Below are positions 1 through 64,000 of a stretch of 64,000 nucleotides of DNA, one piece after another. The translations under genes were made by a program, and so were the position numbers. The stretch covers positions 1-64,000 of IMG/VR virus record IMGVR_UViG_3300027822_000001; one strand, given 5' to 3'. Under the pieces are notes generated by a model, which was given only the letters and a program-made list of their open reading frames with translations, had not been told where the DNA came from and searched no databases. Position 1 is the first letter of the stretch, and every line of letters starts with the position of its first letter. This DNA comes from a virus.

Positions 1-1103
1 ACGGAATTAAAACAAGCCCAATAAAAGTTAAAACTACTGATTTTAGTGGTTATGGTTTGAATACTTATACTAGAAGCGATGGAAATGATGATTTAGAAGT
101 TGATGTTCCAAATCTTGTAGGAGATGGCATGTATTCTTATCTTACTGGAAGTCCTGCTGATGGTGAAGATGATTATATATTTAATGTAAAAGTAGCTAAC
201 TTATTTGAAGCTACTAATGGACTTCAAACAGTTGTTGGAGTAGATGGCTTTAATGATATGGCTGTTCTTTCTGGAAAAGGTATAGCAGTTGATGCTAATG
301 GAGTAAATGCTGATGTTGATAATACATCAATGTATACTGATGGAAGTGATAAAATATCTATTAAAAATGGTACTTCGGGTAGTGATGGTGTATTAGCTAA
401 ACATTTAAACAGTGATACGGTAAATGAAGATAAAGGATTAGAATTGGATAACACAACTGGTATTGCAGTTAAATTGTCTCCTACTGCTCCACAACCATTA
501 GACTTTGATAACACAGGATTATTTATAAAAGAAGATGGAGTTCATGGTTTTCATCTTAACAAGGATGTTATTGATGAAGCTGGTGGCTTAACATATGATG
601 ATATTGCCGATACAATACAATCTAAAGTAACTGTCGGTGGTGGCTTACAAATCGTAGCTACTGGGTTACAAATAGATACTGGAGATTTAAGCTGGATGAA
701 TAATGCAGTTGTTAAGAAAGTAGAAGTTTGGGATTATTCAGGACACACAAACTTTGGAGATATACATGGAGATATTGCTATAGAAGGAGATGTGTCTAGT
801 GATACATATATGCAGATAAAACTTTCTTTAGTAGGCAATACAATAACAATAGCACCAGAAACAAACTTAGGAGCATTGACAGCACTTATTACAGCTACAG
901 CTCCTTCAGCAGTAACATCATTACCATGGACTAGTATAACAGGCAAACCTACTGATAGGGTTATTGAAGATACTGTTTATGGAGGTAATATGAAAATAAC
1001 AGATAATGGTTTATTCTTACAAGCACCCAATGGTGATTGGGGTAAACTTATTATTGTGGATGATAACTTTAGTCTAGGAATTGATGAGACAGCGACTCCA
1101 TAA
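1..1103 (+). CDS. Tail fibre/structural protein, 5'-truncated
   Basis: Frame is open from position 3, so the gene starts before the window. It is D/G/T-rich with beta-repeat-like GL.xD motifs, a WTSITGKP fibre motif and a C-terminal LxAPNGxW motif. Confidence 0.6.
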   Translation, partial: GIKTSPIKVKTTDFSGYGLNTYTRSDGNDDLEVDVPNLVGDGMYSYLTGSPADGEDDYIFNVKVANLFEATNGLQTVVGVDGFNDMAVLSGKGIAVDANGVNADVDNTSMYTDGSDKISIKNGTSGSDGVLAKHLNSDTVNEDKGLELDNTTGIAVKLSPTAPQPLDFDNTGLFIKEDGVHGFHLNKDVIDEAGGLTYDDIADTIQSKVTVGGGLQIVATGLQIDTGDLSWMNNAVVKKVEVWDYSGHTNFGDIHGDIAIEGDVSSDTYMQIKLSLVGNTITIAPETNLGALTALITATAPSAVTSLPWTSITGKPTDRVIEDTVYGGNMKITDNGLFLQAPNGDWGKLIIVDDNFSLGIDETATP

Positions 1104-1491
1104 GGGCAGTAAAGACGCTCAACCTAAAGTACATCTTTTTGAAAAGCTTGATACTTTTTCTGACAAACTAACTATAATGGTTATAGGTAGTAAGGGAGAG
1201 AAGTATCAAGCTTCTTTTATAGATATAAAAGAATATTTATTAAGAGAAATACTTAAGGATTTAGAGAATGTAAAGAAGAAAGTTTCTGAAACAAAGGTTA
1301 CTAAAACTAATTTGCTTAAAGCTTTTGCTAAAGATAGTGATATTAGTTTAGGTAAACCTTATAATATAATGTCAAGTAACGGTATTGAAAAGAAAGGTAA
1401 GAATGGAGTTATCTATAGCGATGACAATCAAGTTAGAGTTAATCTAGGAGGTACTTGGCATACAATATTTGATAAGAATGGCATTCATTGA
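1081..1491 (+). CDS. Hypothetical virion-module protein
   Basis: ORF overlapping both neighbours in the tail cluster; no motif recognised. Confidence 0.5.
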   Translation: MMRQRLHKGSKDAQPKVHLFEKLDTFSDKLTIMVIGSKGEKYQASFIDIKEYLLREILKDLENVKKKVSETKVTKTNLLKAFAKDSDISLGKPYNIMSSNGIEKKGKNGVIYSDDNQVRVNLGGTWHTIFDKNGIH

Positions 1492-3511
1492 CAATTATGC
1501 ATTTAATATTGAGAATCCACAGAAATTAGAGATACTGTGGAGTCCAGATATAGTTTGGGATTATGATAATGACGGATATCCCTCAGGAAATGAAACTTTA
1601 TTTGATTGGAAAGCAGAGTTTATGCCTTACTACACATCTCCAGATGGTTTTACTGTCTATCATGTGTGGATGAAGTATAAGGTTGGAGATAAAGGAAGTT
1701 GGTCTTTACCAATGAGAGTTAACTATCCAACAGTTGTTAAAGGAGAAAAAGGAGATAAAGGAGCCTATGGAGAACAAGGAACTAGAGGGCAAAGAGGTGC
1801 TGTTGGTAAAGGAATTGATATTCAATATGCAGATGAATATTATAATATAGTTCCATCAAATAGTTCTGCTTCAATGTATGTAAGATTTAGAATTGAAGGT
1901 GAGAATTGGAGTGTTTGGTTAAAAGCAATTGGAACTGATGGAGTTGATGGAGCTGATGGAATTGGCACTGGAGGTACTGGTGTTCCTTCGGGAGGCACTG
2001 ATGGGCAGGTTCTATCTAAAACAGCATTAAGTTATGCTTGGATTGATAAAGTTGATATATATAACAATTCTGACGCTATTTTAGCGATGGGGGTTAAAGA
2101 TGATACTAATTCATTAAATCATGATAAATATACTGATGGGGAAGCTGTTACTGCTATGGGAGTTAAAGGAGATAGTAATCCATTAAATCATGATAGGTAC
2201 ACAGGAGCTGAAGTATTGGCTTTATTCTCTGCTACATCTCCAATAGATATATTAGCTGGAACTATAAGTCATAAAGACACTGATGGAAATAAGCATATTC
2301 CAGCAAGTGGAACACAAGAGTACTCTATAACATTAGATGGCAGTGGAAACTTAGTATGGAAAGATGCTTTGTGGATGAGTGATTTAGATGATACTGCAAT
2401 ATTAGGAGCTACTGATAAATTATATAGTGCAAATAAGATACTAACTCTTTTTGCTGGATTACAATCTTATGGTATACGTTATGTATGGACTGATGCAGTA
2501 GCAAGAGCAGCCGAGGTTGGAATGAGTGCTGATGACTTAGGGGTGCAAGATGATACTAGAGATGTGTATAAGTATAGTGGGATTGCTTGGGAAGTGTTCT
2601 TTAACTTGGATGCAATACATAATCATGATGACTTATACTTTACTAAAAGTCAAGTAACAACTATGCTAGCAGATTACTATACTAAAGTAGCATTACAAGG
2701 TGATGGAACAGCTCAAGTACATTGGAATAATGTGACTAATGTTCCTTCTTTCATTCAGCTTACAGGTATATCAGCAACATCTCCTATATTATATGATGAT
2801 ACTACAGGGGTTATATCACATGCTACAAGTATGATTGGAGTTACTACTAATACATCCTTTGTGGTTCTAAATAGAGTCATTGATGATGGTTTTGGACATT
2901 TAGCAGGTATAGAAAAAATAGATTTAGAAACTTCTGGAAAACATATGATTGTTGATGGTGATGGATTGCAAGTAGTTAAGCATACTTCTGGGGGAGATGT
3001 TACTACTAACTATTATAATCCTTTTGATGATAGTATTAGCTATGAGCTAGCATTATTATTTGCTGGTTCTAGCGGAAACTATGGTACTAGTAATAAAGCA
3101 GCTAGGTCAGACCATAAACATTCTGACAAGAATTTGAGAATAACAGTTACAGATAGTCTTATTGGAGCTGATTTTGATTTAGACTTTGTAAATGGAATAC
3201 TTAACAACTATTCTTTAGTTTCAGCTGGACCAGTTGGTACAATAGGAACAGACGACTTTAATGGAGATTTGGGTAGTATAATAGCTGTAACAACTAAATG
3301 GTATGTAGGAACATCTACTGATACATCATGGTCAATTGTTCATATTAATGGAAATGATAACTGCTCATTTGAACGTTCTTCTGGAATTTATGAATCAAAT
3401 GCAAATCATATTGAACTTGTGGGAGACCCTGACTCTGAGGGTACTTATAATTTAGTATCTCATCCTTCAGAGACTGTTTTAGATGTATTACATGTAATTG
3501 TAAATCCGTAA
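1478..3511 (+). CDS. Tail fibre protein with collagen-like GXY segment
   Basis: GEKGDKGAYGEQGTRGQRGAVG; GVPSGGTDGQVLSK; HNHDDLYFTK and AARSDHKH fibre motifs; VHWNNVTNVP. ATG at 1478 preferred over TTG at 1469. Confidence 0.75.
   Translation: MAFIDNYAFNIENPQKLEILWSPDIVWDYDNDGYPSGNETLFDWKAEFMPYYTSPDGFTVYHVWMKYKVGDKGSWSLPMRVNYPTVVKGEKGDKGAYGEQGTRGQRGAVGKGIDIQYADEYYNIVPSNSSASMYVRFRIEGENWSVWLKAIGTDGVDGADGIGTGGTGVPSGGTDGQVLSKTALSYAWIDKVDIYNNSDAILAMGVKDDTNSLNHDKYTDGEAVTAMGVKGDSNPLNHDRYTGAEVLALFSATSPIDILAGTISHKDTDGNKHIPASGTQEYSITLDGSGNLVWKDALWMSDLDDTAILGATDKLYSANKILTLFAGLQSYGIRYVWTDAVARAAEVGMSADDLGVQDDTRDVYKYSGIAWEVFFNLDAIHNHDDLYFTKSQVTTMLADYYTKVALQGDGTAQVHWNNVTNVPSFIQLTGISATSPILYDDTTGVISHATSMIGVTTNTSFVVLNRVIDDGFGHLAGIEKIDLETSGKHMIVDGDGLQVVKHTSGGDVTTNYYNPFDDSISYELALLFAGSSGNYGTSNKAARSDHKHSDKNLRITVTDSLIGADFDLDFVNGILNNYSLVSAGPVGTIGTDDFNGDLGSIIAVTTKWYVGTSTDTSWSIVHINGNDNCSFERSSGIYESNANHIELVGDPDSEGTYNLVSHPSETVLDVLHVIVNP
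2075..2212 (+). repeat. 69-nt (23-aa) in-frame tandem duplication in tail fibre
   Basis: AILAMGVKDDTNSLNHDKYTDGE / AVTAMGVKGDSNPLNHDRYTGAE. Confidence 0.85.
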
Positions 3512-3570
3512 TTGATAACTAATACTATCTAAAAATTAGTATATAATACTATAAATTACAATAACTTAAT

Positions 3571-3604
3571 AGCTACTTTTTATTCATATAGAAAGTAGCT
3601 TTTA
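3571..3604 (+). terminator. Putative intrinsic terminator
   Basis: AGCTACTTT...AAAGTAGCT stem followed by TTT, in the gap after the tail fibre gene. Confidence 0.5.
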
Positions 3605-3634
3605 AAGTTATTATATTAAAATAAAAAAGAATAA

Positions 3635-4501
3635 ATGAAAGCAGACATAGCAATAGCTAAGATATTAAAGTTTATAGACCATGCTCTCAAGGGAAGTTTA
3701 GTTGTAACTTCAGTAGGAAGCAGTACTACTACTGAAACTAATAGTGCTGCTATCTTAGCTGAATTGGGAACTGTAGATAGCTCTATAAATAACATAAAAA
3801 GCACTCCAACTATAATGGCAACACACTGGAGTCCTACTGATTTTACAGCAGCATATACAAGTATTGATACTATTATATTATCAGGGCATCAAGACTTGTC
3901 CGATTCTTCACAAATTAGAGGAATCAAAGTAGTGAGAGCAGATAATACCTCAGAGATATTAGTTAATGGGGCAGGAGTTACAATGACTTATTTAGCTAAT
4001 GTAATAACTGTAGTAGGGTTAACAACTAACTTTAGTATAACAGATGTATTTGAAGTTGGTATTAATTATCAAGATAAGGCATATGATTCTGAATTAGATA
4101 CAGAAAAAAATGTGGTACAGAATCCATTATGGAAAAGATATACTCAAAAAGAACCATTAGTAACGGCACAGGATTTAACGGCAGCTTATGCAAACGTTGG
4201 CAGCTTAATTGATATGCAAGGCTACGGTAATTTAGTTATTGCGGTAACACGAGATATAAATGACAGCGAAGATGTATTATTAAAAGCTCTCGGAGAAATT
4301 GAATCAGGCGGTACTTTAAATGCCGAAATTGACGGGCTTAGTGAAAAAACATTATGGACAACCACGGCAGCAAGTGCAGACGGAACAACTATTTATACTT
4401 TTGAAACAGACGGAATACCTTATATACAGCTACAAGCAATAGCAGGAACATTAGGTGCTATGGCAGGTGATTTGACTATAAGTATTATAAAAAAATACTA
4501 A
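3635..4501 (+). CDS. Putative virion structural/fibre-associated protein
   Basis: T/S/A-rich beta-type composition within the tail cluster. Confidence 0.5.
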   Translation: MKADIAIAKILKFIDHALKGSLVVTSVGSSTTTETNSAAILAELGTVDSSINNIKSTPTIMATHWSPTDFTAAYTSIDTIILSGHQDLSDSSQIRGIKVVRADNTSEILVNGAGVTMTYLANVITVVGLTTNFSITDVFEVGINYQDKAYDSELDTEKNVVQNPLWKRYTQKEPLVTAQDLTAAYANVGSLIDMQGYGNLVIAVTRDINDSEDVLLKALGEIESGGTLNAEIDGLSEKTLWTTTAASADGTTIYTFETDGIPYIQLQAIAGTLGAMAGDLTISIIKKY

Positions 4502-4505
4502 TATT

Positions 4506-5120
4506 ATGGCAGGATTTAAAAACGGAAATAAGCAAGTAAATGAAATAGAATTTTTCGAAGAGAATCCTATAAAAATGAACGATACTGTTTGGAGAGATAT
4601 ATATGGTAGGGTTATTTCTAAGAATTTAGATACAGCAACAGGACATTGGGATTGGAATAGTGGCTATTTCAGAGCAGATGATTCTGCAAATGTTTCAAAT
4701 GATGACCATGCTCTTTATATTCTCACACAACTTAATCATTTTGTAGACTACAGAGCAGGCTCATACACTTCTTTGCACATACATTGGAAACAAGAACAAG
4801 ACCCTGCAAGTTATAAGCCTGCTTGGAAACTATAATATAAAATAATTGATTCAGGTGGAGAAGTTCCTACTTTTTGGACAGATGGTTCTGTTCTTGAAGA
4901 AAGTGCTTTTCCTTATAACAATGCAGGAAAGCAAGACCAAATCACAACTTTTAATCATATTGATATAGAAGGATTAAATGTGTCGAGTAGAATACTGTTT
5001 AAGTTGTGGAGAGATGGCACAAACGTATTAGATACATATCAACAATACTTATATTGTAGCGATTTTGATATTCATGTTCCTGTTTATATACAAGGAAGTA
5101 AAGAAGAAATAATAAGATAA
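4506..5120 (+). pseudogene. Phage structural-type gene interrupted by one in-frame TAA (4833-4835)
   Basis: Frame continues after WKL* as YKIIDSGGEVPTFW...DFDIHVPVYIQGSKEEIIR* to 5120, exactly filling the gap to the next gene. Confidence 0.75.
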
Positions 5121-5146
5121 TTATTAACCAAAAAAAATAAAATAAT

Positions 5147-5524
5147 ATGTTTAAAATAAATATTAGTAACCATCCTAATTTTCCTGATATTACAAGGAAA
5201 GCTGAAATGATTGCCTTAACACAAGACAGCCAAAAAGGTAAAATTACAATGGAAGTTCAAATTGAACACTACTTAAATGATTTACCTTTTACCGAATACA
5301 ACAGACCGATAAAATTGTTGTTAAACAACACAGCACAATATCCTACCGGAGAAATGGATGCCGAAGGTAATCCCGTAACAATAGGAGACTATGATTATTT
5401 CACGATGCAGGCAGAAGCAGGAGCATCACTTAAGTCTTTGGTAGAAGGCGGTGTTATGCAAGTGGATAGTACAAAGGTATTAGATATTAAGTGTGCCTAT
5501 AAAGATGTACCTGAAGTAATTTAG
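5147..5524 (+). CDS. Hypothetical protein (possible fibre chaperone)
   Basis: 125-aa ORF with an A-rich leader, next to the adhesin genes. Confidence 0.6.
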   Translation: MFKINISNHPNFPDITRKAEMIALTQDSQKGKITMEVQIEHYLNDLPFTEYNRPIKLLLNNTAQYPTGEMDAEGNPVTIGDYDYFTMQAEAGASLKSLVEGGVMQVDSTKVLDIKCAYKDVPEVI

Positions 5525-5529
5525 AGGTT

Positions 5530-6759
5530 ATGGCTAAAGAGAGCTTATACGGTATAGATAAGAATCTTATATTCAGAGAAACTTTTAATAGTGAACAAGC
5601 TGTAAGAAATAATGGTGGTGTGCCTGTTGATGTAGATTTTAGTGAGGGTGTTGGTAGTTTTAATGGGAGTAGTAGTATTATTGACTTTGGGAATAAATTT
5701 GAAACTTTATTAGACAATGAATATTCTTTTAGAGCTATTGTTAAGCCTAACATAGATGATGGAATTGTTATTTATCTAAGTAACACTACAATTCAAAGTA
5801 GCATAACTATAAGACTTGATACAAATTGTATAGGTTTTTCAAGGGCAGGTGTAAACAGAGTAATGCTTCTTTCTGATTTAGATATTGCAACAAAACATGA
5901 AATAATAGGTATTTATGATGGTAGCGGTATTAAATGTTATATAGATAATATCAAAGTTATGCTAAATATATCTACTTGGTCTTCTATGGGTGACCAAAAA
6001 AAATTAATAATAGGAGATAGAGCAGTTAGTAATTCAAAAGAATACAATGGCACAATAGACCTAATAGAAATCTACAACAAAGCCCTAACAGCCGAAGAAG
6101 TTTCAAACTTATACAACAAAACAACACATCGAGCATTAAATCATGCAAATAAAATATTAAGTGTGAATACGTTGGGTGGTGTTATTAAAGATAAAGCAAG
6201 TAATCCTTTAACAAACACAAATGTTGAAGTGTTTAAAGCAGGACAATTTCCAAGTATGAAGTTTAATGGTGTTGATAGTATGATTGATACAGGTAGTGAT
6301 ATGATAGGTACGAAAGCTGTTACTGTTTTTGGGTGGATAAAACTGCATAGCTCTGGAGAAAATATAACAGGAAGAATTATAGACAACGGAAAGACTTATT
6401 TCTATATATATGGAACTACTATGAAATTATTTTTTTCAAGTAACTACTCCACTCCAGTAAGTTCAAATAATTATTCAATAAAATTAAATAAAGAACAATT
6501 TATAGTAGCAACAAGAAAAGCTGATGGTAAAGCATCCCTTTATATCGGAGATAAAAGCAATACACCTGTATTAAGTGGATTAACAGACCGAGATAGTGGA
6601 ACTCCGGAAATAGGAACAACAAATGTAATCATAGGTAATAGTGCAGACCAAACAAGAACTTTTGACGGCTTAATAAATCAACTAACAGTAGTAGAAGGCA
6701 TCCTAATACCTGAACAAATAACTCAAGCATGGTCAAGCACTAAACAATATATAGAATAA
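5530..6759 (+). CDS. Tandem LamG/concanavalin A-like lectin domain protein (receptor-binding candidate)
   Basis: FNGSSSIIDFG...LIIGD...YNGTIDLIEIYNKALTAEEVSNLY and FNGVDSMIDTG...VIIGN...FDGLINQL signatures. Confidence 0.8.
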   Translation: MAKESLYGIDKNLIFRETFNSEQAVRNNGGVPVDVDFSEGVGSFNGSSSIIDFGNKFETLLDNEYSFRAIVKPNIDDGIVIYLSNTTIQSSITIRLDTNCIGFSRAGVNRVMLLSDLDIATKHEIIGIYDGSGIKCYIDNIKVMLNISTWSSMGDQKKLIIGDRAVSNSKEYNGTIDLIEIYNKALTAEEVSNLYNKTTHRALNHANKILSVNTLGGVIKDKASNPLTNTNVEVFKAGQFPSMKFNGVDSMIDTGSDMIGTKAVTVFGWIKLHSSGENITGRIIDNGKTYFYIYGTTMKLFFSSNYSTPVSSNNYSIKLNKEQFIVATRKADGKASLYIGDKSNTPVLSGLTDRDSGTPEIGTTNVIIGNSADQTRTFDGLINQLTVVEGILIPEQITQAWSSTKQYIE

Positions 6760-6764
6760 ATACA

Positions 6765-7166
6765 ATGAAAAAACTAATAACAATAGTAATAACATTGATG
6801 CTGTTCACACTAAACATGACAGCACAGACAGAAAATAACATATTCCAGCAAGACAAGGTAGCTCACTTCTCATGTGGCTATTTAATTAGTTCTTATACTA
6901 ACATACAAACCTATGAGCTATTAAGTTTCACACAAATGAACACTAAAACAGCCAAGGCAGTAAGTTTAATTACAGGAGTAGGAATGGGTGTGTTGGCAGG
7001 ACATTTAAAAGAAACATATGACAGAAGGCATGGAGGTACTTATAATATGGCAGACTTGAGAGCAACAATATATGGTAGCATAGCAGGAAGCATAACTATA
7101 AGATTAATACTATGGAATAGCTTTCCAAGAAGTAAACTTCCTGACGATGTATTTATTAACTATTAA
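6765..7166 (+). CDS. YfiM/DUF2279-like (VanZ-like) exported membrane protein
   Basis: Signal peptide, DKVAHF..G, hydrophobic helix, KETYD..GG...DLRAT..GS. Confidence 0.65.
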   Translation: MKKLITIVITLMLFTLNMTAQTENNIFQQDKVAHFSCGYLISSYTNIQTYELLSFTQMNTKTAKAVSLITGVGMGVLAGHLKETYDRRHGGTYNMADLRATIYGSIAGSITIRLILWNSFPRSKLPDDVFINY

Positions 7167-7178
7167 ACATGAAATAAG

Positions 7179-8762
7179 ATGGCAAAAGTATTCGATTGGA
7201 AAGCAGGCAGTTTAATAGATAAAGTAAGCGGTAATTTACTTACTAATAACGGTGTTGTATTTAAGCAGACAGAAAAAGGGATGGCTGGGTATTTTGATAA
7301 CGGAAATTCTTTAACTCTTACAGGATTAAATTTAAATGTAATTAATTTTCTTAGCAATGTTAAAGGAATAGGAACTTTAAGAATAGCTGTCGGAGCAAAT
7401 AATACAGATATAATATTAACAGACAATTTATGGAAACAAGTTAAAAATACAGTATCTTATACATCTGAAACATCAATAACAATAAGTTGTATATCAGGTA
7501 ATATATATTTACAAGTAATAACTTTATTTGATACAACTTTAACAACACAAGAAATAAACAACGAATACAAAGACTTCCTAAACTCACAACCCTTAGCGAC
7601 AACAAAATTTAACTTTGATTACAGCTCTTTAAAACCGACAGATTTAAGTAATGAAGATGGTTTAATAGCTGCCTATAATTTTAAAGATGTAACTGATATT
7701 AGTTCAAAGGGGCATAACGGTACAAATATTGGGCATCCTTTAAGAACAAATGAAGGAATAAAGTATAACGGAGTTGATGATAAAACAAGTTTTGGAGATA
7801 TAGGAAATGTAAAATCAGTAGCATTTAGGATTAAACTAAATTCGGATACAGAAACGATATTAGAGGGAGCTGCAAATGATAAACTTATATATGCAAGTTC
7901 AGGAACGTTAAGTTACCCCGATTTTGACAGTGCTTATGTTAACGGAGTAACTTCAAATATAATAGTTGAAGGATTGTGGTTAAATGTTTTTATTACTAGC
8001 AGTACAGATGTCAATATGTCAGTTTTAACATTAGCTCTTAATAATACAAGTTGCGGAAAGTTTGAAATAGCTTATTTACGCTTTTATACAACCGAAAAAG
8101 ATATTAATTTTATAAGAAACTACCACAACCAATACGCCAAACAAGTAACATTTATTGATAACTTTATATATGAACCTGCCGACGGTACTAATATTGTACC
8201 TCAAGATTGGATAGCAGGAACAGGAGATTATAAAATTAGTGAGTTAATAGCAGATGACGTAGTATTACCGCACTTAAAGAAAGGTACTAAAATGTTAGAG
8301 TGTGTAAATACAGGTACAATAGCATTTCCGAGTAAGCAAGTTTATGGCACATGGGAATTTGATGTAAGCAGCAGTTCTCTTATTGTGTGCTATTTTATAA
8401 ATAATAATATTGACATTAATAACGGATATGCAATAACTTTAGAAACAAACAGATATTACACAATTACACTTTCAAAAGTAGTATCAGGAGTACACAATAT
8501 TTTATTTAAAACAGCAAATAATTATATTAGTGCAAATGTAAACTACCGCATTAAAATAACTTCATCATTAATTGGAAAATTTACAGTATATATTAAAGGT
8601 GGTACATTTGGAGATAATTATGTATTAGTATATGTAATAGGTGGTAGTGGCACAAATCCTGTAACAAGTGCTACATATAAAGTTTCTAATTTTACAATAT
8701 TATCTCTTTATCCAGGAAGTCAAGTAACAAACATCAAGTACACAAAAGGAATAGAACAATGA
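7179..8762 (+). CDS. Multi-domain LamG-like protein
   Basis: GLIAAYNF..DISSKGHNGT, YNGVDD, LFDTTLTTQEI. Confidence 0.7.
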   Translation: MAKVFDWKAGSLIDKVSGNLLTNNGVVFKQTEKGMAGYFDNGNSLTLTGLNLNVINFLSNVKGIGTLRIAVGANNTDIILTDNLWKQVKNTVSYTSETSITISCISGNIYLQVITLFDTTLTTQEINNEYKDFLNSQPLATTKFNFDYSSLKPTDLSNEDGLIAAYNFKDVTDISSKGHNGTNIGHPLRTNEGIKYNGVDDKTSFGDIGNVKSVAFRIKLNSDTETILEGAANDKLIYASSGTLSYPDFDSAYVNGVTSNIIVEGLWLNVFITSSTDVNMSVLTLALNNTSCGKFEIAYLRFYTTEKDINFIRNYHNQYAKQVTFIDNFIYEPADGTNIVPQDWIAGTGDYKISELIADDVVLPHLKKGTKMLECVNTGTIAFPSKQVYGTWEFDVSSSSLIVCYFINNNIDINNGYAITLETNRYYTITLSKVVSGVHNILFKTANNYISANVNYRIKITSSLIGKFTVYIKGGTFGDNYVLVYVIGGSGTNPVTSATYKVSNFTILSLYPGSQVTNIKYTKGIEQ

Positions 8763-8876
8763 TAAAAATAAGTGAAATAAAAGATTTTGACTTATTCTTG
8801 TTCTACCCTTTACTAAGAGAATATAACAGAATTATAGTTTAACTACTATAAATTCTATAATATATAAAATAAATTA

Positions 8877-9425
8877 ATGAAAGAAGGAAACTTAATATCT
8901 CTTACAAGAAGATATAAAAAGCCCAACTATAGAATTTTTATCTCTTATATGATAGCGAAGCTTACAAAAAGAAAAGGACAGCCTATAGATAAAGTTAAGG
9001 TACATTCAGCAATCATATATAAAAGAGATGGAATATTTATGGTAAGAGAGATGGAAAAAGATGGAGATTCACACCAAACATTAGAAGACTACTTAATAGA
9101 GTATAAAGATAGAGTTGAAATTAAAGAACATCCATACAGTTTCAAACCTGAAGAACTAGCTACATTTAATTACTTATGTAGATACCTTAAAGTTACCTAT
9201 GATTATAGAAATACATTCTTATGGCAGGTTGTTAAATACTTTACAGGAAAATTTCTAGGTAAACAAACAATGTATTCTAGAATGTGTGCAGAGGACTTTC
9301 AAGACCAATTTAATGTACTAAAGTATGGATACTTTAAGACCCCAGAAATTACAAATCCTAATGAGGTTCATTCTTTAGTTAAAGAGTGGAAGATTATTTA
9401 CATTAATAATCATTATGTTAATTAA
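8877..9425 (+). CDS. Permuted papain-like NlpC/P60 (YaeF/YiiX-type) protein
   Basis: HSAII in the N-terminal part, YDY, and MCAE: His precedes Cys as in circularly permuted NlpC/P60. Confidence 0.65.
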   Translation: MKEGNLISLTRRYKKPNYRIFISYMIAKLTKRKGQPIDKVKVHSAIIYKRDGIFMVREMEKDGDSHQTLEDYLIEYKDRVEIKEHPYSFKPEELATFNYLCRYLKVTYDYRNTFLWQVVKYFTGKFLGKQTMYSRMCAEDFQDQFNVLKYGYFKTPEITNPNEVHSLVKEWKIIYINNHYVN

Positions 9426-9837
9426 CTATTTATTATTAGTTTCATTTCTTATTATAAACATATTTGATGCAATCGGAGATGGAATACGTTATTTAATAGA
9501 AATAAAAAAAGAACCAATAGCAGGTTGGAAGTATAAGTTATTTGAAGCTTTAGCATTAATATTAGCTTTCTCAACTTTTGCTTTTATACCAGCATTGAAT
9601 ACTACTCAATTTTTATTGCTATCTATTGCTTTCATACTAATAAGATACTTCTCTTTTGATTTCACATTTCTAATAGTTACTAATAGAAAGTTGAGAGATT
9701 TTGGAAATACTTCTTTAGTAGATAAAATACAAAAGTGGATGTTTAACTCTCCTTTTGGAGTTGTTATTATGATTAGTGTTAAAGTTTTATCTTTAGTACT
9801 TTCAATGATTCTTCTTTTAGATATTATACAATTTTAA
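9415..9837 (+). CDS. Multi-pass membrane protein
   Basis: About four hydrophobic segments. Confidence 0.6.
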   Translation: MLINYLLLVSFLIINIFDAIGDGIRYLIEIKKEPIAGWKYKLFEALALILAFSTFAFIPALNTTQFLLLSIAFILIRYFSFDFTFLIVTNRKLRDFGNTSLVDKIQKWMFNSPFGVVIMISVKVLSLVLSMILLLDIIQF

Positions 9838-9844
9838 AATTTAT

Positions 9845-10672
9845 ATGATGATTGATACTATTAGATTTCCTTTTTCAGGCAGAACAACATTTAACATATT
9901 ATGGATAGCAGATGCTCACTATGATAGTAAATATTGCGATTTAAATAAACTAAAAAAGGATATGACTGAAGCTCAGTATATAATAGTTAGTGGAGACTTT
10001 TTCGACGTTATGGAGGGATACTTTGATAGAAGAAGGTCAGGAAAAGATGAAAGGTTTAAAAAAACACTTTACATTAATGACTTAATAGATGAGACAGTAT
10101 TGTTTTTAGAGCCCTTCAAAGATAAAATAATAGGCTGGAATAAAGGAAATCATGAGTTGGCTTTTGAAAAATATAGTCAGATTGATTTGACAGCTGAAAT
10201 ATTTAAAAGATTAAAAATAGATGTTCCAAGACATGGGATGCAAGGCTATTATGTTTTGTCATTTCATAATAAAGCATCAAAGCATTCCTATTCTACAGTA
10301 ATCTTTCACACACATAATACTGGATTTGGGGGAAGAAGAAGTAAAGGAGCTAATGCAGCTGATATACTTCTTGGAGAAAGACCTGATGCTGATGTGATAA
10401 TAGGGGAGCACTCACACAGAGGAGTTATAGTTCCTTTAAAAGTCGAGAAAGTTAATAAAGCTAGAAAAATAAAATATATAACTAGATATTTTGTTCAAGG
10501 ACTTATGTACAAAGCCGCTGATGAAGATACAAAAGGAATGTCCTTTGAGATAGACAAAGGAAGAGGTCTTATGCCAATAGGTGGTATAAATATAAATATT
10601 TCTATTCTTAGACGTGGTGCAAACACATCAAACACTGCATCAGATGTCGAAGTAAAAGTTAGTTATACATAA
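9845..10672 (+). CDS. Calcineurin-like metallophosphoesterase
   Basis: ADAH, GDFFD, GNHE, H..GFGG and GEHSH motifs. Confidence 0.85.
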   Translation: MMIDTIRFPFSGRTTFNILWIADAHYDSKYCDLNKLKKDMTEAQYIIVSGDFFDVMEGYFDRRRSGKDERFKKTLYINDLIDETVLFLEPFKDKIIGWNKGNHELAFEKYSQIDLTAEIFKRLKIDVPRHGMQGYYVLSFHNKASKHSYSTVIFHTHNTGFGGRRSKGANAADILLGERPDADVIIGEHSHRGVIVPLKVEKVNKARKIKYITRYFVQGLMYKAADEDTKGMSFEIDKGRGLMPIGGININISILRRGANTSNTASDVEVKVSYT

Positions 10673-10677
10673 TAGAT

Positions 10678-11097
10678 ATGATAGAATTTATAAAAGAATC
10701 ATGGTTTATAATACTAGCTGGATTTTTAATTCCTACCATATTCTTTATATTTAAAGAGTTTTTTAAATTAAAGAATAGAAAGATGGATGATGAAGTAGAA
10801 AGAATTAAAGAAGAAGCTAGTTTTAAAGAAATAATTAACAGAAAGTTAACAGATATAGAAAATAAAATAACAGAGCAGTTTACAAAACTAGAAAAGATGT
10901 ATTTAACTGCTAATTCAAAAGTAGAGGCAAATAGAAATGATATATATAGTAACAAGCGAGATATAGAATCTATTGAGAAAGAAATAGAGAATACTAAAGA
11001 GTGTCAAAAAGACATTGAAGATAAGATGTATGCTCTTAATAGAAAAGTTACAGATAGATTACTAATAATAGAAACCCTTAATAAACATAATAAATGA
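10678..11097 (+). CDS. Single-TM coiled-coil protein (holin-like candidate)
   Basis: N-terminal TM helix followed by a charged coiled coil. Confidence 0.5.
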   Translation: MIEFIKESWFIILAGFLIPTIFFIFKEFFKLKNRKMDDEVERIKEEASFKEIINRKLTDIENKITEQFTKLEKMYLTANSKVEANRNDIYSNKRDIESIEKEIENTKECQKDIEDKMYALNRKVTDRLLIIETLNKHNK

Positions 11098-11774
11098 CAC
11101 TAGATTATTATATAGCTGATATAAGAGCAGCAACTAGAAACTTACATGATGATGGCAATCTAGATGACAGACTTATAGTTAGATGGATTAATACACAAAG
11201 AGCACTATGGATTAAGAGGCAAATAGGAAAAGAATATATAATTAGTAGTAATATATCTCAAACTATACCTTGTATCGAACTCAAAGTAGCTACAGCATCT
11301 GAATGTAATTTATTTAAAACAGATAGTAGATTATTAGTTTCAACTAAAATTCCTAAACCAATAGAACTTAATGATAGGCTGGCAATTATTGATGTCAGAA
11401 CTCCAGAATTACTTGGATACTCAATTACTCTTGTTGATAGAACTGATTTAAAGTATGTAAATAATGGTAGATTTAATAGTATGGATATATATGCTACCTA
11501 CTTTAGAGATAGACTGTATCTTAAGGTGCCAGAAAATAACTTTAAAGCTGCTTTGTTAACTTATATATCTTATGAAGCAGTACTGGAGAATCCTACAGAA
11601 GCCTCTGGTTATAATAATTGTGATAACTCTCCATGTTTTGATATTGATAATGATAATTATCCACTTAGTGATGCTTTATGGGAGTACATTCAAGGACAAA
11701 TAATAACTAATAAATATGAAATTCGTGAACAAATTAGAGACACAGGAGAGAACAACGAGAGCGGGGACAGTTAA
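11094..11774 (+). CDS. Tail ring protein (crAss-type)
   Basis: MTL..I..I...DD..LDDRLI..WI...RA.W...Q.I.C and C-terminal YP motif, typical of crAss ring proteins; position upstream of IHF and muzzle genes. Confidence 0.65.
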   Translation: MTLDYYIADIRAATRNLHDDGNLDDRLIVRWINTQRALWIKRQIGKEYIISSNISQTIPCIELKVATASECNLFKTDSRLLVSTKIPKPIELNDRLAIIDVRTPELLGYSITLVDRTDLKYVNNGRFNSMDIYATYFRDRLYLKVPENNFKAALLTYISYEAVLENPTEASGYNNCDNSPCFDIDNDNYPLSDALWEYIQGQIITNKYEIREQIRDTGENNESGDS

Positions 11775-12222
11775 AGCCCACTTTACTAGAGAAGAAACAG
11801 TTTACTTAGATGGTATTTATAATATTCAGAGGAAATACTTAGGAACTAAGTTATCCTATAAACAGTATAAATACTTATTAGCTAGTATAAATGATAAGGT
11901 ATTTAATGCTATGCTAGAAGGCTATGAGCATACCTTACCAGCAGGCTTAGGTAAAATGCAAAATAACATCGTCAAATGTGAGATGGTGTCTGAGGGAGAT
12001 ATAATAAATAAAGGTAGAACTACTTATCCTATAGATTCAGCAGCTACTAGAGAGACTGTGGCTGCTGGAAAACCTCAAATAATATATGACTTTACAATTG
12101 ATAAAGTCTTGAAGTTTAGATGGTACAAACACTCATTTAAGAATAGAGCTAAGTACTTTCTTAAACTTAACCATAATATTCAGTTAAAACTGTATAAGTA
12201 TGCAAAATATAAATTACGTTGA
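11716..12222 (+). CDS. HU/IHF-like DNA-binding protein (crAss-type)
   Basis: INDKVFNAMLEG....LPAGLG pattern and basic composition; conserved position between ring protein genes. Confidence 0.6.
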   Translation: MKFVNKLETQERTTRAGTVKAHFTREETVYLDGIYNIQRKYLGTKLSYKQYKYLLASINDKVFNAMLEGYEHTLPAGLGKMQNNIVKCEMVSEGDIINKGRTTYPIDSAATRETVAAGKPQIIYDFTIDKVLKFRWYKHSFKNRAKYFLKLNHNIQLKLYKYAKYKLR

Positions 12223-12823
12223 TATAGATTTTATAATGGAGAAATATAATGAAGATAAACTCCCAAATACAGACTTAAAAGAGCATCAAGCTAAAGAATG
12301 GATATATGAATCCCTCCGCAAAATCGGTAGTATGCAACTATTCGAACAGAAGACGGAGATTTTGAAAGTTGTGAATAATCAGGCAAGAGTTCCTGGTTAC
12401 ATAAACAATATAATAAACATTAGAGACAAAAATAATAACAATATGGTGCTTGAGCAGTCAGAGTATAATAGAGCTTCATCGAAGATATATTATATGCTTA
12501 GAGGCAGAGTTATAAGACTGTCAACAAGTACCGAAGAAATACACATAGACTATTTAGGAATTCCGACGGATGAGAAAGGAAGTCCTTTAGTACTAGATAA
12601 CACGTATGTAATATCAGCAGTTCTTGCTTATCTACACTTTAAAATAGCTAAAAAGCTATGGATTACGAATAGATTAAGTCCTCAAAAATATATGGATTTT
12701 GAACAAGAATGGTTGTTTTACGTCAACTCTGCATCAGAAGCAGTTGATACACCCAGCTTTGACGATTTGGAAAGTTGGGATTCTTTGTTTCTGGGTTTCC
12801 CATTGAATAGAATGAGGAATTAA
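12200..12823 (+). CDS. Tail tubular/ring protein (P22 gp4-like, Ttub)
   Basis: EWIYESLRKIG and IDYLGIPTDEKGSPLV motifs; immediately upstream of the muzzle gene. Confidence 0.7.
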   Translation: MQNINYVDIDFIMEKYNEDKLPNTDLKEHQAKEWIYESLRKIGSMQLFEQKTEILKVVNNQARVPGYINNIINIRDKNNNNMVLEQSEYNRASSKIYYMLRGRVIRLSTSTEEIHIDYLGIPTDEKGSPLVLDNTYVISAVLAYLHFKIAKKLWITNRLSPQKYMDFEQEWLFYVNSASEAVDTPSFDDLESWDSLFLGFPLNRMRN

Positions 12824-12922
12824 TTTAAAGGAGATATAAGATGAAGAAATACCTTAGAGAAGTCCGATTGCGGGCGAGAGCTATAATATATATATTCTCC
12901 CTACCGCCTGAAAACTAATATT

Positions 12923-15900
12923 ATGGAAAGTATAAATGTTTTTACGCAAGGGATGGATAAAGATACCTCTGATGAGTTAATTTCGACACAACGATATAGA
13001 CATTTAGAGGGAGGAGATATTCTTTATAAAAGTGGAGATAGCGCTGGAACTGTAGTAGATATAAAAGGTAATGAAGTTTTAGATATAGTATGGGCTACAG
13101 ATACTGGTGAATATCCAGTAGGTTATATAGATGTTCTTACTGAAGTCGCAACAAATCCATACTCTTCTGTTTATAAGATTAGAGGAGTTGGATATATTAG
13201 AGATGACATTGTACTATTATATGCGGGAGCTAATTCTTACATGATAGTAGATTTATTAAAATATGATGAAGCTAATAACAGATACATAAGAATTAACATA
13301 TTCTATGAAGAACATTTAGATGTATCTCAGAGTAATTGGTTCGTTGTTAATACTAGATATGAGAATGAAGCTAGTTTAAAAGTTTATTTCTCAGAGAAGA
13401 ACAATGACGAAGGGGTTATAAATAATCTTAGATATTTAAATGTAGCCCCTGATATTGTTGATGGTGTTATTTTAAATAATAAGTTACAAGCTAGCTATAA
13501 TAGATATAGACCATTTCCTACAAGTGGAATAGAATCTTTGGGAAAAATTACATCTACTATGTTACCAGCTCCTACTTTAGATAGTAAGAGTAGTGGTGAT
13601 TTATATAATGGTGTTTATCAATATTGTTATAGGTATTTTAATGAGTTTGGAAATAAGTCTGGCATTAGTGATTTAAGTGAACTTATTCATTTAAGTAAAA
13701 GTGGTTATACAGATACTAGGGAATTAAGAGGGGGTCTTACTACTGGTACTATAGATGAGATAAATTCAAATAAAGCTATAAGTATATCTATACCGACAGA
13801 TACTTCATACACTCATGTAGAAGTTATAAGATTATGGTATAGTAGTTTTACTTCAATACCAACTATGGCTGTTATAAGACAGCTTCCTATGTCAACTTCA
13901 ACAAATCAAATTATAACAGATAGTTCTTTTGATTCTGTTGTTAGAGAACTAGACTATAATGAGCTTAATGCATTGAGCAACTTATATAGTGCTAAAGCAG
14001 TAGTAGATAAGGATGATGTACAGTTGCTGCTTAATATTGATGAAGATAGCTTTGATATTGATTTTGATGCTAGAGTTTATCAATATGATTCTGGACATAC
14101 TTGTCAACTACAAAATGAGAGTGGAGCAAGTGAGCTATCTTTTACAGCAGCAACTAAAGATTATGCTAACATACCAGAAGAGAATGATTGTGTTAATCCT
14201 ACGAATAAGCTATCAAATGACTTTTTAACAGCTCTCAATGGATTTAAGTATAATGAAGCAGGAACACTTGGTGCCGATGGTTTAAATGTTCATGTTACTT
14301 ACACTACTAAAACTATAACATTAGAAAGCTCTTCAATAGAACTCAACTCGTATTTAGAACTTAATACAGACTTTAGAGAAGATACCGCTTTAGGAAGAAA
14401 ACGTTTCTTTCAGAGTGATGAAATATATAGACTTGGACTAGTATTTAGAGATACATATGGAAGATTTACTCCTGCTAAATGGATGGGAGATTTGAGAATG
14501 CCTAGTTATGATGATTTATGGGGTGCCTCTGGAGCTATAGCTAATAGTCCTGCTGTAAGAGTGGCTGTTCCAAGAATTACAGTTAATACTGCTGGAACTG
14601 AAGCTGAAGGTTTAGCTTATAAAATTGTTTATGTAAAGAGAGAGAAACTAGATAGGACAGTTGTAACAGAAGGTCTAATGACTGGTGTTAGATATCCTGA
14701 TTCTGATTTACCAGAGTTTGAACATAGACCTGCTGAATATATGAATGCTAGATATGTTAATACTCATGGAGATATCGAAAGGTGTTTTGCTGCGTGTTTA
14801 CCACATAATTCGAGCTATCCATATACTGATGTTATGGGTATTGTTAGTCCTGAAGTTTTATATAATAAAGATACTAATTTTAACGGTTGTAGATTAGATG
14901 TAAAAGCTACTTTTGATATTAATACTTCTTCTACTGGTAATGGTAATGGAGAGCCTAATTATGACAATACTGTTATATTTTCAGCAGAGCCACCATTTGA
15001 AGGAGATACTATTCAAGATTTACCACAGTTTAAAATGTATAGAACTAAGACAGGAGATTTTGTTTCTAGAAGTGATAGTAGTACTTTTGATATTTTAGAA
15101 GATAAATTTGCTTTAAGTGGTAGTGCTGTTAGTATTAATGGAATAGAGATAGCACAATATGCTATATCGTTTGTTACTGATACTTCTGTTTCTTCTAAAG
15201 ATATATATATGATGGGTAATCCTTGCACAACACATTATGTTGCTTTAGACCAATCTGTATATAGTGTTGGAAATATTAATTCATGGTCTATTCCTTATGT
15301 AAGAGTAAGAAAGGATACTGTTCAGTATGGGGGAAGAAGTTATGAGGCAAGACAAAATAATGTATATATAAGTGCCAGCGAATTAACAACTGCTTCTTAT
15401 ATAGATTTATATTTTGGAGATACTTTTATAACTATGTTTGAGTATCAAAGAACACAATTTCCTTTAGATAACTTAGATGATAATAGCGACCCAGAAGATA
15501 AACCTTATAGAATAAGTGCATCAGAAACTGTTTTAGTTCCTGTTCAATCAACAATAAATACTAATTTTAGAAGTGCTGAAAGTTTCTGTTCTTTACAAAG
15601 GGGATTAATAGGAAATTCTACATATCATAATATGCAAGTAAGAGAAGAAGGATTAGGATACTTTCAAACAACATATGGTAGGTATTCAAGCACAGGTGCT
15701 CCTACAACTTTAACGGCATATAAAGTTAGTGGTTCTTCTATATCATTAAGACCTCTGTATGAATATAATTCTGTATATAGTAAAATAAATAATGCTAAAT
15801 TATTTATATCAACTTTACCAACTTCTTTTGACAACAAACATTTTGATACTAGAATAAGATATAGTGATAAAAAGAACAATGGAGAGTTATATGATTCTTG

Positions 15901-17302
15901 GCTAATATATAAAACTGCTAACTTTAAAGATTTAGATAATAAGTTTGGTAGTATAAATAATGCACTTAAGTTTAATAATGAAATAGTAGTATGGCAAGAT
16001 AATGCTACTGCTTTTTTAGTGATAAATCCAAATGTGCAGATGCAAGGAGATGATGGCATATCTATGTATATGGGAACTGGAAAGTTCTTACATGATGTAA
16101 AATACTTAAGTACTGATATAGGATTACAAGGAATAAATGAAGTAGTACCAAGTATATCATCTATTTATTGGTTAGATAATAATAAGAAGAAAATCTATAG
16201 ATTATTGCAAGGGTTGGAATCTGTATCTGATACTAAGTTGATGAATAGTTATTTTGCAGCTACAGTAAAAAGAGATACTAGATTTATAGGAGTATATGAT
16301 AACTCTAGAAAGACAGTTATAGCAACCTTACTTAATTATGTTGGTAACTATATAGATAATGATTTGTTTAGTGTCACATACAGCACAGAACCTACCATAA
16401 TTGTTGCAGGAGATACAAATAATGTAGAAATGATTTCTGGAGATTCATATAATTTAACTTCAGGAAGTTATTCTGGTGAATATATTTTAGATAAGTTAAC
16501 GTCTACTTCTTTAATGTTTACTAGAGTAAACGGAGATTTGTTGCCAATAGGAATTATATTTTTAAGGAAATATTTAAAGTATTATAGCTCTTATACTGTA
16601 GAATTTGATGAGATGCTAGATGCCTTTAAAGGATTCCAACCTTATATAACTTCTTTGTACTTGAAAGGAAACAAACAAGTATTTAGTACAGAAGATGATG
16701 CTTTATTGTATGAACATAATGTTGGTAATAGAAGAACATTCTATGGAATTAAATATGATTTGATACTTGACTATGTTTCTAATAAAGAACCAATAATAAA
16801 TAAAAAGTTTGAAGCTTTAACAGTAGATAATCAATCTATAGATGAAACTAGAGATTATGAAAATATCGTTGACTATGATGGAGCTGAAAATATCACATTC
16901 GATGGTGTAAGAGTTTTAGCAGATAGAAATATGACTGAGTATATAGATTTACATACTAAAGATGGTATGATAACTACTGAACTTATTAATGGAACTCCTA
17001 CTGGAAATATAGACCCTACTGTATATAATGGTGCAAATAGGGTAATACATGATACTAATGGAATAAGGATTATACCTTATCCAACACATTTATATAATGT
17101 CCGAATGACTTTAAACAAGTTTAGACTAACATTACCTAGAATTAAGACAGGCAGAGTAGATAGTACAAACAATAATAAGTTAATAACAGAACTTGTTAGA
17201 GGAACAACTGCTACTGTTAGATTAGTTTATTCTAACATAACTGAAAACATATTTAAAGTTAGGAACATCATAACACATTTTACTACAAATGAAATCCAAT
17301 AA
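12923..17302 (+). CDS. Muzzle / tail stabilisation protein (P22 gp10-like, Tstab)
   Basis: 1459 aa; N-terminal NVFTQGMDKD, GVYQYCYRY, EIYRLGLVFRD..G, YGG.SYEARQNNVYI, GDTFI, RIRYS.KK.NGE..DSW. Confidence 0.8.
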   Translation: MESINVFTQGMDKDTSDELISTQRYRHLEGGDILYKSGDSAGTVVDIKGNEVLDIVWATDTGEYPVGYIDVLTEVATNPYSSVYKIRGVGYIRDDIVLLYAGANSYMIVDLLKYDEANNRYIRINIFYEEHLDVSQSNWFVVNTRYENEASLKVYFSEKNNDEGVINNLRYLNVAPDIVDGVILNNKLQASYNRYRPFPTSGIESLGKITSTMLPAPTLDSKSSGDLYNGVYQYCYRYFNEFGNKSGISDLSELIHLSKSGYTDTRELRGGLTTGTIDEINSNKAISISIPTDTSYTHVEVIRLWYSSFTSIPTMAVIRQLPMSTSTNQIITDSSFDSVVRELDYNELNALSNLYSAKAVVDKDDVQLLLNIDEDSFDIDFDARVYQYDSGHTCQLQNESGASELSFTAATKDYANIPEENDCVNPTNKLSNDFLTALNGFKYNEAGTLGADGLNVHVTYTTKTITLESSSIELNSYLELNTDFREDTALGRKRFFQSDEIYRLGLVFRDTYGRFTPAKWMGDLRMPSYDDLWGASGAIANSPAVRVAVPRITVNTAGTEAEGLAYKIVYVKREKLDRTVVTEGLMTGVRYPDSDLPEFEHRPAEYMNARYVNTHGDIERCFAACLPHNSSYPYTDVMGIVSPEVLYNKDTNFNGCRLDVKATFDINTSSTGNGNGEPNYDNTVIFSAEPPFEGDTIQDLPQFKMYRTKTGDFVSRSDSSTFDILEDKFALSGSAVSINGIEIAQYAISFVTDTSVSSKDIYMMGNPCTTHYVALDQSVYSVGNINSWSIPYVRVRKDTVQYGGRSYEARQNNVYISASELTTASYIDLYFGDTFITMFEYQRTQFPLDNLDDNSDPEDKPYRISASETVLVPVQSTINTNFRSAESFCSLQRGLIGNSTYHNMQVREEGLGYFQTTYGRYSSTGAPTTLTAYKVSGSSISLRPLYEYNSVYSKINNAKLFISTLPTSFDNKHFDTRIRYSDKKNNGELYDSWLIYKTANFKDLDNKFGSINNALKFNNEIVVWQDNATAFLVINPNVQMQGDDGISMYMGTGKFLHDVKYLSTDIGLQGINEVVPSISSIYWLDNNKKKIYRLLQGLESVSDTKLMNSYFAATVKRDTRFIGVYDNSRKTVIATLLNYVGNYIDNDLFSVTYSTEPTIIVAGDTNNVEMISGDSYNLTSGSYSGEYILDKLTSTSLMFTRVNGDLLPIGIIFLRKYLKYYSSYTVEFDEMLDAFKGFQPYITSLYLKGNKQVFSTEDDALLYEHNVGNRRTFYGIKYDLILDYVSNKEPIINKKFEALTVDNQSIDETRDYENIVDYDGAENITFDGVRVLADRNMTEYIDLHTKDGMITTELINGTPTGNIDPTVYNGANRVIHDTNGIRIIPYPTHLYNVRMTLNKFRLTLPRIKTGRVDSTNNNKLITELVRGTTATVRLVYSNITENIFKVRNIITHFTTNEIQ

Positions 17303-19949
17303 AAAGAAAAAGACAAGTAAAAAGTTACCTTTTAGAAGAGAGGAGTCTGGATTACCATTGGCTTGGGTAGGAGCTATGCTTGATTTAATAGGCTCTGGTT
17401 CTAAAATGGTGTCTTCTGGTCAAGATGCTTTAGGACATACTAATGAGTATGGGTATAGAACTGATAGTTCTACTATGCTTGGTGGAGAAAATATGCTTAA
17501 TCCAGTAGGAAAATCTGGTTCTATCTTAAAAAGTGATATGTCTGGTAGAGATAAGCTTAAAGGAATAGGTGGAGCTTGGTTGGGAGTCGTTCCCGGACTT
17601 GCTGGAGTTAGTGGAAACGTAACTGAAAGATTAAATGATAAATATTCTAGTTTATCGGCAGAAGATGAAAAGATTAGACAAGGACTAGATACAATGTTAA
17701 ACACGCAACATGTAGATAGAAATATACCTACCTTTGCATTAGGAGGAGACATAGGAGACCCACCAACACCAATTATACCTAACTCATACTTTTCGGGTTT
17801 TGGAATAGATACTACTAGACTTAGTACAAATGATAAAGAAAGATTTGATACTATGAAAGGAATAGTTCAATTTCAAAAAAGAGACTTTACAGATATTGAA
17901 AGACAGTATGGCTTAGAGTACTTTAAAAATGTAGATAAGAAAGATTCTATTCGTAGAGAACAAGAGCTTCAAGATGCTATGGATTTAGTTAAAGATAATA
18001 AACTACCAGAATTAGCCTTAGGTGGACCGATACGTAGTCAGGTTGCTCTATTAAATAAGCAAGCTTCTAATAGAGGTATAACAGAAGAAGAACAAATTAT
18101 GATAGATAATAATACTAGACCAGAAGATAATCCTTACTCTTACTTATTTGAGGAAATGGTAGGAGATAGGGAGCCACAATTAGAGTATGCTGGAGGTGGA
18201 GAAATTCCTAATGGTATTGATAAAATAATAGGAAACAATCATGAACAAGGTGGAGTTAATATTGGAGGTAGAGTTGAAGGCGAAGGTGGAGAAACTAAGG
18301 ATGCTAATTATATCTACTCTGATAGATTTAAAATTGATAAAGAAGATATTAAGAGGTTTGACTTACCTAAACATTATGCTGGCAAAACGCTTGCAAATAT
18401 AACTGAGAAAATATCTAAGAAGTATGAACTTAGGGAAAATGACCCTTTAGATAATAGAGATAAGAGAGCAGAAATGGATGTCATTAAGGGAATACAAAAA
18501 CAAAAACAAGCTATAGAGTTATTAGAAAGAATGAAGAAATTAGCTAAAACCAATCCTGAAGCTCTTGCTCAAATGCAACAACAAGGAATGGGTCAGCCTA
18601 GAAGGGATGGCAGTGGTCAAGGCATGGGAATAGGACAACAGTTAGCTCAAACTAATGGTGGTGCTGGAATACCTAAAGCAGCATATGGAATGGATATATC
18701 TCCAATAGATAAACCAAATCCTTATGGAACTTATGATATGTCTAAATTAACAGCACAAGATAAAACTAATTTAAATAGCTTTAATAAGTCGGAACTTTCA
18801 GCCTATAACGATTCATTTGATTGGAATAATGTAGATAGCATTAAAGGATTACAACAGCATTTAATAGATAATGGTGTTACTATTCCTGGAGGAGCTGATA
18901 ATAAAGGGCAATGGTTTACTTTAGATGCAATGAAGAATAATCAAGGTTTAGTAAATGACTACTTAGTTTCAACTAATTATAATGGTAATGATTCTACTAC
19001 TGGAGATGAGGTTTATGATAACTATGCTGATGAAAAAGAAGATGCTACTGGAGCAGGCTTACTAACAAGACCAGAAGATAAAAATTGGTTTAGTGACTAT
19101 CTTAATGGATTAAATAATAATAAAGAGAAAAGCTCATTACCATTGTATGCAGACGGATTAAGTCATTCTTCAGCAGGAGATAACTCTATTACACCAGACA
19201 GTATAAGTGCTAATGATGGAGAGTCTAGTAACATTGAAGATAAGTTTCATTCATCAGGAGCAACACTAGCTAATGTATTTGATATAGCTAGAGGAGTTAT
19301 TGGCTCTTTTGCTCCTAAGAAGCAACCAAACCTTATAGGTGCACCACAAGTAAATGCTGCCTATTTAGACCCAACAAGAGCACTACAGTCAGCTACTACT
19401 TCAGAACTTACTACTGAGAGTAATATAGCTAATTCTGGCATAGGAGCTGGCTCAATATTAGCTTCAAGACTAGCATTAGCAAGTAATGCAGCTAAGACTA
19501 AAGCAACTATTAATGCTCAATATGATGCTCAGAATAGTGCAATCTTTAATAAAGCTAACATGTTTAATGCCCAAATGCAAATGACAAAAGCTCAAACAAA
19601 TCAAGGAGAACTTAGATATAATGAACAAATAAATCAACAAGAAAAAGATGTTGCTTTAAACACTATACAGACTGGCTTACAAAATGTTGCTGAGAATAGA
19701 CAGATGCAACAGTATATGTCTAATCAAAAAGAAAATCAAGATATGCTATTAGGAACTATCGGAGGAGATTATGTTAAACTTGTTCGTGATGGTAATACAC
19801 TATCTATAGTTCCTACAAACACTAGTAATACAGACACAGGAGACACTAGAGATGAGGCTGGAATAGTCAAATATCTTAAGTCTCTTGGTAGAACAGATGA
19901 GGAGATTAAAACAATGATGGATGAGTATAGAGCATCTTATGGTGGCTAA
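17289..19949 (+). CDS. Cargo/ejection protein 1
   Basis: HEQGGV...VEGEGGET motif, repeated A(L/G)GG motifs, Gly-rich hydrophobic segment, N/Q/A-rich C-terminal helix; follows the muzzle gene. Confidence 0.7.
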   Translation: MKSNKKKKTSKKLPFRREESGLPLAWVGAMLDLIGSGSKMVSSGQDALGHTNEYGYRTDSSTMLGGENMLNPVGKSGSILKSDMSGRDKLKGIGGAWLGVVPGLAGVSGNVTERLNDKYSSLSAEDEKIRQGLDTMLNTQHVDRNIPTFALGGDIGDPPTPIIPNSYFSGFGIDTTRLSTNDKERFDTMKGIVQFQKRDFTDIERQYGLEYFKNVDKKDSIRREQELQDAMDLVKDNKLPELALGGPIRSQVALLNKQASNRGITEEEQIMIDNNTRPEDNPYSYLFEEMVGDREPQLEYAGGGEIPNGIDKIIGNNHEQGGVNIGGRVEGEGGETKDANYIYSDRFKIDKEDIKRFDLPKHYAGKTLANITEKISKKYELRENDPLDNRDKRAEMDVIKGIQKQKQAIELLERMKKLAKTNPEALAQMQQQGMGQPRRDGSGQGMGIGQQLAQTNGGAGIPKAAYGMDISPIDKPNPYGTYDMSKLTAQDKTNLNSFNKSELSAYNDSFDWNNVDSIKGLQQHLIDNGVTIPGGADNKGQWFTLDAMKNNQGLVNDYLVSTNYNGNDSTTGDEVYDNYADEKEDATGAGLLTRPEDKNWFSDYLNGLNNNKEKSSLPLYADGLSHSSAGDNSITPDSISANDGESSNIEDKFHSSGATLANVFDIARGVIGSFAPKKQPNLIGAPQVNAAYLDPTRALQSATTSELTTESNIANSGIGAGSILASRLALASNAAKTKATINAQYDAQNSAIFNKANMFNAQMQMTKAQTNQGELRYNEQINQQEKDVALNTIQTGLQNVAENRQMQQYMSNQKENQDMLLGTIGGDYVKLVRDGNTLSIVPTNTSNTDTGDTRDEAGIVKYLKSLGRTDEEIKTMMDEYRASYGG

Positions 19950-19964
19950 TCCAAAATCATCTAA

Positions 19965-20039
19965 AAAGTTCGATTTCTGAACTTTTAATTTTTGATACAT
20001 CGTATCATTTTTATAAAAAAAGTCTGAAATTTGGACTTT
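19965..20039. promoter_or_regulatory. Pair of AAAGT-N11-ACTTT boxes (19965-19985, 20019-20039)
   Basis: AAAGT TCGATTTCTGA ACTTT and AAAGT CTGAAATTTGG ACTTT flanking a TGATAC-atc-GTATCA hairpin; the motif recurs at 41.4 and 56.1 kb. Confidence 0.65.
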
Positions 20040-20071
20040 AAAGTATCTTAAAATTTAAAATTCTGCAATTT

Positions 20072-20105
20072 TCCCCGACAATTTTCTAAGTTTTCGGGGA
20101 TTTTT
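20072..20105 (+). terminator. Putative intrinsic terminator
   Basis: TCCCCGA...TCGGGGA followed by TTTTT. Confidence 0.55.
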
Positions 20106-20156
20106 GTAGGCATACATTATAAGACACTTTAATAATTAACACAATAAAAAAACAAT

Positions 20157-22484
20157 ATGGCAAGATTTTGGAAAAGTAGGTACACTAGACCTATTAATAC
20201 TTTCGTACCACTACCATTAGATTATCTAAGGAAAGTAGTGGACAAAGAAAATAAAGGCTTTGCAGATATAAAGGACGCAGCAGGAAATATAGATACAACA
20301 AGTTTAAATTACAATGCTTGGTCTCCTAATGATGTAGCTGTTGCTGAGAAGTTTAATAAAGATAGGATGGATTATATAAGTGGAGCAATAGGTGCGATAG
20401 ACCCATCTAATCTAACAAAAGAAAATTGGAGAAACCAAAAAGATAAGGCAGCATCTTTTGTAATGAAGGCTAAAAGGTTAAATGCTAGTAAGAATACTCA
20501 AGGAACGGATGCTTGGCAGGTAGAACAAAATAAGAAAGCTTCTGATGCTAGTGATGTGGCTGTCAATAAATTAGGACATTATGATGCAGATATGAAACGT
20601 AATGCTATTTATGAAGGTAGGCGTAATTATTTGGCAAGAGATGCAGCCAGAACTGCCGGTAGCATAGGCTCTTTTGATAAGTATATTAGTGGTAGCTATT
20701 ATGACAAGGATAAGTTTTATACTGCTATGAAATCAATTGTACCTCAAAAGATAGGTAAATCTAGTAATTGGGGTTTTAATTCGGAATGGCTTGGTCATAC
20801 ATATAAAACTACGGAAACTAGAGATTTCGCTACTCTACTATCTAAAGGAAGTGGCTTATATAGAAGCAACAATGAACTTCAAAGTTGGCATAAAGAGCTG
20901 GCACGTTTAAATTCATATAATTGGACAACAAGAGATGCTAATGGTAATATAAGACATCTTACTGAGAATGAAAGAACACAAAGACTATCTCGTGAATATT
21001 CATCAATAGAAACTGGTGGATTAGATGCTAATAAATATAATAATTATATGACCGGGTTAGCTAATGCTCAAGAAGCTGAAGCTAATGGAAAAAAAGATGC
21101 TGTTAAAAATTATTATAATAGTAATCCTTTTAAAATAGAAGATATGATGGCTAGAGGTACTATTGCTGGAGATTTATTAGTTAGTAATGCTAATGCACTA
21201 CAACAAGAAGATGTAACAAAAAATACTACTTATAGTCATAATCCTAACTTTAATGCTGATGGAACAAGAAAAGGAATGCCCACTACAGGGTCTGAATCTA
21301 GAGGAGGTAACACAACTGAAGTATTTAATCCTACTAATTTCGTTTATGATTATAATAAAGCTAAAAATAATGGCACATTAAAAAATAATATATATGATTT
21401 TGGGATTAAGGCTTTTTCTTCACTCAATTCAAAAGCTAATGGAAGAGGTAAAGAAATGGTTAATGCAGTATATAATTTAAATCCTAGTTTATTTGATAAA
21501 CAAATGATTAAGTTAGGATATACACCAGATAAAACTCCAGGATTCAATTGGACAGAAGGTAATAAGTCTAAGAAATATGTATGGAAACCAAATGACTTTA
21601 ATAGAGGAATGGCAACTATTATGCAGAGTGGAGATTATGGTGATAAACAATATAGCAGGTCAGTAAATGCTTCTGATTGGGCTAATCGATTTATGACTCC
21701 TAAGATTGGAGTAGAAACTTCAGAGTTAGATAATATTAACGATTTTGCTAAGAAAGTTCATAGTATAAACAAACAATATACTAATGAAAGTAGTTTAACT
21801 GGAGCAGAACCACAAGAATATATAGTACAAGGAACTGATTTGATAATAACAAGTGAAAGCCCTCACTTTAAAAACTATATGGGTTATATAAAGAGGTCTT
21901 TAACAGGAAAACAATTAGGGACTGACTTAGAAGATAATCCTAATATAAGTGGTGTTGGCTTTTCTATAAATAATGGAGAATTTAGAGCTAAGATAAAAAC
22001 ACAAAAATATAAAGAAGACGGAACTGTAGAAGCTGGAAAGTCCACTTCACACTATGTTACTCTTAATGAAAACAACATTGGACTTCCTGGAGTTATAGGA
22101 GCTAATCTTATTGTTTCAGCTGAAAAGTACAATCTTGGAACAGACCAAAATATAGTAAATAAACAAACAGGATATAAGTATGGAGCTATATCTTTAATTC
22201 CTATAGATGAGTTAGAGCAAGCTGGAAGTAATACAGACCCTGATAAAGGATTTACTATAAATGCAGCTAGAAATAATGGACATGCAGTATCTTATCAATA
22301 TATTGGTACTGATGGTGCTGGTAACAATCATTATGCTGCTTATACATATGATAAAGCAGAAAATGGTTTTAAACCAATACAAAGTGTTTCAGGAAGTTCT
22401 GAATTTGTTGGTAATGATGGTATATTAGAAGCTTATGGAACTGCTAATAAAGAGGCTATTAAAACAAGTTTTTTAATTCAATAG
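20157..22484 (+). CDS. Cargo/ejection protein 2
   Basis: N-terminal RPINTFVPLPLD motif, no Cys, located between cargo 1 and the giant proteins. Confidence 0.65.
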   Translation: MARFWKSRYTRPINTFVPLPLDYLRKVVDKENKGFADIKDAAGNIDTTSLNYNAWSPNDVAVAEKFNKDRMDYISGAIGAIDPSNLTKENWRNQKDKAASFVMKAKRLNASKNTQGTDAWQVEQNKKASDASDVAVNKLGHYDADMKRNAIYEGRRNYLARDAARTAGSIGSFDKYISGSYYDKDKFYTAMKSIVPQKIGKSSNWGFNSEWLGHTYKTTETRDFATLLSKGSGLYRSNNELQSWHKELARLNSYNWTTRDANGNIRHLTENERTQRLSREYSSIETGGLDANKYNNYMTGLANAQEAEANGKKDAVKNYYNSNPFKIEDMMARGTIAGDLLVSNANALQQEDVTKNTTYSHNPNFNADGTRKGMPTTGSESRGGNTTEVFNPTNFVYDYNKAKNNGTLKNNIYDFGIKAFSSLNSKANGRGKEMVNAVYNLNPSLFDKQMIKLGYTPDKTPGFNWTEGNKSKKYVWKPNDFNRGMATIMQSGDYGDKQYSRSVNASDWANRFMTPKIGVETSELDNINDFAKKVHSINKQYTNESSLTGAEPQEYIVQGTDLIITSESPHFKNYMGYIKRSLTGKQLGTDLEDNPNISGVGFSINNGEFRAKIKTQKYKEDGTVEAGKSTSHYVTLNENNIGLPGVIGANLIVSAEKYNLGTDQNIVNKQTGYKYGAISLIPIDELEQAGSNTDPDKGFTINAARNNGHAVSYQYIGTDGAGNNHYAAYTYDKAENGFKPIQSVSGSSEFVGNDGILEAYGTANKEAIKTSFLIQ

Positions 22485-22487
22485 ACT

Positions 22488-25400
22488 ATGAAGATACTTG
22501 ATAATGACCCAACTAAGAATAAAAAACAAGAAACTCCAAAATTAGATAGTGAATCATTAGAGGAGTTACGTAAAGACGCAGAAAGAATAGAAGAGATAAA
22601 CAAATCTGGAATAGTGATGCATTCTCCAGATTTAAGAATGAACACAAGAAGAGAGAAGTTTAATTACAGTGATTATACAGATTATATAGATTTAGATGAG
22701 ATAAATTTAAATGATATAGAAGCTACTAATAAACTTAGAGCTAGCAGGCAATCTACAAGAGAACAAATAGGGTTATCTGTAGGTAACTTAGTAGGTAATA
22801 CTGCTGTTGGTATAATACATGATATTGGAGCAATTGGAGCTCTAGCTTCTGAGTGGGGTAGTGATAGAGATTATACTAATCCAATAACTGAGTGGGCTGA
22901 GAAGAATAGAAATCCTTTTGGAGAGGTTTATTCTGAGTCTGCTGATGGTATGGGCTGGGATAGCGGAAGTATTATAAATCATATATCAGGAGTTGTACAA
23001 CCAGTAATACAATTTGGCTTAGAATCTATACTACTTGCTCAAGCGTTCAAACCTTTATCAGCTATTGGTGAAGGTATGAGTCAATTAACTAGAGCTAAAA
23101 ATGTAGCACAAGCAGTAGAGAAAGCTAATTGGGCAACTAATATGACTAAAAGTGTTATTAATGGAGGAGCTAGAGCTATGGAAGGCTTTGTTCCACAAGC
23201 ATTAAATAGCTACTCAATAGGTTACTTTGCTAGTGTTGATGGGGCTCATAATGCATACACACAAGCATATGACCATGCTCTTAAGAATATGAGTATAGAA
23301 GACCCTTCAGATGCTACTCCAGAACAGGTAGAAAGAGCTAAGAAATTTGCTTCAAGTTTTGCTTCTGACTATGCTAAATTCAACACAATGTTATTTGGTA
23401 GTTTGAACTTTAGCTTACTTAAGCCAGGAATGCAAACCACCGCTATTAGAAATGAAGTATTAGGAGCTTTAAAAAATGAAGAAAAACAAATGTTAGCAAG
23501 TCAAGCTGAAGCTGGTTTAAACAGAACAATAAGTGCTGGTAATTTAAAAGAAGCCCTGAAAGGAATGGATGAGAAGATTGCATCTAACTTTGTCAGAAAA
23601 GGAGAGCGAGGAATAGACTATGCTAAAAAAGCAGCTCATGGAGCATGGGTTTTTGGAGCTATGGATATACTAGCTAACGAAAATACAACTAAGAAAGCAT
23701 TAGCTAATTATGAAAATGTTCTTGATGCTAATAAAGGAGAGCTACCATCATTTCTTTCAAGTGTTGGTAGAATGACTGGATACATGAAAGCAGCATCTGA
23801 TGAGTTGGATGATATTGTTAGAGGTAACGATCCTGACGGAGCTAAGAAGCTTAGGCTATCCCTATTAACTGGTGCTGCCTTTAGTCCAATACATAGTTTA
23901 GTAAATTCTAGGCTATCTAGAACAAAAGTATATACAAAAGATGCGGATGGAAATGTTATTCCTGTGTTGAATGAAGCAGGAGAACCTACTGGAAAGTATG
24001 AATCATATAAAACATCTAAGTATAAAGCACATAAAGTTGAAAGACAAAGAGTATTTGATTACTATAAAAACAGTCTTATAAAAGATTTAGATGTAATTGA
24101 AAATGCTGATAATAAATTAAAGCTTATTGCTGATGTTGGTGAAGAAGAAGCAGGTATAACTCAAGATGAAGTTTTTAGGGACTTATTTGATTTACAATCA
24201 TATGAAATGATTACAAGAGGTGGTAAAGATTTTCTTATTAACTCTCTTAAAGATGTTATGAATGTAGATAATACTGTAGATATGGGAGCTAAGATGGTTG
24301 AACAAAAAGCTATGTTAGATGCTAAGATAGCTGAAATTGAAAAGATTCCTTCAGAGAAGAAAACAACTGAGCAATTTGATGAGTTAAAGTCTTTAAAAGA
24401 GCAATCTAAAGACTTAGCTGAGAAGTCTGTACGTTATAGTGGAAAATCTGAAGCAATGATTAAAGGATTTGCTGATGAGATGGAAACTAAAGAAAGGGCT
24501 GGAAAAGCTTCTAAATATAGAGAAAAAGCTAATAAACTTATTGAAGATATTAAATACTTAGATTCTAAATATAAAGAATATAAAGATAATTTTGGGCACG
24601 GTAAGACTGCTGCTTTGGGACTTCCTGAGTTTCTTCTTAAGCTTGAACAAAATAAACTAACTGCATCTAATTGGTTAAAAGAAAACCCCTTAATTGATAA
24701 TCTTACTAAAGGTAAAGATGAATCTTATAATAATCTAGTTAAATATAAGTTACTAGATAATAAGTTAGAGATTTTAGCAACAGCTATGGTTGGAGCTTCT
24801 CCTTTAGAAGTTTCTACGCTTAAAGCTGATTTTGATAAGACAAGAAATGAAATACGAGAAACAGAATCTTATAAATATAGAGATGAGTTAGATAAAGCAA
24901 GTGAAGAAATAAAAAGTAAGTCACAGCAGTTAACTACTGAGTTAGACGCTACAATAACAGATAATAAAGAAGTATCGGAACCTTTAAGGAAGAAATCTAC
25001 TGAGAATAAGAAGTTAAGTAGAGAATGGAACAACTTAGTTAAAGAAACATCTACATTAAATGATAAGAAAATAGAACTTAAAGATAAATTAGATAATAAA
25101 GAGGTATCAGAAAAGGATTATAGAAATCAAAGCAAAAAGATATATAAGGAGTTGTCTTCTCAGTATGATAAGATGGCTAAATTAAGAAAAACAGTTTCAA
25201 CTAATAAGATGGAATTGTCTAGACTAACTAATTCTAGGGAAACTTTTGATAAGCAAGAGGAAAGAATTACATCTGAAATAGAAGAATTATCTAAACAATT
25301 TAAGGATAATGTAGCTAATATAGATAAGTTTTATAGTGACCTAAAAGAGTTAGATAAAAGAATTAAAGTAGATAAAGAACTTACTGCCTATAATTCTAAG

Positions 25401-28373
25401 CAAGTTGCTGAGATTGTTTCTGATAGTAAATTATCTAAGTACCAAACTAATGAGGGTATTAAAGACTATATAAAAGATGCTACTAAAGAGGCTAGAAAGT
25501 TGCAAGAAAGAATAAATAAAGTCAATGATAAAGAAGACAGTAAAGAAGTCTTAAAACGTCGAGTTAAAGAGTCTAAGGTTGGAAAAGTAGTTCAGAAAGC
25601 TACTAATAAGATTAAAGAAAAGATGCCTAAGAAAGAATCGAAGAAAGAGACCGACATCAGGCTTGAGGAAGAAATAGATACTAATGAAAGTTCTAAAAAA
25701 GCTGGACTTAATAAGAATTTAAAGGAAGAGAGTACTCCCTCGCAAAATAAAGAAAACGAAGTAAAGAAAGCTAAGATTGTTAAAAAAACTAAACCTATCA
25801 AAGTTAACGGAACAACAGTATATGATGCTTTTGATTCTAATGACCCTAACTTTGAAGCTAAGTTAAATAATGCCGAAATAGTAACTGAGGCTTCTAGTAA
25901 TATTAGAGAATTAGCTAAAGTTAATAAAGAAGACACTTCTTCTTTAAACTCATTTGCTGATTATATGGATAGTTATGAGTATTTACTATTAGGGCAAAAA
26001 GATGCTACTTGGAAAGATGCTAATTCAGCTTCTTACATGAGAGATTTGGCTAATTTACTTGGTAAGTACTATAAAGATAAAAGTCCTGAAGCTTTGTCTG
26101 CTTTAATAAAGGAACTTGGAGTTAAAACTGGAGAGGAAAGTACTACTGCAGGATATATTATAGATAACGCTCTTAACGATATTTCTGCAAAAACAAATAA
26201 TGTATTGAATGGCTTATTTAATACATTTAATAAAAGGAGAATGGCTGATGGCATGGAGCTGTTAGAAACTATTGTAAAAGCTCCTACATTTACTGAATAT
26301 ATGGAGGCAGGTTCTCCTGAAGAACTAATAAAAGGTTTATATGATTCTGTTAAAGGTGGTAAAGCAGTATTTGAAACTATAAAATCAGGTAAAACTATTG
26401 TTAATAGTGATGCTATGCATAAAACAGCTAAAACAATATCTGATTTGATATTTAAAGAAAGACTTGGTAATGATAGCTTAGAGGAAACATATGGTAATGT
26501 CTCCAGCTATATATTGAAGTCTTTAAAAGATGCTTCTAGATTTAAAGAAATTGTAGGAAAGAAAGACAAGAAAGATAGTTTAAGAAGTGCTAAAGAGATA
26601 ATGAGAGCTGTCAATCTATACTTTGATTCTGCCAATGCTTATAATAAGGGTAAAAGTAGAGTTGAGAAGGAAGACCAAATCTTTGCTGATAACTATGTAG
26701 ATGATAATTTTAATTTAGTTAAGATAACAGAAGAAGATGTTACTAATGATGTTGTAAATGATAACACTAATCCTGCTGCTGATGCTGATGCTACTTTAAA
26801 TAGAGCTCATGTAGGCACAAAGCATAAGAGAGAATATAGTGTTGTTATTGCAAATGATTCCACTGGCTTTGATAAAGAGTCTGGTACTCAAGAAGCCATA
26901 CCTACAAAAGCTCTTATAAAAGAAAGTCCTACTTTAACTAAGATTGGAAATAAAGTTACTTTAGAAGTGGATAATGAATATAGTGGAGATGTATTCTATA
27001 ATGGTCATAAAGTTAAATGGCAAGACCTCAAACGAGGGCACACTAAAGATACTGAATGGCTTAATAATCATACTCCAATAAAGATATTAATGGATGGAGA
27101 AAAGGTTGGATATGTTCCGATGTTATCTTCTGTTAATAAAGAAACAATAGCTAAGAGTTCAAATTTAGAAGTTGAACGAATAAACCTTAGAAACTTTAGA
27201 GCTGACATTGCCGACGGACATACTGTTGCTGAAATAGGAGATGTAAGAAAAGGACACCTTAATTTAGTAGAAGAGTTTAATACTCCAGAAACATACTCTC
27301 CAAAGCTTATGGAAAAGAAGCGTTCTATTGGAGTAATTAAGAATGATGGTATATATGCTGGCGGTAAAAGAGTTATGACTATTCCAAAAAAGTTAAAGGA
27401 ACTTTATAATGAATTAGCTGGTAGTGGAGTTTTGATAGTAACTGCAAACGATGGCTCTTTAATGTCATCTGTTGCTTACAAATTTAAGCTTGATGGAACT
27501 ACTAATTTGTCTGAAACAGTCAATTCTAAAAACTCTGTGGTTGATGTGGCTGAAGCTATGAAGAAAATATTAGATAAGAACAGTAGTAAAAAAGTAAGAA
27601 ATGAATTTTATGATGCTTTGAATAACACTGTAAATATAAAATCTGTAGACCCAAATAATATTGATTTAGTTGATAACTATTCAATACTATTAGGAATAGA
27701 TAACATGGCTGTATTTGCTGTAAAAGGTAAAGAGGGTAACATTGAGAAGTTCATTTTAGGTAACAGTGAGAAACAAATAGAAGTTGATGCTACTACTATA
27801 AATAAGAATGCCACTGAAGTGGAAGAAGCTTTAGGTATGACTTATTATGGTATTAATGATAGAAGCTTAGATAAAAGAGTTAATTTACTTGAACGAAACG
27901 CTGAAACTAATGAACTTGAAGTCAAAAAGTCTAGTTATAATGCTCATTTGAAAGATAAGTTATTATCTAGGTTAGTTGAGAAAACATTAGAATTACCTAA
28001 AGGAAACTATTCTGAGTCTAATAGAAGAATAGTAAAAACAGAAAAAGGTCATAGTGAATTGATATTTACAAATAATGCACCTGTATATTTAGAAATGAAA
28101 GGTAAAACAGAAATTGATAAAACAGATGTTAAAGTAGTTGTTGATAAGAAAGAAGTTTCTTTTAATAAGGGAGAGTCTAATAGGGCTGAAAAAGTAATAG
28201 AAGACACTAATAAAAAAGAAGAAAGTTCAGCTAATATTAATGATATTTCTGAAACAAGATTAAAAGAAGAGTTAGAAAAAGATGGTAGTGAATTAGACTT
28301 AACTGATGACTCTAATAAATCTAGCTTAGATATACCAATTAAGAAAACTAATGGTAATAATAAGGGATGTTAA
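22488..28373 (+). CDS. Giant cargo/ejection protein (1961 aa)
   Basis: Gly-rich hydrophobic N-terminal segments and long coiled coils; its only Cys is the last residue. Confidence 0.7.
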   Translation: MKILDNDPTKNKKQETPKLDSESLEELRKDAERIEEINKSGIVMHSPDLRMNTRREKFNYSDYTDYIDLDEINLNDIEATNKLRASRQSTREQIGLSVGNLVGNTAVGIIHDIGAIGALASEWGSDRDYTNPITEWAEKNRNPFGEVYSESADGMGWDSGSIINHISGVVQPVIQFGLESILLAQAFKPLSAIGEGMSQLTRAKNVAQAVEKANWATNMTKSVINGGARAMEGFVPQALNSYSIGYFASVDGAHNAYTQAYDHALKNMSIEDPSDATPEQVERAKKFASSFASDYAKFNTMLFGSLNFSLLKPGMQTTAIRNEVLGALKNEEKQMLASQAEAGLNRTISAGNLKEALKGMDEKIASNFVRKGERGIDYAKKAAHGAWVFGAMDILANENTTKKALANYENVLDANKGELPSFLSSVGRMTGYMKAASDELDDIVRGNDPDGAKKLRLSLLTGAAFSPIHSLVNSRLSRTKVYTKDADGNVIPVLNEAGEPTGKYESYKTSKYKAHKVERQRVFDYYKNSLIKDLDVIENADNKLKLIADVGEEEAGITQDEVFRDLFDLQSYEMITRGGKDFLINSLKDVMNVDNTVDMGAKMVEQKAMLDAKIAEIEKIPSEKKTTEQFDELKSLKEQSKDLAEKSVRYSGKSEAMIKGFADEMETKERAGKASKYREKANKLIEDIKYLDSKYKEYKDNFGHGKTAALGLPEFLLKLEQNKLTASNWLKENPLIDNLTKGKDESYNNLVKYKLLDNKLEILATAMVGASPLEVSTLKADFDKTRNEIRETESYKYRDELDKASEEIKSKSQQLTTELDATITDNKEVSEPLRKKSTENKKLSREWNNLVKETSTLNDKKIELKDKLDNKEVSEKDYRNQSKKIYKELSSQYDKMAKLRKTVSTNKMELSRLTNSRETFDKQEERITSEIEELSKQFKDNVANIDKFYSDLKELDKRIKVDKELTAYNSKQVAEIVSDSKLSKYQTNEGIKDYIKDATKEARKLQERINKVNDKEDSKEVLKRRVKESKVGKVVQKATNKIKEKMPKKESKKETDIRLEEEIDTNESSKKAGLNKNLKEESTPSQNKENEVKKAKIVKKTKPIKVNGTTVYDAFDSNDPNFEAKLNNAEIVTEASSNIRELAKVNKEDTSSLNSFADYMDSYEYLLLGQKDATWKDANSASYMRDLANLLGKYYKDKSPEALSALIKELGVKTGEESTTAGYIIDNALNDISAKTNNVLNGLFNTFNKRRMADGMELLETIVKAPTFTEYMEAGSPEELIKGLYDSVKGGKAVFETIKSGKTIVNSDAMHKTAKTISDLIFKERLGNDSLEETYGNVSSYILKSLKDASRFKEIVGKKDKKDSLRSAKEIMRAVNLYFDSANAYNKGKSRVEKEDQIFADNYVDDNFNLVKITEEDVTNDVVNDNTNPAADADATLNRAHVGTKHKREYSVVIANDSTGFDKESGTQEAIPTKALIKESPTLTKIGNKVTLEVDNEYSGDVFYNGHKVKWQDLKRGHTKDTEWLNNHTPIKILMDGEKVGYVPMLSSVNKETIAKSSNLEVERINLRNFRADIADGHTVAEIGDVRKGHLNLVEEFNTPETYSPKLMEKKRSIGVIKNDGIYAGGKRVMTIPKKLKELYNELAGSGVLIVTANDGSLMSSVAYKFKLDGTTNLSETVNSKNSVVDVAEAMKKILDKNSSKKVRNEFYDALNNTVNIKSVDPNNIDLVDNYSILLGIDNMAVFAVKGKEGNIEKFILGNSEKQIEVDATTINKNATEVEEALGMTYYGINDRSLDKRVNLLERNAETNELEVKKSSYNAHLKDKLLSRLVEKTLELPKGNYSESNRRIVKTEKGHSELIFTNNAPVYLEMKGKTEIDKTDVKVVVDKKEVSFNKGESNRAEKVIEDTNKKEESSANINDISETRLKEELEKDGSELDLTDDSNKSSLDIPIKKTNGNNKGC

Positions 28374-28391
28374 TAATTATATATATGATAT

Positions 28392-31300
28392 ATGAGGTGT
28401 AATGAATTAATTAAAAGAAAGGATGGCTTAGCTAATTATAATTTTTTAGAAGCTTCAGTTGGAGAAAATGCTGCTATTGAGTCTTTAAAGAGTTATGACT
28501 TTAGTAAAGATGTCGTTCCTTTCGACCATACATTTAAAGGAGAAAAATCTAAGTTGTTTGATGAGCTTACTAATCAGTATGGCTTAAAGAAAGCTATACA
28601 AGTTAGTTTTTTAATTAGAACAACTGATTTTCTTGAAAAGTATGGAGATTGGACAGTTGATAAGAATGACTTCGTTGGTAAGTTGAATGAACAGAAAGAA
28701 CCAACATTAGATGCAGTAAATAAGATATTTAGAAATGAGAGTGCTAGCAAAGAAATGGAAGAGCCTACTAAACATGATGTGCTTAGAAAGAAACTAGAAT
28801 CTGATTCTAATTATAAATTGGGTGAGGCTTCTGTAGAAGAAGTAAGTGATATGTTAGAGTCTGGTGTTGCTCTTGCTACAAATCTTGTTATTAGAGATAA
28901 TGTTAAAAAGAGTACTATATTCAATGCCTTATTAAATACTTTTAGTATTCAAAGAAATAAAGCATCTAAGTTTATAGATTACCAAGAGTCCTTAGCTGAG
29001 CATAATAAACTTCCAAAGTCTGAGCTAGATAAAATAAAGAGAGGAAAAGAGTTATTAGATACTATATTAGATAATGAAGAATATAAAACTAATTATCTAA
29101 CCTTAATAGATTCTGAATTAGATAGTATGGGATTTAATACTATCAATAAAGAAGCCACTACAGACATAAATGATAAAAATGCTGAAAATCCTATACTTAA
29201 AGAAATGTGGGATGAGCAATCTAAGTTTGAAGTTCCTATTAAGAACACTTTGCAATTTAATATAAGGATGCTATTAGGCTCTATTCCTATTCCTGAGTTA
29301 GATAATGGAAATTTAACGGGTAATTATAAAACCAACTCTATAGGACTAGCACATACATATACTTCAAATAATATAACTTTAAAATTATTAGACTACTTTA
29401 ATCATAGGGTTGTAGATAGAAATTCATTTATGAGTGATTTGAAGTCCTCTGGAATACCTGAGTTTGTTGAGCTTGCAAGTAAAGTAGATAAACTATCATA
29501 TAATAAAGATAGATTACTTAATGCTTTAACTGCTACTGTTGGTAGACTAAAAAACAATAAAGTTGTTGCTATATCTGAAGGAAATAATTTTATTGTTTAT
29601 AATACTAATAACAGGTCTGATAGAAAATATATAACAGATACATGGTATGGAAATCAAAATATTCTATTTAAAGAATCCGATATTGTAGAGCTTAATAAAA
29701 ACAATGAATTAGTTTACTCTGAAACAGGCAAAAAAAGATTACAGCATGAGTATAATAATATACATCAAATATTAAATTCATCAAATACTAGACATATAGC
29801 TGCATCTCATTTTGTAGGTAAACTTAGTAGTTTAGTACACTCTGATAAGTTTGGAGAAGCTAAATCAGAAGAAAAGACTAAGATGCTTAATGATATGATA
29901 AGTATGAAAGAAGGCAAGACTATAAAAAGTAATAGTTTATTGATGCCTGTGGAAGATGTATATTCATTATTACCTACCATACTAAAGAAAGGAAAAGACG
30001 GAAGAATTTCTTTTAAAACTTCTGACTATGATGAGCTGTCTAAAAAACTCTTAGACTTAGATATAAAAGAAGATACCGAAAATGTAGACGATGCAATTAA
30101 CATAAATAAAATAAATGTTGTATCTCCTTTAATACGACATTATTTAGCTCTTACTGGAATGGATTTTGAACTTGATACTATTAAGAAGTTCTTACAAAAT
30201 CCAGGAAGATACATGACTGATTTAACAGATGGAGTAACAGAACCAACTGTTAAACTTTCTGACTTAACTACTCCAAGAAAAGTAGCGAATGGTGTAAATG
30301 TTTTACATTTATTAATACAGGATATAAATAAAGGGGGCTCTGGACAAAAAGATGAAAATGCTAACAGTCTTAGAAATAACAACCCATTAAATACTAATGC
30401 TTCTAAAAAGGTATTTACTAAGTTGAAAGAAATTGAAGAGGTTGCTGATTTATCTTCTACTTTTATCAATTCTTTCGGTAAACAAGAGTCTTCTTATGGC
30501 TTTAATACATTCTTATCAAAAGAGATTAACAACTTAAAAGGAAATACATTAGATGGAATGAATACAGACCCCCTATCAAGAAGAAGTCTCTGGTATAAAG
30601 CCTTTAAAGGAGACGATTCTGTTGCTGGTTTGATTGAAAGACCTGAAAGATTATCTCTTTTGTTTGGTGATGGAGTTAAAGAAGCAAAGACTGGAAAAAT
30701 AATTAACAGAGCTTCAGCATCACCTCTTGATAAAGAAGTTATGAGAATAAACTTATTTGCTTATAATAATGCTGGTTTTACTGATAGACTATCTGTTATA
30801 GATGCTTTAGTGTTTTCTGATAAATCTAGAACTAGAAAGATATTAGCTCCAAGAATTAGTTTAAAAGGAGAAGATTATAACTTTAATCTTGACTTTAAAA
30901 ATAAGGAGAGTTTAAAAGACTATTCTATAAGTGATGTTCAATATGGAGATGACGTAAAACATGTACTTACTGATATGGCGTTAACTGAAATAGACAGAAT
31001 TAATGATACTGTATTAAGACACAAAGAAGCAAAAGATGTAATGACTTCTGAAAGAAGTATAGGTGGCTCTAAATTTTTAATATTTCCCTCATTAGATAAT
31101 AAAGTTATAAATTCTTTTAAAAGGTCTGATGGAAGTTTTGATACCTCTAATAAGGAGTTTATATCAAAGGTTCAAAAACATATGAATTTACTTTTAACAG
31201 CAAATGCTAATGAGAACTTAAAAGAATGGAAAGATGTTGATTTGATAAGAGCTTCTGGTGGTATTAAATATTTAGATAGTAGGCATAAAAAACATGTTGG

Positions 31301-34300
31301 AGAGAAGATATCTGTAAAGGATAGTAATGATAGAAACATATTTAATTATGATAAAAGAACAAAAGATTCTTATGTAACAGCTGATACCGCTTTAGAATTA
31401 GCTCTTAATGAAATGGTAACTAATCTCAATATGATTCAGTTAGTTGGAGATGTTGCTGACTACTATAAAGCAGGAAATACTCCTGAAGAAACATCAGACA
31501 ACACTTTCTCAAACTACTATAAAAGACTTGGAAGTGTAGGGGGTGCTAAAATGAATATAGCACAAGAATTTAGAGCAAAGTTTGGTAAAGTTACTAAGAA
31601 TGTTAAACATAATAGAATAAATTATGTATATGCTAAAGATATTAAAACTAATAAATATGCTAAAGAATATTTAAATGCTCTTAATGTCTCTGGTTGGGAA
31701 AATGTAAATATGTCTGATGCTGCAGAATATACAACACTTAGAGACCACATAGTAACATTACATGGAGAAGGAAGACTTAATGATAATGTCTTTAATAAGA
31801 TACATTCCAAAATAATAGAAAGTTATAGAAATGACACTCTTGTTAAATTAACTGAAGATGAGGCTATTGCTATAATACCACAAAAACCTTTATATGCGGG
31901 TACTAATAATGTTGATGGACTTAGAGTTGCTACTATTGTTAAGTCAAGTGCATTTCCTTTATTAGAAAGTATAACTGGAGGAACTCCTTTTGATGCTGTT
32001 AGAAAAGCAATGGAAGCTAAAGAGAAAGAAGAAATATTTGATAGAGACAATAAGTTAGCTTTTGATGATTCTAATGAAATTTTAGAGTTATCTACTACTA
32101 GACTTGCTTTTGAATCTGGAGTAAAAGTAGGTAATGCTAAACTAAATGATATTTTTAATGAGGATTTTACAATTAAAGATGGAGCTTTAAAAGACATAAA
32201 ATATACTAACGTAGACAGAGAACATTTAGGCATTCAACAAGAAGAAAGTGAGAATGATAGTAGAAAGATAAATATTGTAAGTCAAATGAATAAACTCGTT
32301 ACTTCTGAAATATTAGATACAAAAGGCTTTAAACTTCCTGATAAAGAAAAAGAAATGAGTGGTATTGAGTTAAGAGACTTAAAAGAGAAACTTAAAAAAG
32401 CTATAATGGATAAGAAAGCCATTAAGTTATTTAAAGATGTAGGATATGATGAAGCTACTAATTCATTTACAGATGAAAAGAAATTCATGAAGTATCTTGA
32501 ATCTAAATTATCTGCTAATGAGATATCAGCAGAAGATGTAAAGATGCTTATTGATAAGGATGGAAATCAAGTAGCTCCTCTATATCTTAATAAATCTTAT
32601 GGAAAGATAATGAGTTCTTTATTAGCATCTATTAGTAAAGATGTGATAAAACCTAAAATAAGTGGTAAAGGAGCAGTTCAATTAAGTAGTGTCGGATTGC
32701 TATTTAATGGAGATATGAATAACTCTAACATCATATTTACTAGAAGAACTGATGCAGATGGCAACATAATTAAACTTGATAGATTAGAACATACTAAATA
32801 TAAAAATGGAGAACTTAAAAGAGCTCAACTTTTAGTATCTAGAGAGTTCTTTGAAAAGTTTGGAATAGATTTAGATAATGCTACTGAAATCATTGATGGT
32901 AGGAAAGTTATGAAAGAGGGAGTAATTGATGATAGACTATTAAAAGCAATATCAGCTCGTATTCCTAATCAAAAACACTCTAGTATGTTGCAAGCTGAAA
33001 TAGTAGGCTTTCTACCAAAAGATGTTAAAGAAACAGTAATTGTATCAGATGGAATAACAAAACAGATGGGTTCTGACTTTGATATTGACCATTTATATAA
33101 CTATTTATATAACTATAAAGTACAGAAAATTACTCATAAAGAAGATTTAACAAAAGATTTAACTAAGTTTAACAAACTTGTGGAAAGAGCTAAAGAAGGA
33201 TATGCTCCTAGAAAAAGTAATCTTCATAAAGTTTTAAAAAGTATGGATAGAGAAGACTATAATGAGGAACTAATAAAAATAGGAATAGCTAAACATTTAG
33301 ATAAATTTTATGATACTAAATCTAAACAACTTTACGATATAGTTAGAGATTTTAAGCTAAGTAAAATAACTATGGTTGATGCTAATAGAGATAAAATTAA
33401 TAAAATAACAGACTTATCTACAGAAGCATTAGAAAATAGATATATAGATATTCATCACTCTATACTGGAACATAAAGAAGTATTACCTAAAATGTTAGAA
33501 GTACTTGATTTACCTGATGCTAAATTAATTACTAAAGATATAGATAGCTCAGTTCCTAAAATAGAAAATACAATGTTCTCTCCTTTATCTGGAGTATATA
33601 ATAAAAGACAATATGAGAGTAATCAAGGAGGTAAAGATGGTATATCTATACAAAGTTCTTTGAGTATGCTTCATATTGCTTTAGAAAAAGATAACTTTGA
33701 GTTACAGTTTAAAAAGTTTAGTGAAACTAAGAGAGAAAATGAAAATGTATTTAAATTTATAGTAGATGGTAAAGAAGTAGTATTTAAAGCTATAGGTAGA
33801 GGAAGTTATAATTTTAAAGGAAACAAGAGAACAAATCTTACTACTAATACTATACTACAAAATGAAGCTGTTGATAATGCTAAAAATAAATTACTATTTA
33901 GATTAGGCTATTCAGCAGTAACTTCTCCAGCTTATAATTTATTAAACTTTCTTGCAAAAGATGGAAAGTCTATGCCTTTAAGTATGATAGCTAAGATGTT
34001 TAGACAGAAAGGAGTATTAGAAGCTTATAGATATGCTGAGAATAAGACATCTATGTTTAATGATTCTTCTAAATCTTTCTCTGAGTATATGAAAGAATAT
34101 GCATTAAATAAGTATGATGGAGATAAAAACTTTTCAATATCAGAGGAAATTTTAGATAAGGGGTTAAAAGGTAAAAATACTAGTGATTCTAGTTTAAATA
34201 ATTCTGATTATGAAAGCTTGCAATCTACTCTTATTGATAAGTTATCTAAAGCTCAGGAATTTGGTTCTAATCTACTTAGAATATATTCATCAGCTAATTT

Positions 34301-37300
34301 AGAAACTAAAGGAATAGGAAGTTCTACTGGAGAGCTATTATTAAAAGAATACAACATAAATAAATTTGTAGTAAATAACTCTAGATTTAGAGGAACTTAT
34401 AGATTACTTGGAGATGCTATAAATATGGATAATGGAGTAAGAAATGTTGGTGGCAATCTTACAGAGCTTGGTAGAATTTATGATTATGGAATAAGAAAAG
34501 CTCTTAATTTTTATGAGTTAAGAGATATTAAGAATAATCCTAGAACAATGTTGGGAAGCTCTAGATATAAAAATACAATCAGACAGTTTATACGTTCTGG
34601 AGCAAATAGTGAGAAAGCTATAAAGAGAGTAGATGGAGCTTATGCTACATATGCTAATCTTAATATAGATAATCCATTCTTTAAATCATCTGGAGAAGCT
34701 GTAACTATTAATTCAGTAAGAAAAGTTTTATTAACTGGAGATAATGATGTTTATACCAGACTTATCAAGCATTTAAAAGAACCTAGTAACTTAGAGGGTA
34801 GAACATTCTTAAATAACATTAATGTTCTTCCAAAGAAAAATGTAGCAGACCCTGTTATACTTAAGTTAGTATCAGGAGACCTTTCGGATATAAAGATAGA
34901 TGAGTATATACGAAGTTTTAATGAGCTACTAACTAGTAATAATAGTAAGTCTCGAAACTTAGGTAAAGATATATTAAGAGTTATGCTTTCTCAAGGAAAT
35001 GCATATTCTCCTAATGGAATAAATAAATTATTACCTAGAGCTTATTTAATGGAACATCCAGATTTTGTTAATGCTATTAAGAATAGTAGCTTGAAAGATA
35101 TAAATTCTACTATACTGCATGAACAGATAGTTCAACATAATCCAACATTATCTGAGAAAGATTCTAACTATAAAAGAACTAAACAATTAGCCGAAACTGA
35201 TGGCTCTTATGTTCAGATAAATATTGAAGCAGATAAGGCGGATACTTTACCTGAATACTTATCTGGTAAAGACCCTGAAAGAGGATATGTTCCACTTAAG
35301 AAAGTAGGTGTTGTAGAGTCGTTATCTAATGAAGAAACTATAGAAGTTATTTATAAAGCAATTTCTAAATTAGGAAGTGGTAACTCTAATATGACTGAAT
35401 ATGACCCTTATAGTGTTGAAACTACTAGCCTTTTTAAGAACAACAACCCTTTAATGTCTTTTGAAGAATATGCTGAAAATAATAATTTAGAGCATTTAAA
35501 AGATTTAGCAAATAACAGCTTACGATTACAAGATGATTATGGTTCTTATACAGTAGAAAGAAATGATAAAGATTTAATATTTGATGAATATAATATAAAA
35601 GGAGATACACCAGAAGATTTAAGTTCTGTATTAAATAATGTAAGTGGTACAAATAAAGTAATAGCTGATGTTACTTCTGAGCTTTTAGATAAGTCTGCTA
35701 AATTTAAATTTAAAGTAACAGATGAAGCTAAGGATGGAGAATCTAGTCCATCAGCCAGAGGAGTTGTTACTGAAGATGGTTTAAGTATAAGACTACATAA
35801 CTTTGATACTGCTAATTCTGATAATCCAGAAGCATTTAGAAAAGAATTTGAAGAAGTAGTATCACATGAATCTAGCCATCAAGTGTTATTTAACGAAGCT
35901 GTTGCTTATGATAAAGGACTTTCTAAAAATAAGGGTAATAGGTTAGAAAAACAATTTGCTTTATTAGATACCTATTTAGGTAAACTAAAAAAAGCTATTA
36001 TAGATGGAGATAATACAGAACGAGGTGAAGAGTTTAAAACTTTTGAAGATAAATACAATAATAAAATAGAAGGAGACATCTCTGTAAGTGAAAGAGATAG
36101 AAATCAAGGACTTATGTCTGTTCACGAATTAATAGCTGATATAGCTAATGATGGTTTCTTAGATTCTCTTAATGGCTATGAAGTTGATGGCTTAGATGTT
36201 GCCAATACTCTATCTACTAAGATGAAAAGATTATATGTAGCACTCATTGAAAGTAAAGGGTTGCAGAATAACAAAGGAGCTCAAGAATTAATAGCTAATG
36301 TGCTTAAATTTTATGATGATGTTGCTAAGGCAAAAAAAGTTGATACTAGTGTTGAAAAGAAGGGAGAAGAAGCTCTTCCTGATGCACTTTTAAAACAAAA
36401 AGAACATGAAGTTGTTAAGCCAGAAGAAGCTAAAGATATAAAATTTGATGATATTTTAGTTAAAAAAGAAAAAGGTGTTAAACCTAAACAATTAGAAAAA
36501 GATGAAAAAGGTTTCTATAATGTTAATATTAGTAGAGGAATAAAAATACCTAAAGACACTTCTACTATAGACTATTTAAGAGAGAAAGGAACATTTTCTA
36601 AGATAGCTGAGTATGGTACTAAGAATAGTAATGAAGCTCTGTATGAAATTGATAGATTAAATAAAATAGGAGCTGAAGACAATAAAAGATTTGCACTTGA
36701 TTCTTATATAAAACCGGATGGTTCTAGAATATACAAGCCAATAGAAGTGAGCTCTAGAAAGGATAGGATGTATAATTTTAGAGATAAAGAAACTACTTCT
36801 GGAGTTCTTAAGGATATTGCATCCAACAAAGAATTTAGTAAAGATGTTAGAAATGCTGCAAATGACTTATTGAAATTTGAAAACACTGATAAAATAGGAA
36901 CATTCATTAGAAGTGATAAATACTTTATGGCTGAAAATGTGTTAAAAGATGAGAGCTTTGACTTTTTAGAGGAAGCCAATGGAACTGCTTCTGGAAATCT
37001 TGTAAGAGTTAGAGATGGAGCTACTGTAAGTGAATATTTACATGAAGTATATCATACATATTTAACAGACTTGATAGCTAATAATCCTAAGTTTAGAAAT
37101 AAACTTAAAGATTATCAAAAAAGAGTGCTAGAAAATTTTAAAGATAATAGAATAATTGATGACATATATAAAGATTTAGACGAATTTGCTGTTATGGCAG
37201 TAACTAAACCTGAGTTAATTTCCTTATTAAAATCTATGCACAGTGTAGATAAAGAAGGAAGTGTGTTATACGATGAACTTGTAGATAAGTATAAAGAAGC

Positions 37301-37580
37301 TGGTAAAGACACTGGAATATATGAAGAAATAAAGACCTTATTGAACGACAATATAAATATGAATAAAGGTGAGTTGTCGATTTCACAAGAGGCTGCGAAT
37401 TGGAGCGATTACTATAATAGAGGTGGTACTGTTGATGGATTATCTGTTGAACAAAAATATCTAATAGGTATTGGAAAAGAACCAACAGAAGTCAATAGTC
37501 ATCTCAAAGAAATACAAGAAAGAGTTCCTAATTTTACAATGGCTGACCTAACAGAGTTGGCAAGAAGTATTTACTGTTAA
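28392..37580 (+). CDS. Virion-packaged double-psi-barrel RNA polymerase with two C-terminal zincin domains
   Basis: ARIPNQKHSSM and GSDFDID (33075-33089; DFDID is the catalytic motif of phi14:2 gp66-type RNAPs); PQKP, KSSAFPL, ESGVKVG, VDNAK; HESSH and HEVYH. Confidence 0.9.
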   Translation: MRCNELIKRKDGLANYNFLEASVGENAAIESLKSYDFSKDVVPFDHTFKGEKSKLFDELTNQYGLKKAIQVSFLIRTTDFLEKYGDWTVDKNDFVGKLNEQKEPTLDAVNKIFRNESASKEMEEPTKHDVLRKKLESDSNYKLGEASVEEVSDMLESGVALATNLVIRDNVKKSTIFNALLNTFSIQRNKASKFIDYQESLAEHNKLPKSELDKIKRGKELLDTILDNEEYKTNYLTLIDSELDSMGFNTINKEATTDINDKNAENPILKEMWDEQSKFEVPIKNTLQFNIRMLLGSIPIPELDNGNLTGNYKTNSIGLAHTYTSNNITLKLLDYFNHRVVDRNSFMSDLKSSGIPEFVELASKVDKLSYNKDRLLNALTATVGRLKNNKVVAISEGNNFIVYNTNNRSDRKYITDTWYGNQNILFKESDIVELNKNNELVYSETGKKRLQHEYNNIHQILNSSNTRHIAASHFVGKLSSLVHSDKFGEAKSEEKTKMLNDMISMKEGKTIKSNSLLMPVEDVYSLLPTILKKGKDGRISFKTSDYDELSKKLLDLDIKEDTENVDDAININKINVVSPLIRHYLALTGMDFELDTIKKFLQNPGRYMTDLTDGVTEPTVKLSDLTTPRKVANGVNVLHLLIQDINKGGSGQKDENANSLRNNNPLNTNASKKVFTKLKEIEEVADLSSTFINSFGKQESSYGFNTFLSKEINNLKGNTLDGMNTDPLSRRSLWYKAFKGDDSVAGLIERPERLSLLFGDGVKEAKTGKIINRASASPLDKEVMRINLFAYNNAGFTDRLSVIDALVFSDKSRTRKILAPRISLKGEDYNFNLDFKNKESLKDYSISDVQYGDDVKHVLTDMALTEIDRINDTVLRHKEAKDVMTSERSIGGSKFLIFPSLDNKVINSFKRSDGSFDTSNKEFISKVQKHMNLLLTANANENLKEWKDVDLIRASGGIKYLDSRHKKHVGEKISVKDSNDRNIFNYDKRTKDSYVTADTALELALNEMVTNLNMIQLVGDVADYYKAGNTPEETSDNTFSNYYKRLGSVGGAKMNIAQEFRAKFGKVTKNVKHNRINYVYAKDIKTNKYAKEYLNALNVSGWENVNMSDAAEYTTLRDHIVTLHGEGRLNDNVFNKIHSKIIESYRNDTLVKLTEDEAIAIIPQKPLYAGTNNVDGLRVATIVKSSAFPLLESITGGTPFDAVRKAMEAKEKEEIFDRDNKLAFDDSNEILELSTTRLAFESGVKVGNAKLNDIFNEDFTIKDGALKDIKYTNVDREHLGIQQEESENDSRKINIVSQMNKLVTSEILDTKGFKLPDKEKEMSGIELRDLKEKLKKAIMDKKAIKLFKDVGYDEATNSFTDEKKFMKYLESKLSANEISAEDVKMLIDKDGNQVAPLYLNKSYGKIMSSLLASISKDVIKPKISGKGAVQLSSVGLLFNGDMNNSNIIFTRRTDADGNIIKLDRLEHTKYKNGELKRAQLLVSREFFEKFGIDLDNATEIIDGRKVMKEGVIDDRLLKAISARIPNQKHSSMLQAEIVGFLPKDVKETVIVSDGITKQMGSDFDIDHLYNYLYNYKVQKITHKEDLTKDLTKFNKLVERAKEGYAPRKSNLHKVLKSMDREDYNEELIKIGIAKHLDKFYDTKSKQLYDIVRDFKLSKITMVDANRDKINKITDLSTEALENRYIDIHHSILEHKEVLPKMLEVLDLPDAKLITKDIDSSVPKIENTMFSPLSGVYNKRQYESNQGGKDGISIQSSLSMLHIALEKDNFELQFKKFSETKRENENVFKFIVDGKEVVFKAIGRGSYNFKGNKRTNLTTNTILQNEAVDNAKNKLLFRLGYSAVTSPAYNLLNFLAKDGKSMPLSMIAKMFRQKGVLEAYRYAENKTSMFNDSSKSFSEYMKEYALNKYDGDKNFSISEEILDKGLKGKNTSDSSLNNSDYESLQSTLIDKLSKAQEFGSNLLRIYSSANLETKGIGSSTGELLLKEYNINKFVVNNSRFRGTYRLLGDAINMDNGVRNVGGNLTELGRIYDYGIRKALNFYELRDIKNNPRTMLGSSRYKNTIRQFIRSGANSEKAIKRVDGAYATYANLNIDNPFFKSSGEAVTINSVRKVLLTGDNDVYTRLIKHLKEPSNLEGRTFLNNINVLPKKNVADPVILKLVSGDLSDIKIDEYIRSFNELLTSNNSKSRNLGKDILRVMLSQGNAYSPNGINKLLPRAYLMEHPDFVNAIKNSSLKDINSTILHEQIVQHNPTLSEKDSNYKRTKQLAETDGSYVQINIEADKADTLPEYLSGKDPERGYVPLKKVGVVESLSNEETIEVIYKAISKLGSGNSNMTEYDPYSVETTSLFKNNNPLMSFEEYAENNNLEHLKDLANNSLRLQDDYGSYTVERNDKDLIFDEYNIKGDTPEDLSSVLNNVSGTNKVIADVTSELLDKSAKFKFKVTDEAKDGESSPSARGVVTEDGLSIRLHNFDTANSDNPEAFRKEFEEVVSHESSHQVLFNEAVAYDKGLSKNKGNRLEKQFALLDTYLGKLKKAIIDGDNTERGEEFKTFEDKYNNKIEGDISVSERDRNQGLMSVHELIADIANDGFLDSLNGYEVDGLDVANTLSTKMKRLYVALIESKGLQNNKGAQELIANVLKFYDDVAKAKKVDTSVEKKGEEALPDALLKQKEHEVVKPEEAKDIKFDDILVKKEKGVKPKQLEKDEKGFYNVNISRGIKIPKDTSTIDYLREKGTFSKIAEYGTKNSNEALYEIDRLNKIGAEDNKRFALDSYIKPDGSRIYKPIEVSSRKDRMYNFRDKETTSGVLKDIASNKEFSKDVRNAANDLLKFENTDKIGTFIRSDKYFMAENVLKDESFDFLEEANGTASGNLVRVRDGATVSEYLHEVYHTYLTDLIANNPKFRNKLKDYQKRVLENFKDNRIIDDIYKDLDEFAVMAVTKPELISLLKSMHSVDKEGSVLYDELVDKYKEAGKDTGIYEEIKTLLNDNINMNKGELSISQEAANWSDYYNRGGTVDGLSVEQKYLIGIGKEPTEVNSHLKEIQERVPNFTMADLTELARSIYC

Positions 37581-37589
37581 TTTGTATAA

Positions 37590-40500
37590 ATGGCTAAATG
37601 TATAACATTTGATGCAACTCAAAGAAAAGAATTAGTTAATTTAATAGGGTATGACAAAGCTGAAGAACTAATAAATAAATATAAATCAAAAATACCTGAA
37701 GCTGAAGTAATAAAAGGTATTAGAATTTGGGATGAATTAAGTAATAATCCAACCTATGCAGAAAGTAATGCTGACTTGCTAGAGAAATCAACTATAGAAT
37801 TTACAGCTTCTGCTAGCTCAGCTATCGGAAAGACTTTATTTAAGTTAAACAATGAACTTAAAAAACAAAGATTAAATCTACGAAATGATGTTGATGCTGA
37901 AAAATCCAACGCTAAGATTGTAGAATTGGAAGATAATATAAGACAGCTTAAAAATAATAAAAGCTTAATGTCTATTGTAGATATAACTAAGACGAGCTTA
38001 GATAGCTGGATAAAAAAAGATGTGTTTGAAAGTAAAGATTATTCTATATCTACAGTTAAAAAAGCATATGATGAATTAGAAGTGCTTGATGGCATTATAA
38101 AAGAATTACTTGTTAGAGAAGTAGATTTAAAAACTGGTAAAAATAAATATAAATTTACTAATAAAAAAGTATTTGATGAAGCTGAAAAAGTCGTAGGAGA
38201 GATAGCAATTACTAAGAATAAACTTAATGGTATCTTAGATAAAGTTGTATTAACAGAACATAATAAAGTAATGAATCGTAATGCTACAATAGATGACTTA
38301 ACTAACTATATAGATACAGATATGGGTACAGCTGTATTTCTAGACCCATCAAGGACTAAAAATCCAATAGCTAAATTTGTTCACAAAATAATGGCATTTA
38401 GAAGTAAGAATGCTAAGGTGGAATTAAATGAAACATTAGTTAAAACTATTGATAAGTTAGCTAAAGATTCAGGTTTAGATATGACAAAACAAGCCAATAA
38501 TGATATCTTCTTACAGAAAGACAAGAATGGAAAAACATTACCAAATATACTATCTGAATATAGCTATGAATACTCTGAATTTTATACTGATTTAAGAGAC
38601 TCTTTAGCATCATACTCTAGAGTAGCTGAACATGTAAGTAGAAAGAATTCAAAGTTGGCTAAGAGAGGAAACGAATTAGTTGATAAAATAAATAAAAATT
38701 ATATAGTAGCAGATACTAGAAAGCTACTAAGTAGTGATGAGAAAGTGGTAGAAGAAGAAAAAAGTAGGATGATTTCTGAAGTTGGTGAAGAAAAAGCAAC
38801 CGAGTTAATTGAACAAGCCATAGATAGATATGATAAGTATCAAAATCAATATGAAGCTTATAAAGAGAGATTAGATATGAGTAAAGATAACGACTCAGAT
38901 AGTATAGAAAGTGCTTCTAAGTTAGCCGCAAAACTAAAAAGCTTTGAAAATAGATATAGCCCTCTAAAAGTACTGGAGGCTTTAAGTGGTGAAGGCGGAG
39001 ATATTCTTCTTAATGGTTTTTATAAGTTAGCAATAGCTCCAAAAAGAATGATAGACAATAAAGACACTGGCTTTTATGATAAACGATATAATGCTTTAAA
39101 AAACAATAAAGAAAACAGTAAAAAATATGAGCTACTTAGCTTTATTAAGAACAAATTAAAAGAATATTATAGCTATTTTCCGCCAGAAGTTACAGATAAA
39201 TTACAAGATAATTATTTAGCGGAAGTCTTTGGAGATAACTTATTTGATGTATTTAAAAAAGGCAATGTAAATATTCTAAAAGATAAAATATATGAATCCG
39301 TAGCTACTAAAGAAGTTAATAATATACAGAGAGGTATTGTTAATGCTAAAAATCAACAAATAAAGAAAGTTCCTATAGAATACATGTCAGATAAAATAGG
39401 AAATCTTAATTATAGAATAAAGCGGATAAATAGTAAAATTGAAGAAAATAATGATATTATAGAATCTTATTTGCAAGACATAGAAAAGTATCAGACATCG
39501 CAACTAAAGTTTACAAATGTTAAGTCTATATTTGACAGCTATAACGAACGTATTAAAAGTAAATATGACAAAATAGCTGAATTAGAACAACAAAATAGTG
39601 AACTTTCTTCTAAACCTAAAGAGTTAGAAGATGCTAAAAATCTAATGCTAGAAAAGAAATCTACTAATATTGTAGAAGTTATGAAGAACTTAGGTTTGAT
39701 GTCTTTAAATTATAAGAATAAGATACAAATTCAAGATATAGTGGAACTAGCACGAAGAAAATTAGTCGATGGTGCTAATCAATTAGTAGAAACTAAGAAG
39801 GGAAGACCCTTACGTGCGGCAGTTACAGAGTATGTCAACAAGAACGGTCAATCTGCAGTAGAAAAAATGGTTAATGATTCTATGGATGCCATGCTATATG
39901 GAGAATTTAAAAACAATAAAGGATTTACTGATAAGTATATTGGAATTGATGCTAAATCTAGAGAAAAGGTTTCTGACTACAAAAAAGAAAAAACTAAGCT
40001 AAAAGATAAGTTATTTAAAGGCGAGATTAAAGATGATGAATTCATAGAGTCTCTTGATACTATGAAAGAAATGTTAAATAAGGAAGCAGGAGTTAGAACA
40101 ATGACTTTATCTGATGTTGCTGATACTTTTAATGCTTATGTATACAGACTTAATATGGGATGGAATCCTCTTAGTGCTGCCTCTAATGTTGTTTATGGTA
40201 AGATGGCTAATCAGATAGAAGCAGGTGCTAATGTATTTTATAACAGTAAAGATTTAAAGAAAGCCTATAGACTACTAGGGGCTTCTGCAATGAAATCATT
40301 AACTGGGAGTGCTAATACTACAGCTACAAAGATATATAACTTAATACTTAACTATGGTACTATGTTTGATTTGCTTGAAGATAGCTTTGGGGCTACTAAA
40401 GGTCTATCAGACAAACAAAAGAAGCTAGGATTTCTTAATATGATGGAAGGTCAAAGAAGAGGTGAATATAGAAATCAAGGTGCTGTACTTTTAGCCATGA

Positions 40501-41345
40501 TGGAACATGTTAAAGTTAAGCTTAAAGACGGTACTGAAATGTCTTTATTAGATGCACATGATAATTCTGGAAAGATAAGAGATGACGTAGAAAACGTATC
40601 AGAATGGAAAGCTTTCACTGAAGATGGTACTATAAATAAAGCAGCTAAGTTTAGAGCTTCAGTTCAACAACTTGTTAAAAGATTGCACGGTAACTATGAC
40701 CCTGACTCAATGATGGCGATTAAGAAAAGTGTATTAGGTAGATTTCTAATGACCTTTCATACTTACTTACCAGAAGCTATAGCTACTAGATTTGAAACTG
40801 AAAAGTTTGATGAGGAACTTAACTATATAGTAAAAGGAAGGTATAGAACTTATGGTACTTTAGGATTTAAAAGGTCTTTAACGGCACTGTCAGATATAAT
40901 TATGAATAAATATTTTAATAAAGATATAAGTAAGTATGAGAGTATACCTAAGATAGATTTAGAAAACATGAAAAGAAATGCAGTTGAGGTTCAGTGGGGC
41001 TTATCTATGATGGCTCTTACATTACTGTCTACTATGTTCTTTGATGATGATGATAGAAAAACATTTGCTATGAGGCATACCTTAGATTTACTAGGAAGAG
41101 CACAAAATGATATAAGTCAATTTGTTAGTCCACCTGCTATTTTAAATATGGTAAAGAATCCTTTTCCGCAGTATAGAGTATTACAAAGTATGTTCAAGTA
41201 TCCAGAAGTTATATATAAATATAGCACTATGGATGACATACATCATGATAATGAATATTTATTTAGAAATACAGCTAAACAATTTCCAGGAGCTAAACAA
41301 TTTCACAAGATGTTTTTAGCAGAGCCTTATAAAGGTAATCAATAA
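37590..41345 (+). CDS. Large cargo protein, last of the RNAP block
   Basis: MGWNPLSAASN, LHGNYD, LGRFLMTF and a C-terminal hydrophobic helix, typical of the terminal giant virion protein; single Cys at residue 4. Confidence 0.65.
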   Translation: MAKCITFDATQRKELVNLIGYDKAEELINKYKSKIPEAEVIKGIRIWDELSNNPTYAESNADLLEKSTIEFTASASSAIGKTLFKLNNELKKQRLNLRNDVDAEKSNAKIVELEDNIRQLKNNKSLMSIVDITKTSLDSWIKKDVFESKDYSISTVKKAYDELEVLDGIIKELLVREVDLKTGKNKYKFTNKKVFDEAEKVVGEIAITKNKLNGILDKVVLTEHNKVMNRNATIDDLTNYIDTDMGTAVFLDPSRTKNPIAKFVHKIMAFRSKNAKVELNETLVKTIDKLAKDSGLDMTKQANNDIFLQKDKNGKTLPNILSEYSYEYSEFYTDLRDSLASYSRVAEHVSRKNSKLAKRGNELVDKINKNYIVADTRKLLSSDEKVVEEEKSRMISEVGEEKATELIEQAIDRYDKYQNQYEAYKERLDMSKDNDSDSIESASKLAAKLKSFENRYSPLKVLEALSGEGGDILLNGFYKLAIAPKRMIDNKDTGFYDKRYNALKNNKENSKKYELLSFIKNKLKEYYSYFPPEVTDKLQDNYLAEVFGDNLFDVFKKGNVNILKDKIYESVATKEVNNIQRGIVNAKNQQIKKVPIEYMSDKIGNLNYRIKRINSKIEENNDIIESYLQDIEKYQTSQLKFTNVKSIFDSYNERIKSKYDKIAELEQQNSELSSKPKELEDAKNLMLEKKSTNIVEVMKNLGLMSLNYKNKIQIQDIVELARRKLVDGANQLVETKKGRPLRAAVTEYVNKNGQSAVEKMVNDSMDAMLYGEFKNNKGFTDKYIGIDAKSREKVSDYKKEKTKLKDKLFKGEIKDDEFIESLDTMKEMLNKEAGVRTMTLSDVADTFNAYVYRLNMGWNPLSAASNVVYGKMANQIEAGANVFYNSKDLKKAYRLLGASAMKSLTGSANTTATKIYNLILNYGTMFDLLEDSFGATKGLSDKQKKLGFLNMMEGQRRGEYRNQGAVLLAMMEHVKVKLKDGTEMSLLDAHDNSGKIRDDVENVSEWKAFTEDGTINKAAKFRASVQQLVKRLHGNYDPDSMMAIKKSVLGRFLMTFHTYLPEAIATRFETEKFDEELNYIVKGRYRTYGTLGFKRSLTALSDIIMNKYFNKDISKYESIPKIDLENMKRNAVEVQWGLSMMALTLLSTMFFDDDDRKTFAMRHTLDLLGRAQNDISQFVSPPAILNMVKNPFPQYRVLQSMFKYPEVIYKYSTMDDIHHDNEYLFRNTAKQFPGAKQFHKMFLAEPYKGNQ

Positions 41346-41356
41346 ATAATAATTAG

Positions 41357-41382
41357 GGGATGCCGTTAGGTGTCCCTTTTTT
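41357..41382 (+). terminator. Intrinsic terminator ending the virion arm
   Basis: GGGATGCC-GTTA-GGTGTCCC followed by TTTTTT. Confidence 0.8.
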
Positions 41383-41412
41383 GTTTTTACTCCAAACTTC
41401 GACAGATTGAAC

Positions 41413-41464
41413 AAAAAAAAGTCCAAAAATCACACTTTTTAGTATGAAATTTGGACTTTTTTTT
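41413..41464. terminator. Bidirectional long hairpin made of two abutting, oppositely oriented AAAGT-N11-ACTTT boxes
   Basis: A8-GTCCAAA...TTTGGAC-T8 at the convergence of the two arms; boxes at 41418-41438 and 41439-41459. Confidence 0.65.
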
Positions 41465-41492
41465 ATAAATTGAACTTTGCGTCATCGCCTAA

Positions 41493-41765
41493 TTATTTTG
41501 AATCTTCGAGACTTTCTAGACTGTCTTTGTACTCTTTGAATATAGCTTCATAATCAACAGCTACCACATCAGATGCTTCTCCTGTGCTTATTGTATCATT
41601 AAGCTTCTCATTTCCTCTTATTATTAGCTTCTTTTTAGTACCAACAGCCTCTAGTAAATTAGTAACTAGTAAGTTTGCGGCAGTTACATTCTTTGCTACA
41701 GTATATATTGAATACCATTCAGATTCCTTTGTTCCTATTGCTACTTTGTATAAGCTTAGTCTCAT
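41493..41765 (-). CDS. Hypothetical protein
   Basis: Last ORF of the minus arm; ATGA overlap with the upstream gene. Confidence 0.65.
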   Translation of the reverse strand: MRLSLYKVAIGTKESEWYSIYTVAKNVTAANLLVTNLLEAVGTKKKLIIRGNEKLNDTISTGEASDVVAVDYEAIFKEYKDSLESLEDSK

Positions 41766-42556
41766 ATGTTTCTTTTAAATGATTCTTTATTAATATTAGT
41801 TTGTTGCGGTGGAAGCTCTTTATATTTAGCTATTTCTTTTCTTATATAGTCTAAGCTTTCTTCCGGAGTTTCATTAGCTTTAGTGTAGTTAACATAGGTA
41901 TTATTAGGCTCTCCTAAAATAACTGTTGCTACTTCATATACTGGTTTTTTTATGTCATCTTCTAAAAAATATACTTCTTTAAGTTGTTTTACTCTTCTTG
42001 TTGCTCCTCCAACAGTCATTGCAACATTAGTATATCTTCTAATTAAACTTTTATCTCTATATTTTGCAAGCAGCTTCTTATACTTATATTCATTACCATT
42101 AGCTTCATTAAAAGCTCTAATTGATATACTTTCTGGAGTTTTTGTATATTGGTTTATTTGCATATTAAAGTACTCTCCAGTAACTTCACTCTTAGGATTA
42201 GGTAGTATGGCTTTTAAGAAGTTTCTAGCTCCATCTCCTTTTGTAACCCACTTATCAGATAGGCTATCAAATTGTAGATTTATGAAGTCATCTTCTGTTA
42301 TTCCAATATTTTCTAGGCTATGTCTTAAATGTTTAAGGACTGATTCTATGCTCCACACTGATTTTGCATATATTCTCCCTACCGCCTGAGATTTGTATGT
42401 CGTAGCAGGTTCAAATGTTCTTGAATGAGGGGTCTTATTAGTAGACCCCTTCATCCAAATAAACACATTCTTACTATTACTTAACACTTGTTGAAATCCT
42501 ATTATAGATAAGGTATCTACTGCAAAGACTGATTGTTTAGAGTTATAGTAATTCAT
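41762..42556 (-). CDS. Hypothetical protein
   Basis: 264-aa basic ORF within the operon. Confidence 0.65.
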   Translation of the reverse strand: MNYYNSKQSVFAVDTLSIIGFQQVLSNSKNVFIWMKGSTNKTPHSRTFEPATTYKSQAVGRIYAKSVWSIESVLKHLRHSLENIGITEDDFINLQFDSLSDKWVTKGDGARNFLKAILPNPKSEVTGEYFNMQINQYTKTPESISIRAFNEANGNEYKYKKLLAKYRDKSLIRRYTNVAMTVGGATRRVKQLKEVYFLEDDIKKPVYEVATVILGEPNNTYVNYTKANETPEESLDYIRKEIAKYKELPPQQTNINKESFKRNI

Positions 42557-42567
42557 ATTTTATACTT

Positions 42568-42990
42568 TTATTGTATTCCAGTACTACCAAATCCATCTTT
42601 TCCTCGGTCAGTTTCATTAAGAGACTTAACCTCTTCTAATGTTACTTTTGTTATTGGATTTATAACCATTTGAGCAATTCTATCTCCTTTATGTATTATT
42701 TGTACTCCTTCTCCATGATTGATTAAAATAATACCTATTTCGCCTCTATAATCATAGTCTATAGTGCCTGGAGAGTTAAGAACTGTTATTCCTTTCTTAG
42801 CAGCCAGACCACTTCTAGGTCTTATCTGAGCTTCTAATCCTACTGGAAGTTCAATATACAATCCTGTAGATATAACTTCCCACTCACCCGAACGTATTAC
42901 TTGTTCTACGTTACTTCTTAAATCCATTCCTATACTACCTGTAGTTTCATATTTAGGTAATGGATTGTCAGATTTGTTTACTATTTTCAT
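42568..42990 (-). CDS. dut: Trimeric dUTPase
   Basis: GMDL, RPRSGLA, GTIDYDYRGEI, RIAQ and RG..GFGSTG motifs. Confidence 0.95.
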   Translation of the reverse strand: MKIVNKSDNPLPKYETTGSIGMDLRSNVEQVIRSGEWEVISTGLYIELPVGLEAQIRPRSGLAAKKGITVLNSPGTIDYDYRGEIGIILINHGEGVQIIHKGDRIAQMVINPITKVTLEEVKSLNETDRGKDGFGSTGIQ

Positions 42991-43517
42991 ATTGTATTTA
43001 GTTTTATTTTTTCAAGTAGCTCTAATCTACTTCTTATTGCAGTTGGTTCGGAATCAAATAAGTCTTTGGCTCTTTCCAGCCTATGTTTTTCATCTCTTCC
43101 AGATATCTTTGTTGCTAACTTTGTTATATAAGCGTCATCACTATCTGATATGGTTTCTTGTAAAAATTTATATTCTTCTGAACTAATCATCTTATAAAAA
43201 TCTGATAGACTTGATAAAGGTAATCTTTTATAGTTTCCTTGTATCAAAATATTCCATATTTCTTTCTTTTTTGGTAAGCATTCAAATTCTAGAATATAAT
43301 AGTTTTCTTCTTTATAGATAGCCTTAGCTTTATTTTTAGTTTCCATTTTAGTTGCCAACGCTAAATCAGAAACTCTTATAAATAATCTATATCTTCTATA
43401 TCTATCTTTATATTTAAATCCAATAACTATCATTGTAAGTATATTGTCTCTAAATATTGTCTTATTTATTCCAACGAGGGGCAGAAATAGCCTTCTAAGC
43501 TTCGTTTGTTGTAACAT
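42987..43517 (-). CDS. Hypothetical protein
   Basis: LFLPLVG...GNYK pattern; within the operon. Confidence 0.6.
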   Translation of the reverse strand: MLQQTKLRRLFLPLVGINKTIFRDNILTMIVIGFKYKDRYRRYRLFIRVSDLALATKMETKNKAKAIYKEENYYILEFECLPKKKEIWNILIQGNYKRLPLSSLSDFYKMISSEEYKFLQETISDSDDAYITKLATKISGRDEKHRLERAKDLFDSEPTAIRSRLELLEKIKLNTI

Positions 43518-43896
43518 CCCTTAATTCATCCTTTTTATCTAAAAAATCAATAACGTAGCTATGTGCTTCTTCAATTAATTCGTTATACCTGTTTTTTAAT
43601 AGAGCTATTGCATCTTTTTTATCTGATAGAAAAGCGTCGATATAGCAAACAAGACCATCAGTCATCTTTACTATATCACAAAAATTGGCTATTTCTACTA
43701 CTCTATTAACAGCATTTTTATAAATTCTCCTACTAAAAGTTTCTCCATTTTTCATTTGTACTCCTTTAAACATTGCTACTGTCTCGTAGGCATAATTTAT
43801 GTGTGGTATTATGTCATAAGTTGTAATATTAGCTACTTCGTCTTTAAGTTCTAATTCAACTCTAATAATTTTCTTCTCTTCCATTAAATCTTCCAT
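43495..43896 (-). CDS. Hypothetical protein
   Basis: Overlaps both neighbours. Confidence 0.6.
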   Translation of the reverse strand: MEDLMEEKKIIRVELELKDEVANITTYDIIPHINYAYETVAMFKGVQMKNGETFSRRIYKNAVNRVVEIANFCDIVKMTDGLVCYIDAFLSDKKDAIALLKNRYNELIEEAHSYVIDFLDKKDELRDVTTNEA

Positions 43897-44879
43897 TTAT
43901 TTATTAACATTTTCACTGTCTCTCTATTTAATTTGGATATAAGTTCAGCTGTATCCGTTGCTTCATAATGTTCTGATATTTTTATTTCATTTATACCATA
44001 CATATTTGCATATTTGTTGCTTAAAATATATCCTTTATTTTCTTCTTTATTATAATCACAATCATATAATAAAAATAAATTAAAGTTGTCCTTTAATACT
44101 TCTATTATATCTCTTGGGATTTCCATGTCTTCCCCTTGTGTGTTGCATACATTAAATCCTAAAGAGTCTAAGATAATACAATCTTTATTTGATTTAGTTA
44201 TGATAACTTCATCTTTACTAAAATCTAAATTTTCTAGATTATGTATCATTCTCTTTGCATTAGGATAATCAGACCTCCATTTATCTCCAAGTCTATCCAG
44301 TGGTTTATAGGCTTTTGAATGTACCTTACTTAGATATTTCTCTCTGTAGATATATATAGGGTCACCATAATATGCAGACCACACTCTTGCATTGTTTATA
44401 AGAAGTTCTTTTGCACTATATACATGATGCTTAATCAAATAGTTTAAACTTCCTATTTTCAACCTATCAAGCCAATATATTTTATCAAATTCAGTATATA
44501 CTGGTTTATTATTATATTTAAAATATATAGGTTGTAATATTTTTTCTCTTTTTATGCTACTTTGTATTTTATCTCTTTTAACAACAGCTTCTCTATATTT
44601 TATTCCTAAGCTAGTATCTATTTTTAAGTCTATTATTATCCTATTAATAGCTTCAGTAAAAGTCATTCTATATAATTCCATTACAAAATCTATAGCATTT
44701 CCTTTAGTGTTTCCAAAGTCCTTAAAAAAGAGCAGACCTACGTTATTAACAAATATGTTAAACGAAGGTCTCTTCTCTTTTCTAAAAGGAGACTTATAAT
44801 AAGTTCCTATCTTATAGCTACCAAAGTAGTATTTAAAGATGGAGCTGCTGTACTGTAGAACTCTATCTTTAACAGTCAT
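43884..44879 (-). CDS. DNA primase (DnaG-like TOPRIM, crAss-type)
   Basis: SPFR.EKRPSF...FKDFG..GNAIDFV, IITKS.KD, YDCD, TDTAE. Confidence 0.85.
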   Translation of the reverse strand: MTVKDRVLQYSSSIFKYYFGSYKIGTYYKSPFRKEKRPSFNIFVNNVGLLFFKDFGNTKGNAIDFVMELYRMTFTEAINRIIIDLKIDTSLGIKYREAVVKRDKIQSSIKREKILQPIYFKYNNKPVYTEFDKIYWLDRLKIGSLNYLIKHHVYSAKELLINNARVWSAYYGDPIYIYREKYLSKVHSKAYKPLDRLGDKWRSDYPNAKRMIHNLENLDFSKDEVIITKSNKDCIILDSLGFNVCNTQGEDMEIPRDIIEVLKDNFNLFLLYDCDYNKEENKGYILSNKYANMYGINEIKISEHYEATDTAELISKLNRETVKMLINKWKI

Positions 44880-44886
44880 TTATTGG

Positions 44887-45981
44887 TTAGAAGAAATTAA
44901 CATCTTCTGTACCTCCATCTCCAAACGGATTGTCTGTTTCTGTTGGTTTAGAGGTTGCTGCAGCTTGTTGTCTGTTTATTACACCACTCATTAATTTTTC
45001 AGTATAGCTACTTTTAAACTCTTTTAATCCTAAATGTGGCATTCCATTATGTCCTACAAAAATACCTTTTGATTCTGCACTATAAACCTTACCATTAGAT
45101 GCAGGCTTTCGTTCTTCTGCTAACGATTTCAAGATTCTACTAAACTCTTTATTTACTGTTAAGTTGTTATCTAAATACCAACGTTCAAATACAGGATAAT
45201 AAGACTGTCTGAACTCGTTTCTGGTACTGTTATTATTTTCAACAGTCATTAGAAGAGTAGAACCATAAGCAGATTTACCATCAGCTGTTCTTATATCTTC
45301 ATGAATAATAGATATAAGCTCTTCAAGAGATGACATATCACCTTCTAACATAGCATCGACATCTAAGTCTTCTACCAATGCAACTTTTCTATTTAAGGTA
45401 GAGTAAGCATACAAGAAGTTAATTAAATCTTCAAAGTCTAAATGACCAGTAGAGAAAGGCATACCATGTACACCATCATCATCACCATGTTCAAACTTCT
45501 CACTTCCGAAAGCTCCGTCAACAGCAACATATGTGGTTTTACCAAATTTATTGAAGACTTTTACTTTGTCTCCTTTTTTAGTAATACTTTTTGCTTTCAT
45601 AAATCTAAAAGTCAATAACTTTTTCATTTTTAAAGCATCCAAAGTTTCAACTACTAAAGTTACTTTAGCATAAGTTACTTCGTCTTCGACGACAACAGAT
45701 TCTCTGTCTGAAGGAGCTAATTCATCATATTCTTTTTGAGATACTCTTTTTTTACCACCTCGTTCTTTAAAGTCAGTCCAACCCCAACCTAGTTTAGTTG
45801 TTCCCGTATAAACTCGTTCATCTTTGTCTGTATTATAGCCATCAAATAATTTAGCCATAGTTGCATTATCAGGATTTATGATAGGCATTCCTTTTTCATC
45901 TTCTACAATTTTAACTCCAGTAACTCCAAAATATTTAGTAAATTCCTGTCGTTCCGTAAACGTATTTGCTAATTTTCCCAT
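44887..45981 (-). CDS. Putative single-stranded DNA-binding protein
   Basis: Acidic/aromatic tail DNPFGDGGTEDVNFF; lies between the ATPase and primase genes as in crAss-like replication modules. Confidence 0.55.
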   Translation of the reverse strand: MGKLANTFTERQEFTKYFGVTGVKIVEDEKGMPIINPDNATMAKLFDGYNTDKDERVYTGTTKLGWGWTDFKERGGKKRVSQKEYDELAPSDRESVVVEDEVTYAKVTLVVETLDALKMKKLLTFRFMKAKSITKKGDKVKVFNKFGKTTYVAVDGAFGSEKFEHGDDDGVHGMPFSTGHLDFEDLINFLYAYSTLNRKVALVEDLDVDAMLEGDMSSLEELISIIHEDIRTADGKSAYGSTLLMTVENNNSTRNEFRQSYYPVFERWYLDNNLTVNKEFSRILKSLAEERKPASNGKVYSAESKGIFVGHNGMPHLGLKEFKSSYTEKLMSGVINRQQAAATSKPTETDNPFGDGGTEDVNFF

Positions 45982-46015
45982 TTATTATATATAAATCTTA
46001 AATTATTATTACTTG

Positions 46016-47047
46016 TTAAATAGAGTCAATAATTGAAGCTGCATCTGCTTCATTCAATGTTTGCACTTCTTCTTCAATAGGTGCCGATGCAACAGCAACA
46101 TCTTCTAATGTATTAGTATTACCTCTACGTTTTTTTACTCTAAAGTCTGAAAGTTTATAAGCTGCTCTATCTGTTAATTTAGCTGCTACATTACCATCTC
46201 CATCAAAAATAGCTACTGTTACTGCTTTATTATTGTAGCTAAATTTACCTACTTTTAATTTGCCAGATTTACTCATATCATCAGGGGCAACAACTCCATA
46301 CATAGGATGTCTGAATACTTTACCTAATCTACTTCCAATAGATAATTTACCACCAGAACGAAGTGGGTATAATTTAATGAAGTTTTGTTCTCCAATGCCA
46401 CCTTCTACCATATAAGTACCTTCAGTACCTTTAATGATATTTCCAGCTCCGTCAATTTCTACTCCTGAGAAGAAACCTAAATCACACATAGATACATAGC
46501 AATAAGCACTAGTAGTCAAAATAAAGTTTCCGTTTTCATCAGAGCCATCAGCTTTATCTTCACTGATATCTTCATATGTACTTGTATAATATTGTTTATA
46601 CAAAGGAACATTATGGTCTATTTTTATCCATTTTCCATCTCTTTTTTCTGCTTCTGAGATAACTACTCCATTATCATCTTTTTTAGAATATGTCCAATCA
46701 GATACTTCTCCATTTTTAGGAGTAATACCTTCAGGCAATTCATCAGTGATTTTACTCATTGATACAAGGGGTAATGGCATAACTCTTTCAGTAGTTTCAT
46801 CAGTAACAATATTATCTAAGTAGCCACAAAACGGACTATCTTGATGATATGCTCCTCTTACTTTAAGAATATTCTTTCCACTTGAATCTAAGATAAAAGA
46901 TTGAGTAGATACAGCATTTTTATCCAGTTGTTTGCCATCCCATCCAATTTGAGGTACTTTAACTTTAACTTCTCCACCAGCACGTGATAAAATTTTTAAA
47001 TCTACATTTTCAAAACTGCTGCTAAATGTTCTTCTTTTTAATCCCAT
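46016..47047 (-). CDS. Hypothetical replication-module protein with acidic tail
   Basis: 343 aa, beta-rich, acidic C-terminus. Confidence 0.55.
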   Translation of the reverse strand: MGLKRRTFSSSFENVDLKILSRAGGEVKVKVPQIGWDGKQLDKNAVSTQSFILDSSGKNILKVRGAYHQDSPFCGYLDNIVTDETTERVMPLPLVSMSKITDELPEGITPKNGEVSDWTYSKKDDNGVVISEAEKRDGKWIKIDHNVPLYKQYYTSTYEDISEDKADGSDENGNFILTTSAYCYVSMCDLGFFSGVEIDGAGNIIKGTEGTYMVEGGIGEQNFIKLYPLRSGGKLSIGSRLGKVFRHPMYGVVAPDDMSKSGKLKVGKFSYNNKAVTVAIFDGDGNVAAKLTDRAAYKLSDFRVKKRRGNTNTLEDVAVASAPIEEEVQTLNEADAASIIDSI

Positions 47048-47053
47048 TGTTTA

Positions 47054-47812
47054 TTAATTTATTTTAAATTTATAGTAGAGATTGAAAGCATTTCTTACAA
47101 TCCCTAAGTCATTAGGTATTTCTTTAACTAGTCTACCTTGTTCATTAACAAATACGCCTAATACTGATTTCGCAATATCATTCTCATGTTGTGGTAATGT
47201 TCTGAATGAATATACCATATTTCTTCCTTTAAGTCTCCTTTGTGCTACTAATACTGTCGAGAATAATCCTTCTATAGTAAACTTCTCATCTAACATCTTT
47301 CCAATAGTCTTTAATTTTATAAATATTTCTTTATCTTCTTTGTATTCATCTGTGTGCATAATAATAAACACTATTATGTCTTCTCTTAACTCTCTTAAAT
47401 CATGCATTATTAAGTTAACAAATGAAAAACCCATTTGAGCATATTTCTCAAACCCAGTTTGTACTCTGCGGTCAAAGAAATCCATACTGAGAAGATATTG
47501 AGCATCTTCTACAATTATGTTTTTAATCTTGGGGTTCTTATTAATTAACTGTAATGAGCTTGATATTTTATTATAGTTCCATCCTGTTATTTTATTTCCA
47601 ACTACTCCTTTCTTTCCGTCTTTTTCTATCATTCTAAATTCTGTGAATGTTCCTGGTGGAACAGGTAGTTCTTTGTTTACAGTATTTATTAAAAAGGTTT
47701 CTTCTGGCTTTAATCCTTCTATCTTTATATTGTCGTCTGGATAATCTAACTTACAGTAAGCAGTTGACTTTCCTGAAGCTGATTTTCCAGCAATAACTAC
47801 AATTTTTGACAT
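47054..47812 (-). CDS. AAA_24/Sak4-like ATPase
   Basis: Walker A GKSASGKST, IIVEDAQY, KTIGKMLDEK..IEGLF, AKS..G.F, IPNDL. Confidence 0.85.
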   Translation of the reverse strand: MSKIVVIAGKSASGKSTAYCKLDYPDDNIKIEGLKPEETFLINTVNKELPVPPGTFTEFRMIEKDGKKGVVGNKITGWNYNKISSSLQLINKNPKIKNIIVEDAQYLLSMDFFDRRVQTGFEKYAQMGFSFVNLIMHDLRELREDIIVFIIMHTDEYKEDKEIFIKLKTIGKMLDEKFTIEGLFSTVLVAQRRLKGRNMVYSFRTLPQHENDIAKSVLGVFVNEQGRLVKEIPNDLGIVRNAFNLYYKFKIN

Positions 47813-48918
47813 TATACTATATTGTATTTTTTAAATTCATACTTTTCATAGTTTAAGTCCTCTGGATTTTCAATATCTCTAAATATTCCATTTTCTCCTA
47901 CGTATGCAGCAGCAACTCTTATAGCAGAGCCTCCATATCTATCTTTCTCAATACCAAATAGCCTGAATCTATCTAATAAGCCTAAGTTGTTGTTTTCTTC
48001 TGTTGGCTTTATATAATACATACTATTTTTAAATCTTACACTAGATATCTCCTCATGATAAGGACTTCCTATTGCTATACAAACATCACAATCTTGAAAG
48101 GTATTTTTTGTATCCCTTGCATCTGCATGCCCATATATTAATTTCTTCGGTCCTTCTCCTTTCTTCTCTGGGTTAACTTGTTGAATGACAACTGGAGTTA
48201 GCCCAAACTGTCTTTTCAGGTCTACAAATATCATCTTACTTACCATATCCATTGTCTTTTTTAAAGTTGAACTTGGTAATTCTGGTATTAATGCCATATG
48301 GTCTACAGCAGCTATTACCATCTTTTTTCTATTTTTAAAATGATATAATGGTTTACCTAAAGCATCTACTCCAAATTGAACAGACTGTTGCACACATCTC
48401 TTATGTATATAATCATACATATCCATTGGTTTTGCAGAAGTAAAGATAGTAGTTATTTTATCAATTACTTCTAAGTATCTAATAAAACCCTCATCTTTCA
48501 TGATGTTTGAAATATCCTTTGGTGGTTTTCCATACACTCCAAGTAACTTTTTTATTCCTGTTAGAGTATTCTTATGAATAAAGAGGTATCTTACAGCTGC
48601 TTTAGCTGAAATCATTACTCTATCTATCTCTAAAGAATATAAAATTACTTCAATATCATCAGCATCTAACTCTCCACTTACCACTCTATCTGCTAAATTA
48701 AATATAAACTGGTCATAAAAGAAACTACTTTTACCAGCTTTTGATGCTCCTAGTATTAAATAATACATTCCTCTCATAATTCCTCCCACTGGAGCATTTA
48801 ATTTATTTATTGTGAATGGTAATCCTTGATTAAAACCATCAATTCCATCTTGTACTGCTTTTCCTAAGGCTTTAGTTAAACTATAAGTCCTGCCCAAATC
48901 CTCCATATGAGTCATCAT
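47812..48918 (-). CDS. DnaB-like (SF4) replicative helicase
   Basis: Walker A GASKAGKS, YSLE, AVDH, VIQQVN, KDRYG. Confidence 0.85.
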   Translation of the reverse strand: MMTHMEDLGRTYSLTKALGKAVQDGIDGFNQGLPFTINKLNAPVGGIMRGMYYLILGASKAGKSSFFYDQFIFNLADRVVSGELDADDIEVILYSLEIDRVMISAKAAVRYLFIHKNTLTGIKKLLGVYGKPPKDISNIMKDEGFIRYLEVIDKITTIFTSAKPMDMYDYIHKRCVQQSVQFGVDALGKPLYHFKNRKKMVIAAVDHMALIPELPSSTLKKTMDMVSKMIFVDLKRQFGLTPVVIQQVNPEKKGEGPKKLIYGHADARDTKNTFQDCDVCIAIGSPYHEEISSVRFKNSMYYIKPTEENNNLGLLDRFRLFGIEKDRYGGSAIRVAAAYVGENGIFRDIENPEDLNYEKYEFKKYNIV

Positions 48919-49528
48919 TTCCTCTAAATATAGTTTTCTGATGTGCTCTTCTTTCCATTATATTATGGCAATATTCTATTAAATACCCATTTTTAGCGTT
49001 TCCTGTAATAAACGTAGAACACTTTGGGGCATACTTTAAATAACCCATAGAATCTTTATCTATATTTTCTAAAAACTCCTCATTAGCTTTTAATATCACA
49101 TCTACCTCGATGTCTTCGTTATCTCTTATAAAATCATATAGATATTTTTCTGCTGCTTTTTTATCTAATAATGGATATTTTTTCATCTCTTTAGTTATTC
49201 CCATCTTGCCTCTCCAATTAGATAAAAATCTTTTAGTTACTGTATTTATAGATAGAGTACTGGAACAGGCATCTAATATCTTACAATATTTACTTCCATC
49301 ATACATAGTATAGTTAAGCTCATAATTACTACCTCTCTTTAATATTATATTAGCATCTACTAATCTATTCACTATCTTCATAAGTTCTGGAACTGTAACT
49401 ATTAAGTTAGGTAATAATTTATATTTTGCAGCTTCTATTACAAGTAAAGATAAAAGTTCTTCTATTCCTACATTATTAGATATTACTTTTTCATATATTC
49501 TTTTTAAATCCATTATTAATGTATCCAA
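48881..49528 (-). CDS. Putative replication initiator/helicase-loader-like protein
   Basis: N-terminal wHTH-like region; lies between the polymerase and helicase genes. Confidence 0.4.
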   Translation of the reverse strand: MDTLIMDLKRIYEKVISNNVGIEELLSLLVIEAAKYKLLPNLIVTVPELMKIVNRLVDANIILKRGSNYELNYTMYDGSKYCKILDACSSTLSINTVTKRFLSNWRGKMGITKEMKKYPLLDKKAAEKYLYDFIRDNEDIEVDVILKANEEFLENIDKDSMGYLKYAPKCSTFITGNAKNGYLIEYCHNIMERRAHQKTIFRGNDDSYGGFGQDL

Positions 49529-51804
49529 TAATCATTTATATATGGTTTGGCTTCTATTGTTAATACTTCAGTGTATATAACAGAAGCTTCTTCCATTGAA
49601 AGTCTTAAAAGAGAAGCTGCCATTTTACTCTTATTTTTGTCTGTTTCTAACATTATCTCATCATGTATATGATTAACTGGTTTTATTGTAGATACCAAAT
49701 CTATTCCTTTATCTTCTAATTTTTCCATCAATAAACATTCTGCTGTTTTAGTCATGTCAGCTGCAGTTCCTTGTATTCCTGTATTCATAGCTGCTCTTTC
49801 CATATCTCCTTTCAACGAACTTGTTCTTCTATTTAGTTGATATAAATCTGAGCCTTTTTCTTTTATTCTCTTATAAAACATACTGACTCCTTCTCTGCTA
49901 AATTGTTTTGTAAATTCTTTCTTTCTTCTGTCAAGTTCATTCATTCCTTGTCTATACTCTTTCCAATCTGGAAGCCATCTTCTTCGATTTGTTATGTTAT
50001 TTACTATAATAAATCCATGTTTGATAACTTTCTTTTTTTCTTCATCAAAGTAAATTTTTAATTCTGGAAAACCTTTCCAAAAACCATTCAATAAATCATT
50101 AGCATCTTCTAAGCTTATTCCTTGGGAATCTTTTAAATTATAAGCACTTCCTCCAAATGAAATAAAAAAGTTTAAAACTTTTCCCTTTTGACGAAGAGAA
50201 CAACTTATTCTATCATCTTCTACTTCATTAGTATCTTCATAAAAAGCATATAGCTTTTTATTAATCTCTTTTAAAGATGCTTTTGATATATCTATAGGAT
50301 ATAAGTTACTCAGCATTTGCTTTGCAGTTTCTTCATCATTTTGAACTTCAACAGCTAAGCTATACTTTTTTACTATTATATCTCTATGTTCTTTGATTGA
50401 GTATACTCTACTAGCAACCATACTATGACTGTCTCCATCTCCATTTTTAAAGAATTCTACAAAAGCTTTATCTTCAGATTTATCAGCCATCACTTGACTT
50501 TCCTGACCGGAGTAATCAGCCCCTACTATATCAGTATCTTCTTGAGACCTAAATAGCATCCTCCACTCAAGTCCTCCAGGTATCTGTGCTAAGTTCGGTT
50601 TCTTTAAAGCAACTCTACCTGTCTCTAATACTTGATTTACAGAACAGTGTATTCTATTAGTTCTTAAATTAATATGCTCCTTGTATTTTATACCATAAGA
50701 GCTAATAAGTTTTGATATTTTCTTATATTTTATAAATTTAGATACTAAAGAGTATTGTTTATAGGCAGGTTTATCTAATTCTTTTATACCGATAGTTTCT
50801 TTACCATACTTATCTTTTATTGTTTTACCTACAGTTTTAAATATAATAGGTTTTATTTGTTTTTGAGAGTTCCAATTAAGTCTTTTACTGTCTTTTCCTT
50901 TATTTAACACTCTCACATCTTCTTCAAATAATGATTTTTGTATTACTTTTTTGACATTAAAAGGAATCTCTCTATATCCTTTTAACTCTTCAAATTCGGC
51001 AATAGCTTGCTTATTTAAACTTAGTTCAATATCGTATCTTCTTTCTATATTTTTATCGTAAAGTTTTAACATTTCTGGAAGGTCAATAAATATACCATTA
51101 TACATCATATCGGCAAAATATAAAGATACTTTATTTTCTAACACAGTTACACTTAATTCATGCCTATTTGCTAAATCTTTTATTCTATCAGTTAAACTAT
51201 AATTTTTGTGAATTAAATTAAAAGTTAAAAGCTTTTCAATAAGTTTTTCATATATATCAAATAGTTCAACATCTCTTGCAGCATATTTTATCTGACTTAG
51301 AGAGTAATTATTTCCATATAGAAAACTAGATTGTTCTGATTTTGGTATACTTATATCTAAATATTCTTTATATAGACCAGCTAAACTTGTTATAAAAGCT
51401 CTTCCATAATCGGTATATACAAATCTGTCTTTTCTTCCTTGTCTTAAAACTTTAGCACTAATAAGTAAATCAAATGTGTTATTTATTACAAGTCCAATAC
51501 TTCTAAGCATATTTCTTTCAAAATATACATTAGCTACTATCTTTTCTATTTTTTTACTACTTAAGATATCTCCTAATTTATCAATATCACAAGTTGTAGC
51601 ATCAAATACATATTGATTTTCTTTAGTGCCTAATTGTATTAATCTTACTTGATTAGGCTTAGTAAAGTCTAATCCAAAAGTTTCAGTATCTTCGCATATG
51701 ATAGCTTCTCTATTAATATCTTCTATTGCTTTATCTATAGAAAGTGGAGATATGCTACCATCGTTGTCTATAATTCTTCTTATATCTCCTACAAAATAAA
51801 TCAT
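49516..51804 (-). CDS. polA: Family A DNA polymerase with 3'-5' exonuclease
   Basis: DTET and YAARD (exonuclease); TGR....PNLAQIP; motif A ADYSGQE; motif B RQKGKVLNF; NTGIQGTAAD; motif C HIHDE. Confidence 0.93.
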   Translation of the reverse strand: MIYFVGDIRRIIDNDGSISPLSIDKAIEDINREAIICEDTETFGLDFTKPNQVRLIQLGTKENQYVFDATTCDIDKLGDILSSKKIEKIVANVYFERNMLRSIGLVINNTFDLLISAKVLRQGRKDRFVYTDYGRAFITSLAGLYKEYLDISIPKSEQSSFLYGNNYSLSQIKYAARDVELFDIYEKLIEKLLTFNLIHKNYSLTDRIKDLANRHELSVTVLENKVSLYFADMMYNGIFIDLPEMLKLYDKNIERRYDIELSLNKQAIAEFEELKGYREIPFNVKKVIQKSLFEEDVRVLNKGKDSKRLNWNSQKQIKPIIFKTVGKTIKDKYGKETIGIKELDKPAYKQYSLVSKFIKYKKISKLISSYGIKYKEHINLRTNRIHCSVNQVLETGRVALKKPNLAQIPGGLEWRMLFRSQEDTDIVGADYSGQESQVMADKSEDKAFVEFFKNGDGDSHSMVASRVYSIKEHRDIIVKKYSLAVEVQNDEETAKQMLSNLYPIDISKASLKEINKKLYAFYEDTNEVEDDRISCSLRQKGKVLNFFISFGGSAYNLKDSQGISLEDANDLLNGFWKGFPELKIYFDEEKKKVIKHGFIIVNNITNRRRWLPDWKEYRQGMNELDRRKKEFTKQFSREGVSMFYKRIKEKGSDLYQLNRRTSSLKGDMERAAMNTGIQGTAADMTKTAECLLMEKLEDKGIDLVSTIKPVNHIHDEIMLETDKNKSKMAASLLRLSMEEASVIYTEVLTIEAKPYINDYWIH

Positions 51805-52244
51805 TTTACTTTGTCATACTTTACTACCATCATTACTTCACTAAGACTAGCTAAAGTTAATAAGCTACTCATACTTTTTCCTCTTACTAGAACTTTTGTA
51901 GCTCCATTAAAGTTTTCACTTAAAACATGAGTTACAATAACTAAATCTCCTATTTCCACTTCAATATTATAATTATCAGTTCTTTCTCCAGCAAGTATTA
52001 CTTCATACACTGCTTCTTCTTTACTATTATAGTTAGGACTTCCAGGAACTATAATTTTATTTGTTTTTGGATATAATCTTACTTTCTCTAAAAGAAGCAT
52101 ATTACTTTTAAGCTTAACTATATTTAAAATTACTTCTTTCTCAACTAGTCTGTTCTTTTCGGCAATTTCTTCAATTTCATCTATTGATGTAGACTTTAAA
52201 GCATTTTCATACTTTGTAGCCATATTCTTAGGTTTACTAGACAT
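51801..52244 (-). CDS. GroES/Cpn10-like co-chaperonin
   Basis: KIIVP...EVILAG....EVEIGDLV...SEVMMVV pattern, with an N-terminal extension. Confidence 0.55.
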   Translation of the reverse strand: MSSKPKNMATKYENALKSTSIDEIEEIAEKNRLVEKEVILNIVKLKSNMLLLEKVRLYPKTNKIIVPGSPNYNSKEEAVYEVILAGERTDNYNIEVEIGDLVIVTHVLSENFNGATKVLVRGKSMSSLLTLASLSEVMMVVKYDKVK

Positions 52245-52268
52245 ATAATACTAGTTTTATTGTTAATA

Positions 52269-54533
52269 TTATCCACATTTGTCATAGCCGCATGATTTAC
52301 ATACTGTACAGCCATTTTCTATAACTAAGGGAGCTCCACACTTTGGGCACTCTTCATTAGTTTCTCTTACTCCAGTATACTGTCCTAAAACTCTTTTTAT
52401 AACATTTTCAAAAGTTCCTACAATCATTGTTACTTTATCAAAACTTTTTAATATATCTTTAACTTCTACTCCATTACTTAAAAGCGTAGAAATAAGTCTT
52501 GTAAATACTTCTTCAGTTCCAGAACTATAATGACTTATAATATCATTTATGATGAGTTCTGTGCTTATTAAGTTATATATAGATTGTTTATTACCCTTTA
52601 TTTTTTCTAATTTGGCATTTGTTATTTTCTTTAAAACTATTCCTTTAACTTTAAGTGCAAATAGTTCATAAGGTTTGTCATCAATCAAACCTACCAATAC
52701 TACCCAGTCTTTACCGTCGATTTTTACATTATGTACCTCACACATGAGAAGCGTAGGTCTATTCTTTGCGGTCGCCAAATCTGTACTGCCAAATTTCTTT
52801 AATATACCTTCCCTCGAGCCGTCACGATACAAGGTGAATCCCTTTAGTTTCTTATCATAAGCATACCTAACTAGCTTATGTACTTCTTCTAGAGGAAAGT
52901 TTCTCTTTACATTATGAGTAACACTTATTGATTGGTCTGTATGTTTTTGAAGAGTAGCTTGTAAATCTATTTTATCATAAACATCAATCTCTTCTGCTGT
53001 ATTTTTATAATATGGACTTTTATCTACATGTTCCATAGGATTATCATTATAGCCAGCAATCTTAGCCCACTCTAAGAAAGGTGGATGATAAGTCTCAAAC
53101 TCTACCCAACCTTCTCCATTTTTATCAGTCTTAAATATAGTATCTTCTGTTGTTGCTCTTCTTCTTCTCTTAAAATGAAGTGCAAAAGCAGGTTCCATAC
53201 CACTAGTTACTCCAGCTATCATACTTCCAGTACCAACAGGTGCTACTGTTAAAAATCCAATGTTAGCGGGAACTTTATTCTTATACTCAGAGCCTAATAC
53301 TTTTAAAGTATCTTTCATAAATTTATGATTCATGAAAGCTTTTCTATTTCTGGCTATCTTTAATATTGGAGCTTCAATATCTAAATCAAGTGATGTTTTA
53401 ATAACTTCTACTTTTATAATTCTTGAAATCTTATCTACTATATCTCTATTTCCATAAGATAAGTTTAAAGCAGCTAAGAAGTCTCCAATGCCTGTCTTTC
53501 CTATTCCTATTCTTCTTCCTTCTCTTAAGATAGCCTTTATTTTAGTCCATAATTCAGTCTCTACTCCAGGTTCGCTTACTTTCAATATTTTATCTAAATG
53601 TTTTAATTCTTCCTCTACCACTGTATTCATAAATTTAGTAAGAACTTCGGTATCTCTTTTTATTAAACCAACATCTATTCTAGCATTAGAAGTAAATTTA
53701 TTCTCTACATAAGAATACCAATTGAGATGAGCTAATAAACAACTTCCATAAGGATTAAGAGGTATTTCGCCACAAGGATTAGTTCCTGTTGTACTAAACT
53801 TGTGTACTTTCATAGCATCTATAGGGTTGTCAAGAACAGTATCCCAAAATAGCAATCCTGGTTCTGCATTCTTCCACATATTCATAATAGCTTTCTTTCT
53901 TAATGTGCTGTGTTCAGACAGAAAAAAATCTTCATCTACTTTTAATGATATGTTTGCTCCAGTTATACTAATAGTATCTGTCTTAGCATCTACAAAATGT
54001 GTTGCATCTTTATGTTTGTAGGAAAGAGCTAACATTAAAGCTCCTCTTCTACCCTCTTGTGACACTTCTAATGTTGTATTAGAGTATCTTTTCATAAAAG
54101 GAACTAGTCCAGTTGAGGTAGAAGCAGCATTATTTATAACGCTTCCTCTAGGCCTTATGTTATCTAAAGAAGTTCCTACTCCTCCTCGTCTCTTCATGAT
54201 ATCTACTAGCATATTATCAATTTTGCAAATGCTATCGTAGTTATCTTCTGGAGATGGAATTACATAGCAATTAGATAATGATGTTAGTAGGGCAGTCCCA
54301 TAAGAAGCTGTTATACTTCCACCAAGAACAACTCTTTTGTTTACAAGCATTGAATGTAAATGAGCTATATCATCCTCAGACATTATAGTATTCTTGTATC
54401 TTTTAACTTTTGCTGTTATTCTGTTAATTATATCTAAATAACTATTTTCTATATATTTACCATCCTTTTTCAAAGCATACTTTCCTCTTAATGTCTTTCC
54501 AAAGGCTTCTCCAAATTCTTGTTCAAATGTCAT
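52269..54533 (-). CDS. nrdJ: Class II (adenosylcobalamin-dependent) ribonucleotide reductase
   Basis: LSNCYV, GGVG, QEGRRGALM, ANIS, EPG, TNPCGE, R.IGIG, TVAPVGT, TSGMEP, DQSIS; C-terminal CPKCG...C..CG...CG. Confidence 0.92.
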   Translation of the reverse strand: MTFEQEFGEAFGKTLRGKYALKKDGKYIENSYLDIINRITAKVKRYKNTIMSEDDIAHLHSMLVNKRVVLGGSITASYGTALLTSLSNCYVIPSPEDNYDSICKIDNMLVDIMKRRGGVGTSLDNIRPRGSVINNAASTSTGLVPFMKRYSNTTLEVSQEGRRGALMLALSYKHKDATHFVDAKTDTISITGANISLKVDEDFFLSEHSTLRKKAIMNMWKNAEPGLLFWDTVLDNPIDAMKVHKFSTTGTNPCGEIPLNPYGSCLLAHLNWYSYVENKFTSNARIDVGLIKRDTEVLTKFMNTVVEEELKHLDKILKVSEPGVETELWTKIKAILREGRRIGIGKTGIGDFLAALNLSYGNRDIVDKISRIIKVEVIKTSLDLDIEAPILKIARNRKAFMNHKFMKDTLKVLGSEYKNKVPANIGFLTVAPVGTGSMIAGVTSGMEPAFALHFKRRRRATTEDTIFKTDKNGEGWVEFETYHPPFLEWAKIAGYNDNPMEHVDKSPYYKNTAEEIDVYDKIDLQATLQKHTDQSISVTHNVKRNFPLEEVHKLVRYAYDKKLKGFTLYRDGSREGILKKFGSTDLATAKNRPTLLMCEVHNVKIDGKDWVVLVGLIDDKPYELFALKVKGIVLKKITNAKLEKIKGNKQSIYNLISTELIINDIISHYSSGTEEVFTRLISTLLSNGVEVKDILKSFDKVTMIVGTFENVIKRVLGQYTGVRETNEECPKCGAPLVIENGCTVCKSCGYDKCG

Positions 54534-55225
54534 TTTTTATTAAATAATAAATAAGGTTTCTTATTAAGCTGAGTCATTTCAACAGCTTCTTCTACTTTAG
54601 ACATGTTCTTAGCCAGTATAAAATAATACTGTAAAAGCATAGCCTCATCATAAGAATCATCTAATCCATTATGCTTTTCAGAATAATCTAAAGTATTAAA
54701 AGCATATTTATAGAAAGCTTCAACTGTAGTCTTAACTTTTCCTGTTTTAGTTGTAAATCCATTCTTTCTACAAAAGCAGTCATAGCAAGGCTTTTGACTT
54801 TCTACTAAAGCTGCTAATATAGCAATATCTAAAACAGGCATTATTTTTCTTATAATGTGATTACTAAGAGGTTTTTTGGCATGAGTATACTTTGAAAAAG
54901 TATAGCTTAATGCTCTAACGTCAAAGTTTACATTAAAAGCAGAAAACATATCATAGTTATTAAAGAGTTCTTCTTTAAATATCTCTTTAAACTCAGAGAC
55001 AGTAACTACACGTGCTTTACCTTGTATAATTCTTTCTTCTAGTATATCTTTATTTTGATTATAAAAATAGGCTTTCTTGAACATTGGACTATTATATACA
55101 TCTGATATTATATAATCCTTACTTTTTATGTCTCCTGTTTCAGTATCTAAAATTGACAGTCCTGCTTCATATATGTCAGCATTCTTTAAATCTATTGTTT
55201 CAGTATCTATAACTAATATTCTCAT
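54530..55225 (-). CDS. DEDDh 3'-5' exonuclease
   Basis: VIDTET, AFNVNFD, EKHNGLDD. Confidence 0.85.
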   Translation of the reverse strand: MRILVIDTETIDLKNADIYEAGLSILDTETGDIKSKDYIISDVYNSPMFKKAYFYNQNKDILEERIIQGKARVVTVSEFKEIFKEELFNNYDMFSAFNVNFDVRALSYTFSKYTHAKKPLSNHIIRKIMPVLDIAILAALVESQKPCYDCFCRKNGFTTKTGKVKTTVEAFYKYAFNTLDYSEKHNGLDDSYDEAMLLQYYFILAKNMSKVEEAVEMTQLNKKPYLLFNKK

Positions 55226-55428
55226 ACTATTAAATTATAACTATCTCCAATACCTCTTAAAACTTTAGCAAGATGTAGTGCAAGATTAGCTTTACCCTCA
55301 TCACACATGCCTTCTAATATCTCCATTTGTTTATCTTTAGGGCAGTCTTCAAAAACAGTAAGTTGTCTTTTCTCTTCATCTTCAAATTTATAGAAGTAAA
55401 ATACTCCCGATAAGTTTCTCCTATGCAT
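55222..55428 (-). CDS. Small hypothetical protein
   Basis: RRNLSGVF...VFED pattern; coupled overlaps. Confidence 0.6.
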   Translation of the reverse strand: MHRRNLSGVFYFYKFEDEEKRQLTVFEDCPKDKQMEILEGMCDEGKANLALHLAKVLRGIGDSYNLIV

Positions 55429-56029
55429 ATAATTTATATTTGAAGTTATTAAAACTTTCTATACTTTTAAAACTCTTATATTTCTTTTCATCGTTTTCTA
55501 TATAAGATATTAAAAGCATGTGTCTATTATCTTTCGTATTATCTACTTTTGAGGATATATGAATCCAACTTGGATTATCAATATCTCCAAATTCCCATAT
55601 AAGTTGGTCAAAATCTAAGTTTTCAACAACAAAATAGAACATTTCAGAATTAGTTACTCTTCCATAAGTATCATCTATATCCATTGCCTCACACTTTACA
55701 TGTTGAGACCTATAAGAACCGCCAACTTTGATATTTAAAAATAGACATCTATACATGGAGTTTATCTTAATCATGACTCCAAAGTTATCTCTTATAGGCT
55801 CAAATAGGAGTAGTCCTAATTTTTTTAATTTAGTAAATTGAGCTTTTGAAGGGCGATTATCTATTCCTAACCTTTTAGCCTTATATGAGTAATAACATTC
55901 TTTTATAGATATGTGTGGTGTTAACATACCTTTTCTTAGCATTTTCTTTTCATTTAAATTGTTATATTGTTTATTATTAATTAGCATTATTAGTGCTTCC
56001 TCTAACGTTTTAGGCAACTTATCTTTCAT
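55421..56029 (-). CDS. Peptidase M15A-type endolysin
   Basis: INSMYRC..LN..VGG...SQH...AMDI, FDQLIWEF, WIHIS. The true start may be an internal Met. Confidence 0.85.
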   Translation of the reverse strand: MKDKLPKTLEEALIMLINNKQYNNLNEKKMLRKGMLTPHISIKECYYSYKAKRLGIDNRPSKAQFTKLKKLGLLLFEPIRDNFGVMIKINSMYRCLFLNIKVGGSYRSQHVKCEAMDIDDTYGRVTNSEMFYFVVENLDFDQLIWEFGDIDNPSWIHISSKVDNTKDNRHMLLISYIENDEKKYKSFKSIESFNNFKYKLYA

Positions 56030-56046
56030 TTTTCTGTATTTTTTAA

Positions 56047-56145
56047 AAAGTTAAAAATTCGTACTTTTTGTAAATTAAAAAAGCATCCTGATTTATAGTA
56101 GCGGGATAGCATCAAAAACCGGTAAAAGTCCAAAAAATCAACTTT
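56047..56145. promoter_or_regulatory. Pair of AAAGT-N11-ACTTT boxes (56047-56067, 56125-56145) flanking a terminator-like hairpin
   Basis: AAAGT TAAAAATTCGT ACTTT and AAAGT CCAAAAAATCA ACTTT. Between them (56077-56110) the minus strand reads GCtATCCCG...CAGGATGC-T6. Confidence 0.65.
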
Positions 56146-56166
56146 AAATAGAAAATTCGACAATTT

Positions 56167-56400
56167 TTAGTGCTTAAAAATAATTTCTGTATCAAATTTC
56201 CACCCTGTTTCTTGTTCTACTTCAACTAGCCATCTAGAAAGACGTAACTCTAAATTAATTAAATGTGTAGAAGTTTTATCTTTTATTGGAATATCTTTTG
56301 TAGCTTTTAACTTTATAGCAACAGTATAGTTCTTATTTTCTATCGGTTCTATATCTATTAACTTAGGTTGTTCCATCTGCAATTTTTTTAAAGTCTTCAA
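56167..56400 (-). CDS. Hypothetical protein
   Basis: Small ORF; start uncertain. Confidence 0.5.
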   Translation of the reverse strand: MKTLKKLQMEQPKLIDIEPIENKNYTVAIKLKATKDIPIKDKTSTHLINLELRLSRWLVEVEQETGWKFDTEIIFKH

Positions 56401-57073
56401 AAGCTTTTAATATTAAGTTCTCTTCTTCAACTGCTAAAATAGTAGCTCTTTTGAAAAACTTTAAAGCTAAATTGTAATTGCCATCACATATGTCTAAATA
56501 TTCTGTTTTAAATACTTTTTTATACCTTTCTATTCTCGCATACTTCTCTTTAACGAAATTAATTTTATCTTGAACTTCTGTAACTATTAAAGCTCTTTTT
56601 TTAGTATATTCATCATATACTTTTTTATTCTCTTTATATACGCTTAAATTTTTACTATAACTAGTAATTAAATGTTTTACTTTTTTATAAGCTTCTTTTT
56701 TTAAAACTTTAGTTTCTGTTATACTACTTAATTTTTCTTCATAATAGCTATCAGATTCAGTTACTATTTTAAGCTCTTCATTTTGACTAACGCCTGCCTT
56801 ATCTGCATTTTTTGTAAGAGTTAATATTTTCTCTAATTCTTCTTTATTTCTAAAATACATATAAGATAAAGAATAATTAGAATATAAAGTAGTTGTTTCT
56901 AAGTTGTTTAAAGCTGCTGGTTTAATTGGTTCAATTGGCTCATCTATTTTCTCTATTCCAGCTTTTAATTCTTTTATTTTTATAACTTTTTTTATTTCTT
57001 CTTCTGATAGTTTAAGTATAACTTCTTCTTTAAAAGAGTCGAAGTTAAATAAATCTAACTTCTTTTTAGTCAT
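56363..57073 (-). CDS. Hypothetical coiled-coil protein
   Basis: K/E-rich; C-terminal EYLDICDGN..LALKFF. Confidence 0.65.
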   Translation of the reverse strand: MTKKKLDLFNFDSFKEEVILKLSEEEIKKVIKIKELKAGIEKIDEPIEPIKPAALNNLETTTLYSNYSLSYMYFRNKEELEKILTLTKNADKAGVSQNEELKIVTESDSYYEEKLSSITETKVLKKEAYKKVKHLITSYSKNLSVYKENKKVYDEYTKKRALIVTEVQDKINFVKEKYARIERYKKVFKTEYLDICDGNYNLALKFFKRATILAVEEENLILKAFEDFKKIADGTT

Positions 57074-57642
57074 CGTTTCAATATTGTTATTTCTTCGGTA
57101 GTAGTTTCTCCACTACATTTATTAATTGTATTAACATGAGTTTCTTTATGTCCAAAAGGAAAGAAAGTTCTATTTCCTTTATTTCCAACCCTTTTCCACC
57201 AGTAAACACTAGCAGAACGGTAATCTACCATTAGTGTATCAAATGTTATGCTATCAGCAAGTACTAATCCACTTACATGTACACAACTATCTGGCTTATA
57301 ATTAAATCTTCTGATAGAATCTCCTGCCATTACTATAGTTGTGTCATAATCATATTTATAATGATTATTTATAACTCTAGTAACATTTTTTACTTTTATA
57401 TTATTTGCTTTAATTACCTCTTTGAGTAAGCTATCATTCTTTAAAACATACTGTCTAAATTCATCTTTAGATACTGTATAACTTTTATCATTAGTACTTT
57501 TTATAAGCTCAGTTATTGTATGCTCCATCTCCTTATTACTACTAAGTAATGTTGCAAATTTAGATAAAAACCCTACTATCATAAGTATTACAGCAATTAT
57601 AACTAATATAGTTACTAAATACTTTTCTATTTTATTAAACAT
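57070..57642 (-). CDS. Inner-membrane spanin-like protein
   Basis: N-terminal TM helix, IKVKNV, DTT-rich periplasmic part, WWKR...FF tail; close to the endolysin gene. Confidence 0.45.
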   Translation of the reverse strand: MFNKIEKYLVTILVIIAVILMIVGFLSKFATLLSSNKEMEHTITELIKSTNDKSYTVSKDEFRQYVLKNDSLLKEVIKANNIKVKNVTRVINNHYKYDYDTTIVMAGDSIRRFNYKPDSCVHVSGLVLADSITFDTLMVDYRSASVYWWKRVGNKGNRTFFPFGHKETHVNTINKCSGETTTEEITILKR

Positions 57643-57644
57643 AA

Positions 57645-57959
57645 TTAGAACTTAGGAGTGTATTTCTTTTTAATCTCTGCTTTTTTAGCTTCTACAAGTA
57701 CTTTAGTTTCAATTTCTTTTACTTCTTTTACTTGTATGTCATTACTACTTTCTTTAGCATAATTTAGCCACCATTCTTCTTTTTTGAAGTCTTGTTCAGC
57801 AGTAGTTCCATCTTTTAATCCTGCCCTCATTCTATAGAAAAAAGCTGTTATCTCTGCTGCAATTTTCAATGCTTCTTTTCCCCATATTCTCTTAGCCATC
57901 TCTGCAGATTCTACAGAATATTTATTATAGTGTGTTGGATGATTTACAAATGTACCCAT
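57645..57959 (-). CDS. DUF3310 family protein
   Basis: VNHPTHYN...Y.MRAG.K....QD.KK..W. Confidence 0.8.
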   Translation of the reverse strand: MGTFVNHPTHYNKYSVESAEMAKRIWGKEALKIAAEITAFFYRMRAGLKDGTTAEQDFKKEEWWLNYAKESSNDIQVKEVKEIETKVLVEAKKAEIKKKYTPKF

Positions 57960-57962
57960 ATT

Positions 57963-58358
57963 TTATATTGTTATTGTTTTTACTACTCTTGATTTTAATT
58001 TTTCATTTAAAGCTAGAATCATAGCTGGCTTTTCATATCCCCTTATAGACTTATTGTGTTCAAATATATTTATATCATCTTCTTTAAAATATACATAGCC
58101 GTTTTCTAAGTTTATTTTAGCTCTCAATATCGAAGATTTCATTTTTCTTCTTGTTTTTAGACTCTTTATATAAGATATGGCTTTAATATCAGTAGAGAAC
58201 GTTAATATTTCAAATTTTACCATGTAATAAGAACCACCATGCTCTTTTGTTGCTGTAAATCCTTTTAGAGGAGACCAAATTATTCTTTTTCTTTCTATAT
58301 AGTAATAAGGACTTTTTACAGTATCTTCTTGTTTTAATATTCTATATTTTGTTTTCAT
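57963..58358 (-). CDS. Hypothetical protein
   Basis: KYRI....YYIERK...W pattern. Confidence 0.6.
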   Translation of the reverse strand: MKTKYRILKQEDTVKSPYYYIERKRIIWSPLKGFTATKEHGGSYYMVKFEILTFSTDIKAISYIKSLKTRRKMKSSILRAKINLENGYVYFKEDDINIFEHNKSIRGYEKPAMILALNEKLKSRVVKTITI

Positions 58359-58773
58359 CTTTTAATTTTAATATTTTCTTCTTAATATATTTAAGAGAAT
58401 CTATTGAAGAATTTATTTTCTTAGCTTTTTTCTTATTTATTAACTTTAAAATCTTATAAATAATAGTATTCATATCTAATATTTGCATTTTTTGAGCAAT
58501 TATAGTTGCTTTGAAAAAATCAATATATCCATTTAAGATTAAAATATGCTTTGTTAATTTAACTAAGTTCTCATTTGTTCTTTCTATTTCCTGATTTAAT
58601 TCTTCTGTTTTATCACAATATTTTCGATTCTTTAATATTATATCTTTTACTATATCACCGTTAAATCTACTATTTGTAACTCTTCTAATATCTCTTAAAT
58701 AGCTTTCATACAATCTAATTTTAGCAATTGCATCACTCAGTTCATTTCTTAAATACTTTTTAGTTGCCATCAT
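58342..58773 (-). CDS. Hypothetical coiled-coil protein
   Basis: Operon ORF. Confidence 0.55.
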   Translation of the reverse strand: MMATKKYLRNELSDAIAKIRLYESYLRDIRRVTNSRFNGDIVKDIILKNRKYCDKTEELNQEIERTNENLVKLTKHILILNGYIDFFKATIIAQKMQILDMNTIIYKILKLINKKKAKKINSSIDSLKYIKKKILKLKDENKI

Positions 58774-59023
58774 TGTTTTCTTTTAAATATATTGATATTG
58801 CTGTTAACCATTGTCCTTCATTTCCAGTAATATGTGTTGCAATTAAATGGTACTTTCTTCCTGCTATTTCTTTCAATATCTTATGGATTTCTGAATGAAA
58901 TTCTGTAAAACCATAATCTTTCTCTAAGCTATTTATTAACCTTTCTGTATATTGCGTAAGACTTTCAATATCTTTGTCTCTTTCTCTAAAATAATCAAAT
59001 ATTAGTTTTTTATTAATCTTCAT
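58760..59023 (-). CDS. Hypothetical protein
   Basis: Operon ORF. Confidence 0.55.
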   Translation of the reverse strand: MKINKKLIFDYFRERDKDIESLTQYTERLINSLEKDYGFTEFHSEIHKILKEIAGRKYHLIATHITGNEGQWLTAISIYLKENNDGN

Positions 59024-59309
59024 TTTGTTGTTCTTCTAGAAATCTAGCATATAATTCAAGCATTTTTATGTGCTTTGTACTATCTTCTATAAATTCAAAT
59101 AAGTTTCTAAGTTCCATAGTTACATAATTAGCAGGCTCTTCTGCAAATTCGTTTGGAATTTTTTGCATGAGAAGTAATACTGTAATTTGAAGTTTAGTAT
59201 GTTCTATTGTTTGTAATTCACTTTCAATTTCGTCTTCCACTTCCCCTACTGTCTTATAAGTTTCTTTATTTAGAAATAAATCCATAGTGAAGTCTGTTCC
59301 CCATCCCAT
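59013..59309 (-). CDS. Hypothetical protein
   Basis: Acidic ORF beginning MGWGTDF. Confidence 0.6.
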   Translation of the reverse strand: MGWGTDFTMDLFLNKETYKTVGEVEDEIESELQTIEHTKLQITVLLLMQKIPNEFAEEPANYVTMELRNLFEFIEDSTKHIKMLELYARFLEEQQNED

Positions 59310-59315
59310 AATATG

Positions 59316-59696
59316 TTATTTAATATTGTTATTAATTTTTATTCCAGCCATTTCCTGTAAAGCTTCTATTCTTTCATCGTTATTGCTAAACCAATAAGCA
59401 CTTATTTCTGATTTATAATCTTTAAGCTCTGGAAATAATAACGTGGCATTATTATAACATATATTTAAATTGTATATAGATGAAGCTATAGAAGTTAAAG
59501 CTACACATAAACCCTCTTTAAGTTCAAAAGGAACACTATAATGTTTATACTGTAAAGTAAAATTAGCCTCTAACTCTTCAATTAGAGTTCTCTCAAATGC
59601 TCTTAGTATTGCTTTATAAATTTGAACTCTTACTCTTTTCTTTAAAAGCTTAACAGTCTGCCCAGAATTTATTAAAATAGACTTAGTTGTATACAT
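59316..59696 (-). CDS. Hypothetical protein, GxC...WF...ERI family (copy 1)
   Basis: GLC...FPEL...YWF...ERIEAL. Confidence 0.6.
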   Translation of the reverse strand: MYTTKSILINSGQTVKLLKKRVRVQIYKAILRAFERTLIEELEANFTLQYKHYSVPFELKEGLCVALTSIASSIYNLNICYNNATLLFPELKDYKSEISAYWFSNNDERIEALQEMAGIKINNNIK

Positions 59697-60136
59697 GTCT
59701 CTTTATTTTTATTGTTTTTATTATTATATATTTTTAATTTATCTTCTATTGATTTTTTAGCTTCTTTCTTATTAGCTAGATATTTTTCTAACTCTTTATT
59801 TAAATTATTAGCAATATAAAAGTCTTCTTTATAAAAGTTAGCTAAAAAAGTATCCCAGTAACCATAGCCACAATCTTTACACCCCCAAAATAAAGATTTA
59901 TCTAAAGGATGTCGTCTAGTATTACTTGAATCGCATATTGGACAAATTCCATTTCTATATTGATGAATTAGTTTCTCACAATCCATTCCAAGCACCCATA
60001 ACTTATCTTCTACAATAGTAGTTCCAGCATTTAATACCCAAAATAGTTGAAGGTCTTCTTTATCAGTTCTAGAAACAAAGTGCATACTATGAATATTATT
60101 TTTAGGTTTTTTTAGCTTAAGAGCTTTCTGTACCAT
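59672..60136 (-). CDS. Zinc-ribbon protein
   Basis: CPIC...CKDC. Confidence 0.6.
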   Translation of the reverse strand: MVQKALKLKKPKNNIHSMHFVSRTDKEDLQLFWVLNAGTTIVEDKLWVLGMDCEKLIHQYRNGICPICDSSNTRRHPLDKSLFWGCKDCGYGYWDTFLANFYKEDFYIANNLNKELEKYLANKKEAKKSIEDKLKIYNNKNNKNKETCIQLSLF

Positions 60137-60140
60137 TATA

Positions 60141-60410
60141 TTAGTTGTTAACTTTAGATGGATATTGTAAGAATTTAGTACTAAAAGCAGCTTTTATTTT
60201 AGTTCTTCCTAATAGTTTATAAGCAAGTACTCTATGTCTACCGTCTTTTATTTTATATCCTCCTTTAGATAATCTAGAAACCTTTATAGCTGGAGCTTCT
60301 TTACCTTGTCTTAAATAATCAATTAAACTAAGAGTAGTTGGATTTATTGGATACCTATCCATTTTTATTAATGAAATATCTATGTCAGCTTCTTGTCTTT
60401 TAGTACTCAT
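60141..60410 (-). CDS. Stand-alone ParB/sulfiredoxin N-terminal domain protein
   Basis: PAIKV.....YKIKDGRHRVLAYKLLG...I.A. Confidence 0.8.
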   Translation of the reverse strand: MSTKRQEADIDISLIKMDRYPINPTTLSLIDYLRQGKEAPAIKVSRLSKGGYKIKDGRHRVLAYKLLGRTKIKAAFSTKFLQYPSKVNN

Positions 60411-60421
60411 AACTTTATTAT

Positions 60422-60640
60422 TTAAATTAATTCTCTTCTTTTAATTTTAATGCCTTTAAAACTTAAGCCTTTATGCATTTCTTTAAGCATCCTAAGAGAA
60501 GCTCTAGTAGTCATCAAAACTGGTATTTCACCTCCAGCCCATGTATAACTAGTTTCATCCAGTTTAACAATATGAGCATACTTACCAAGAGTTTCTCTTC
60601 TGATATCTGTAAATTCTAAGACTTTAAAGATTTCTTTCAT
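60422..60640 (-). CDS. Small hypothetical protein
   Basis: Operon ORF. Confidence 0.55.
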   Translation of the reverse strand: MKEIFKVLEFTDIRRETLGKYAHIVKLDETSYTWAGGEIPVLMTTRASLRMLKEMHKGLSFKGIKIKRRELI

Positions 60641-60644
60641 ACTT

Positions 60645-61055
60645 TTAAATCAAGACTAAAGTTAATGCTTCTTGTAATCCTTTCTCTAAAGCTTTTTCAT
60701 ATGTTTTATAATATGAGGGAGCTTCATCTTTTGGATTTCTGCTTTCTTCTTCTTTAGTATATAATATCCAACAGGCAAAACTTATCTTAGTTTTTTCTAT
60801 ATTCCCCCAAAGTGCCTCTATTTCAATAATTAAATTATGTTTCTTTCTTAGCCACTTTTGTAACAACGCTTGAGTTGGAGCAGAATACTTAGAAGGGCAA
60901 CGATTAAAATAGTCATCAATTTCTCCTGCATCTAAATCTTCAGCATTGTCATGTAGAGTCTTACTCGGTAATGTATAATAGAATCTACATTCTTCATCAA
61001 ATTCCTTCCTTTTAGCTAATTCAGCTGTTTTATATGATATAATTTGCTCTTTCAT
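60645..61055 (-). CDS. Conserved Bacteroidota-phage hypothetical protein
   Basis: IS..TA.LAK.K.F...SAPTQ.LLQKWLR..H...TYEKALEKGL.EAL. Confidence 0.7.
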   Translation of the reverse strand: MKEQIISYKTAELAKRKEFDEECRFYYTLPSKTLHDNAEDLDAGEIDDYFNRCPSKYSAPTQALLQKWLRKKHNLIIEIEALWGNIEKTKISFACWILYTKEEESRNPKDEAPSYYKTYEKALEKGLQEALTLVLI

Positions 61056-61064
61056 TTTATTGAC

Positions 61065-61349
61065 TTATATGTTAATATTAAATTCTCCTTGTGTTAAAGA
61101 ATAGTTATCTGAATTCGGCATAATAGTACCACTTTCACAAGTAATCCAGAGATAGTTAGGATAGCTAGGAGGACTATATGGTTCTATAGTAATAGGATTT
61201 ATCCAATTTGTAATATATCCTACTTTAAGTGTAAATTCTTTCCATTTTGCACTAGGTAAAAGCGCTTCTAATTGTAATATGAGTGTATTAATATTTATCT
61301 ATTCTTCAAGTTCAATTGTTTTATTTACTGTATCTATTTTTATTTTCAT
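61065..61349 (-). pseudogene. 94-codon gene interrupted by an in-frame TAG (61299-61301); absent from the ORF track
   Basis: MKIKIDTVNKTIELEE*ININTLILQLEALLPSAKWKEF...WINPITIEPYSPPSYP...GEFNINI*; fills the gap between its neighbours. Confidence 0.75.
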
Positions 61350-61369
61350 AACTTATTTAGATTATGTTA

Positions 61370-61771
61370 TCATTTATTTATAAGTTTAATTCTTGTTGAT
61401 ATTGTAGACATGCTATTAGCTTTATTAGCTATATTATATTTTATAATATACTCTTCATTATCTTTTAAAATCTTTTTTAATATTTTACATCTTAAAAGTT
61501 CTCCATAAGTAAAAGATTTTGCGTCATCTCCTGCTAAAATATAAGCTTCTTTGTATGCTCTTTTTCTCTCGTAATAAGACAGAACTCCAAAAATTTGAGC
61601 AATATGATTAAAACAAAAACAAAAACCCATAGAATAAAGTATCTTTTGCTCTATTTCTATATCATTAATAGTAGTCTTTATAATATAATTCTTTTGTTCT
61701 TTTCTAGCCTTATCCATTAAGTAGTATATTATAAACCTATACTTCTTTGGAACTATTTTAAATTTTTTCAT
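61370..61771 (-). CDS. Hypothetical protein, GxC family (divergent copy)
   Basis: MKKFKI...YR..IY...GFC...LRCKIL. Confidence 0.55.
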   Translation of the reverse strand: MKKFKIVPKKYRFIIYYLMDKARKEQKNYIIKTTINDIEIEQKILYSMGFCFCFNHIAQIFGVLSYYERKRAYKEAYILAGDDAKSFTYGELLRCKILKKILKDNEEYIIKYNIANKANSMSTISTRIKLINK

Positions 61772-61780
61772 TTTAGTTGT

Positions 61781-62161
61781 TTACTTAATTCTTTTTTTAC
61801 TTCTTTTTTCTTCTTCTAATATATTCTCTAAACATTCAATTCTTTCTTCAAAAGAGTCAAACCAAAAAGATTCATTATGTTTGCTCCTATCTCCTACATA
61901 TTGTGCTACTTCTATTAACATTTGTTTATTTGCTTTTTTTAGATGTAAAGCGTCCATAATTTCATCAGCATTTGCACACATACCAACAAAAGAATCAAAA
62001 TATAAATCTACTTCAATAACTGTGCGATTTTTAAATGTTATCAGTATAGTTTCTATAATAGTTTTTTGAAGCTTATAAGACTCTAACATTTTTTTATATG
62101 CATACATTCTTAATTCTTTGGGAGCAACTACATAATTTTTTCTAATTTTAAACTCTTTCAT
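61781..62161 (-). CDS. Hypothetical protein, GxC...WF...ERI family (copy 2)
   Basis: MKEFKI...LR..AY...GMC...FWF...ERIECL. Confidence 0.6.
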   Translation of the reverse strand: MKEFKIRKNYVVAPKELRMYAYKKMLESYKLQKTIIETILITFKNRTVIEVDLYFDSFVGMCANADEIMDALHLKKANKQMLIEVAQYVGDRSKHNESFWFDSFEERIECLENILEEEKRSKKRIK

Positions 62162-62165
62162 ATCG

Positions 62166-62426
62166 TTATTTTTTACTTGAATTTATAAGTTCATCTAAAG
62201 TTGGACAATAACATTCGTCTTTTCTTCCCTCTATATATAATTTAACATTGGCAAGAGTTCCTAATAGTGTATGACAAACATGCTCTTTATTTACTAGTTC
62301 CTTTATTGCTTTATTTAAAGTCTTTAATTCTTCTGATAGTGTTTTTTCCATCAATTTATAGTATAAGAAACTTCTATAGCTAAATATGTATAGAATATAA
62401 TTTTTTATTTCTTTTATGTATTTCAT
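62166..62426 (-). CDS. Hypothetical protein
   Basis: Operon ORF. Confidence 0.5.
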   Translation of the reverse strand: MKYIKEIKNYILYIFSYRSFLYYKLMEKTLSEELKTLNKAIKELVNKEHVCHTLLGTLANVKLYIEGRKDECYCPTLDELINSSKK

Positions 62427-62929
62427 ATCTTGTATTTATCGGTTAATTTATTTCTCTGTGGTAATTTAAACATTCTAACTAATGACATAAGAACTTCTTC
62501 TCTATTATCATCGCTTTTAGTTCTTACCCCATTAATACTTACGTTCCTAATATAGTTGTTAAACATAAATTCCCAGCTTTTAAGTAAATCTTCAGCTGTA
62601 AAATCTTTATCGTTTAACACTTTCCTTACTTTTATTATGCCATATCGTTCCGTCTCCGGAAATTCATGTTTATTTATAGCATCATCATCTATCTCTGGAA
62701 ATCCATACTTTTCAGAAACATATCTTACGGCATCAGCTGAGCTGGAAGCAGTAAAATTCTTAATTATTCCTCTAACTTCTCCCCCATCTTCATCATAAGG
62801 AACTACAAAATGTACTTCATACTCTTGTCTTTTCAAAAAATCTGTATCTATTTGACCCAATGCTTTAAAAACTAACTCTTCAGTACTTATTTCAGGAGTC
62901 TTATTGGTTTTCTTATTTTCTTTAGGCAT
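62423..62929 (-). CDS. Hypothetical protein
   Basis: 168-aa ORF overlapping the end of the UDG gene. Confidence 0.6.
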   Translation of the reverse strand: MPKENKKTNKTPEISTEELVFKALGQIDTDFLKRQEYEVHFVVPYDEDGGEVRGIIKNFTASSSADAVRYVSEKYGFPEIDDDAINKHEFPETERYGIIKVRKVLNDKDFTAEDLLKSWEFMFNNYIRNVSINGVRTKSDDNREEVLMSLVRMFKLPQRNKLTDKYKI

Positions 62930-63546
62930 TGTAATAATATATCAGAGTTATATAAGTTTTTATTCTTATTATATTTACTTGCAGCTGGATGTATATCTTT
63001 AAATACATTATGATTCTTTTTATCCACTGCATATTCAAGTCGTTTAGCAACACTACCTAATAGTAAAAAGCAGACATTGCTATTGTATTTCTGTATTATC
63101 TTCATTATATTAGCTGTAAAAGTGTACCAATAAGGGTGGTCAAAAGCTAAAGATTTTCCATATCTTACAGTCCATATTGTGTTTATTAGAAGAACTCCTC
63201 TACCTAATAAATAATATAAATTGTTATTCTCCTCTCCTTCTTGCCCTAATTCTTTAGAAGTATTAATAAATAACTTATTTAATACTTGTAGAGAATATGG
63301 AGTTTTCAAAGTGTTCTTAGAAGAGAAAGCTAATCCATCATAATGATATTTAAATTCTCCAAACTCAATAAGTCCAGTAGCATAAGGGTCTTGTCCTATT
63401 ATTACTAGATTTATGTCTCTTAAGTCTATCTTTTTAAGAATTTCAAAAGGTAGCTTGTTTGGAATAACATCATTGTACTTATAGACCTCTTTTAACAGTT
63501 TCTGCATATAAGGAAGTTCTATTTGCTTTTTTATTAAATCTAACAT
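62887..63546 (-). CDS. ung: Uracil-DNA glycosylase (family 1)
   Basis: VIIGQDPY, GLAFS, GVLLINT..TV, FLLLG, HPAA. Confidence 0.9.
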   Translation of the reverse strand: MLDLIKKQIELPYMQKLLKEVYKYNDVIPNKLPFEILKKIDLRDINLVIIGQDPYATGLIEFGEFKYHYDGLAFSSKNTLKTPYSLQVLNKLFINTSKELGQEGEENNNLYYLLGRGVLLINTIWTVRYGKSLAFDHPYWYTFTANIMKIIQKYNSNVCFLLLGSVAKRLEYAVDKKNHNVFKDIHPAASKYNKNKNLYNSDILLQCLKKIRKPIRLLK

Positions 63547-63549
63547 AAC

Positions 63550-63591
63550 AAAAAAAAGCTACAACAGATATATGAAATACCTGCTGTAGCT
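63550..63591 (-). terminator. Intrinsic terminator just upstream of ung
   Basis: Minus strand AGCTACAGCAG-loop-CTGTTGTAGCT followed by a T run. Confidence 0.7.
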
Positions 63592-63602
63592 AATTAGTAA
63601 AT

Positions 63603-64000
63603 TTAATAGCGATTACAAGCAAGTCTTAAACTAATAGATAGTTTGGTTTCTTCATCAGACAACATCATACTCAAATGATTTTCATCAAAATAACCTGTAT
63701 CTTTTATTTCATTCACTATACTTAGTGCTCTTAATGAAATATCTGTTTTAAACTTGTTCTGCATCTCTTTAAATCCATCTTTAGTAGTAAGAACTATAAA
63801 AGCAGACATAAAATCTGTTTTTTGCCTAATATTATTGTCTCTTATTACATTTATCTTTCTAAATCCCAAAATTCGGAAGTTATTAAAGTTTCCATTAGCA
63901 ATTTCAATGAATCCAATAGCTTCGTCTATTCGTTGAATAAGATGTTTTCTCGTTTTATTAGCTTGTACCCAAGCCAAAGAACGTTCTAATTCTTCATCTT
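63603..64000 (-). CDS. Hypothetical protein, 5'-truncated
   Basis: Frame stays open upstream of TTG 63977 to the window edge. Confidence 0.55.
   Translation of the reverse strand, partial: DEELERSLAWVQANKTRKHLIQRIDEAIGFIEIANGNFNNFRILGFRKINVIRDNNIRQKTDFMSAFIVLTTKDGFKEMQNKFKTDISLRALSIVNEIKDTGYFDENHLSMMLSDEETKLSISLRLACNRY

Follow-up and report, generated by a model that had tools for sequence, protein, structure and literature searches.

A polar 21-bp dyad box at intergenic junctions of two crAss-like phages, a candidate site for a transcription regulator

Paired operators of the lambdoid OR/OL type are 17-21-bp dyads whose arms are invariant and whose centre is A/T-rich, lying in intergenic pairs tens of base pairs apart around promoters with one member near a start codon. 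Unrelated IMG/VR phages such as L106 carry a comparable arrangement, in which two dyads separated by 60-90 bp surround a promoter that closely precedes an ATG. Transcription control in crAss-like phages is almost unknown outside one cultured model, phi14:2, in which host-type promoters were found without regulator sites, promoter motifs were reported upstream of the gp069 and gp092 homologues, and the virion RNA polymerase was reported to prefer single-stranded templates (doi 10.1101/2020.03.07.982082). Repeated intergenic elements of another kind, the PeSL (promoter-early stem-loop) cassettes of T4-type phages, combine sigma-70 promoters with strong stem-loops, occur many times over in hyperplastic regions and drive recombination (Arbiol et al. 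2010, PMC2839356).

The window analysed here, the first 64 kb of the circular record of an uncultured crAss-like phage (G000; 92.6 kb, 92,595 bp), carries a 21-bp palindrome-like box, AAAGT-N11-ACTTT, which marks gaps between gene blocks both in this phage and in a distant, syntenic relative (G002, an IMG/VR record of 93.9 kb). The boxes share all the listed features of the lambdoid operators and the L106 dyads, whereas they occupy four junctions across modules instead of one switch region, show a strict polarity of the centre and a spacing that is not helix-phased, and have no regulator gene that could be found among the ~60 phage proteins scanned for DNA-binding domains. With the middle and late promoters of phi14:2 they share genomic positions, at gp069-like and gp092-like genes, and the host type is the same because a -33/-7 promoter of that kind follows a box in G002. 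By contrast, the phi14:2 promoter sequence consists of an A-rich block, TTG, ~19-20 nt, TAnnTTTG and TA, whereas the boxes are dyads lacking this -7 block, most of them without a proper -7 partner. Like PeSL cassettes, the boxes are short repeated intergenic elements of the promoter/terminator kind bordering small transcription units, but they amount to eight protein-site-like dyads with unrelated intervening sequence and no evidence of shuffling, not to the near-identical promoter and stem-loop units of a mobile cassette.

A sharply defined box between gene blocks

The exact box occurs five times in the window (19965, 20019, 41418, 56047 and 56125) against 0.33 copies expected, and none of 100 shuffles of the window reached five matches. 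Seven exact copies are present in the whole G000 genome, all seven within the 8% that is non-coding, while dinucleotide shuffles of the intergenic sequence alone yielded a mean of 0.048 copies and a maximum of two (n=2000), so that the comparison with shuffled sequence proposed in the original prediction came out clearly in favour of the box. An eighth copy at 41439, with two mismatches in its left arm (TTAGT), completes the six boxes originally predicted in the window, all of which were recovered as described, including this degenerate arm. The oriented consensus proposed for them was reproduced in part, being exact in four of the six copies, with one mismatch at 56047 and a shift of one base at 56125. 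Copies with one mismatch were not enriched (13 against 10.4 expected) and none of them was truly intergenic; the box family is sharply defined, since such near-copies are not in excess. Among intergenic 5-mer dyads with spacers of 0-20, AAAGT-N11-ACTTT ranked first in both G000 and G002, its arms were invariant in the 11 exact copies of the two phages, and flanks of partial conservation, cTAA before the left arm and TTa after the right arm, extend the site to ~29 bp. The box is a real, new motif of a kind already familiar.

Beyond the window, a fourth G000 pair (boxes 4a and 4b; genome positions 84780 and 84867) lies in the gap that separates the portal gene from the next, and boxes are found in the replication, cargo/RNAP and capsid modules alike. 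The first boxes of pairs are located 15-33 nt past stop codons, whereas boxes 3b and 4b end 15-17 nt ahead of a start codon. Centre-to-centre distances between paired boxes are 54, 21, 78, 87 and 75 bp, which are not whole helical turns, and boxes of different loci are separated and flanked by unrelated sequences.

Table 1 Coordinates of the boxes and associated features in the window.
Feature	Position	Strand	Description
Box 1a	19965..19985	+	Exact dyad, 15 nt past the stop of the 886-aa gene; inner positions complementary, 9-bp stem
Box 1b	20019..20039	+	Exact dyad; box positions 12-15 read TTTG; the ATG of the 775-aa gene follows 117 nt downstream
Hairpin	20073..20106	+	6-bp G+C stem and 15-nt loop (20073-20099), then a T-run; separates box 1b from the gene that follows
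Canonical intrinsic terminator of the plus arm	41355..41388	+	From the terminator scan (hairpin 41355-41378)
Box 2a	41418..41438	-	Exact dyad; T-rich centre on the minus strand
Box 2b	41439..41459	+	Abuts 2a; degenerate left arm TTAGT; T-rich side on the plus strand
Composite hairpin of boxes 2a and 2b	41413..41464	.	15-bp stem between an A8 run and an eight-T run; from folds of both strands
Box 3a	56125..56145	-	Exact dyad, 21 nt past the stop of a 69-aa ORF
Box 3b	56047..56067	-	Exact dyad, ends 17 nt ahead of the ATG of the endolysin gene (55421-56029)
Weak hairpin, then T6 run	56077..56110	-	Hairpin at 56083-56110, between boxes 3a and 3b
HU/IHF-like ORF	11716..12222	+	Homologue of phi14:2 g073

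Polarity and folding of the boxes

Read along the sense strand, 12 of 13 copies have a T-rich centre, which often ends in TTTG, and in most copies the right arm continues into 4-8 T. Boxes 2a and 2b, at the point where the two arms of transcription converge, face opposite directions, so the predicted polarity, in which the asymmetric core follows transcription and the convergence-point pair is oppositely oriented, was borne out. This pair has no gene to control. Its composite hairpin has the look of a bidirectional terminator, and nothing else resembling a terminator follows the last minus-arm gene.

Folding energies of single boxes range from -0.5 to -9 kcal/mol, with 5-11-nt loops, half of the copies reaching only -0.5 to -4 kcal/mol, and in most copies positions 6-8 and 14-16 are non-complementary and covariation is absent. 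As the inner positions are mostly unpaired and the single-box folds are weak, base pairing is not the property under selection. The stable G+C stem, short loop and U-run of an intrinsic terminator are not found in any single box; only the composite of 2a and 2b resembles one. It had also been predicted that each pair lies beside a terminator-like hairpin, which holds for the structure at 41355-41378, as it passes the terminator scan, whereas the other three have 15-nt loops (20073-20099, and 84826-84858 of the genome) or a weak stem (56083-56110), and the scan returned no terminator at pairs 1, 3 and 4. Ordinary G+C-rich terminators are present at other G000 sites, and a hairpin similar to that following box 1b is found at the matching junction of the phage G006.

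Conservation at orthologous junctions

G000 and G002 are only ~65% identical in nucleotide sequence even in their best genes, their proteins share 25-59% identity, and their spacers cannot be aligned. Despite this divergence, the same box recurs at two orthologous junctions, one between the 886/619-aa and 775/726-aa genes and the other between the portal gene and the gp92-like gene. Four exact intergenic boxes were found in G002, none of them containing TTTG, and a box-like core with one arm mismatch lies inside the stem of a strong terminator. At G002 position 56134, a strong terminator is followed after 50 nt by the box and then, 16 nt further, by a perfect Bacteroidetes-type promoter (TTTG-N20-TACCTTTG); the box spans about -53 to -73 of this promoter, with its centre at about -63, in DNA expected to be little transcribed. 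Gene order places pairs 1 and 4, together with G002 boxes 56134 and 79440, at phi14:2-type promoter junctions (gp069/gp092/gp093 homologues), and no dyad in common with the boxes was found in the promoter regions extracted from phi14:2.

The family was seen only in G000 and G002: it was not seen in G006, and no exact box was present in the 45 kb of phi14:2 examined. Comparative support is thin, as only these two genomes carry the motif. Taken together, the statistics, the exclusively intergenic placement and the conservation in G002 uphold the general claim of a phage-specific, polar cis-acting system.

Candidate functions of the box

In general terms, the box is most likely a docking site for a putative transcription regulator at transcription-unit boundaries. 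Among the four mechanisms offered in the original prediction, an operator or roadblock for a dimeric protein fits best, given the invariant arms, the lack of covariation and the one box placed between a terminator and a promoter, and we tentatively favour, at somewhat less than even confidence, the specific reading of the boxes as operators for a putative dimeric DNA-binding protein at promoter/terminator junctions. Such a protein, encoded by the phage or by its Bacteroidota host, would recognize the 21-bp dyads by sequence where transcription units border on each other, in each of the three gene modules, usually at paired sites, the first shortly past a stop codon and the second preceding the next gene. 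We infer that the bound protein would control restart versus read-through by RNA polymerase at each border. The T-rich centre, often TTTG-ended, would set the direction of the site and could itself serve as a -33 element in some copies, while the copies facing each other at the convergence point may additionally fold as a bidirectional terminator.

No DNA-binding protein was found among the ~60 phage proteins scanned. The dyad contains the T-N11-A of LysR-type sites, which is a loose criterion. LysR-type regulators bind a strong site near -65 and a weaker adjacent site, a geometry that fits only G002 box 56134 and two abutting strong-plus-weak pairs, and no LysR-type domain was detected among the same proteins. 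Several features sit uneasily with an operator. A regulator specific to one temporal class would not usually have sites in all modules, a symmetric dimer alone does not explain the strict T-rich polarity, there is no gene for the convergence-point pair to control, and the pair spacings are not multiples of a helical turn. Host-type promoters are also almost missing beside the G000 boxes.

The boxes might instead act in RNA, as an A/U-rich hairpin with a U-run that forms a weak or factor-dependent terminator, a pause, or a processing or RNA-binding site, with a tandem or inverted pair giving efficient termination, a possibility to which we assign a low but appreciable probability. It would account for first boxes just past stop codons, for right arms running into T and a U-rich centre on the transcript, for the long hairpin of the inverted pair between an A-run and a T-run as the sole minus-arm terminator, for the box-like core in the G002 terminator stem, and for boxes in all modules, as terminators would be. 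However, the arms are invariant in sequence without covariation and the inner positions are unpaired, half of the copies fold far below the stability of intrinsic terminators, with none at pairs 1, 3 and 4, and ordinary G+C-rich terminators exist elsewhere in the genome. Boxes 3b and 4b, moreover, lie immediately before start codons, and little RNA is expected at G002 box 56134, downstream of a strong terminator and upstream of a promoter.

Comparably unlikely is a core promoter element read by the host RNA polymerase, alone or with a phage specificity factor, in which TTTG would be the -33 element or the right arm a -7-like element. Polarity along transcription is what a promoter predicts, and the positions match the places where promoters were reported in other crAss-like phages. 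Box 4a, with TTTG, 22 nt and then TATTTTTT, scores 9/10 against the Bacteroidota promoter (-33 TTTG, -7 TAnnTTTG, defined spacing 19-21 nt), three of five TTTG-containing boxes have a -7-like element (5/6 positions) 18-23 nt downstream against a background rate of 10%, and in boxes 3b and 4b a TAAC before the TTT of the right arm gives five of the six defined positions of TAnnTTTG. Yet dyad symmetry is not a normal feature of promoters, and boxes 1b and 3a fail this comparison. Boxes 2a and 2b also score 9/10, but antisense, and would fire into both arms. TTTG is missing from all four exact intergenic boxes of G002, the sole perfect promoter lies downstream of a box and not within it, the promoters of phi14:2, mapped or motif-predicted, differ, and first boxes are followed by hairpins with T-runs.

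Rather less probable are orientation-dependent boundary elements, at which a bound protein would stop or license RNA polymerase arriving from one direction only, splitting the genome into units and possibly apportioning it to the host RNA polymerase and the one injected with the virion. Oriented sites recognized by sequence and acting through a protein are familiar from mTERF, TTF-I/Reb1 and Tus-Ter, systems that to our knowledge are not known in phages; their likeness to the boxes is one of layout only, with sites at unit ends and opposed orientations at convergence, and no homologous protein was found. We know of no protein-mediated polar terminator or insulator, as in mitochondria or eukaryotic rDNA, described so far in a phage.

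The HU/IHF-like protein encoded at 11716-12222, proposed earlier as the binder, would bend DNA directionally at the junctions, which we consider improbable. The ORF is real, its phi14:2 homologue g073 is annotated 'IHF subunit', it has HU-like structural neighbours in Atlas, and the boxes contain a central T-tract, while IHF-type sites are ~30 bp long, polar and rich in A/T tracts. Nothing links it to the boxes, however: homologues occur in G006 (phmmer E 6.6e-4) and phi14:2, yet no box family was seen in G006 or in the 45 kb of phi14:2 examined, the G000 protein matches that of G002 at only 28% identity whereas the box arms are the same, and the ORF has no Pfam match. By eye, WATCAA occurs in one of eight boxes (56125) and the full E. 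coli consensus WATCAA-N4-TTR in none, although the specificity of the phage protein may differ.

A polar DNA element unrelated to transcription, such as a site of fork arrest or strand-specific nicking or a packaging/entry marker, whose orientation would follow replication, which in both arms proceeds in the direction of transcription, is at least as improbable. Oriented motifs around a terminus, such as Ter and KOPS, show the same pattern as the boxes, with one orientation per arm and both at the convergence point, as expected of replication-arrest or chromosome-polarity motifs, but the boxes are strictly intergenic and closely tied to the starts and stops of genes, to hairpins and, in one case, to a canonical promoter. 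The proposed stop signal for stepwise DNA entry is disfavoured because polarity flips between the arms instead of keeping one entry direction. Hairpin promoters of the N4 type for the virion RNA polymerase, suggested by the giant virion RNAP-like protein encoded at 28392-37580 and by the preference of the phi14:2 enzyme for single-stranded templates, are very improbable, given that the boxes show weak stems, loops of 5-11 nt and mostly unpaired inner positions instead of a 3-nt loop on a stem of 5-7 bp ahead of early genes, that the early-looking region at 70.9-77.2 kb, rich in non-coding DNA, is free of boxes, and that boxes occur in modules transcribed by the host RNA polymerase in phi14:2.

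The boxes offer a handle on regulation in an uncultured crAss-like lineage, and they stand before the lysis gene, the head genes and the block of virion cargo and RNAP. The box can be used as bait for its binding protein, for predicting transcription units and for recognizing relatives. If its polarity does reflect a control of RNA polymerase that depends on direction, interest in the box would reach further.

Placement of the boxes in the phage genome

The 92,595-bp virus record carries terminal repeats indicative of a circular assembly, of which the window holds bases 1-64000, and its predicted genes are arranged as in crAss-like phages. In the simple ORF maps used for this analysis, two segments, portal to major head protein and IHF-like gene to giant proteins, follow the order of the cultured Cellulophaga phage phi14:2. 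The genome has a G+C content of about 30% and an A+G-rich sense strand, with a skew that reverses at 41.4 kb, and a blastn search of 4 kb of it against a phage collection returned no match. The non-coding-rich, early-looking phage region contains a match to Rfam DUF805b RNA (RF02914) scoring 44 bits, where the gathering score is 35.6.

The original prediction described a 21-bp dyad, AAAGT-N11-ACTTT (hereafter the box), repeated in pairs at intergenic sites, and indeed five exact copies occur in the window, where 0.33 are expected, together with one degenerate copy. The whole genome holds seven exact copies, and all copies are intergenic in a genome only 8% of which is non-coding; dinucleotide shuffling restricted to the intergenic DNA gives a mean of 0.048. 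Of all 5-mer dyads whose spacers span 0-20, this is also the top-ranked one in intergenic DNA. Allowing one mismatch in an arm revealed no enrichment, and a weight-matrix scan added no copies, indicating that the box family is small and sharply bounded.

Coordinates of the boxes and surrounding features. Positions are those of the window unless marked as genome positions; L-numbers denote IMG/VR or genome loci, and G002 is a distant syntenic relative.
Feature	Position	Strand or arm	Content or location
Plus arm		plus	terminase, portal (genome 82460-84754), gp92-like gene, major head protein, tail genes, HU/IHF-like gene (11716-12222)
Giant virion protein block	12923-41345	plus arm	
Minus arm	genome 41493 to about 70900	minus	replication genes (primase, helicase, ribonucleotide reductase, dUTPase); also endolysin
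Non-coding-rich stretch	genome 70.9-77.2 kb		
Boxes 1a, 1b	19965, 20019	plus arm	exact
Boxes 2a, 2b	41418, 41439	convergence point	2a exact; 2b with left arm TTAGT
Boxes 3a, 3b	56125, 56047	minus arm	exact
Boxes 4a, 4b	genome 84780-84800, 84867-84887 (L006:8780-8800, 8867-8887)	plus arm	outside the window; portal/gp92-like gene spacer
Canonical terminator hairpin	41355		
Hairpins beside boxes	20073-20099, 56083-56110, genome 84826-84858		
Short stem	19993-20007		between boxes 1a and 1b
Longer dyad	8767-8796		spacer upstream of 182-aa gene
-7-like element GAAGTTTG	41393-41400	minus	
-7-like element GAACTTTG	41472-41479	plus	
DUF805b RNA match	genome 76356-76390 (L005:12356-12390)	minus	
G002 box			between homologues of 886-aa and 775-aa genes
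G002 box			at portal stop codon, before gp92-like gene; abutting half-degenerate copy next
G002 boxes, two		replication arm	75 bp apart

The first boxes lie 15-33 nt past a stop codon, while boxes 3b and 4b end 17 nt before the endolysin start codon and 15 nt before the start of the gp92-like gene, respectively. Pairs 1 and 4 are alike in sense orientation. The terminator-like hairpin originally proposed for each pair was borne out in part: hairpins followed by T-runs are enclosed by pairs 3 and 4, and another lies downstream of pair 1, but only that at 41355 is a canonical terminator under the terminator-scan rule.

The hairpins beside boxes have an unusual form in common, with 4-7 bp in the stem and about 15 nt in the loop, which includes CTAA or CTAT, and may represent a second conserved element; in G006, a 96-kb third relative that lacks boxes, the orthologous junction (L136:8164-8344) carries a comparable hairpin with an 11-nt loop and another stem sequence. 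In addition, between boxes 1a and 1b a 6-bp stem pairs perfectly around a 3-nt loop (TGATAC-ATC-GTATCA), with T-runs on either side, and the same junction of G006 carries a related block of T-run, GAT ... ATCA and T-run. A longer dyad of similar flavour, AATAAGT-N16-ACTTATT with a T-rich right part, precedes a 182-aa gene that is among the few common to the studied genome and G002 only.

Boxes in related phages

G002, a complete 93,904-bp record reached by a strict box-pattern scan of IMG/VR, is syntenic with the studied genome but distant from it: protein identities are 25-59%, and blastn alignments cover no spacers and, even in the best-conserved genes, only some segments (about 65% identity). 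It nonetheless contains six exact boxes against 0.38 expected, and the dyad is the top intergenic dyad there too. Two of its box junctions are orthologous to those of pairs 1 and 4. Besides the four intergenic copies, two exact G002 boxes fall within coding sequence and may be chance matches. G006, at a similar distance, has no equivalent dyad or box family.

Only these two genomes carry the motif, and no further IMG/VR contig related to the studied genome has the box. Three pattern scans of IMG/VR gave G002 as the only true relative, the remaining matches being unrelated palindrome arrays or chance, and among 80 loci from a profile scan of IMG/VR the motif occurred in G002 only. A single-protein IMG/VR scan with the portal yielded no relatives; three portal homologues (P0002-P0004) are 50-57% identical, and their contigs were absent from the metagenome and genome scan results. 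The 45 kb of phi14:2 examined held no exact box. A MAFFT comparison of junctions with G006 was set aside because the alignment was unreliable.

Unrelated viral contigs (IMG/VR L113-L115, L120, L124, L126, L132-L134) contain tandem arrays of four to eight near-identical 21-bp palindromes with AAAGT/ACTTT arms, mostly with TTTG at the centre and a 24-28 bp period, which look like iteron arrays. In phi14:2 (L017), the 14-mer AAACGCTATTAAAA is repeated directly past two consecutive stop codons (g093, g094), upstream of motif-based candidate promoters ahead of g092 and g093, and may be what this lineage has in place of the boxes.

Box anatomy and proposed protein recognition

Thirteen boxes drawn from both genomes were aligned, each oriented along local transcription. 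The arms are identical in all 11 exact intergenic copies, and the partly conserved flanks (left cTAA, right TTa) extend the dyad to about 29 bp, while positions 6-8 and 14-16 vary and are mostly not complementary. As originally predicted, the core is polar with transcription: 12 of 13 copies have a T-rich centre on the sense strand, and all 13 carry T at box position 12, whereas just four have A at the mirror position (two-sided binomial P = 0.003). Background does not account for this bias, since sense-strand T/(A+T) reaches 0.67 in box centres, while spacers have 0.47 and genes 0.43. Both half-degenerate copies retain the right half and have lost the left arm.

Single boxes fold as RNA at -0.5 to -9 kcal/mol, the inner parts are complementary only in boxes 1a and 1b, and Rfam gave no match at the boxes. 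The arms never vary, covariation is absent and pairing is weak, all of which suggests that a protein recognizes the sequence and not that a hairpin is under selection. Taking these observations together, we tentatively favor, as the best fit, protein-binding operators at promoter/terminator junctions, which would account for the invariant arms, the absence of covariation, the intergenic restriction, the pairing, the positions and the promoter locus of G002 described below. An operator does not by itself explain the T-rich polarity; the box centre might double as, or abut, a -33 element or, alternatively, fix the direction of a DNA bend. An RNA or terminator element is unlikely: boxes past stop codons, T-runs and the hairpin at the convergence point are in keeping with it, but the sequence is invariant yet unpaired, and the G002 locus also speaks against it.

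The layout resembles that of paired phage operators, and unrelated IMG/VR phages (e.g., L106) have a like arrangement surrounding promoters. Boxes share their genomic position, but not their sequence, with phi14:2-type promoters, and, viewed as terminator-plus-promoter junction cassettes, are reminiscent of the PeSL cassettes of T4-type phages (PMC2839356). No description of the motif was found in the literature searched. CRP-like TGTGA half-sites (wrong spacing) and a MITE (unrelated inter-box sequences) were dismissed by eye, as was helical phasing of paired boxes, the spacing not being integral.

Promoters, candidate binders and the convergence point

The most telling locus is the G002 619-aa/726-aa junction, where a stop codon is followed in order by a strong terminator, a gap of 50 nt, an exact box, a further 16 nt and TTTG-N20-TACCTTTG, a perfect Bacteroidota-type promoter match nearly identical to P110 of phi14:2. 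The box thereby occupies positions from about -53 to -73 relative to a host-type promoter, a stretch expected to be little transcribed. The terminator stem contains a box-like core with one arm mismatch.

Canonical promoters are scarce in the studied genome, and a sigma-70 type scan matched no more than chance. The phi14:2 study reports host-RNAP promoter motifs upstream of homologues of gp069 and gp092 (doi 10.1101/2020.03.07.982082), positions that, judged by gene order, correspond to where pairs 1 and 4 lie. The TTTG of box 4a is followed 22 nt downstream by TATTTTTT, and three of five TTTG-containing boxes have a -7-like element (5/6 positions, 18-23 nt) compared with a background of 10%. 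That the box is itself a core promoter element, as its polarity and positions would allow, is nevertheless doubtful, given that it is a dyad, that the exact intergenic boxes of G002 lack TTTG and that the convergence pair points antisense. Reading the right arm as an ECF-sigma -35-like element with a -10 partner was dropped by eye, no common -10 being present.

If the boxes are operators, the HU/IHF-like protein is an improbable specific binder: its ORF is real, but is also present in G006 and in phi14:2, where no boxes were found (45 kb examined for phi14:2), and the protein is only 28% identical between the studied genome and G002. A Pfam or PHROGs search of about 60 phage proteins found no regulator, and proteins common to the two genomes only (182, 133 and 198 aa) gave no lead to a binder. 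A host factor is a serious alternative because the arms are so well kept across such divergent phages. Polar DNA elements acting outside transcription are no more probable than such specific HU/IHF-like binding, and an N4-type hairpin promoter is the least credible reading of all.

At the convergence point, inverted boxes 2a and 2b pair into a 15-bp stem with an A-run on one side and a T-run on the other, the only terminator-like structure past the last minus-arm gene. The -7-like elements GAAGTTTG and GAACTTTG lie symmetrically around this pair, at promoter-like distances from the TTTG within each box; if active, they would send antisense transcripts into both arms of the genome.

Follow-up and report, generated by a model that had tools for sequence, protein, structure and literature searches.

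Crassviruses are the most abundant human gut phages, and the arrangement described here bears on how they store and inject ~0.7 MDa of polymerase proteins. A related organization is known from the Schitoviridae, in which an N-terminal region, the polymerase, and a C-terminal region lie on one giant ejected chain (N4 gp50 and DEV gp71) and Cys is strongly suppressed across the ejection operon; the N4 virion RNA polymerase is stated to be Cys-free, as the initial annotation of the locus had noted (PMC11445570). In crassviruses, published papers describe the corresponding proteins and their fusion in some phages, and a 2026 paper regarded it as unsettled how the three proteins relate to the single-chain N4 enzyme. 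The phi14:2 preprint (Drobysheva et al.) assumes that fused forms are cleaved into pieces. For crAss001, proteomics of virions, with reduced and non-reduced samples, identified gp47, gp49, and gp50 as individual proteins; the virion map does not show the cargo, and inter-subunit disulfides occur in tail and portal-vertex proteins (PMC10172136).

The closest described bond is found in cyanophage A4 (Anabaena phage A-4L), where cryo-EM of the packaged pre-ejectosome revealed a disulfide between Cys1715 of gp27 and Cys5 of gp26 (PMC12002296). Both are the single Cys of their protein (gp27: 1717 aa; gp26, encoded by the next gene: 1114 aa). For crassviruses, we found no paper describing the terminal-Cys rule reported below: neither the gut crAss survey nor the crAss001 atlas (PMC10172136) contains the word 'cysteine', the atlas uses 'disulfide' for other proteins only, and both words are absent from the phi14:2 preprint.

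Cysteine positions in the polymerase block

The window (64,000 nucleotides of IMG/VR virus record IMGVR_UViG_3300027822_000001) contains three consecutive giant genes downstream of a structural gene and two cargo genes (Table 1). Each of the three giant products has its own ATG, and the intergenic gaps of 18 and 9 nt suggest coupled translation.

Table 1 Genes and junction features of the polymerase block in the window.
Feature	Coordinates	Strand	Basis
Virion structural protein, 1459 aa, 8 Cys	12923..17302	+	PHROG 28748 'virion structural protein', E 8.7e-73
Cargo protein 1 homologue, 886 aa	17289..19949	+	Pfam PF25725 crAss_CARG1, 37 bits vs cut-off 27
Second cargo protein, 775 aa	20157..22484	+	Position, matching crAss001 gp46
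N-module of polymerase chain, 1961 aa	22488..28373	+	Cys map; iterated profile
Junction 1, upstream half: TGT = Cys1961, immediately 5' of TAA stop	28368..28370	+	Sequence
Virion-type two-barrel RNA polymerase, 3062 aa	28392..37580	+	DFDID at residue 1562; homologues
Junction 1, downstream half: TGT = polymerase Cys3	28398..28400	+	27 nt past upstream Cys codon
DFDID catalytic motif, residues 1562-1566	33075..33089	+	Motif position; Asp columns invariant in alignment A1
Junction 2, upstream half: TGT = Cys3062, immediately 5' of TAA stop	37575..37577	+	Sequence
C-module, 1251 aa, crAss001 gp49 homologue	37590..41345	+	tblastn to gp49; blastp to fused C-extensions
Junction 2, downstream half: TGT = C-module Cys4	37599..37601	+	Sequence

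The trio is homologous to g067-g066-g065 of phi14:2 and gp47-gp50-gp49 of crAss001. Its polymerase carries the DFDxD motif of two-barrel enzymes within a giant protein and retrieved homologues; alignment A1, in which the Asp columns of this motif are invariant, is global and forces the termini together, and is therefore unable to map the junctions. The 1251-aa C-module matched crAss001 gp49 and aligned to the C-terminal extension of fused giant proteins (blastp, E 1e-33 to 1e-54). A profile iterated from the 1961-aa protein covered stand-alone N-modules and residues ~1-1300/1700 of fused giants, and also reached the 1957-aa protein of p-crAssphage; crAss001 gp47 aligned to the N-part of a fused protein. 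On this alignment evidence, the extensions of the fused giant proteins are the window's neighboring gene products, the N-module and the C-module. Directly upstream of the trio lie cargo genes, the 886-aa product scoring above the crAss_CARG1 cut-off, and the 1459-aa structural protein corresponds by position to the muzzle protein. The DFDxD polymerase, flanking modules homologous to gp47/g067 and gp49/g065, and upstream cargo genes place the locus in the Crassvirales polymerase block. The three giant products are most likely packed and injected by this crAss-like phage; presence in virions and ejection have been shown for those of phi14:2 and crAss001 only. Pfam yielded no family for the three giant proteins, PHROGs none for four of the proteins, and neither database a match for the 775-aa protein. 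Searches for close relatives returned no near DNA match, no tblastn match for the 1961-aa protein, and no match in a single-sequence search of IMG/VR.

The three giant products (1961 + 3062 + 1251 aa) contain four Cys in 6274 residues, all at junction-facing ends. The N-module has a single Cys as its C-terminal residue (..NNKGC), the polymerase has Cys only at residues 3 (MRC..) and 3062 (C-terminal, ..RSIYC), and the C-module has a single Cys at residue 4 (MAKC..). These positions, noted in the initial annotation, were exact by ORF translation, and Cys counts bore out its further statement that the outer ends of the trio (the N-terminus of the 1961-aa and the C-terminus of the 1251-aa product) and the two cargo proteins (0 Cys each) lack this residue. 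The five proteins therefore hold four Cys in 7935 residues. Cys content is ordinary in other genes of the window, with eight residues in the 1459-aa structural protein, five in the DNA polymerase (762 aa), and 11 in the ribonucleotide reductase (754 aa), and ejected-type proteins have a much lower frequency than the remaining proteome, both in the window (4/7935) and in the chain interiors of the related loci (0.019%). Random placement of four Cys with one within <=4 residues of each junction-facing terminus has a probability of 4^4 / C(6274,4), or ~4e-12, a post hoc value made moot by the comparative data.

Split and fused forms across relatives

The comparison covered ~80 distant IMG/VR loci, whose polymerase cores are 24-35% identical, and the cultured phages phi14:2, crAss001, p-crAssphage, and FpV4. 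Many relatives make the N-module/polymerase/C-module unit as one Cys-free polypeptide of ~5000 aa. Cys was absent from all three fully fused homologues (4863-5302 aa) and from all nine complete single-ORF fusions in the IMG/VR loci (4730-5639 aa). Where the unit is split, a Cys lies 1-4 residues from the end of the upstream product, or in rare cases 9-15 residues from it, and another at residues 3-6 of the downstream one. Stand-alone polymerases (homologues at ~25% identity) have both an N-terminal Cys at 3-6 and a C-terminal Cys 1-5 residues from the end, in fusions to the C-module only the N-terminal Cys remains, and in fusions to the N-module only the C-terminal one. In the conservation test proposed by the initial annotation, the terminal Cys are retained even at distances that leave little else of the tails alignable, and in its second proposed test, whether they vanish where adjacent genes are fused, the nine single-ORF fusions and the Cys-free fused sides give a positive answer.

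Among 188 adjacent same-strand ORF pairs from 80 IMG/VR loci, Cys was present on both sides in 81 and on neither side in 90. The remaining 17 were discordant; six of these have the upstream Cys 9-15 residues from the end, and most others involve unrelated Cys-rich downstream genes. Across 83 junctions, the downstream product has its N-terminal Cys at residue 3-6, and the C-terminal Cys of the upstream product lies 1-4 residues from the end in 78 and 9-12 residues from the end in five. Chain interiors hold 82 Cys in 440,779 residues, and none of the loci examined has a Cys at either outer chain end (the start of the N-module or the end of the C-module). On the polymerase-core tree, the split/fused state at junction 1 switches at least 12 times; the N-terminal Cys tracks this state in ~7 independent contrasts and runs opposite to it in none (median p 0.016), and upstream and downstream Cys are gained or lost jointly. 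The Cys pattern is not a product of chance.

Additional splits follow the same pattern. Three loci (L048, L054, and L070) are split ~270 aa before DFDID, two (L056 and L008) further upstream, and two (L060 and L040) have extra junctions, all with their own Cys pairs. An Rfam search of the ~490-nt gaps in the first three found no intron. In L054, a ferritin-like gene sits between the two halves, and in crAss001, gp47 (Cys2339, three from the end) is encoded on the strand opposite to gp50 (Cys5); the pair is retained in both, and is therefore independent of gene adjacency. The second crAss001 pair comprises Cys2404 of gp50 and Cys5 of gp49. In phi14:2, g067 has its sole Cys as the last residue, g066 has Cys at residues 3 and 2179 of 2180, and g065 has its sole Cys at residue 3; all three are virion proteins according to the MS/MS notes of the record and the phi14:2 preprint.

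There are exceptions to the rule. One locus (L053) is split with Cys on neither side, and its two ORFs lie in different frames, so a frameshift or sequencing error may be responsible. In L034, L040, and L044, the polymerase has no C-terminal Cys and is followed by an additional gene (525-594 aa). As an aid to annotation, a Cys pair identifies a genuine gene boundary within these very large and rapidly evolving blocks, and a split without the pair hints at a frameshift or assembly error.

Interpretation of the junction cysteines

We consider it probable, if well short of certain, that disulfides between C- and N-termini restore a single covalent chain in the crassvirus virion. The three genes encode pieces of one functional unit, comprising the N-module, two-barrel RNA polymerase, and C-module, and within the virion each piece would be bonded through its C-terminal Cys to the Cys at residue 3-4 of the next by a disulfide. 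This would join 6274 residues into one linear covalent chain, with stubs of 0-3 residues past each bond; as in other ejected phage proteins, the remaining chain is kept Cys-free, and the two junction bonds would then be the only possible ones. Such a chain would hold the pieces at a 1:1:1 ratio and in fixed order for packaging, and we infer that they may leave the capsid as a single, largely unfolded thread whose bonds are possibly reduced after reaching the cytoplasm. Predicted models (mean pLDDT ~70, moderate confidence) place Cys4 in a coil ahead of a two-helix unit and Cys3062 at the tip of a terminal helix.

Several observations, the exceptional loci above among them, count against a disulfide-linked chain. 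Assembly takes place in the reducing cytoplasm, and p-crAssphage has nine interior Cys in these proteins. If the fused forms are cleaved, continuity of the chain would be unneeded after assembly. No gene of the Erv/ALR or thioredoxin families was found in the 92.6-kb genome, a search whose Erv part matched in no control genome either and so carries little weight.

The leading alternative, which we regard as unlikely, is that the terminal Cys mark a docking site at which the link is a shared metal ion or a non-covalent contact of a tail with a cleft. The head-to-tail coupling proposed in the initial annotation was upheld in part, in that every proposed in-silico test that yielded an answer was favorable; this comparative evidence shows that the two Cys belong together and is silent on what joins them. 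Co-folding of the C-terminal 100 residues of the polymerase and the N-terminal 150 of the C-module (alignments A2/A3; score 0.05, mark 0.32) counts neither way. Spontaneous oxidation is less certain in a reducing cytoplasm and in anoxic habitats, and the N-terminal Cys is followed by conserved sequence (e.g., C-P-N-x-N-S-x-E-W-K-x-L), which hints at a docking unit and not simply a thiol. A hidden Markov model of this N-terminal unit had no significant match where the parts of fused proteins join, and detected only Cys-less internal copies in some C-modules. However, only one Cys per partner is conserved, with no conserved His or second Cys near it, which would make a poor metal site, and the sole solved case with the same signature (A4) is a disulfide.

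Slightly less likely again is that each terminal Cys acts independently, anchoring a free end to another virion component or forming homotypic dimers, so that their co-occurrence would merely reflect the two free ends left by a split, each in need of an anchor. The absence of Cys from fused forms is equally expected if they serve free ends, and crAss001 virions contain several other structural disulfides. Against this, the Cys-free outer ends imply that a free end as such needs no Cys, the two Cys are gained and lost jointly, and the A4 structure shows a heterotypic C-terminus-to-N-terminus bond. A translational origin, in which the Cys codons are take-off and landing sites for bypassing of the T4 gene 60 kind, or a coupling signal, and yield one fused protein, is very improbable and the bypassing form was rejected: a Cys codon does lie 0-3 codons before the stop with the next 21-27 nt downstream in the window, and most loci have short gaps (median 3 nt), but bypassing needs halves in cis and no separate start, whereas in every downstream gene a separate ATG precedes the Cys by 2-5 codons, gaps vary from -8 to 504 nt, the ferritin-like gene separates the halves in L054, the crAss001 N-module gene keeps its C-terminal Cys on the other strand, natural fusions have no Cys at the joint, and crAss001 proteomics lists the three products separately. 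A split intein was also rejected: the three proteins yielded no Pfam family, and Cys positions 0-3 residues from the C-terminus and at residues 3-6 leave no room for intein fragments.

Comparison with known systems

If the disulfide reading of the Cys rule is true, the three proteins are one chain, held together in some phages by peptide bonds and elsewhere probably by disulfides. This reading predicts in which order the pieces are joined, their 1:1:1 ratio, and a high-mass species broken by reduction, of ~690 kDa for crAss001 gp47+gp50+gp49. A broader generalization is more doubtful, and we put it forward tentatively: a continuous thread of ~5000-6700 residues (membrane-facing N-module, RNA polymerase, and C-module) may be obligatory, with gene fission tolerated only when accompanied by a terminal disulfide suture. 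The same solution would have arisen independently in a cyanopodophage, making it a general podophage way to order and thread ejected proteins, with release triggered by the reducing interior of the cell.

Split polyketide and non-ribosomal peptide synthases offer a parallel in which short C- and N-terminal docking elements order polypeptides that are single-chain in relatives. Those contacts are non-covalent and cytoplasmic, whereas the single Cys per side at crassvirus junctions suggests a covalent bond. The fused crassvirus forms resemble the N4-type chain; the Schitoviridae protein, however, is unsplit, so that junction Cys are neither present nor needed, and its polymerase fold is T7-like rather than two-barrel.

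The A4 pair shares with the window adjacent genes and the signature of sole or near-sole Cys at facing termini; both A4 proteins are packaged ejection proteins. A phmmer search with A-4L gp26, gp27, and gp28 against all collected crassvirus proteins returned self matches only, and the resemblance is one of function, not family. The A4 authors interpret the bond as stabilizing a folded pentameric ring, not as the suture of a split polyprotein, and describe no rule tying fusion to absence of the pair (PMC12002296). A4 has one pair and no polymerase, whereas the crassvirus block forms a putative chain of three or more pieces around its RNA polymerase, with the same terminal Cys in the cultured phages phi14:2 and crAss001.

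Cysteine placement in the window

The parent record of the window is a complete virus (92.6 kb) with direct terminal repeats. The 3062-aa protein, in which the catalytic motif DFDID was read at residue 1562, is distantly homologous to the crass-like phage virion RNA polymerase, a two-barrel enzyme (24–35% core identity). The 1251-aa protein matches crAss001 gp49 in a sequence search, and the 1961-aa protein is an N-module; seeded with its sequence, an iterated profile reached the 1957-aa polymerase-associated protein of p-crAssphage and other stand-alone N-modules. The same gene order is found in phi14:2 (g067-g066-g065), where all three products are virion proteins (phi14:2 preprint and record).

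Genes of the window, in order, and features of related loci (L handles, IMG/VR loci around the polymerase core)
Feature	Location	Strand	Description
Virion structural protein, 1459 aa		+	First in order; PHROG 28748
886-aa protein		+	Second; Pfam crassvirus cargo protein 1 domain
775-aa protein		+	Third, between the 886-aa protein and the giants; second cargo protein by position
N-module, 1961 aa	22488–28373	+	ORF call, 3' of the 775-aa gene
RNA polymerase, 3062 aa	28392–37580	+	ORF call
C-module, 1251 aa	37590–41345	+	ORF call
Split without Cys	L053:947-18216		ORFs of 4367 and 1378 aa
Extra genes 3' of polymerase	L034:17386-19140; L040:14500-16284; L044:16461-18038		525–594 aa
Ferritin-like gene	L054:11332-11808		158 aa; Pfam PF00210, 46.9 bits
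Upstream protein, CrAssphage LMMB	L083:1783-4368		861 aa
Post-Cys unit, examples	L066:13642; L033:7607; L016:7340		Downstream proteins
Unit inside C-modules	L012:10558; L015:16122		Protein starts; residues 570–659
C-module relative	PP438436.1, 62642-63703		Leptolyngbya phage Lbo-JY46

Translation of the three giant ORFs gave 4 Cys in 6274 residues, exactly as counted in the initial annotation: the last residue of the N-module (1961), residues 3 and 3062 (last) of the polymerase, and residue 4 of the C-module. Both cargo proteins (886 and 775 aa) have none, and the genes neighbouring the block have ordinary Cys content. A direct post hoc calculation gives a chance of ~4e-12 for one Cys ≤4 residues from each of the four junction-facing termini, and this placement, far beyond chance, is confirmed.

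The C-terminal third of the polymerase protein, a region with no Pfam match, contains two HExxH motifs (residues 2492 and 2884), which may represent the zincin-like protease described in earlier publications. Several relatives have HExxH near the end of this protein, within its final few hundred residues; phi14:2 has it instead in g065. The 125-kb cyanophage Lbo-JY46 encodes a C-module relative (24% identity, E 8e-11).

Terminal cysteines in split and fused relatives

Database homologues of the polymerase (n = 26) were sorted into four classes. Stand-alone polymerases (about 2100–3800 aa) have one Cys at residue 3–6 and a second 1–5 residues from the end, the longer forms with a C-terminal extension retain only the N-terminal Cys, those with an N-terminal extension retain only the C-terminal Cys, and the three with both (4863–5302 aa) have zero Cys. 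The window 1251-aa protein is homologous to the C-extension (E 1e-33 to 1e-54 in blastp) and the 1961-aa protein to the N-extension (an iterated profile spans nearly the whole extension); therefore, the prediction that Cys vanish where adjacent genes are fused holds at both junctions.

Around the polymerase core of 80 IMG/VR loci, 188 adjacent same-strand ORF pairs were compared. Cys occurred on both sides in 81 and on neither in 90, leaving 17 discordant pairs; in six of these the upstream Cys lies 9, 12 or 15 residues from the end, and most of the others involve a Cys-rich, unrelated gene located 3' of the block. Cys positions were compiled for 83 junctions (downstream: residue 3 [37], 4 [28], 5 [16] or 6 [2]; upstream: 1–4 from the end in 78, 9–12 in five), and the median intergenic gap is 3 nt. 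Chain-protein interiors contain 82 Cys in 440,779 residues (0.019%), and zero Cys were found in nine complete single-ORF fusions (4730–5639 aa) or in an ORF of >6681 aa running off its locus. When rows preselected for having the pair were aligned over their C-terminal 150 or N-terminal 200 residues (mean column identity 9–10%), Cys was the sole invariant column.

At many loci the N-terminal Cys of the downstream protein is followed by a short unit (variants C-P-N-x-N-S-x-E-W-K-x-L-V; A-C-x-Y-x-Y-N-G; C..A-P-N-G-x-P-S-x-L). Different lineages have it at one junction or the other, and it also occurs, Cys-less, inside some C-modules.

Cultured phages follow the same pattern. In phi14:2, g067 (1797 aa) ends in its only Cys, g066 (2180 aa) carries Cys at 3 and 2179, and g065 (1421 aa) only at 3. 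In FpV4, the sole Cys of a 4287-aa protein is 2 from the end, with Cys 3 in the protein that follows; in p-crAssphage, the 1957-aa protein (Cys 2 from the end) and a 4070-aa fusion (Cys 3) both contain some interior Cys.

Exceptions were few. L053 alone has a split in which both ORFs are Cys-free; they are 29 nt apart in different frames, which may reflect a frameshift in a fused gene, whether programmed or from an assembly error. In L034, L040 and L044, the loci with an extra gene, no C-terminal Cys is present in the polymerase. Those three products have no Pfam family and begin with a similar motif (..EAEG.ELILR..). In the LMMB 861-aa protein, upstream of the block, a sole Cys lies 2 from the end (..KQSCR); since the following product (857 aa) contains zero Cys, this Cys has no evident partner.

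Independence of splits and gene adjacency

A maximum-likelihood tree built from 81 rows of the polymerase core implied at least 12 changes of state between split and fused at the N-module/polymerase junction. The N-terminal Cys tracked this state in about seven phylogenetically independent contrasts and opposed it in none (median p 0.016). Splits at non-homologous places carry their own Cys pairs: L048, L054 and L070 split about 270 residues before DFDID, where the window polymerase is continuous, L056 and L008 split further upstream, and L060 and L040 have additional junctions with pairs.

Gene adjacency is not required. In crAss001, gp47 (N-module; only Cys 3 from the end) is on the opposite strand to gp50 (Cys 5, 1334 and 2404 of 2412) and gp49 (only Cys 5). 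The ferritin-like gene of L054 lies between the polymerase halves, and the related L048 and L070 have comparable gaps (about 480–495 nt); all three keep the Cys pair on both halves. As ATG also precedes every downstream Cys, ribosome bypassing or another cis-acting translation signal is ruled out.

Proposed cysteine pairing and known systems

Comparative evidence and the solved A4 precedent strongly support the view that junction Cys belong in pairs. The most economical reading is that split pieces would be re-joined C-terminus to N-terminus by disulfides, producing the linear chain that is encoded as a single polypeptide in other lineages. Given the Cys-free interiors, junction disulfides would be the only possible bonds, and the very short stubs beyond each Cys are consistent with a joint that links ends and has to remain thin. 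In models of moderate confidence, Cys4 sits in a coil ahead of a two-helix unit, and a terminal helix has Cys3062 at its tip. Searches of the 92.6-kb genome for Erv/ALR and thioredoxin families found no oxidase gene; the Erv search was silent in control genomes too. The initial annotation, which proposed an ordered chain that could be threaded as one unit, is partly supported: pairing has the strong support given above, while the physical link and ejection role, including bond chemistry, oxidation time, threading and reductive release in crassviruses, are what we infer.

Among ejected proteins, N4 gp50 and its relatives are known for suppressed Cys content (PMC11445570). The crAss001 atlas treats gp45, gp46, gp47, gp49 and gp50 as cargo absent from the map, describes disulfides between subunits among the tail and portal-vertex proteins, and does not contain the word cysteine (PMC10172136). 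According to the phi14:2 preprint, which mentions neither cysteine nor disulfide, some phages have the three proteins as a fusion that is supposed to be cleaved; cysteine is likewise absent from a large survey of gut crass-like genomes. We found no published description of the Cys pattern for crassviruses, and a 2026 N4 paper leaves open how the three crass proteins relate to the N4 vRNAP N-terminal domain, core and C-terminal domain.

The packaged pre-ejectosome of cyanopodophage A4 contains a disulfide from gp27 Cys1715 to gp26 Cys5, solved by cryo-EM (PMC12002296). The A-4L genome encodes gp27 (1717 aa) and the adjoining gp26 (1114 aa) with exactly one Cys each, at these positions; a search against the collected crass proteins found no sequence similarity to the crass modules. 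The predicted position of Cys3062 at its helix tip would resemble the A4 C-terminal helix inserted into its partner.
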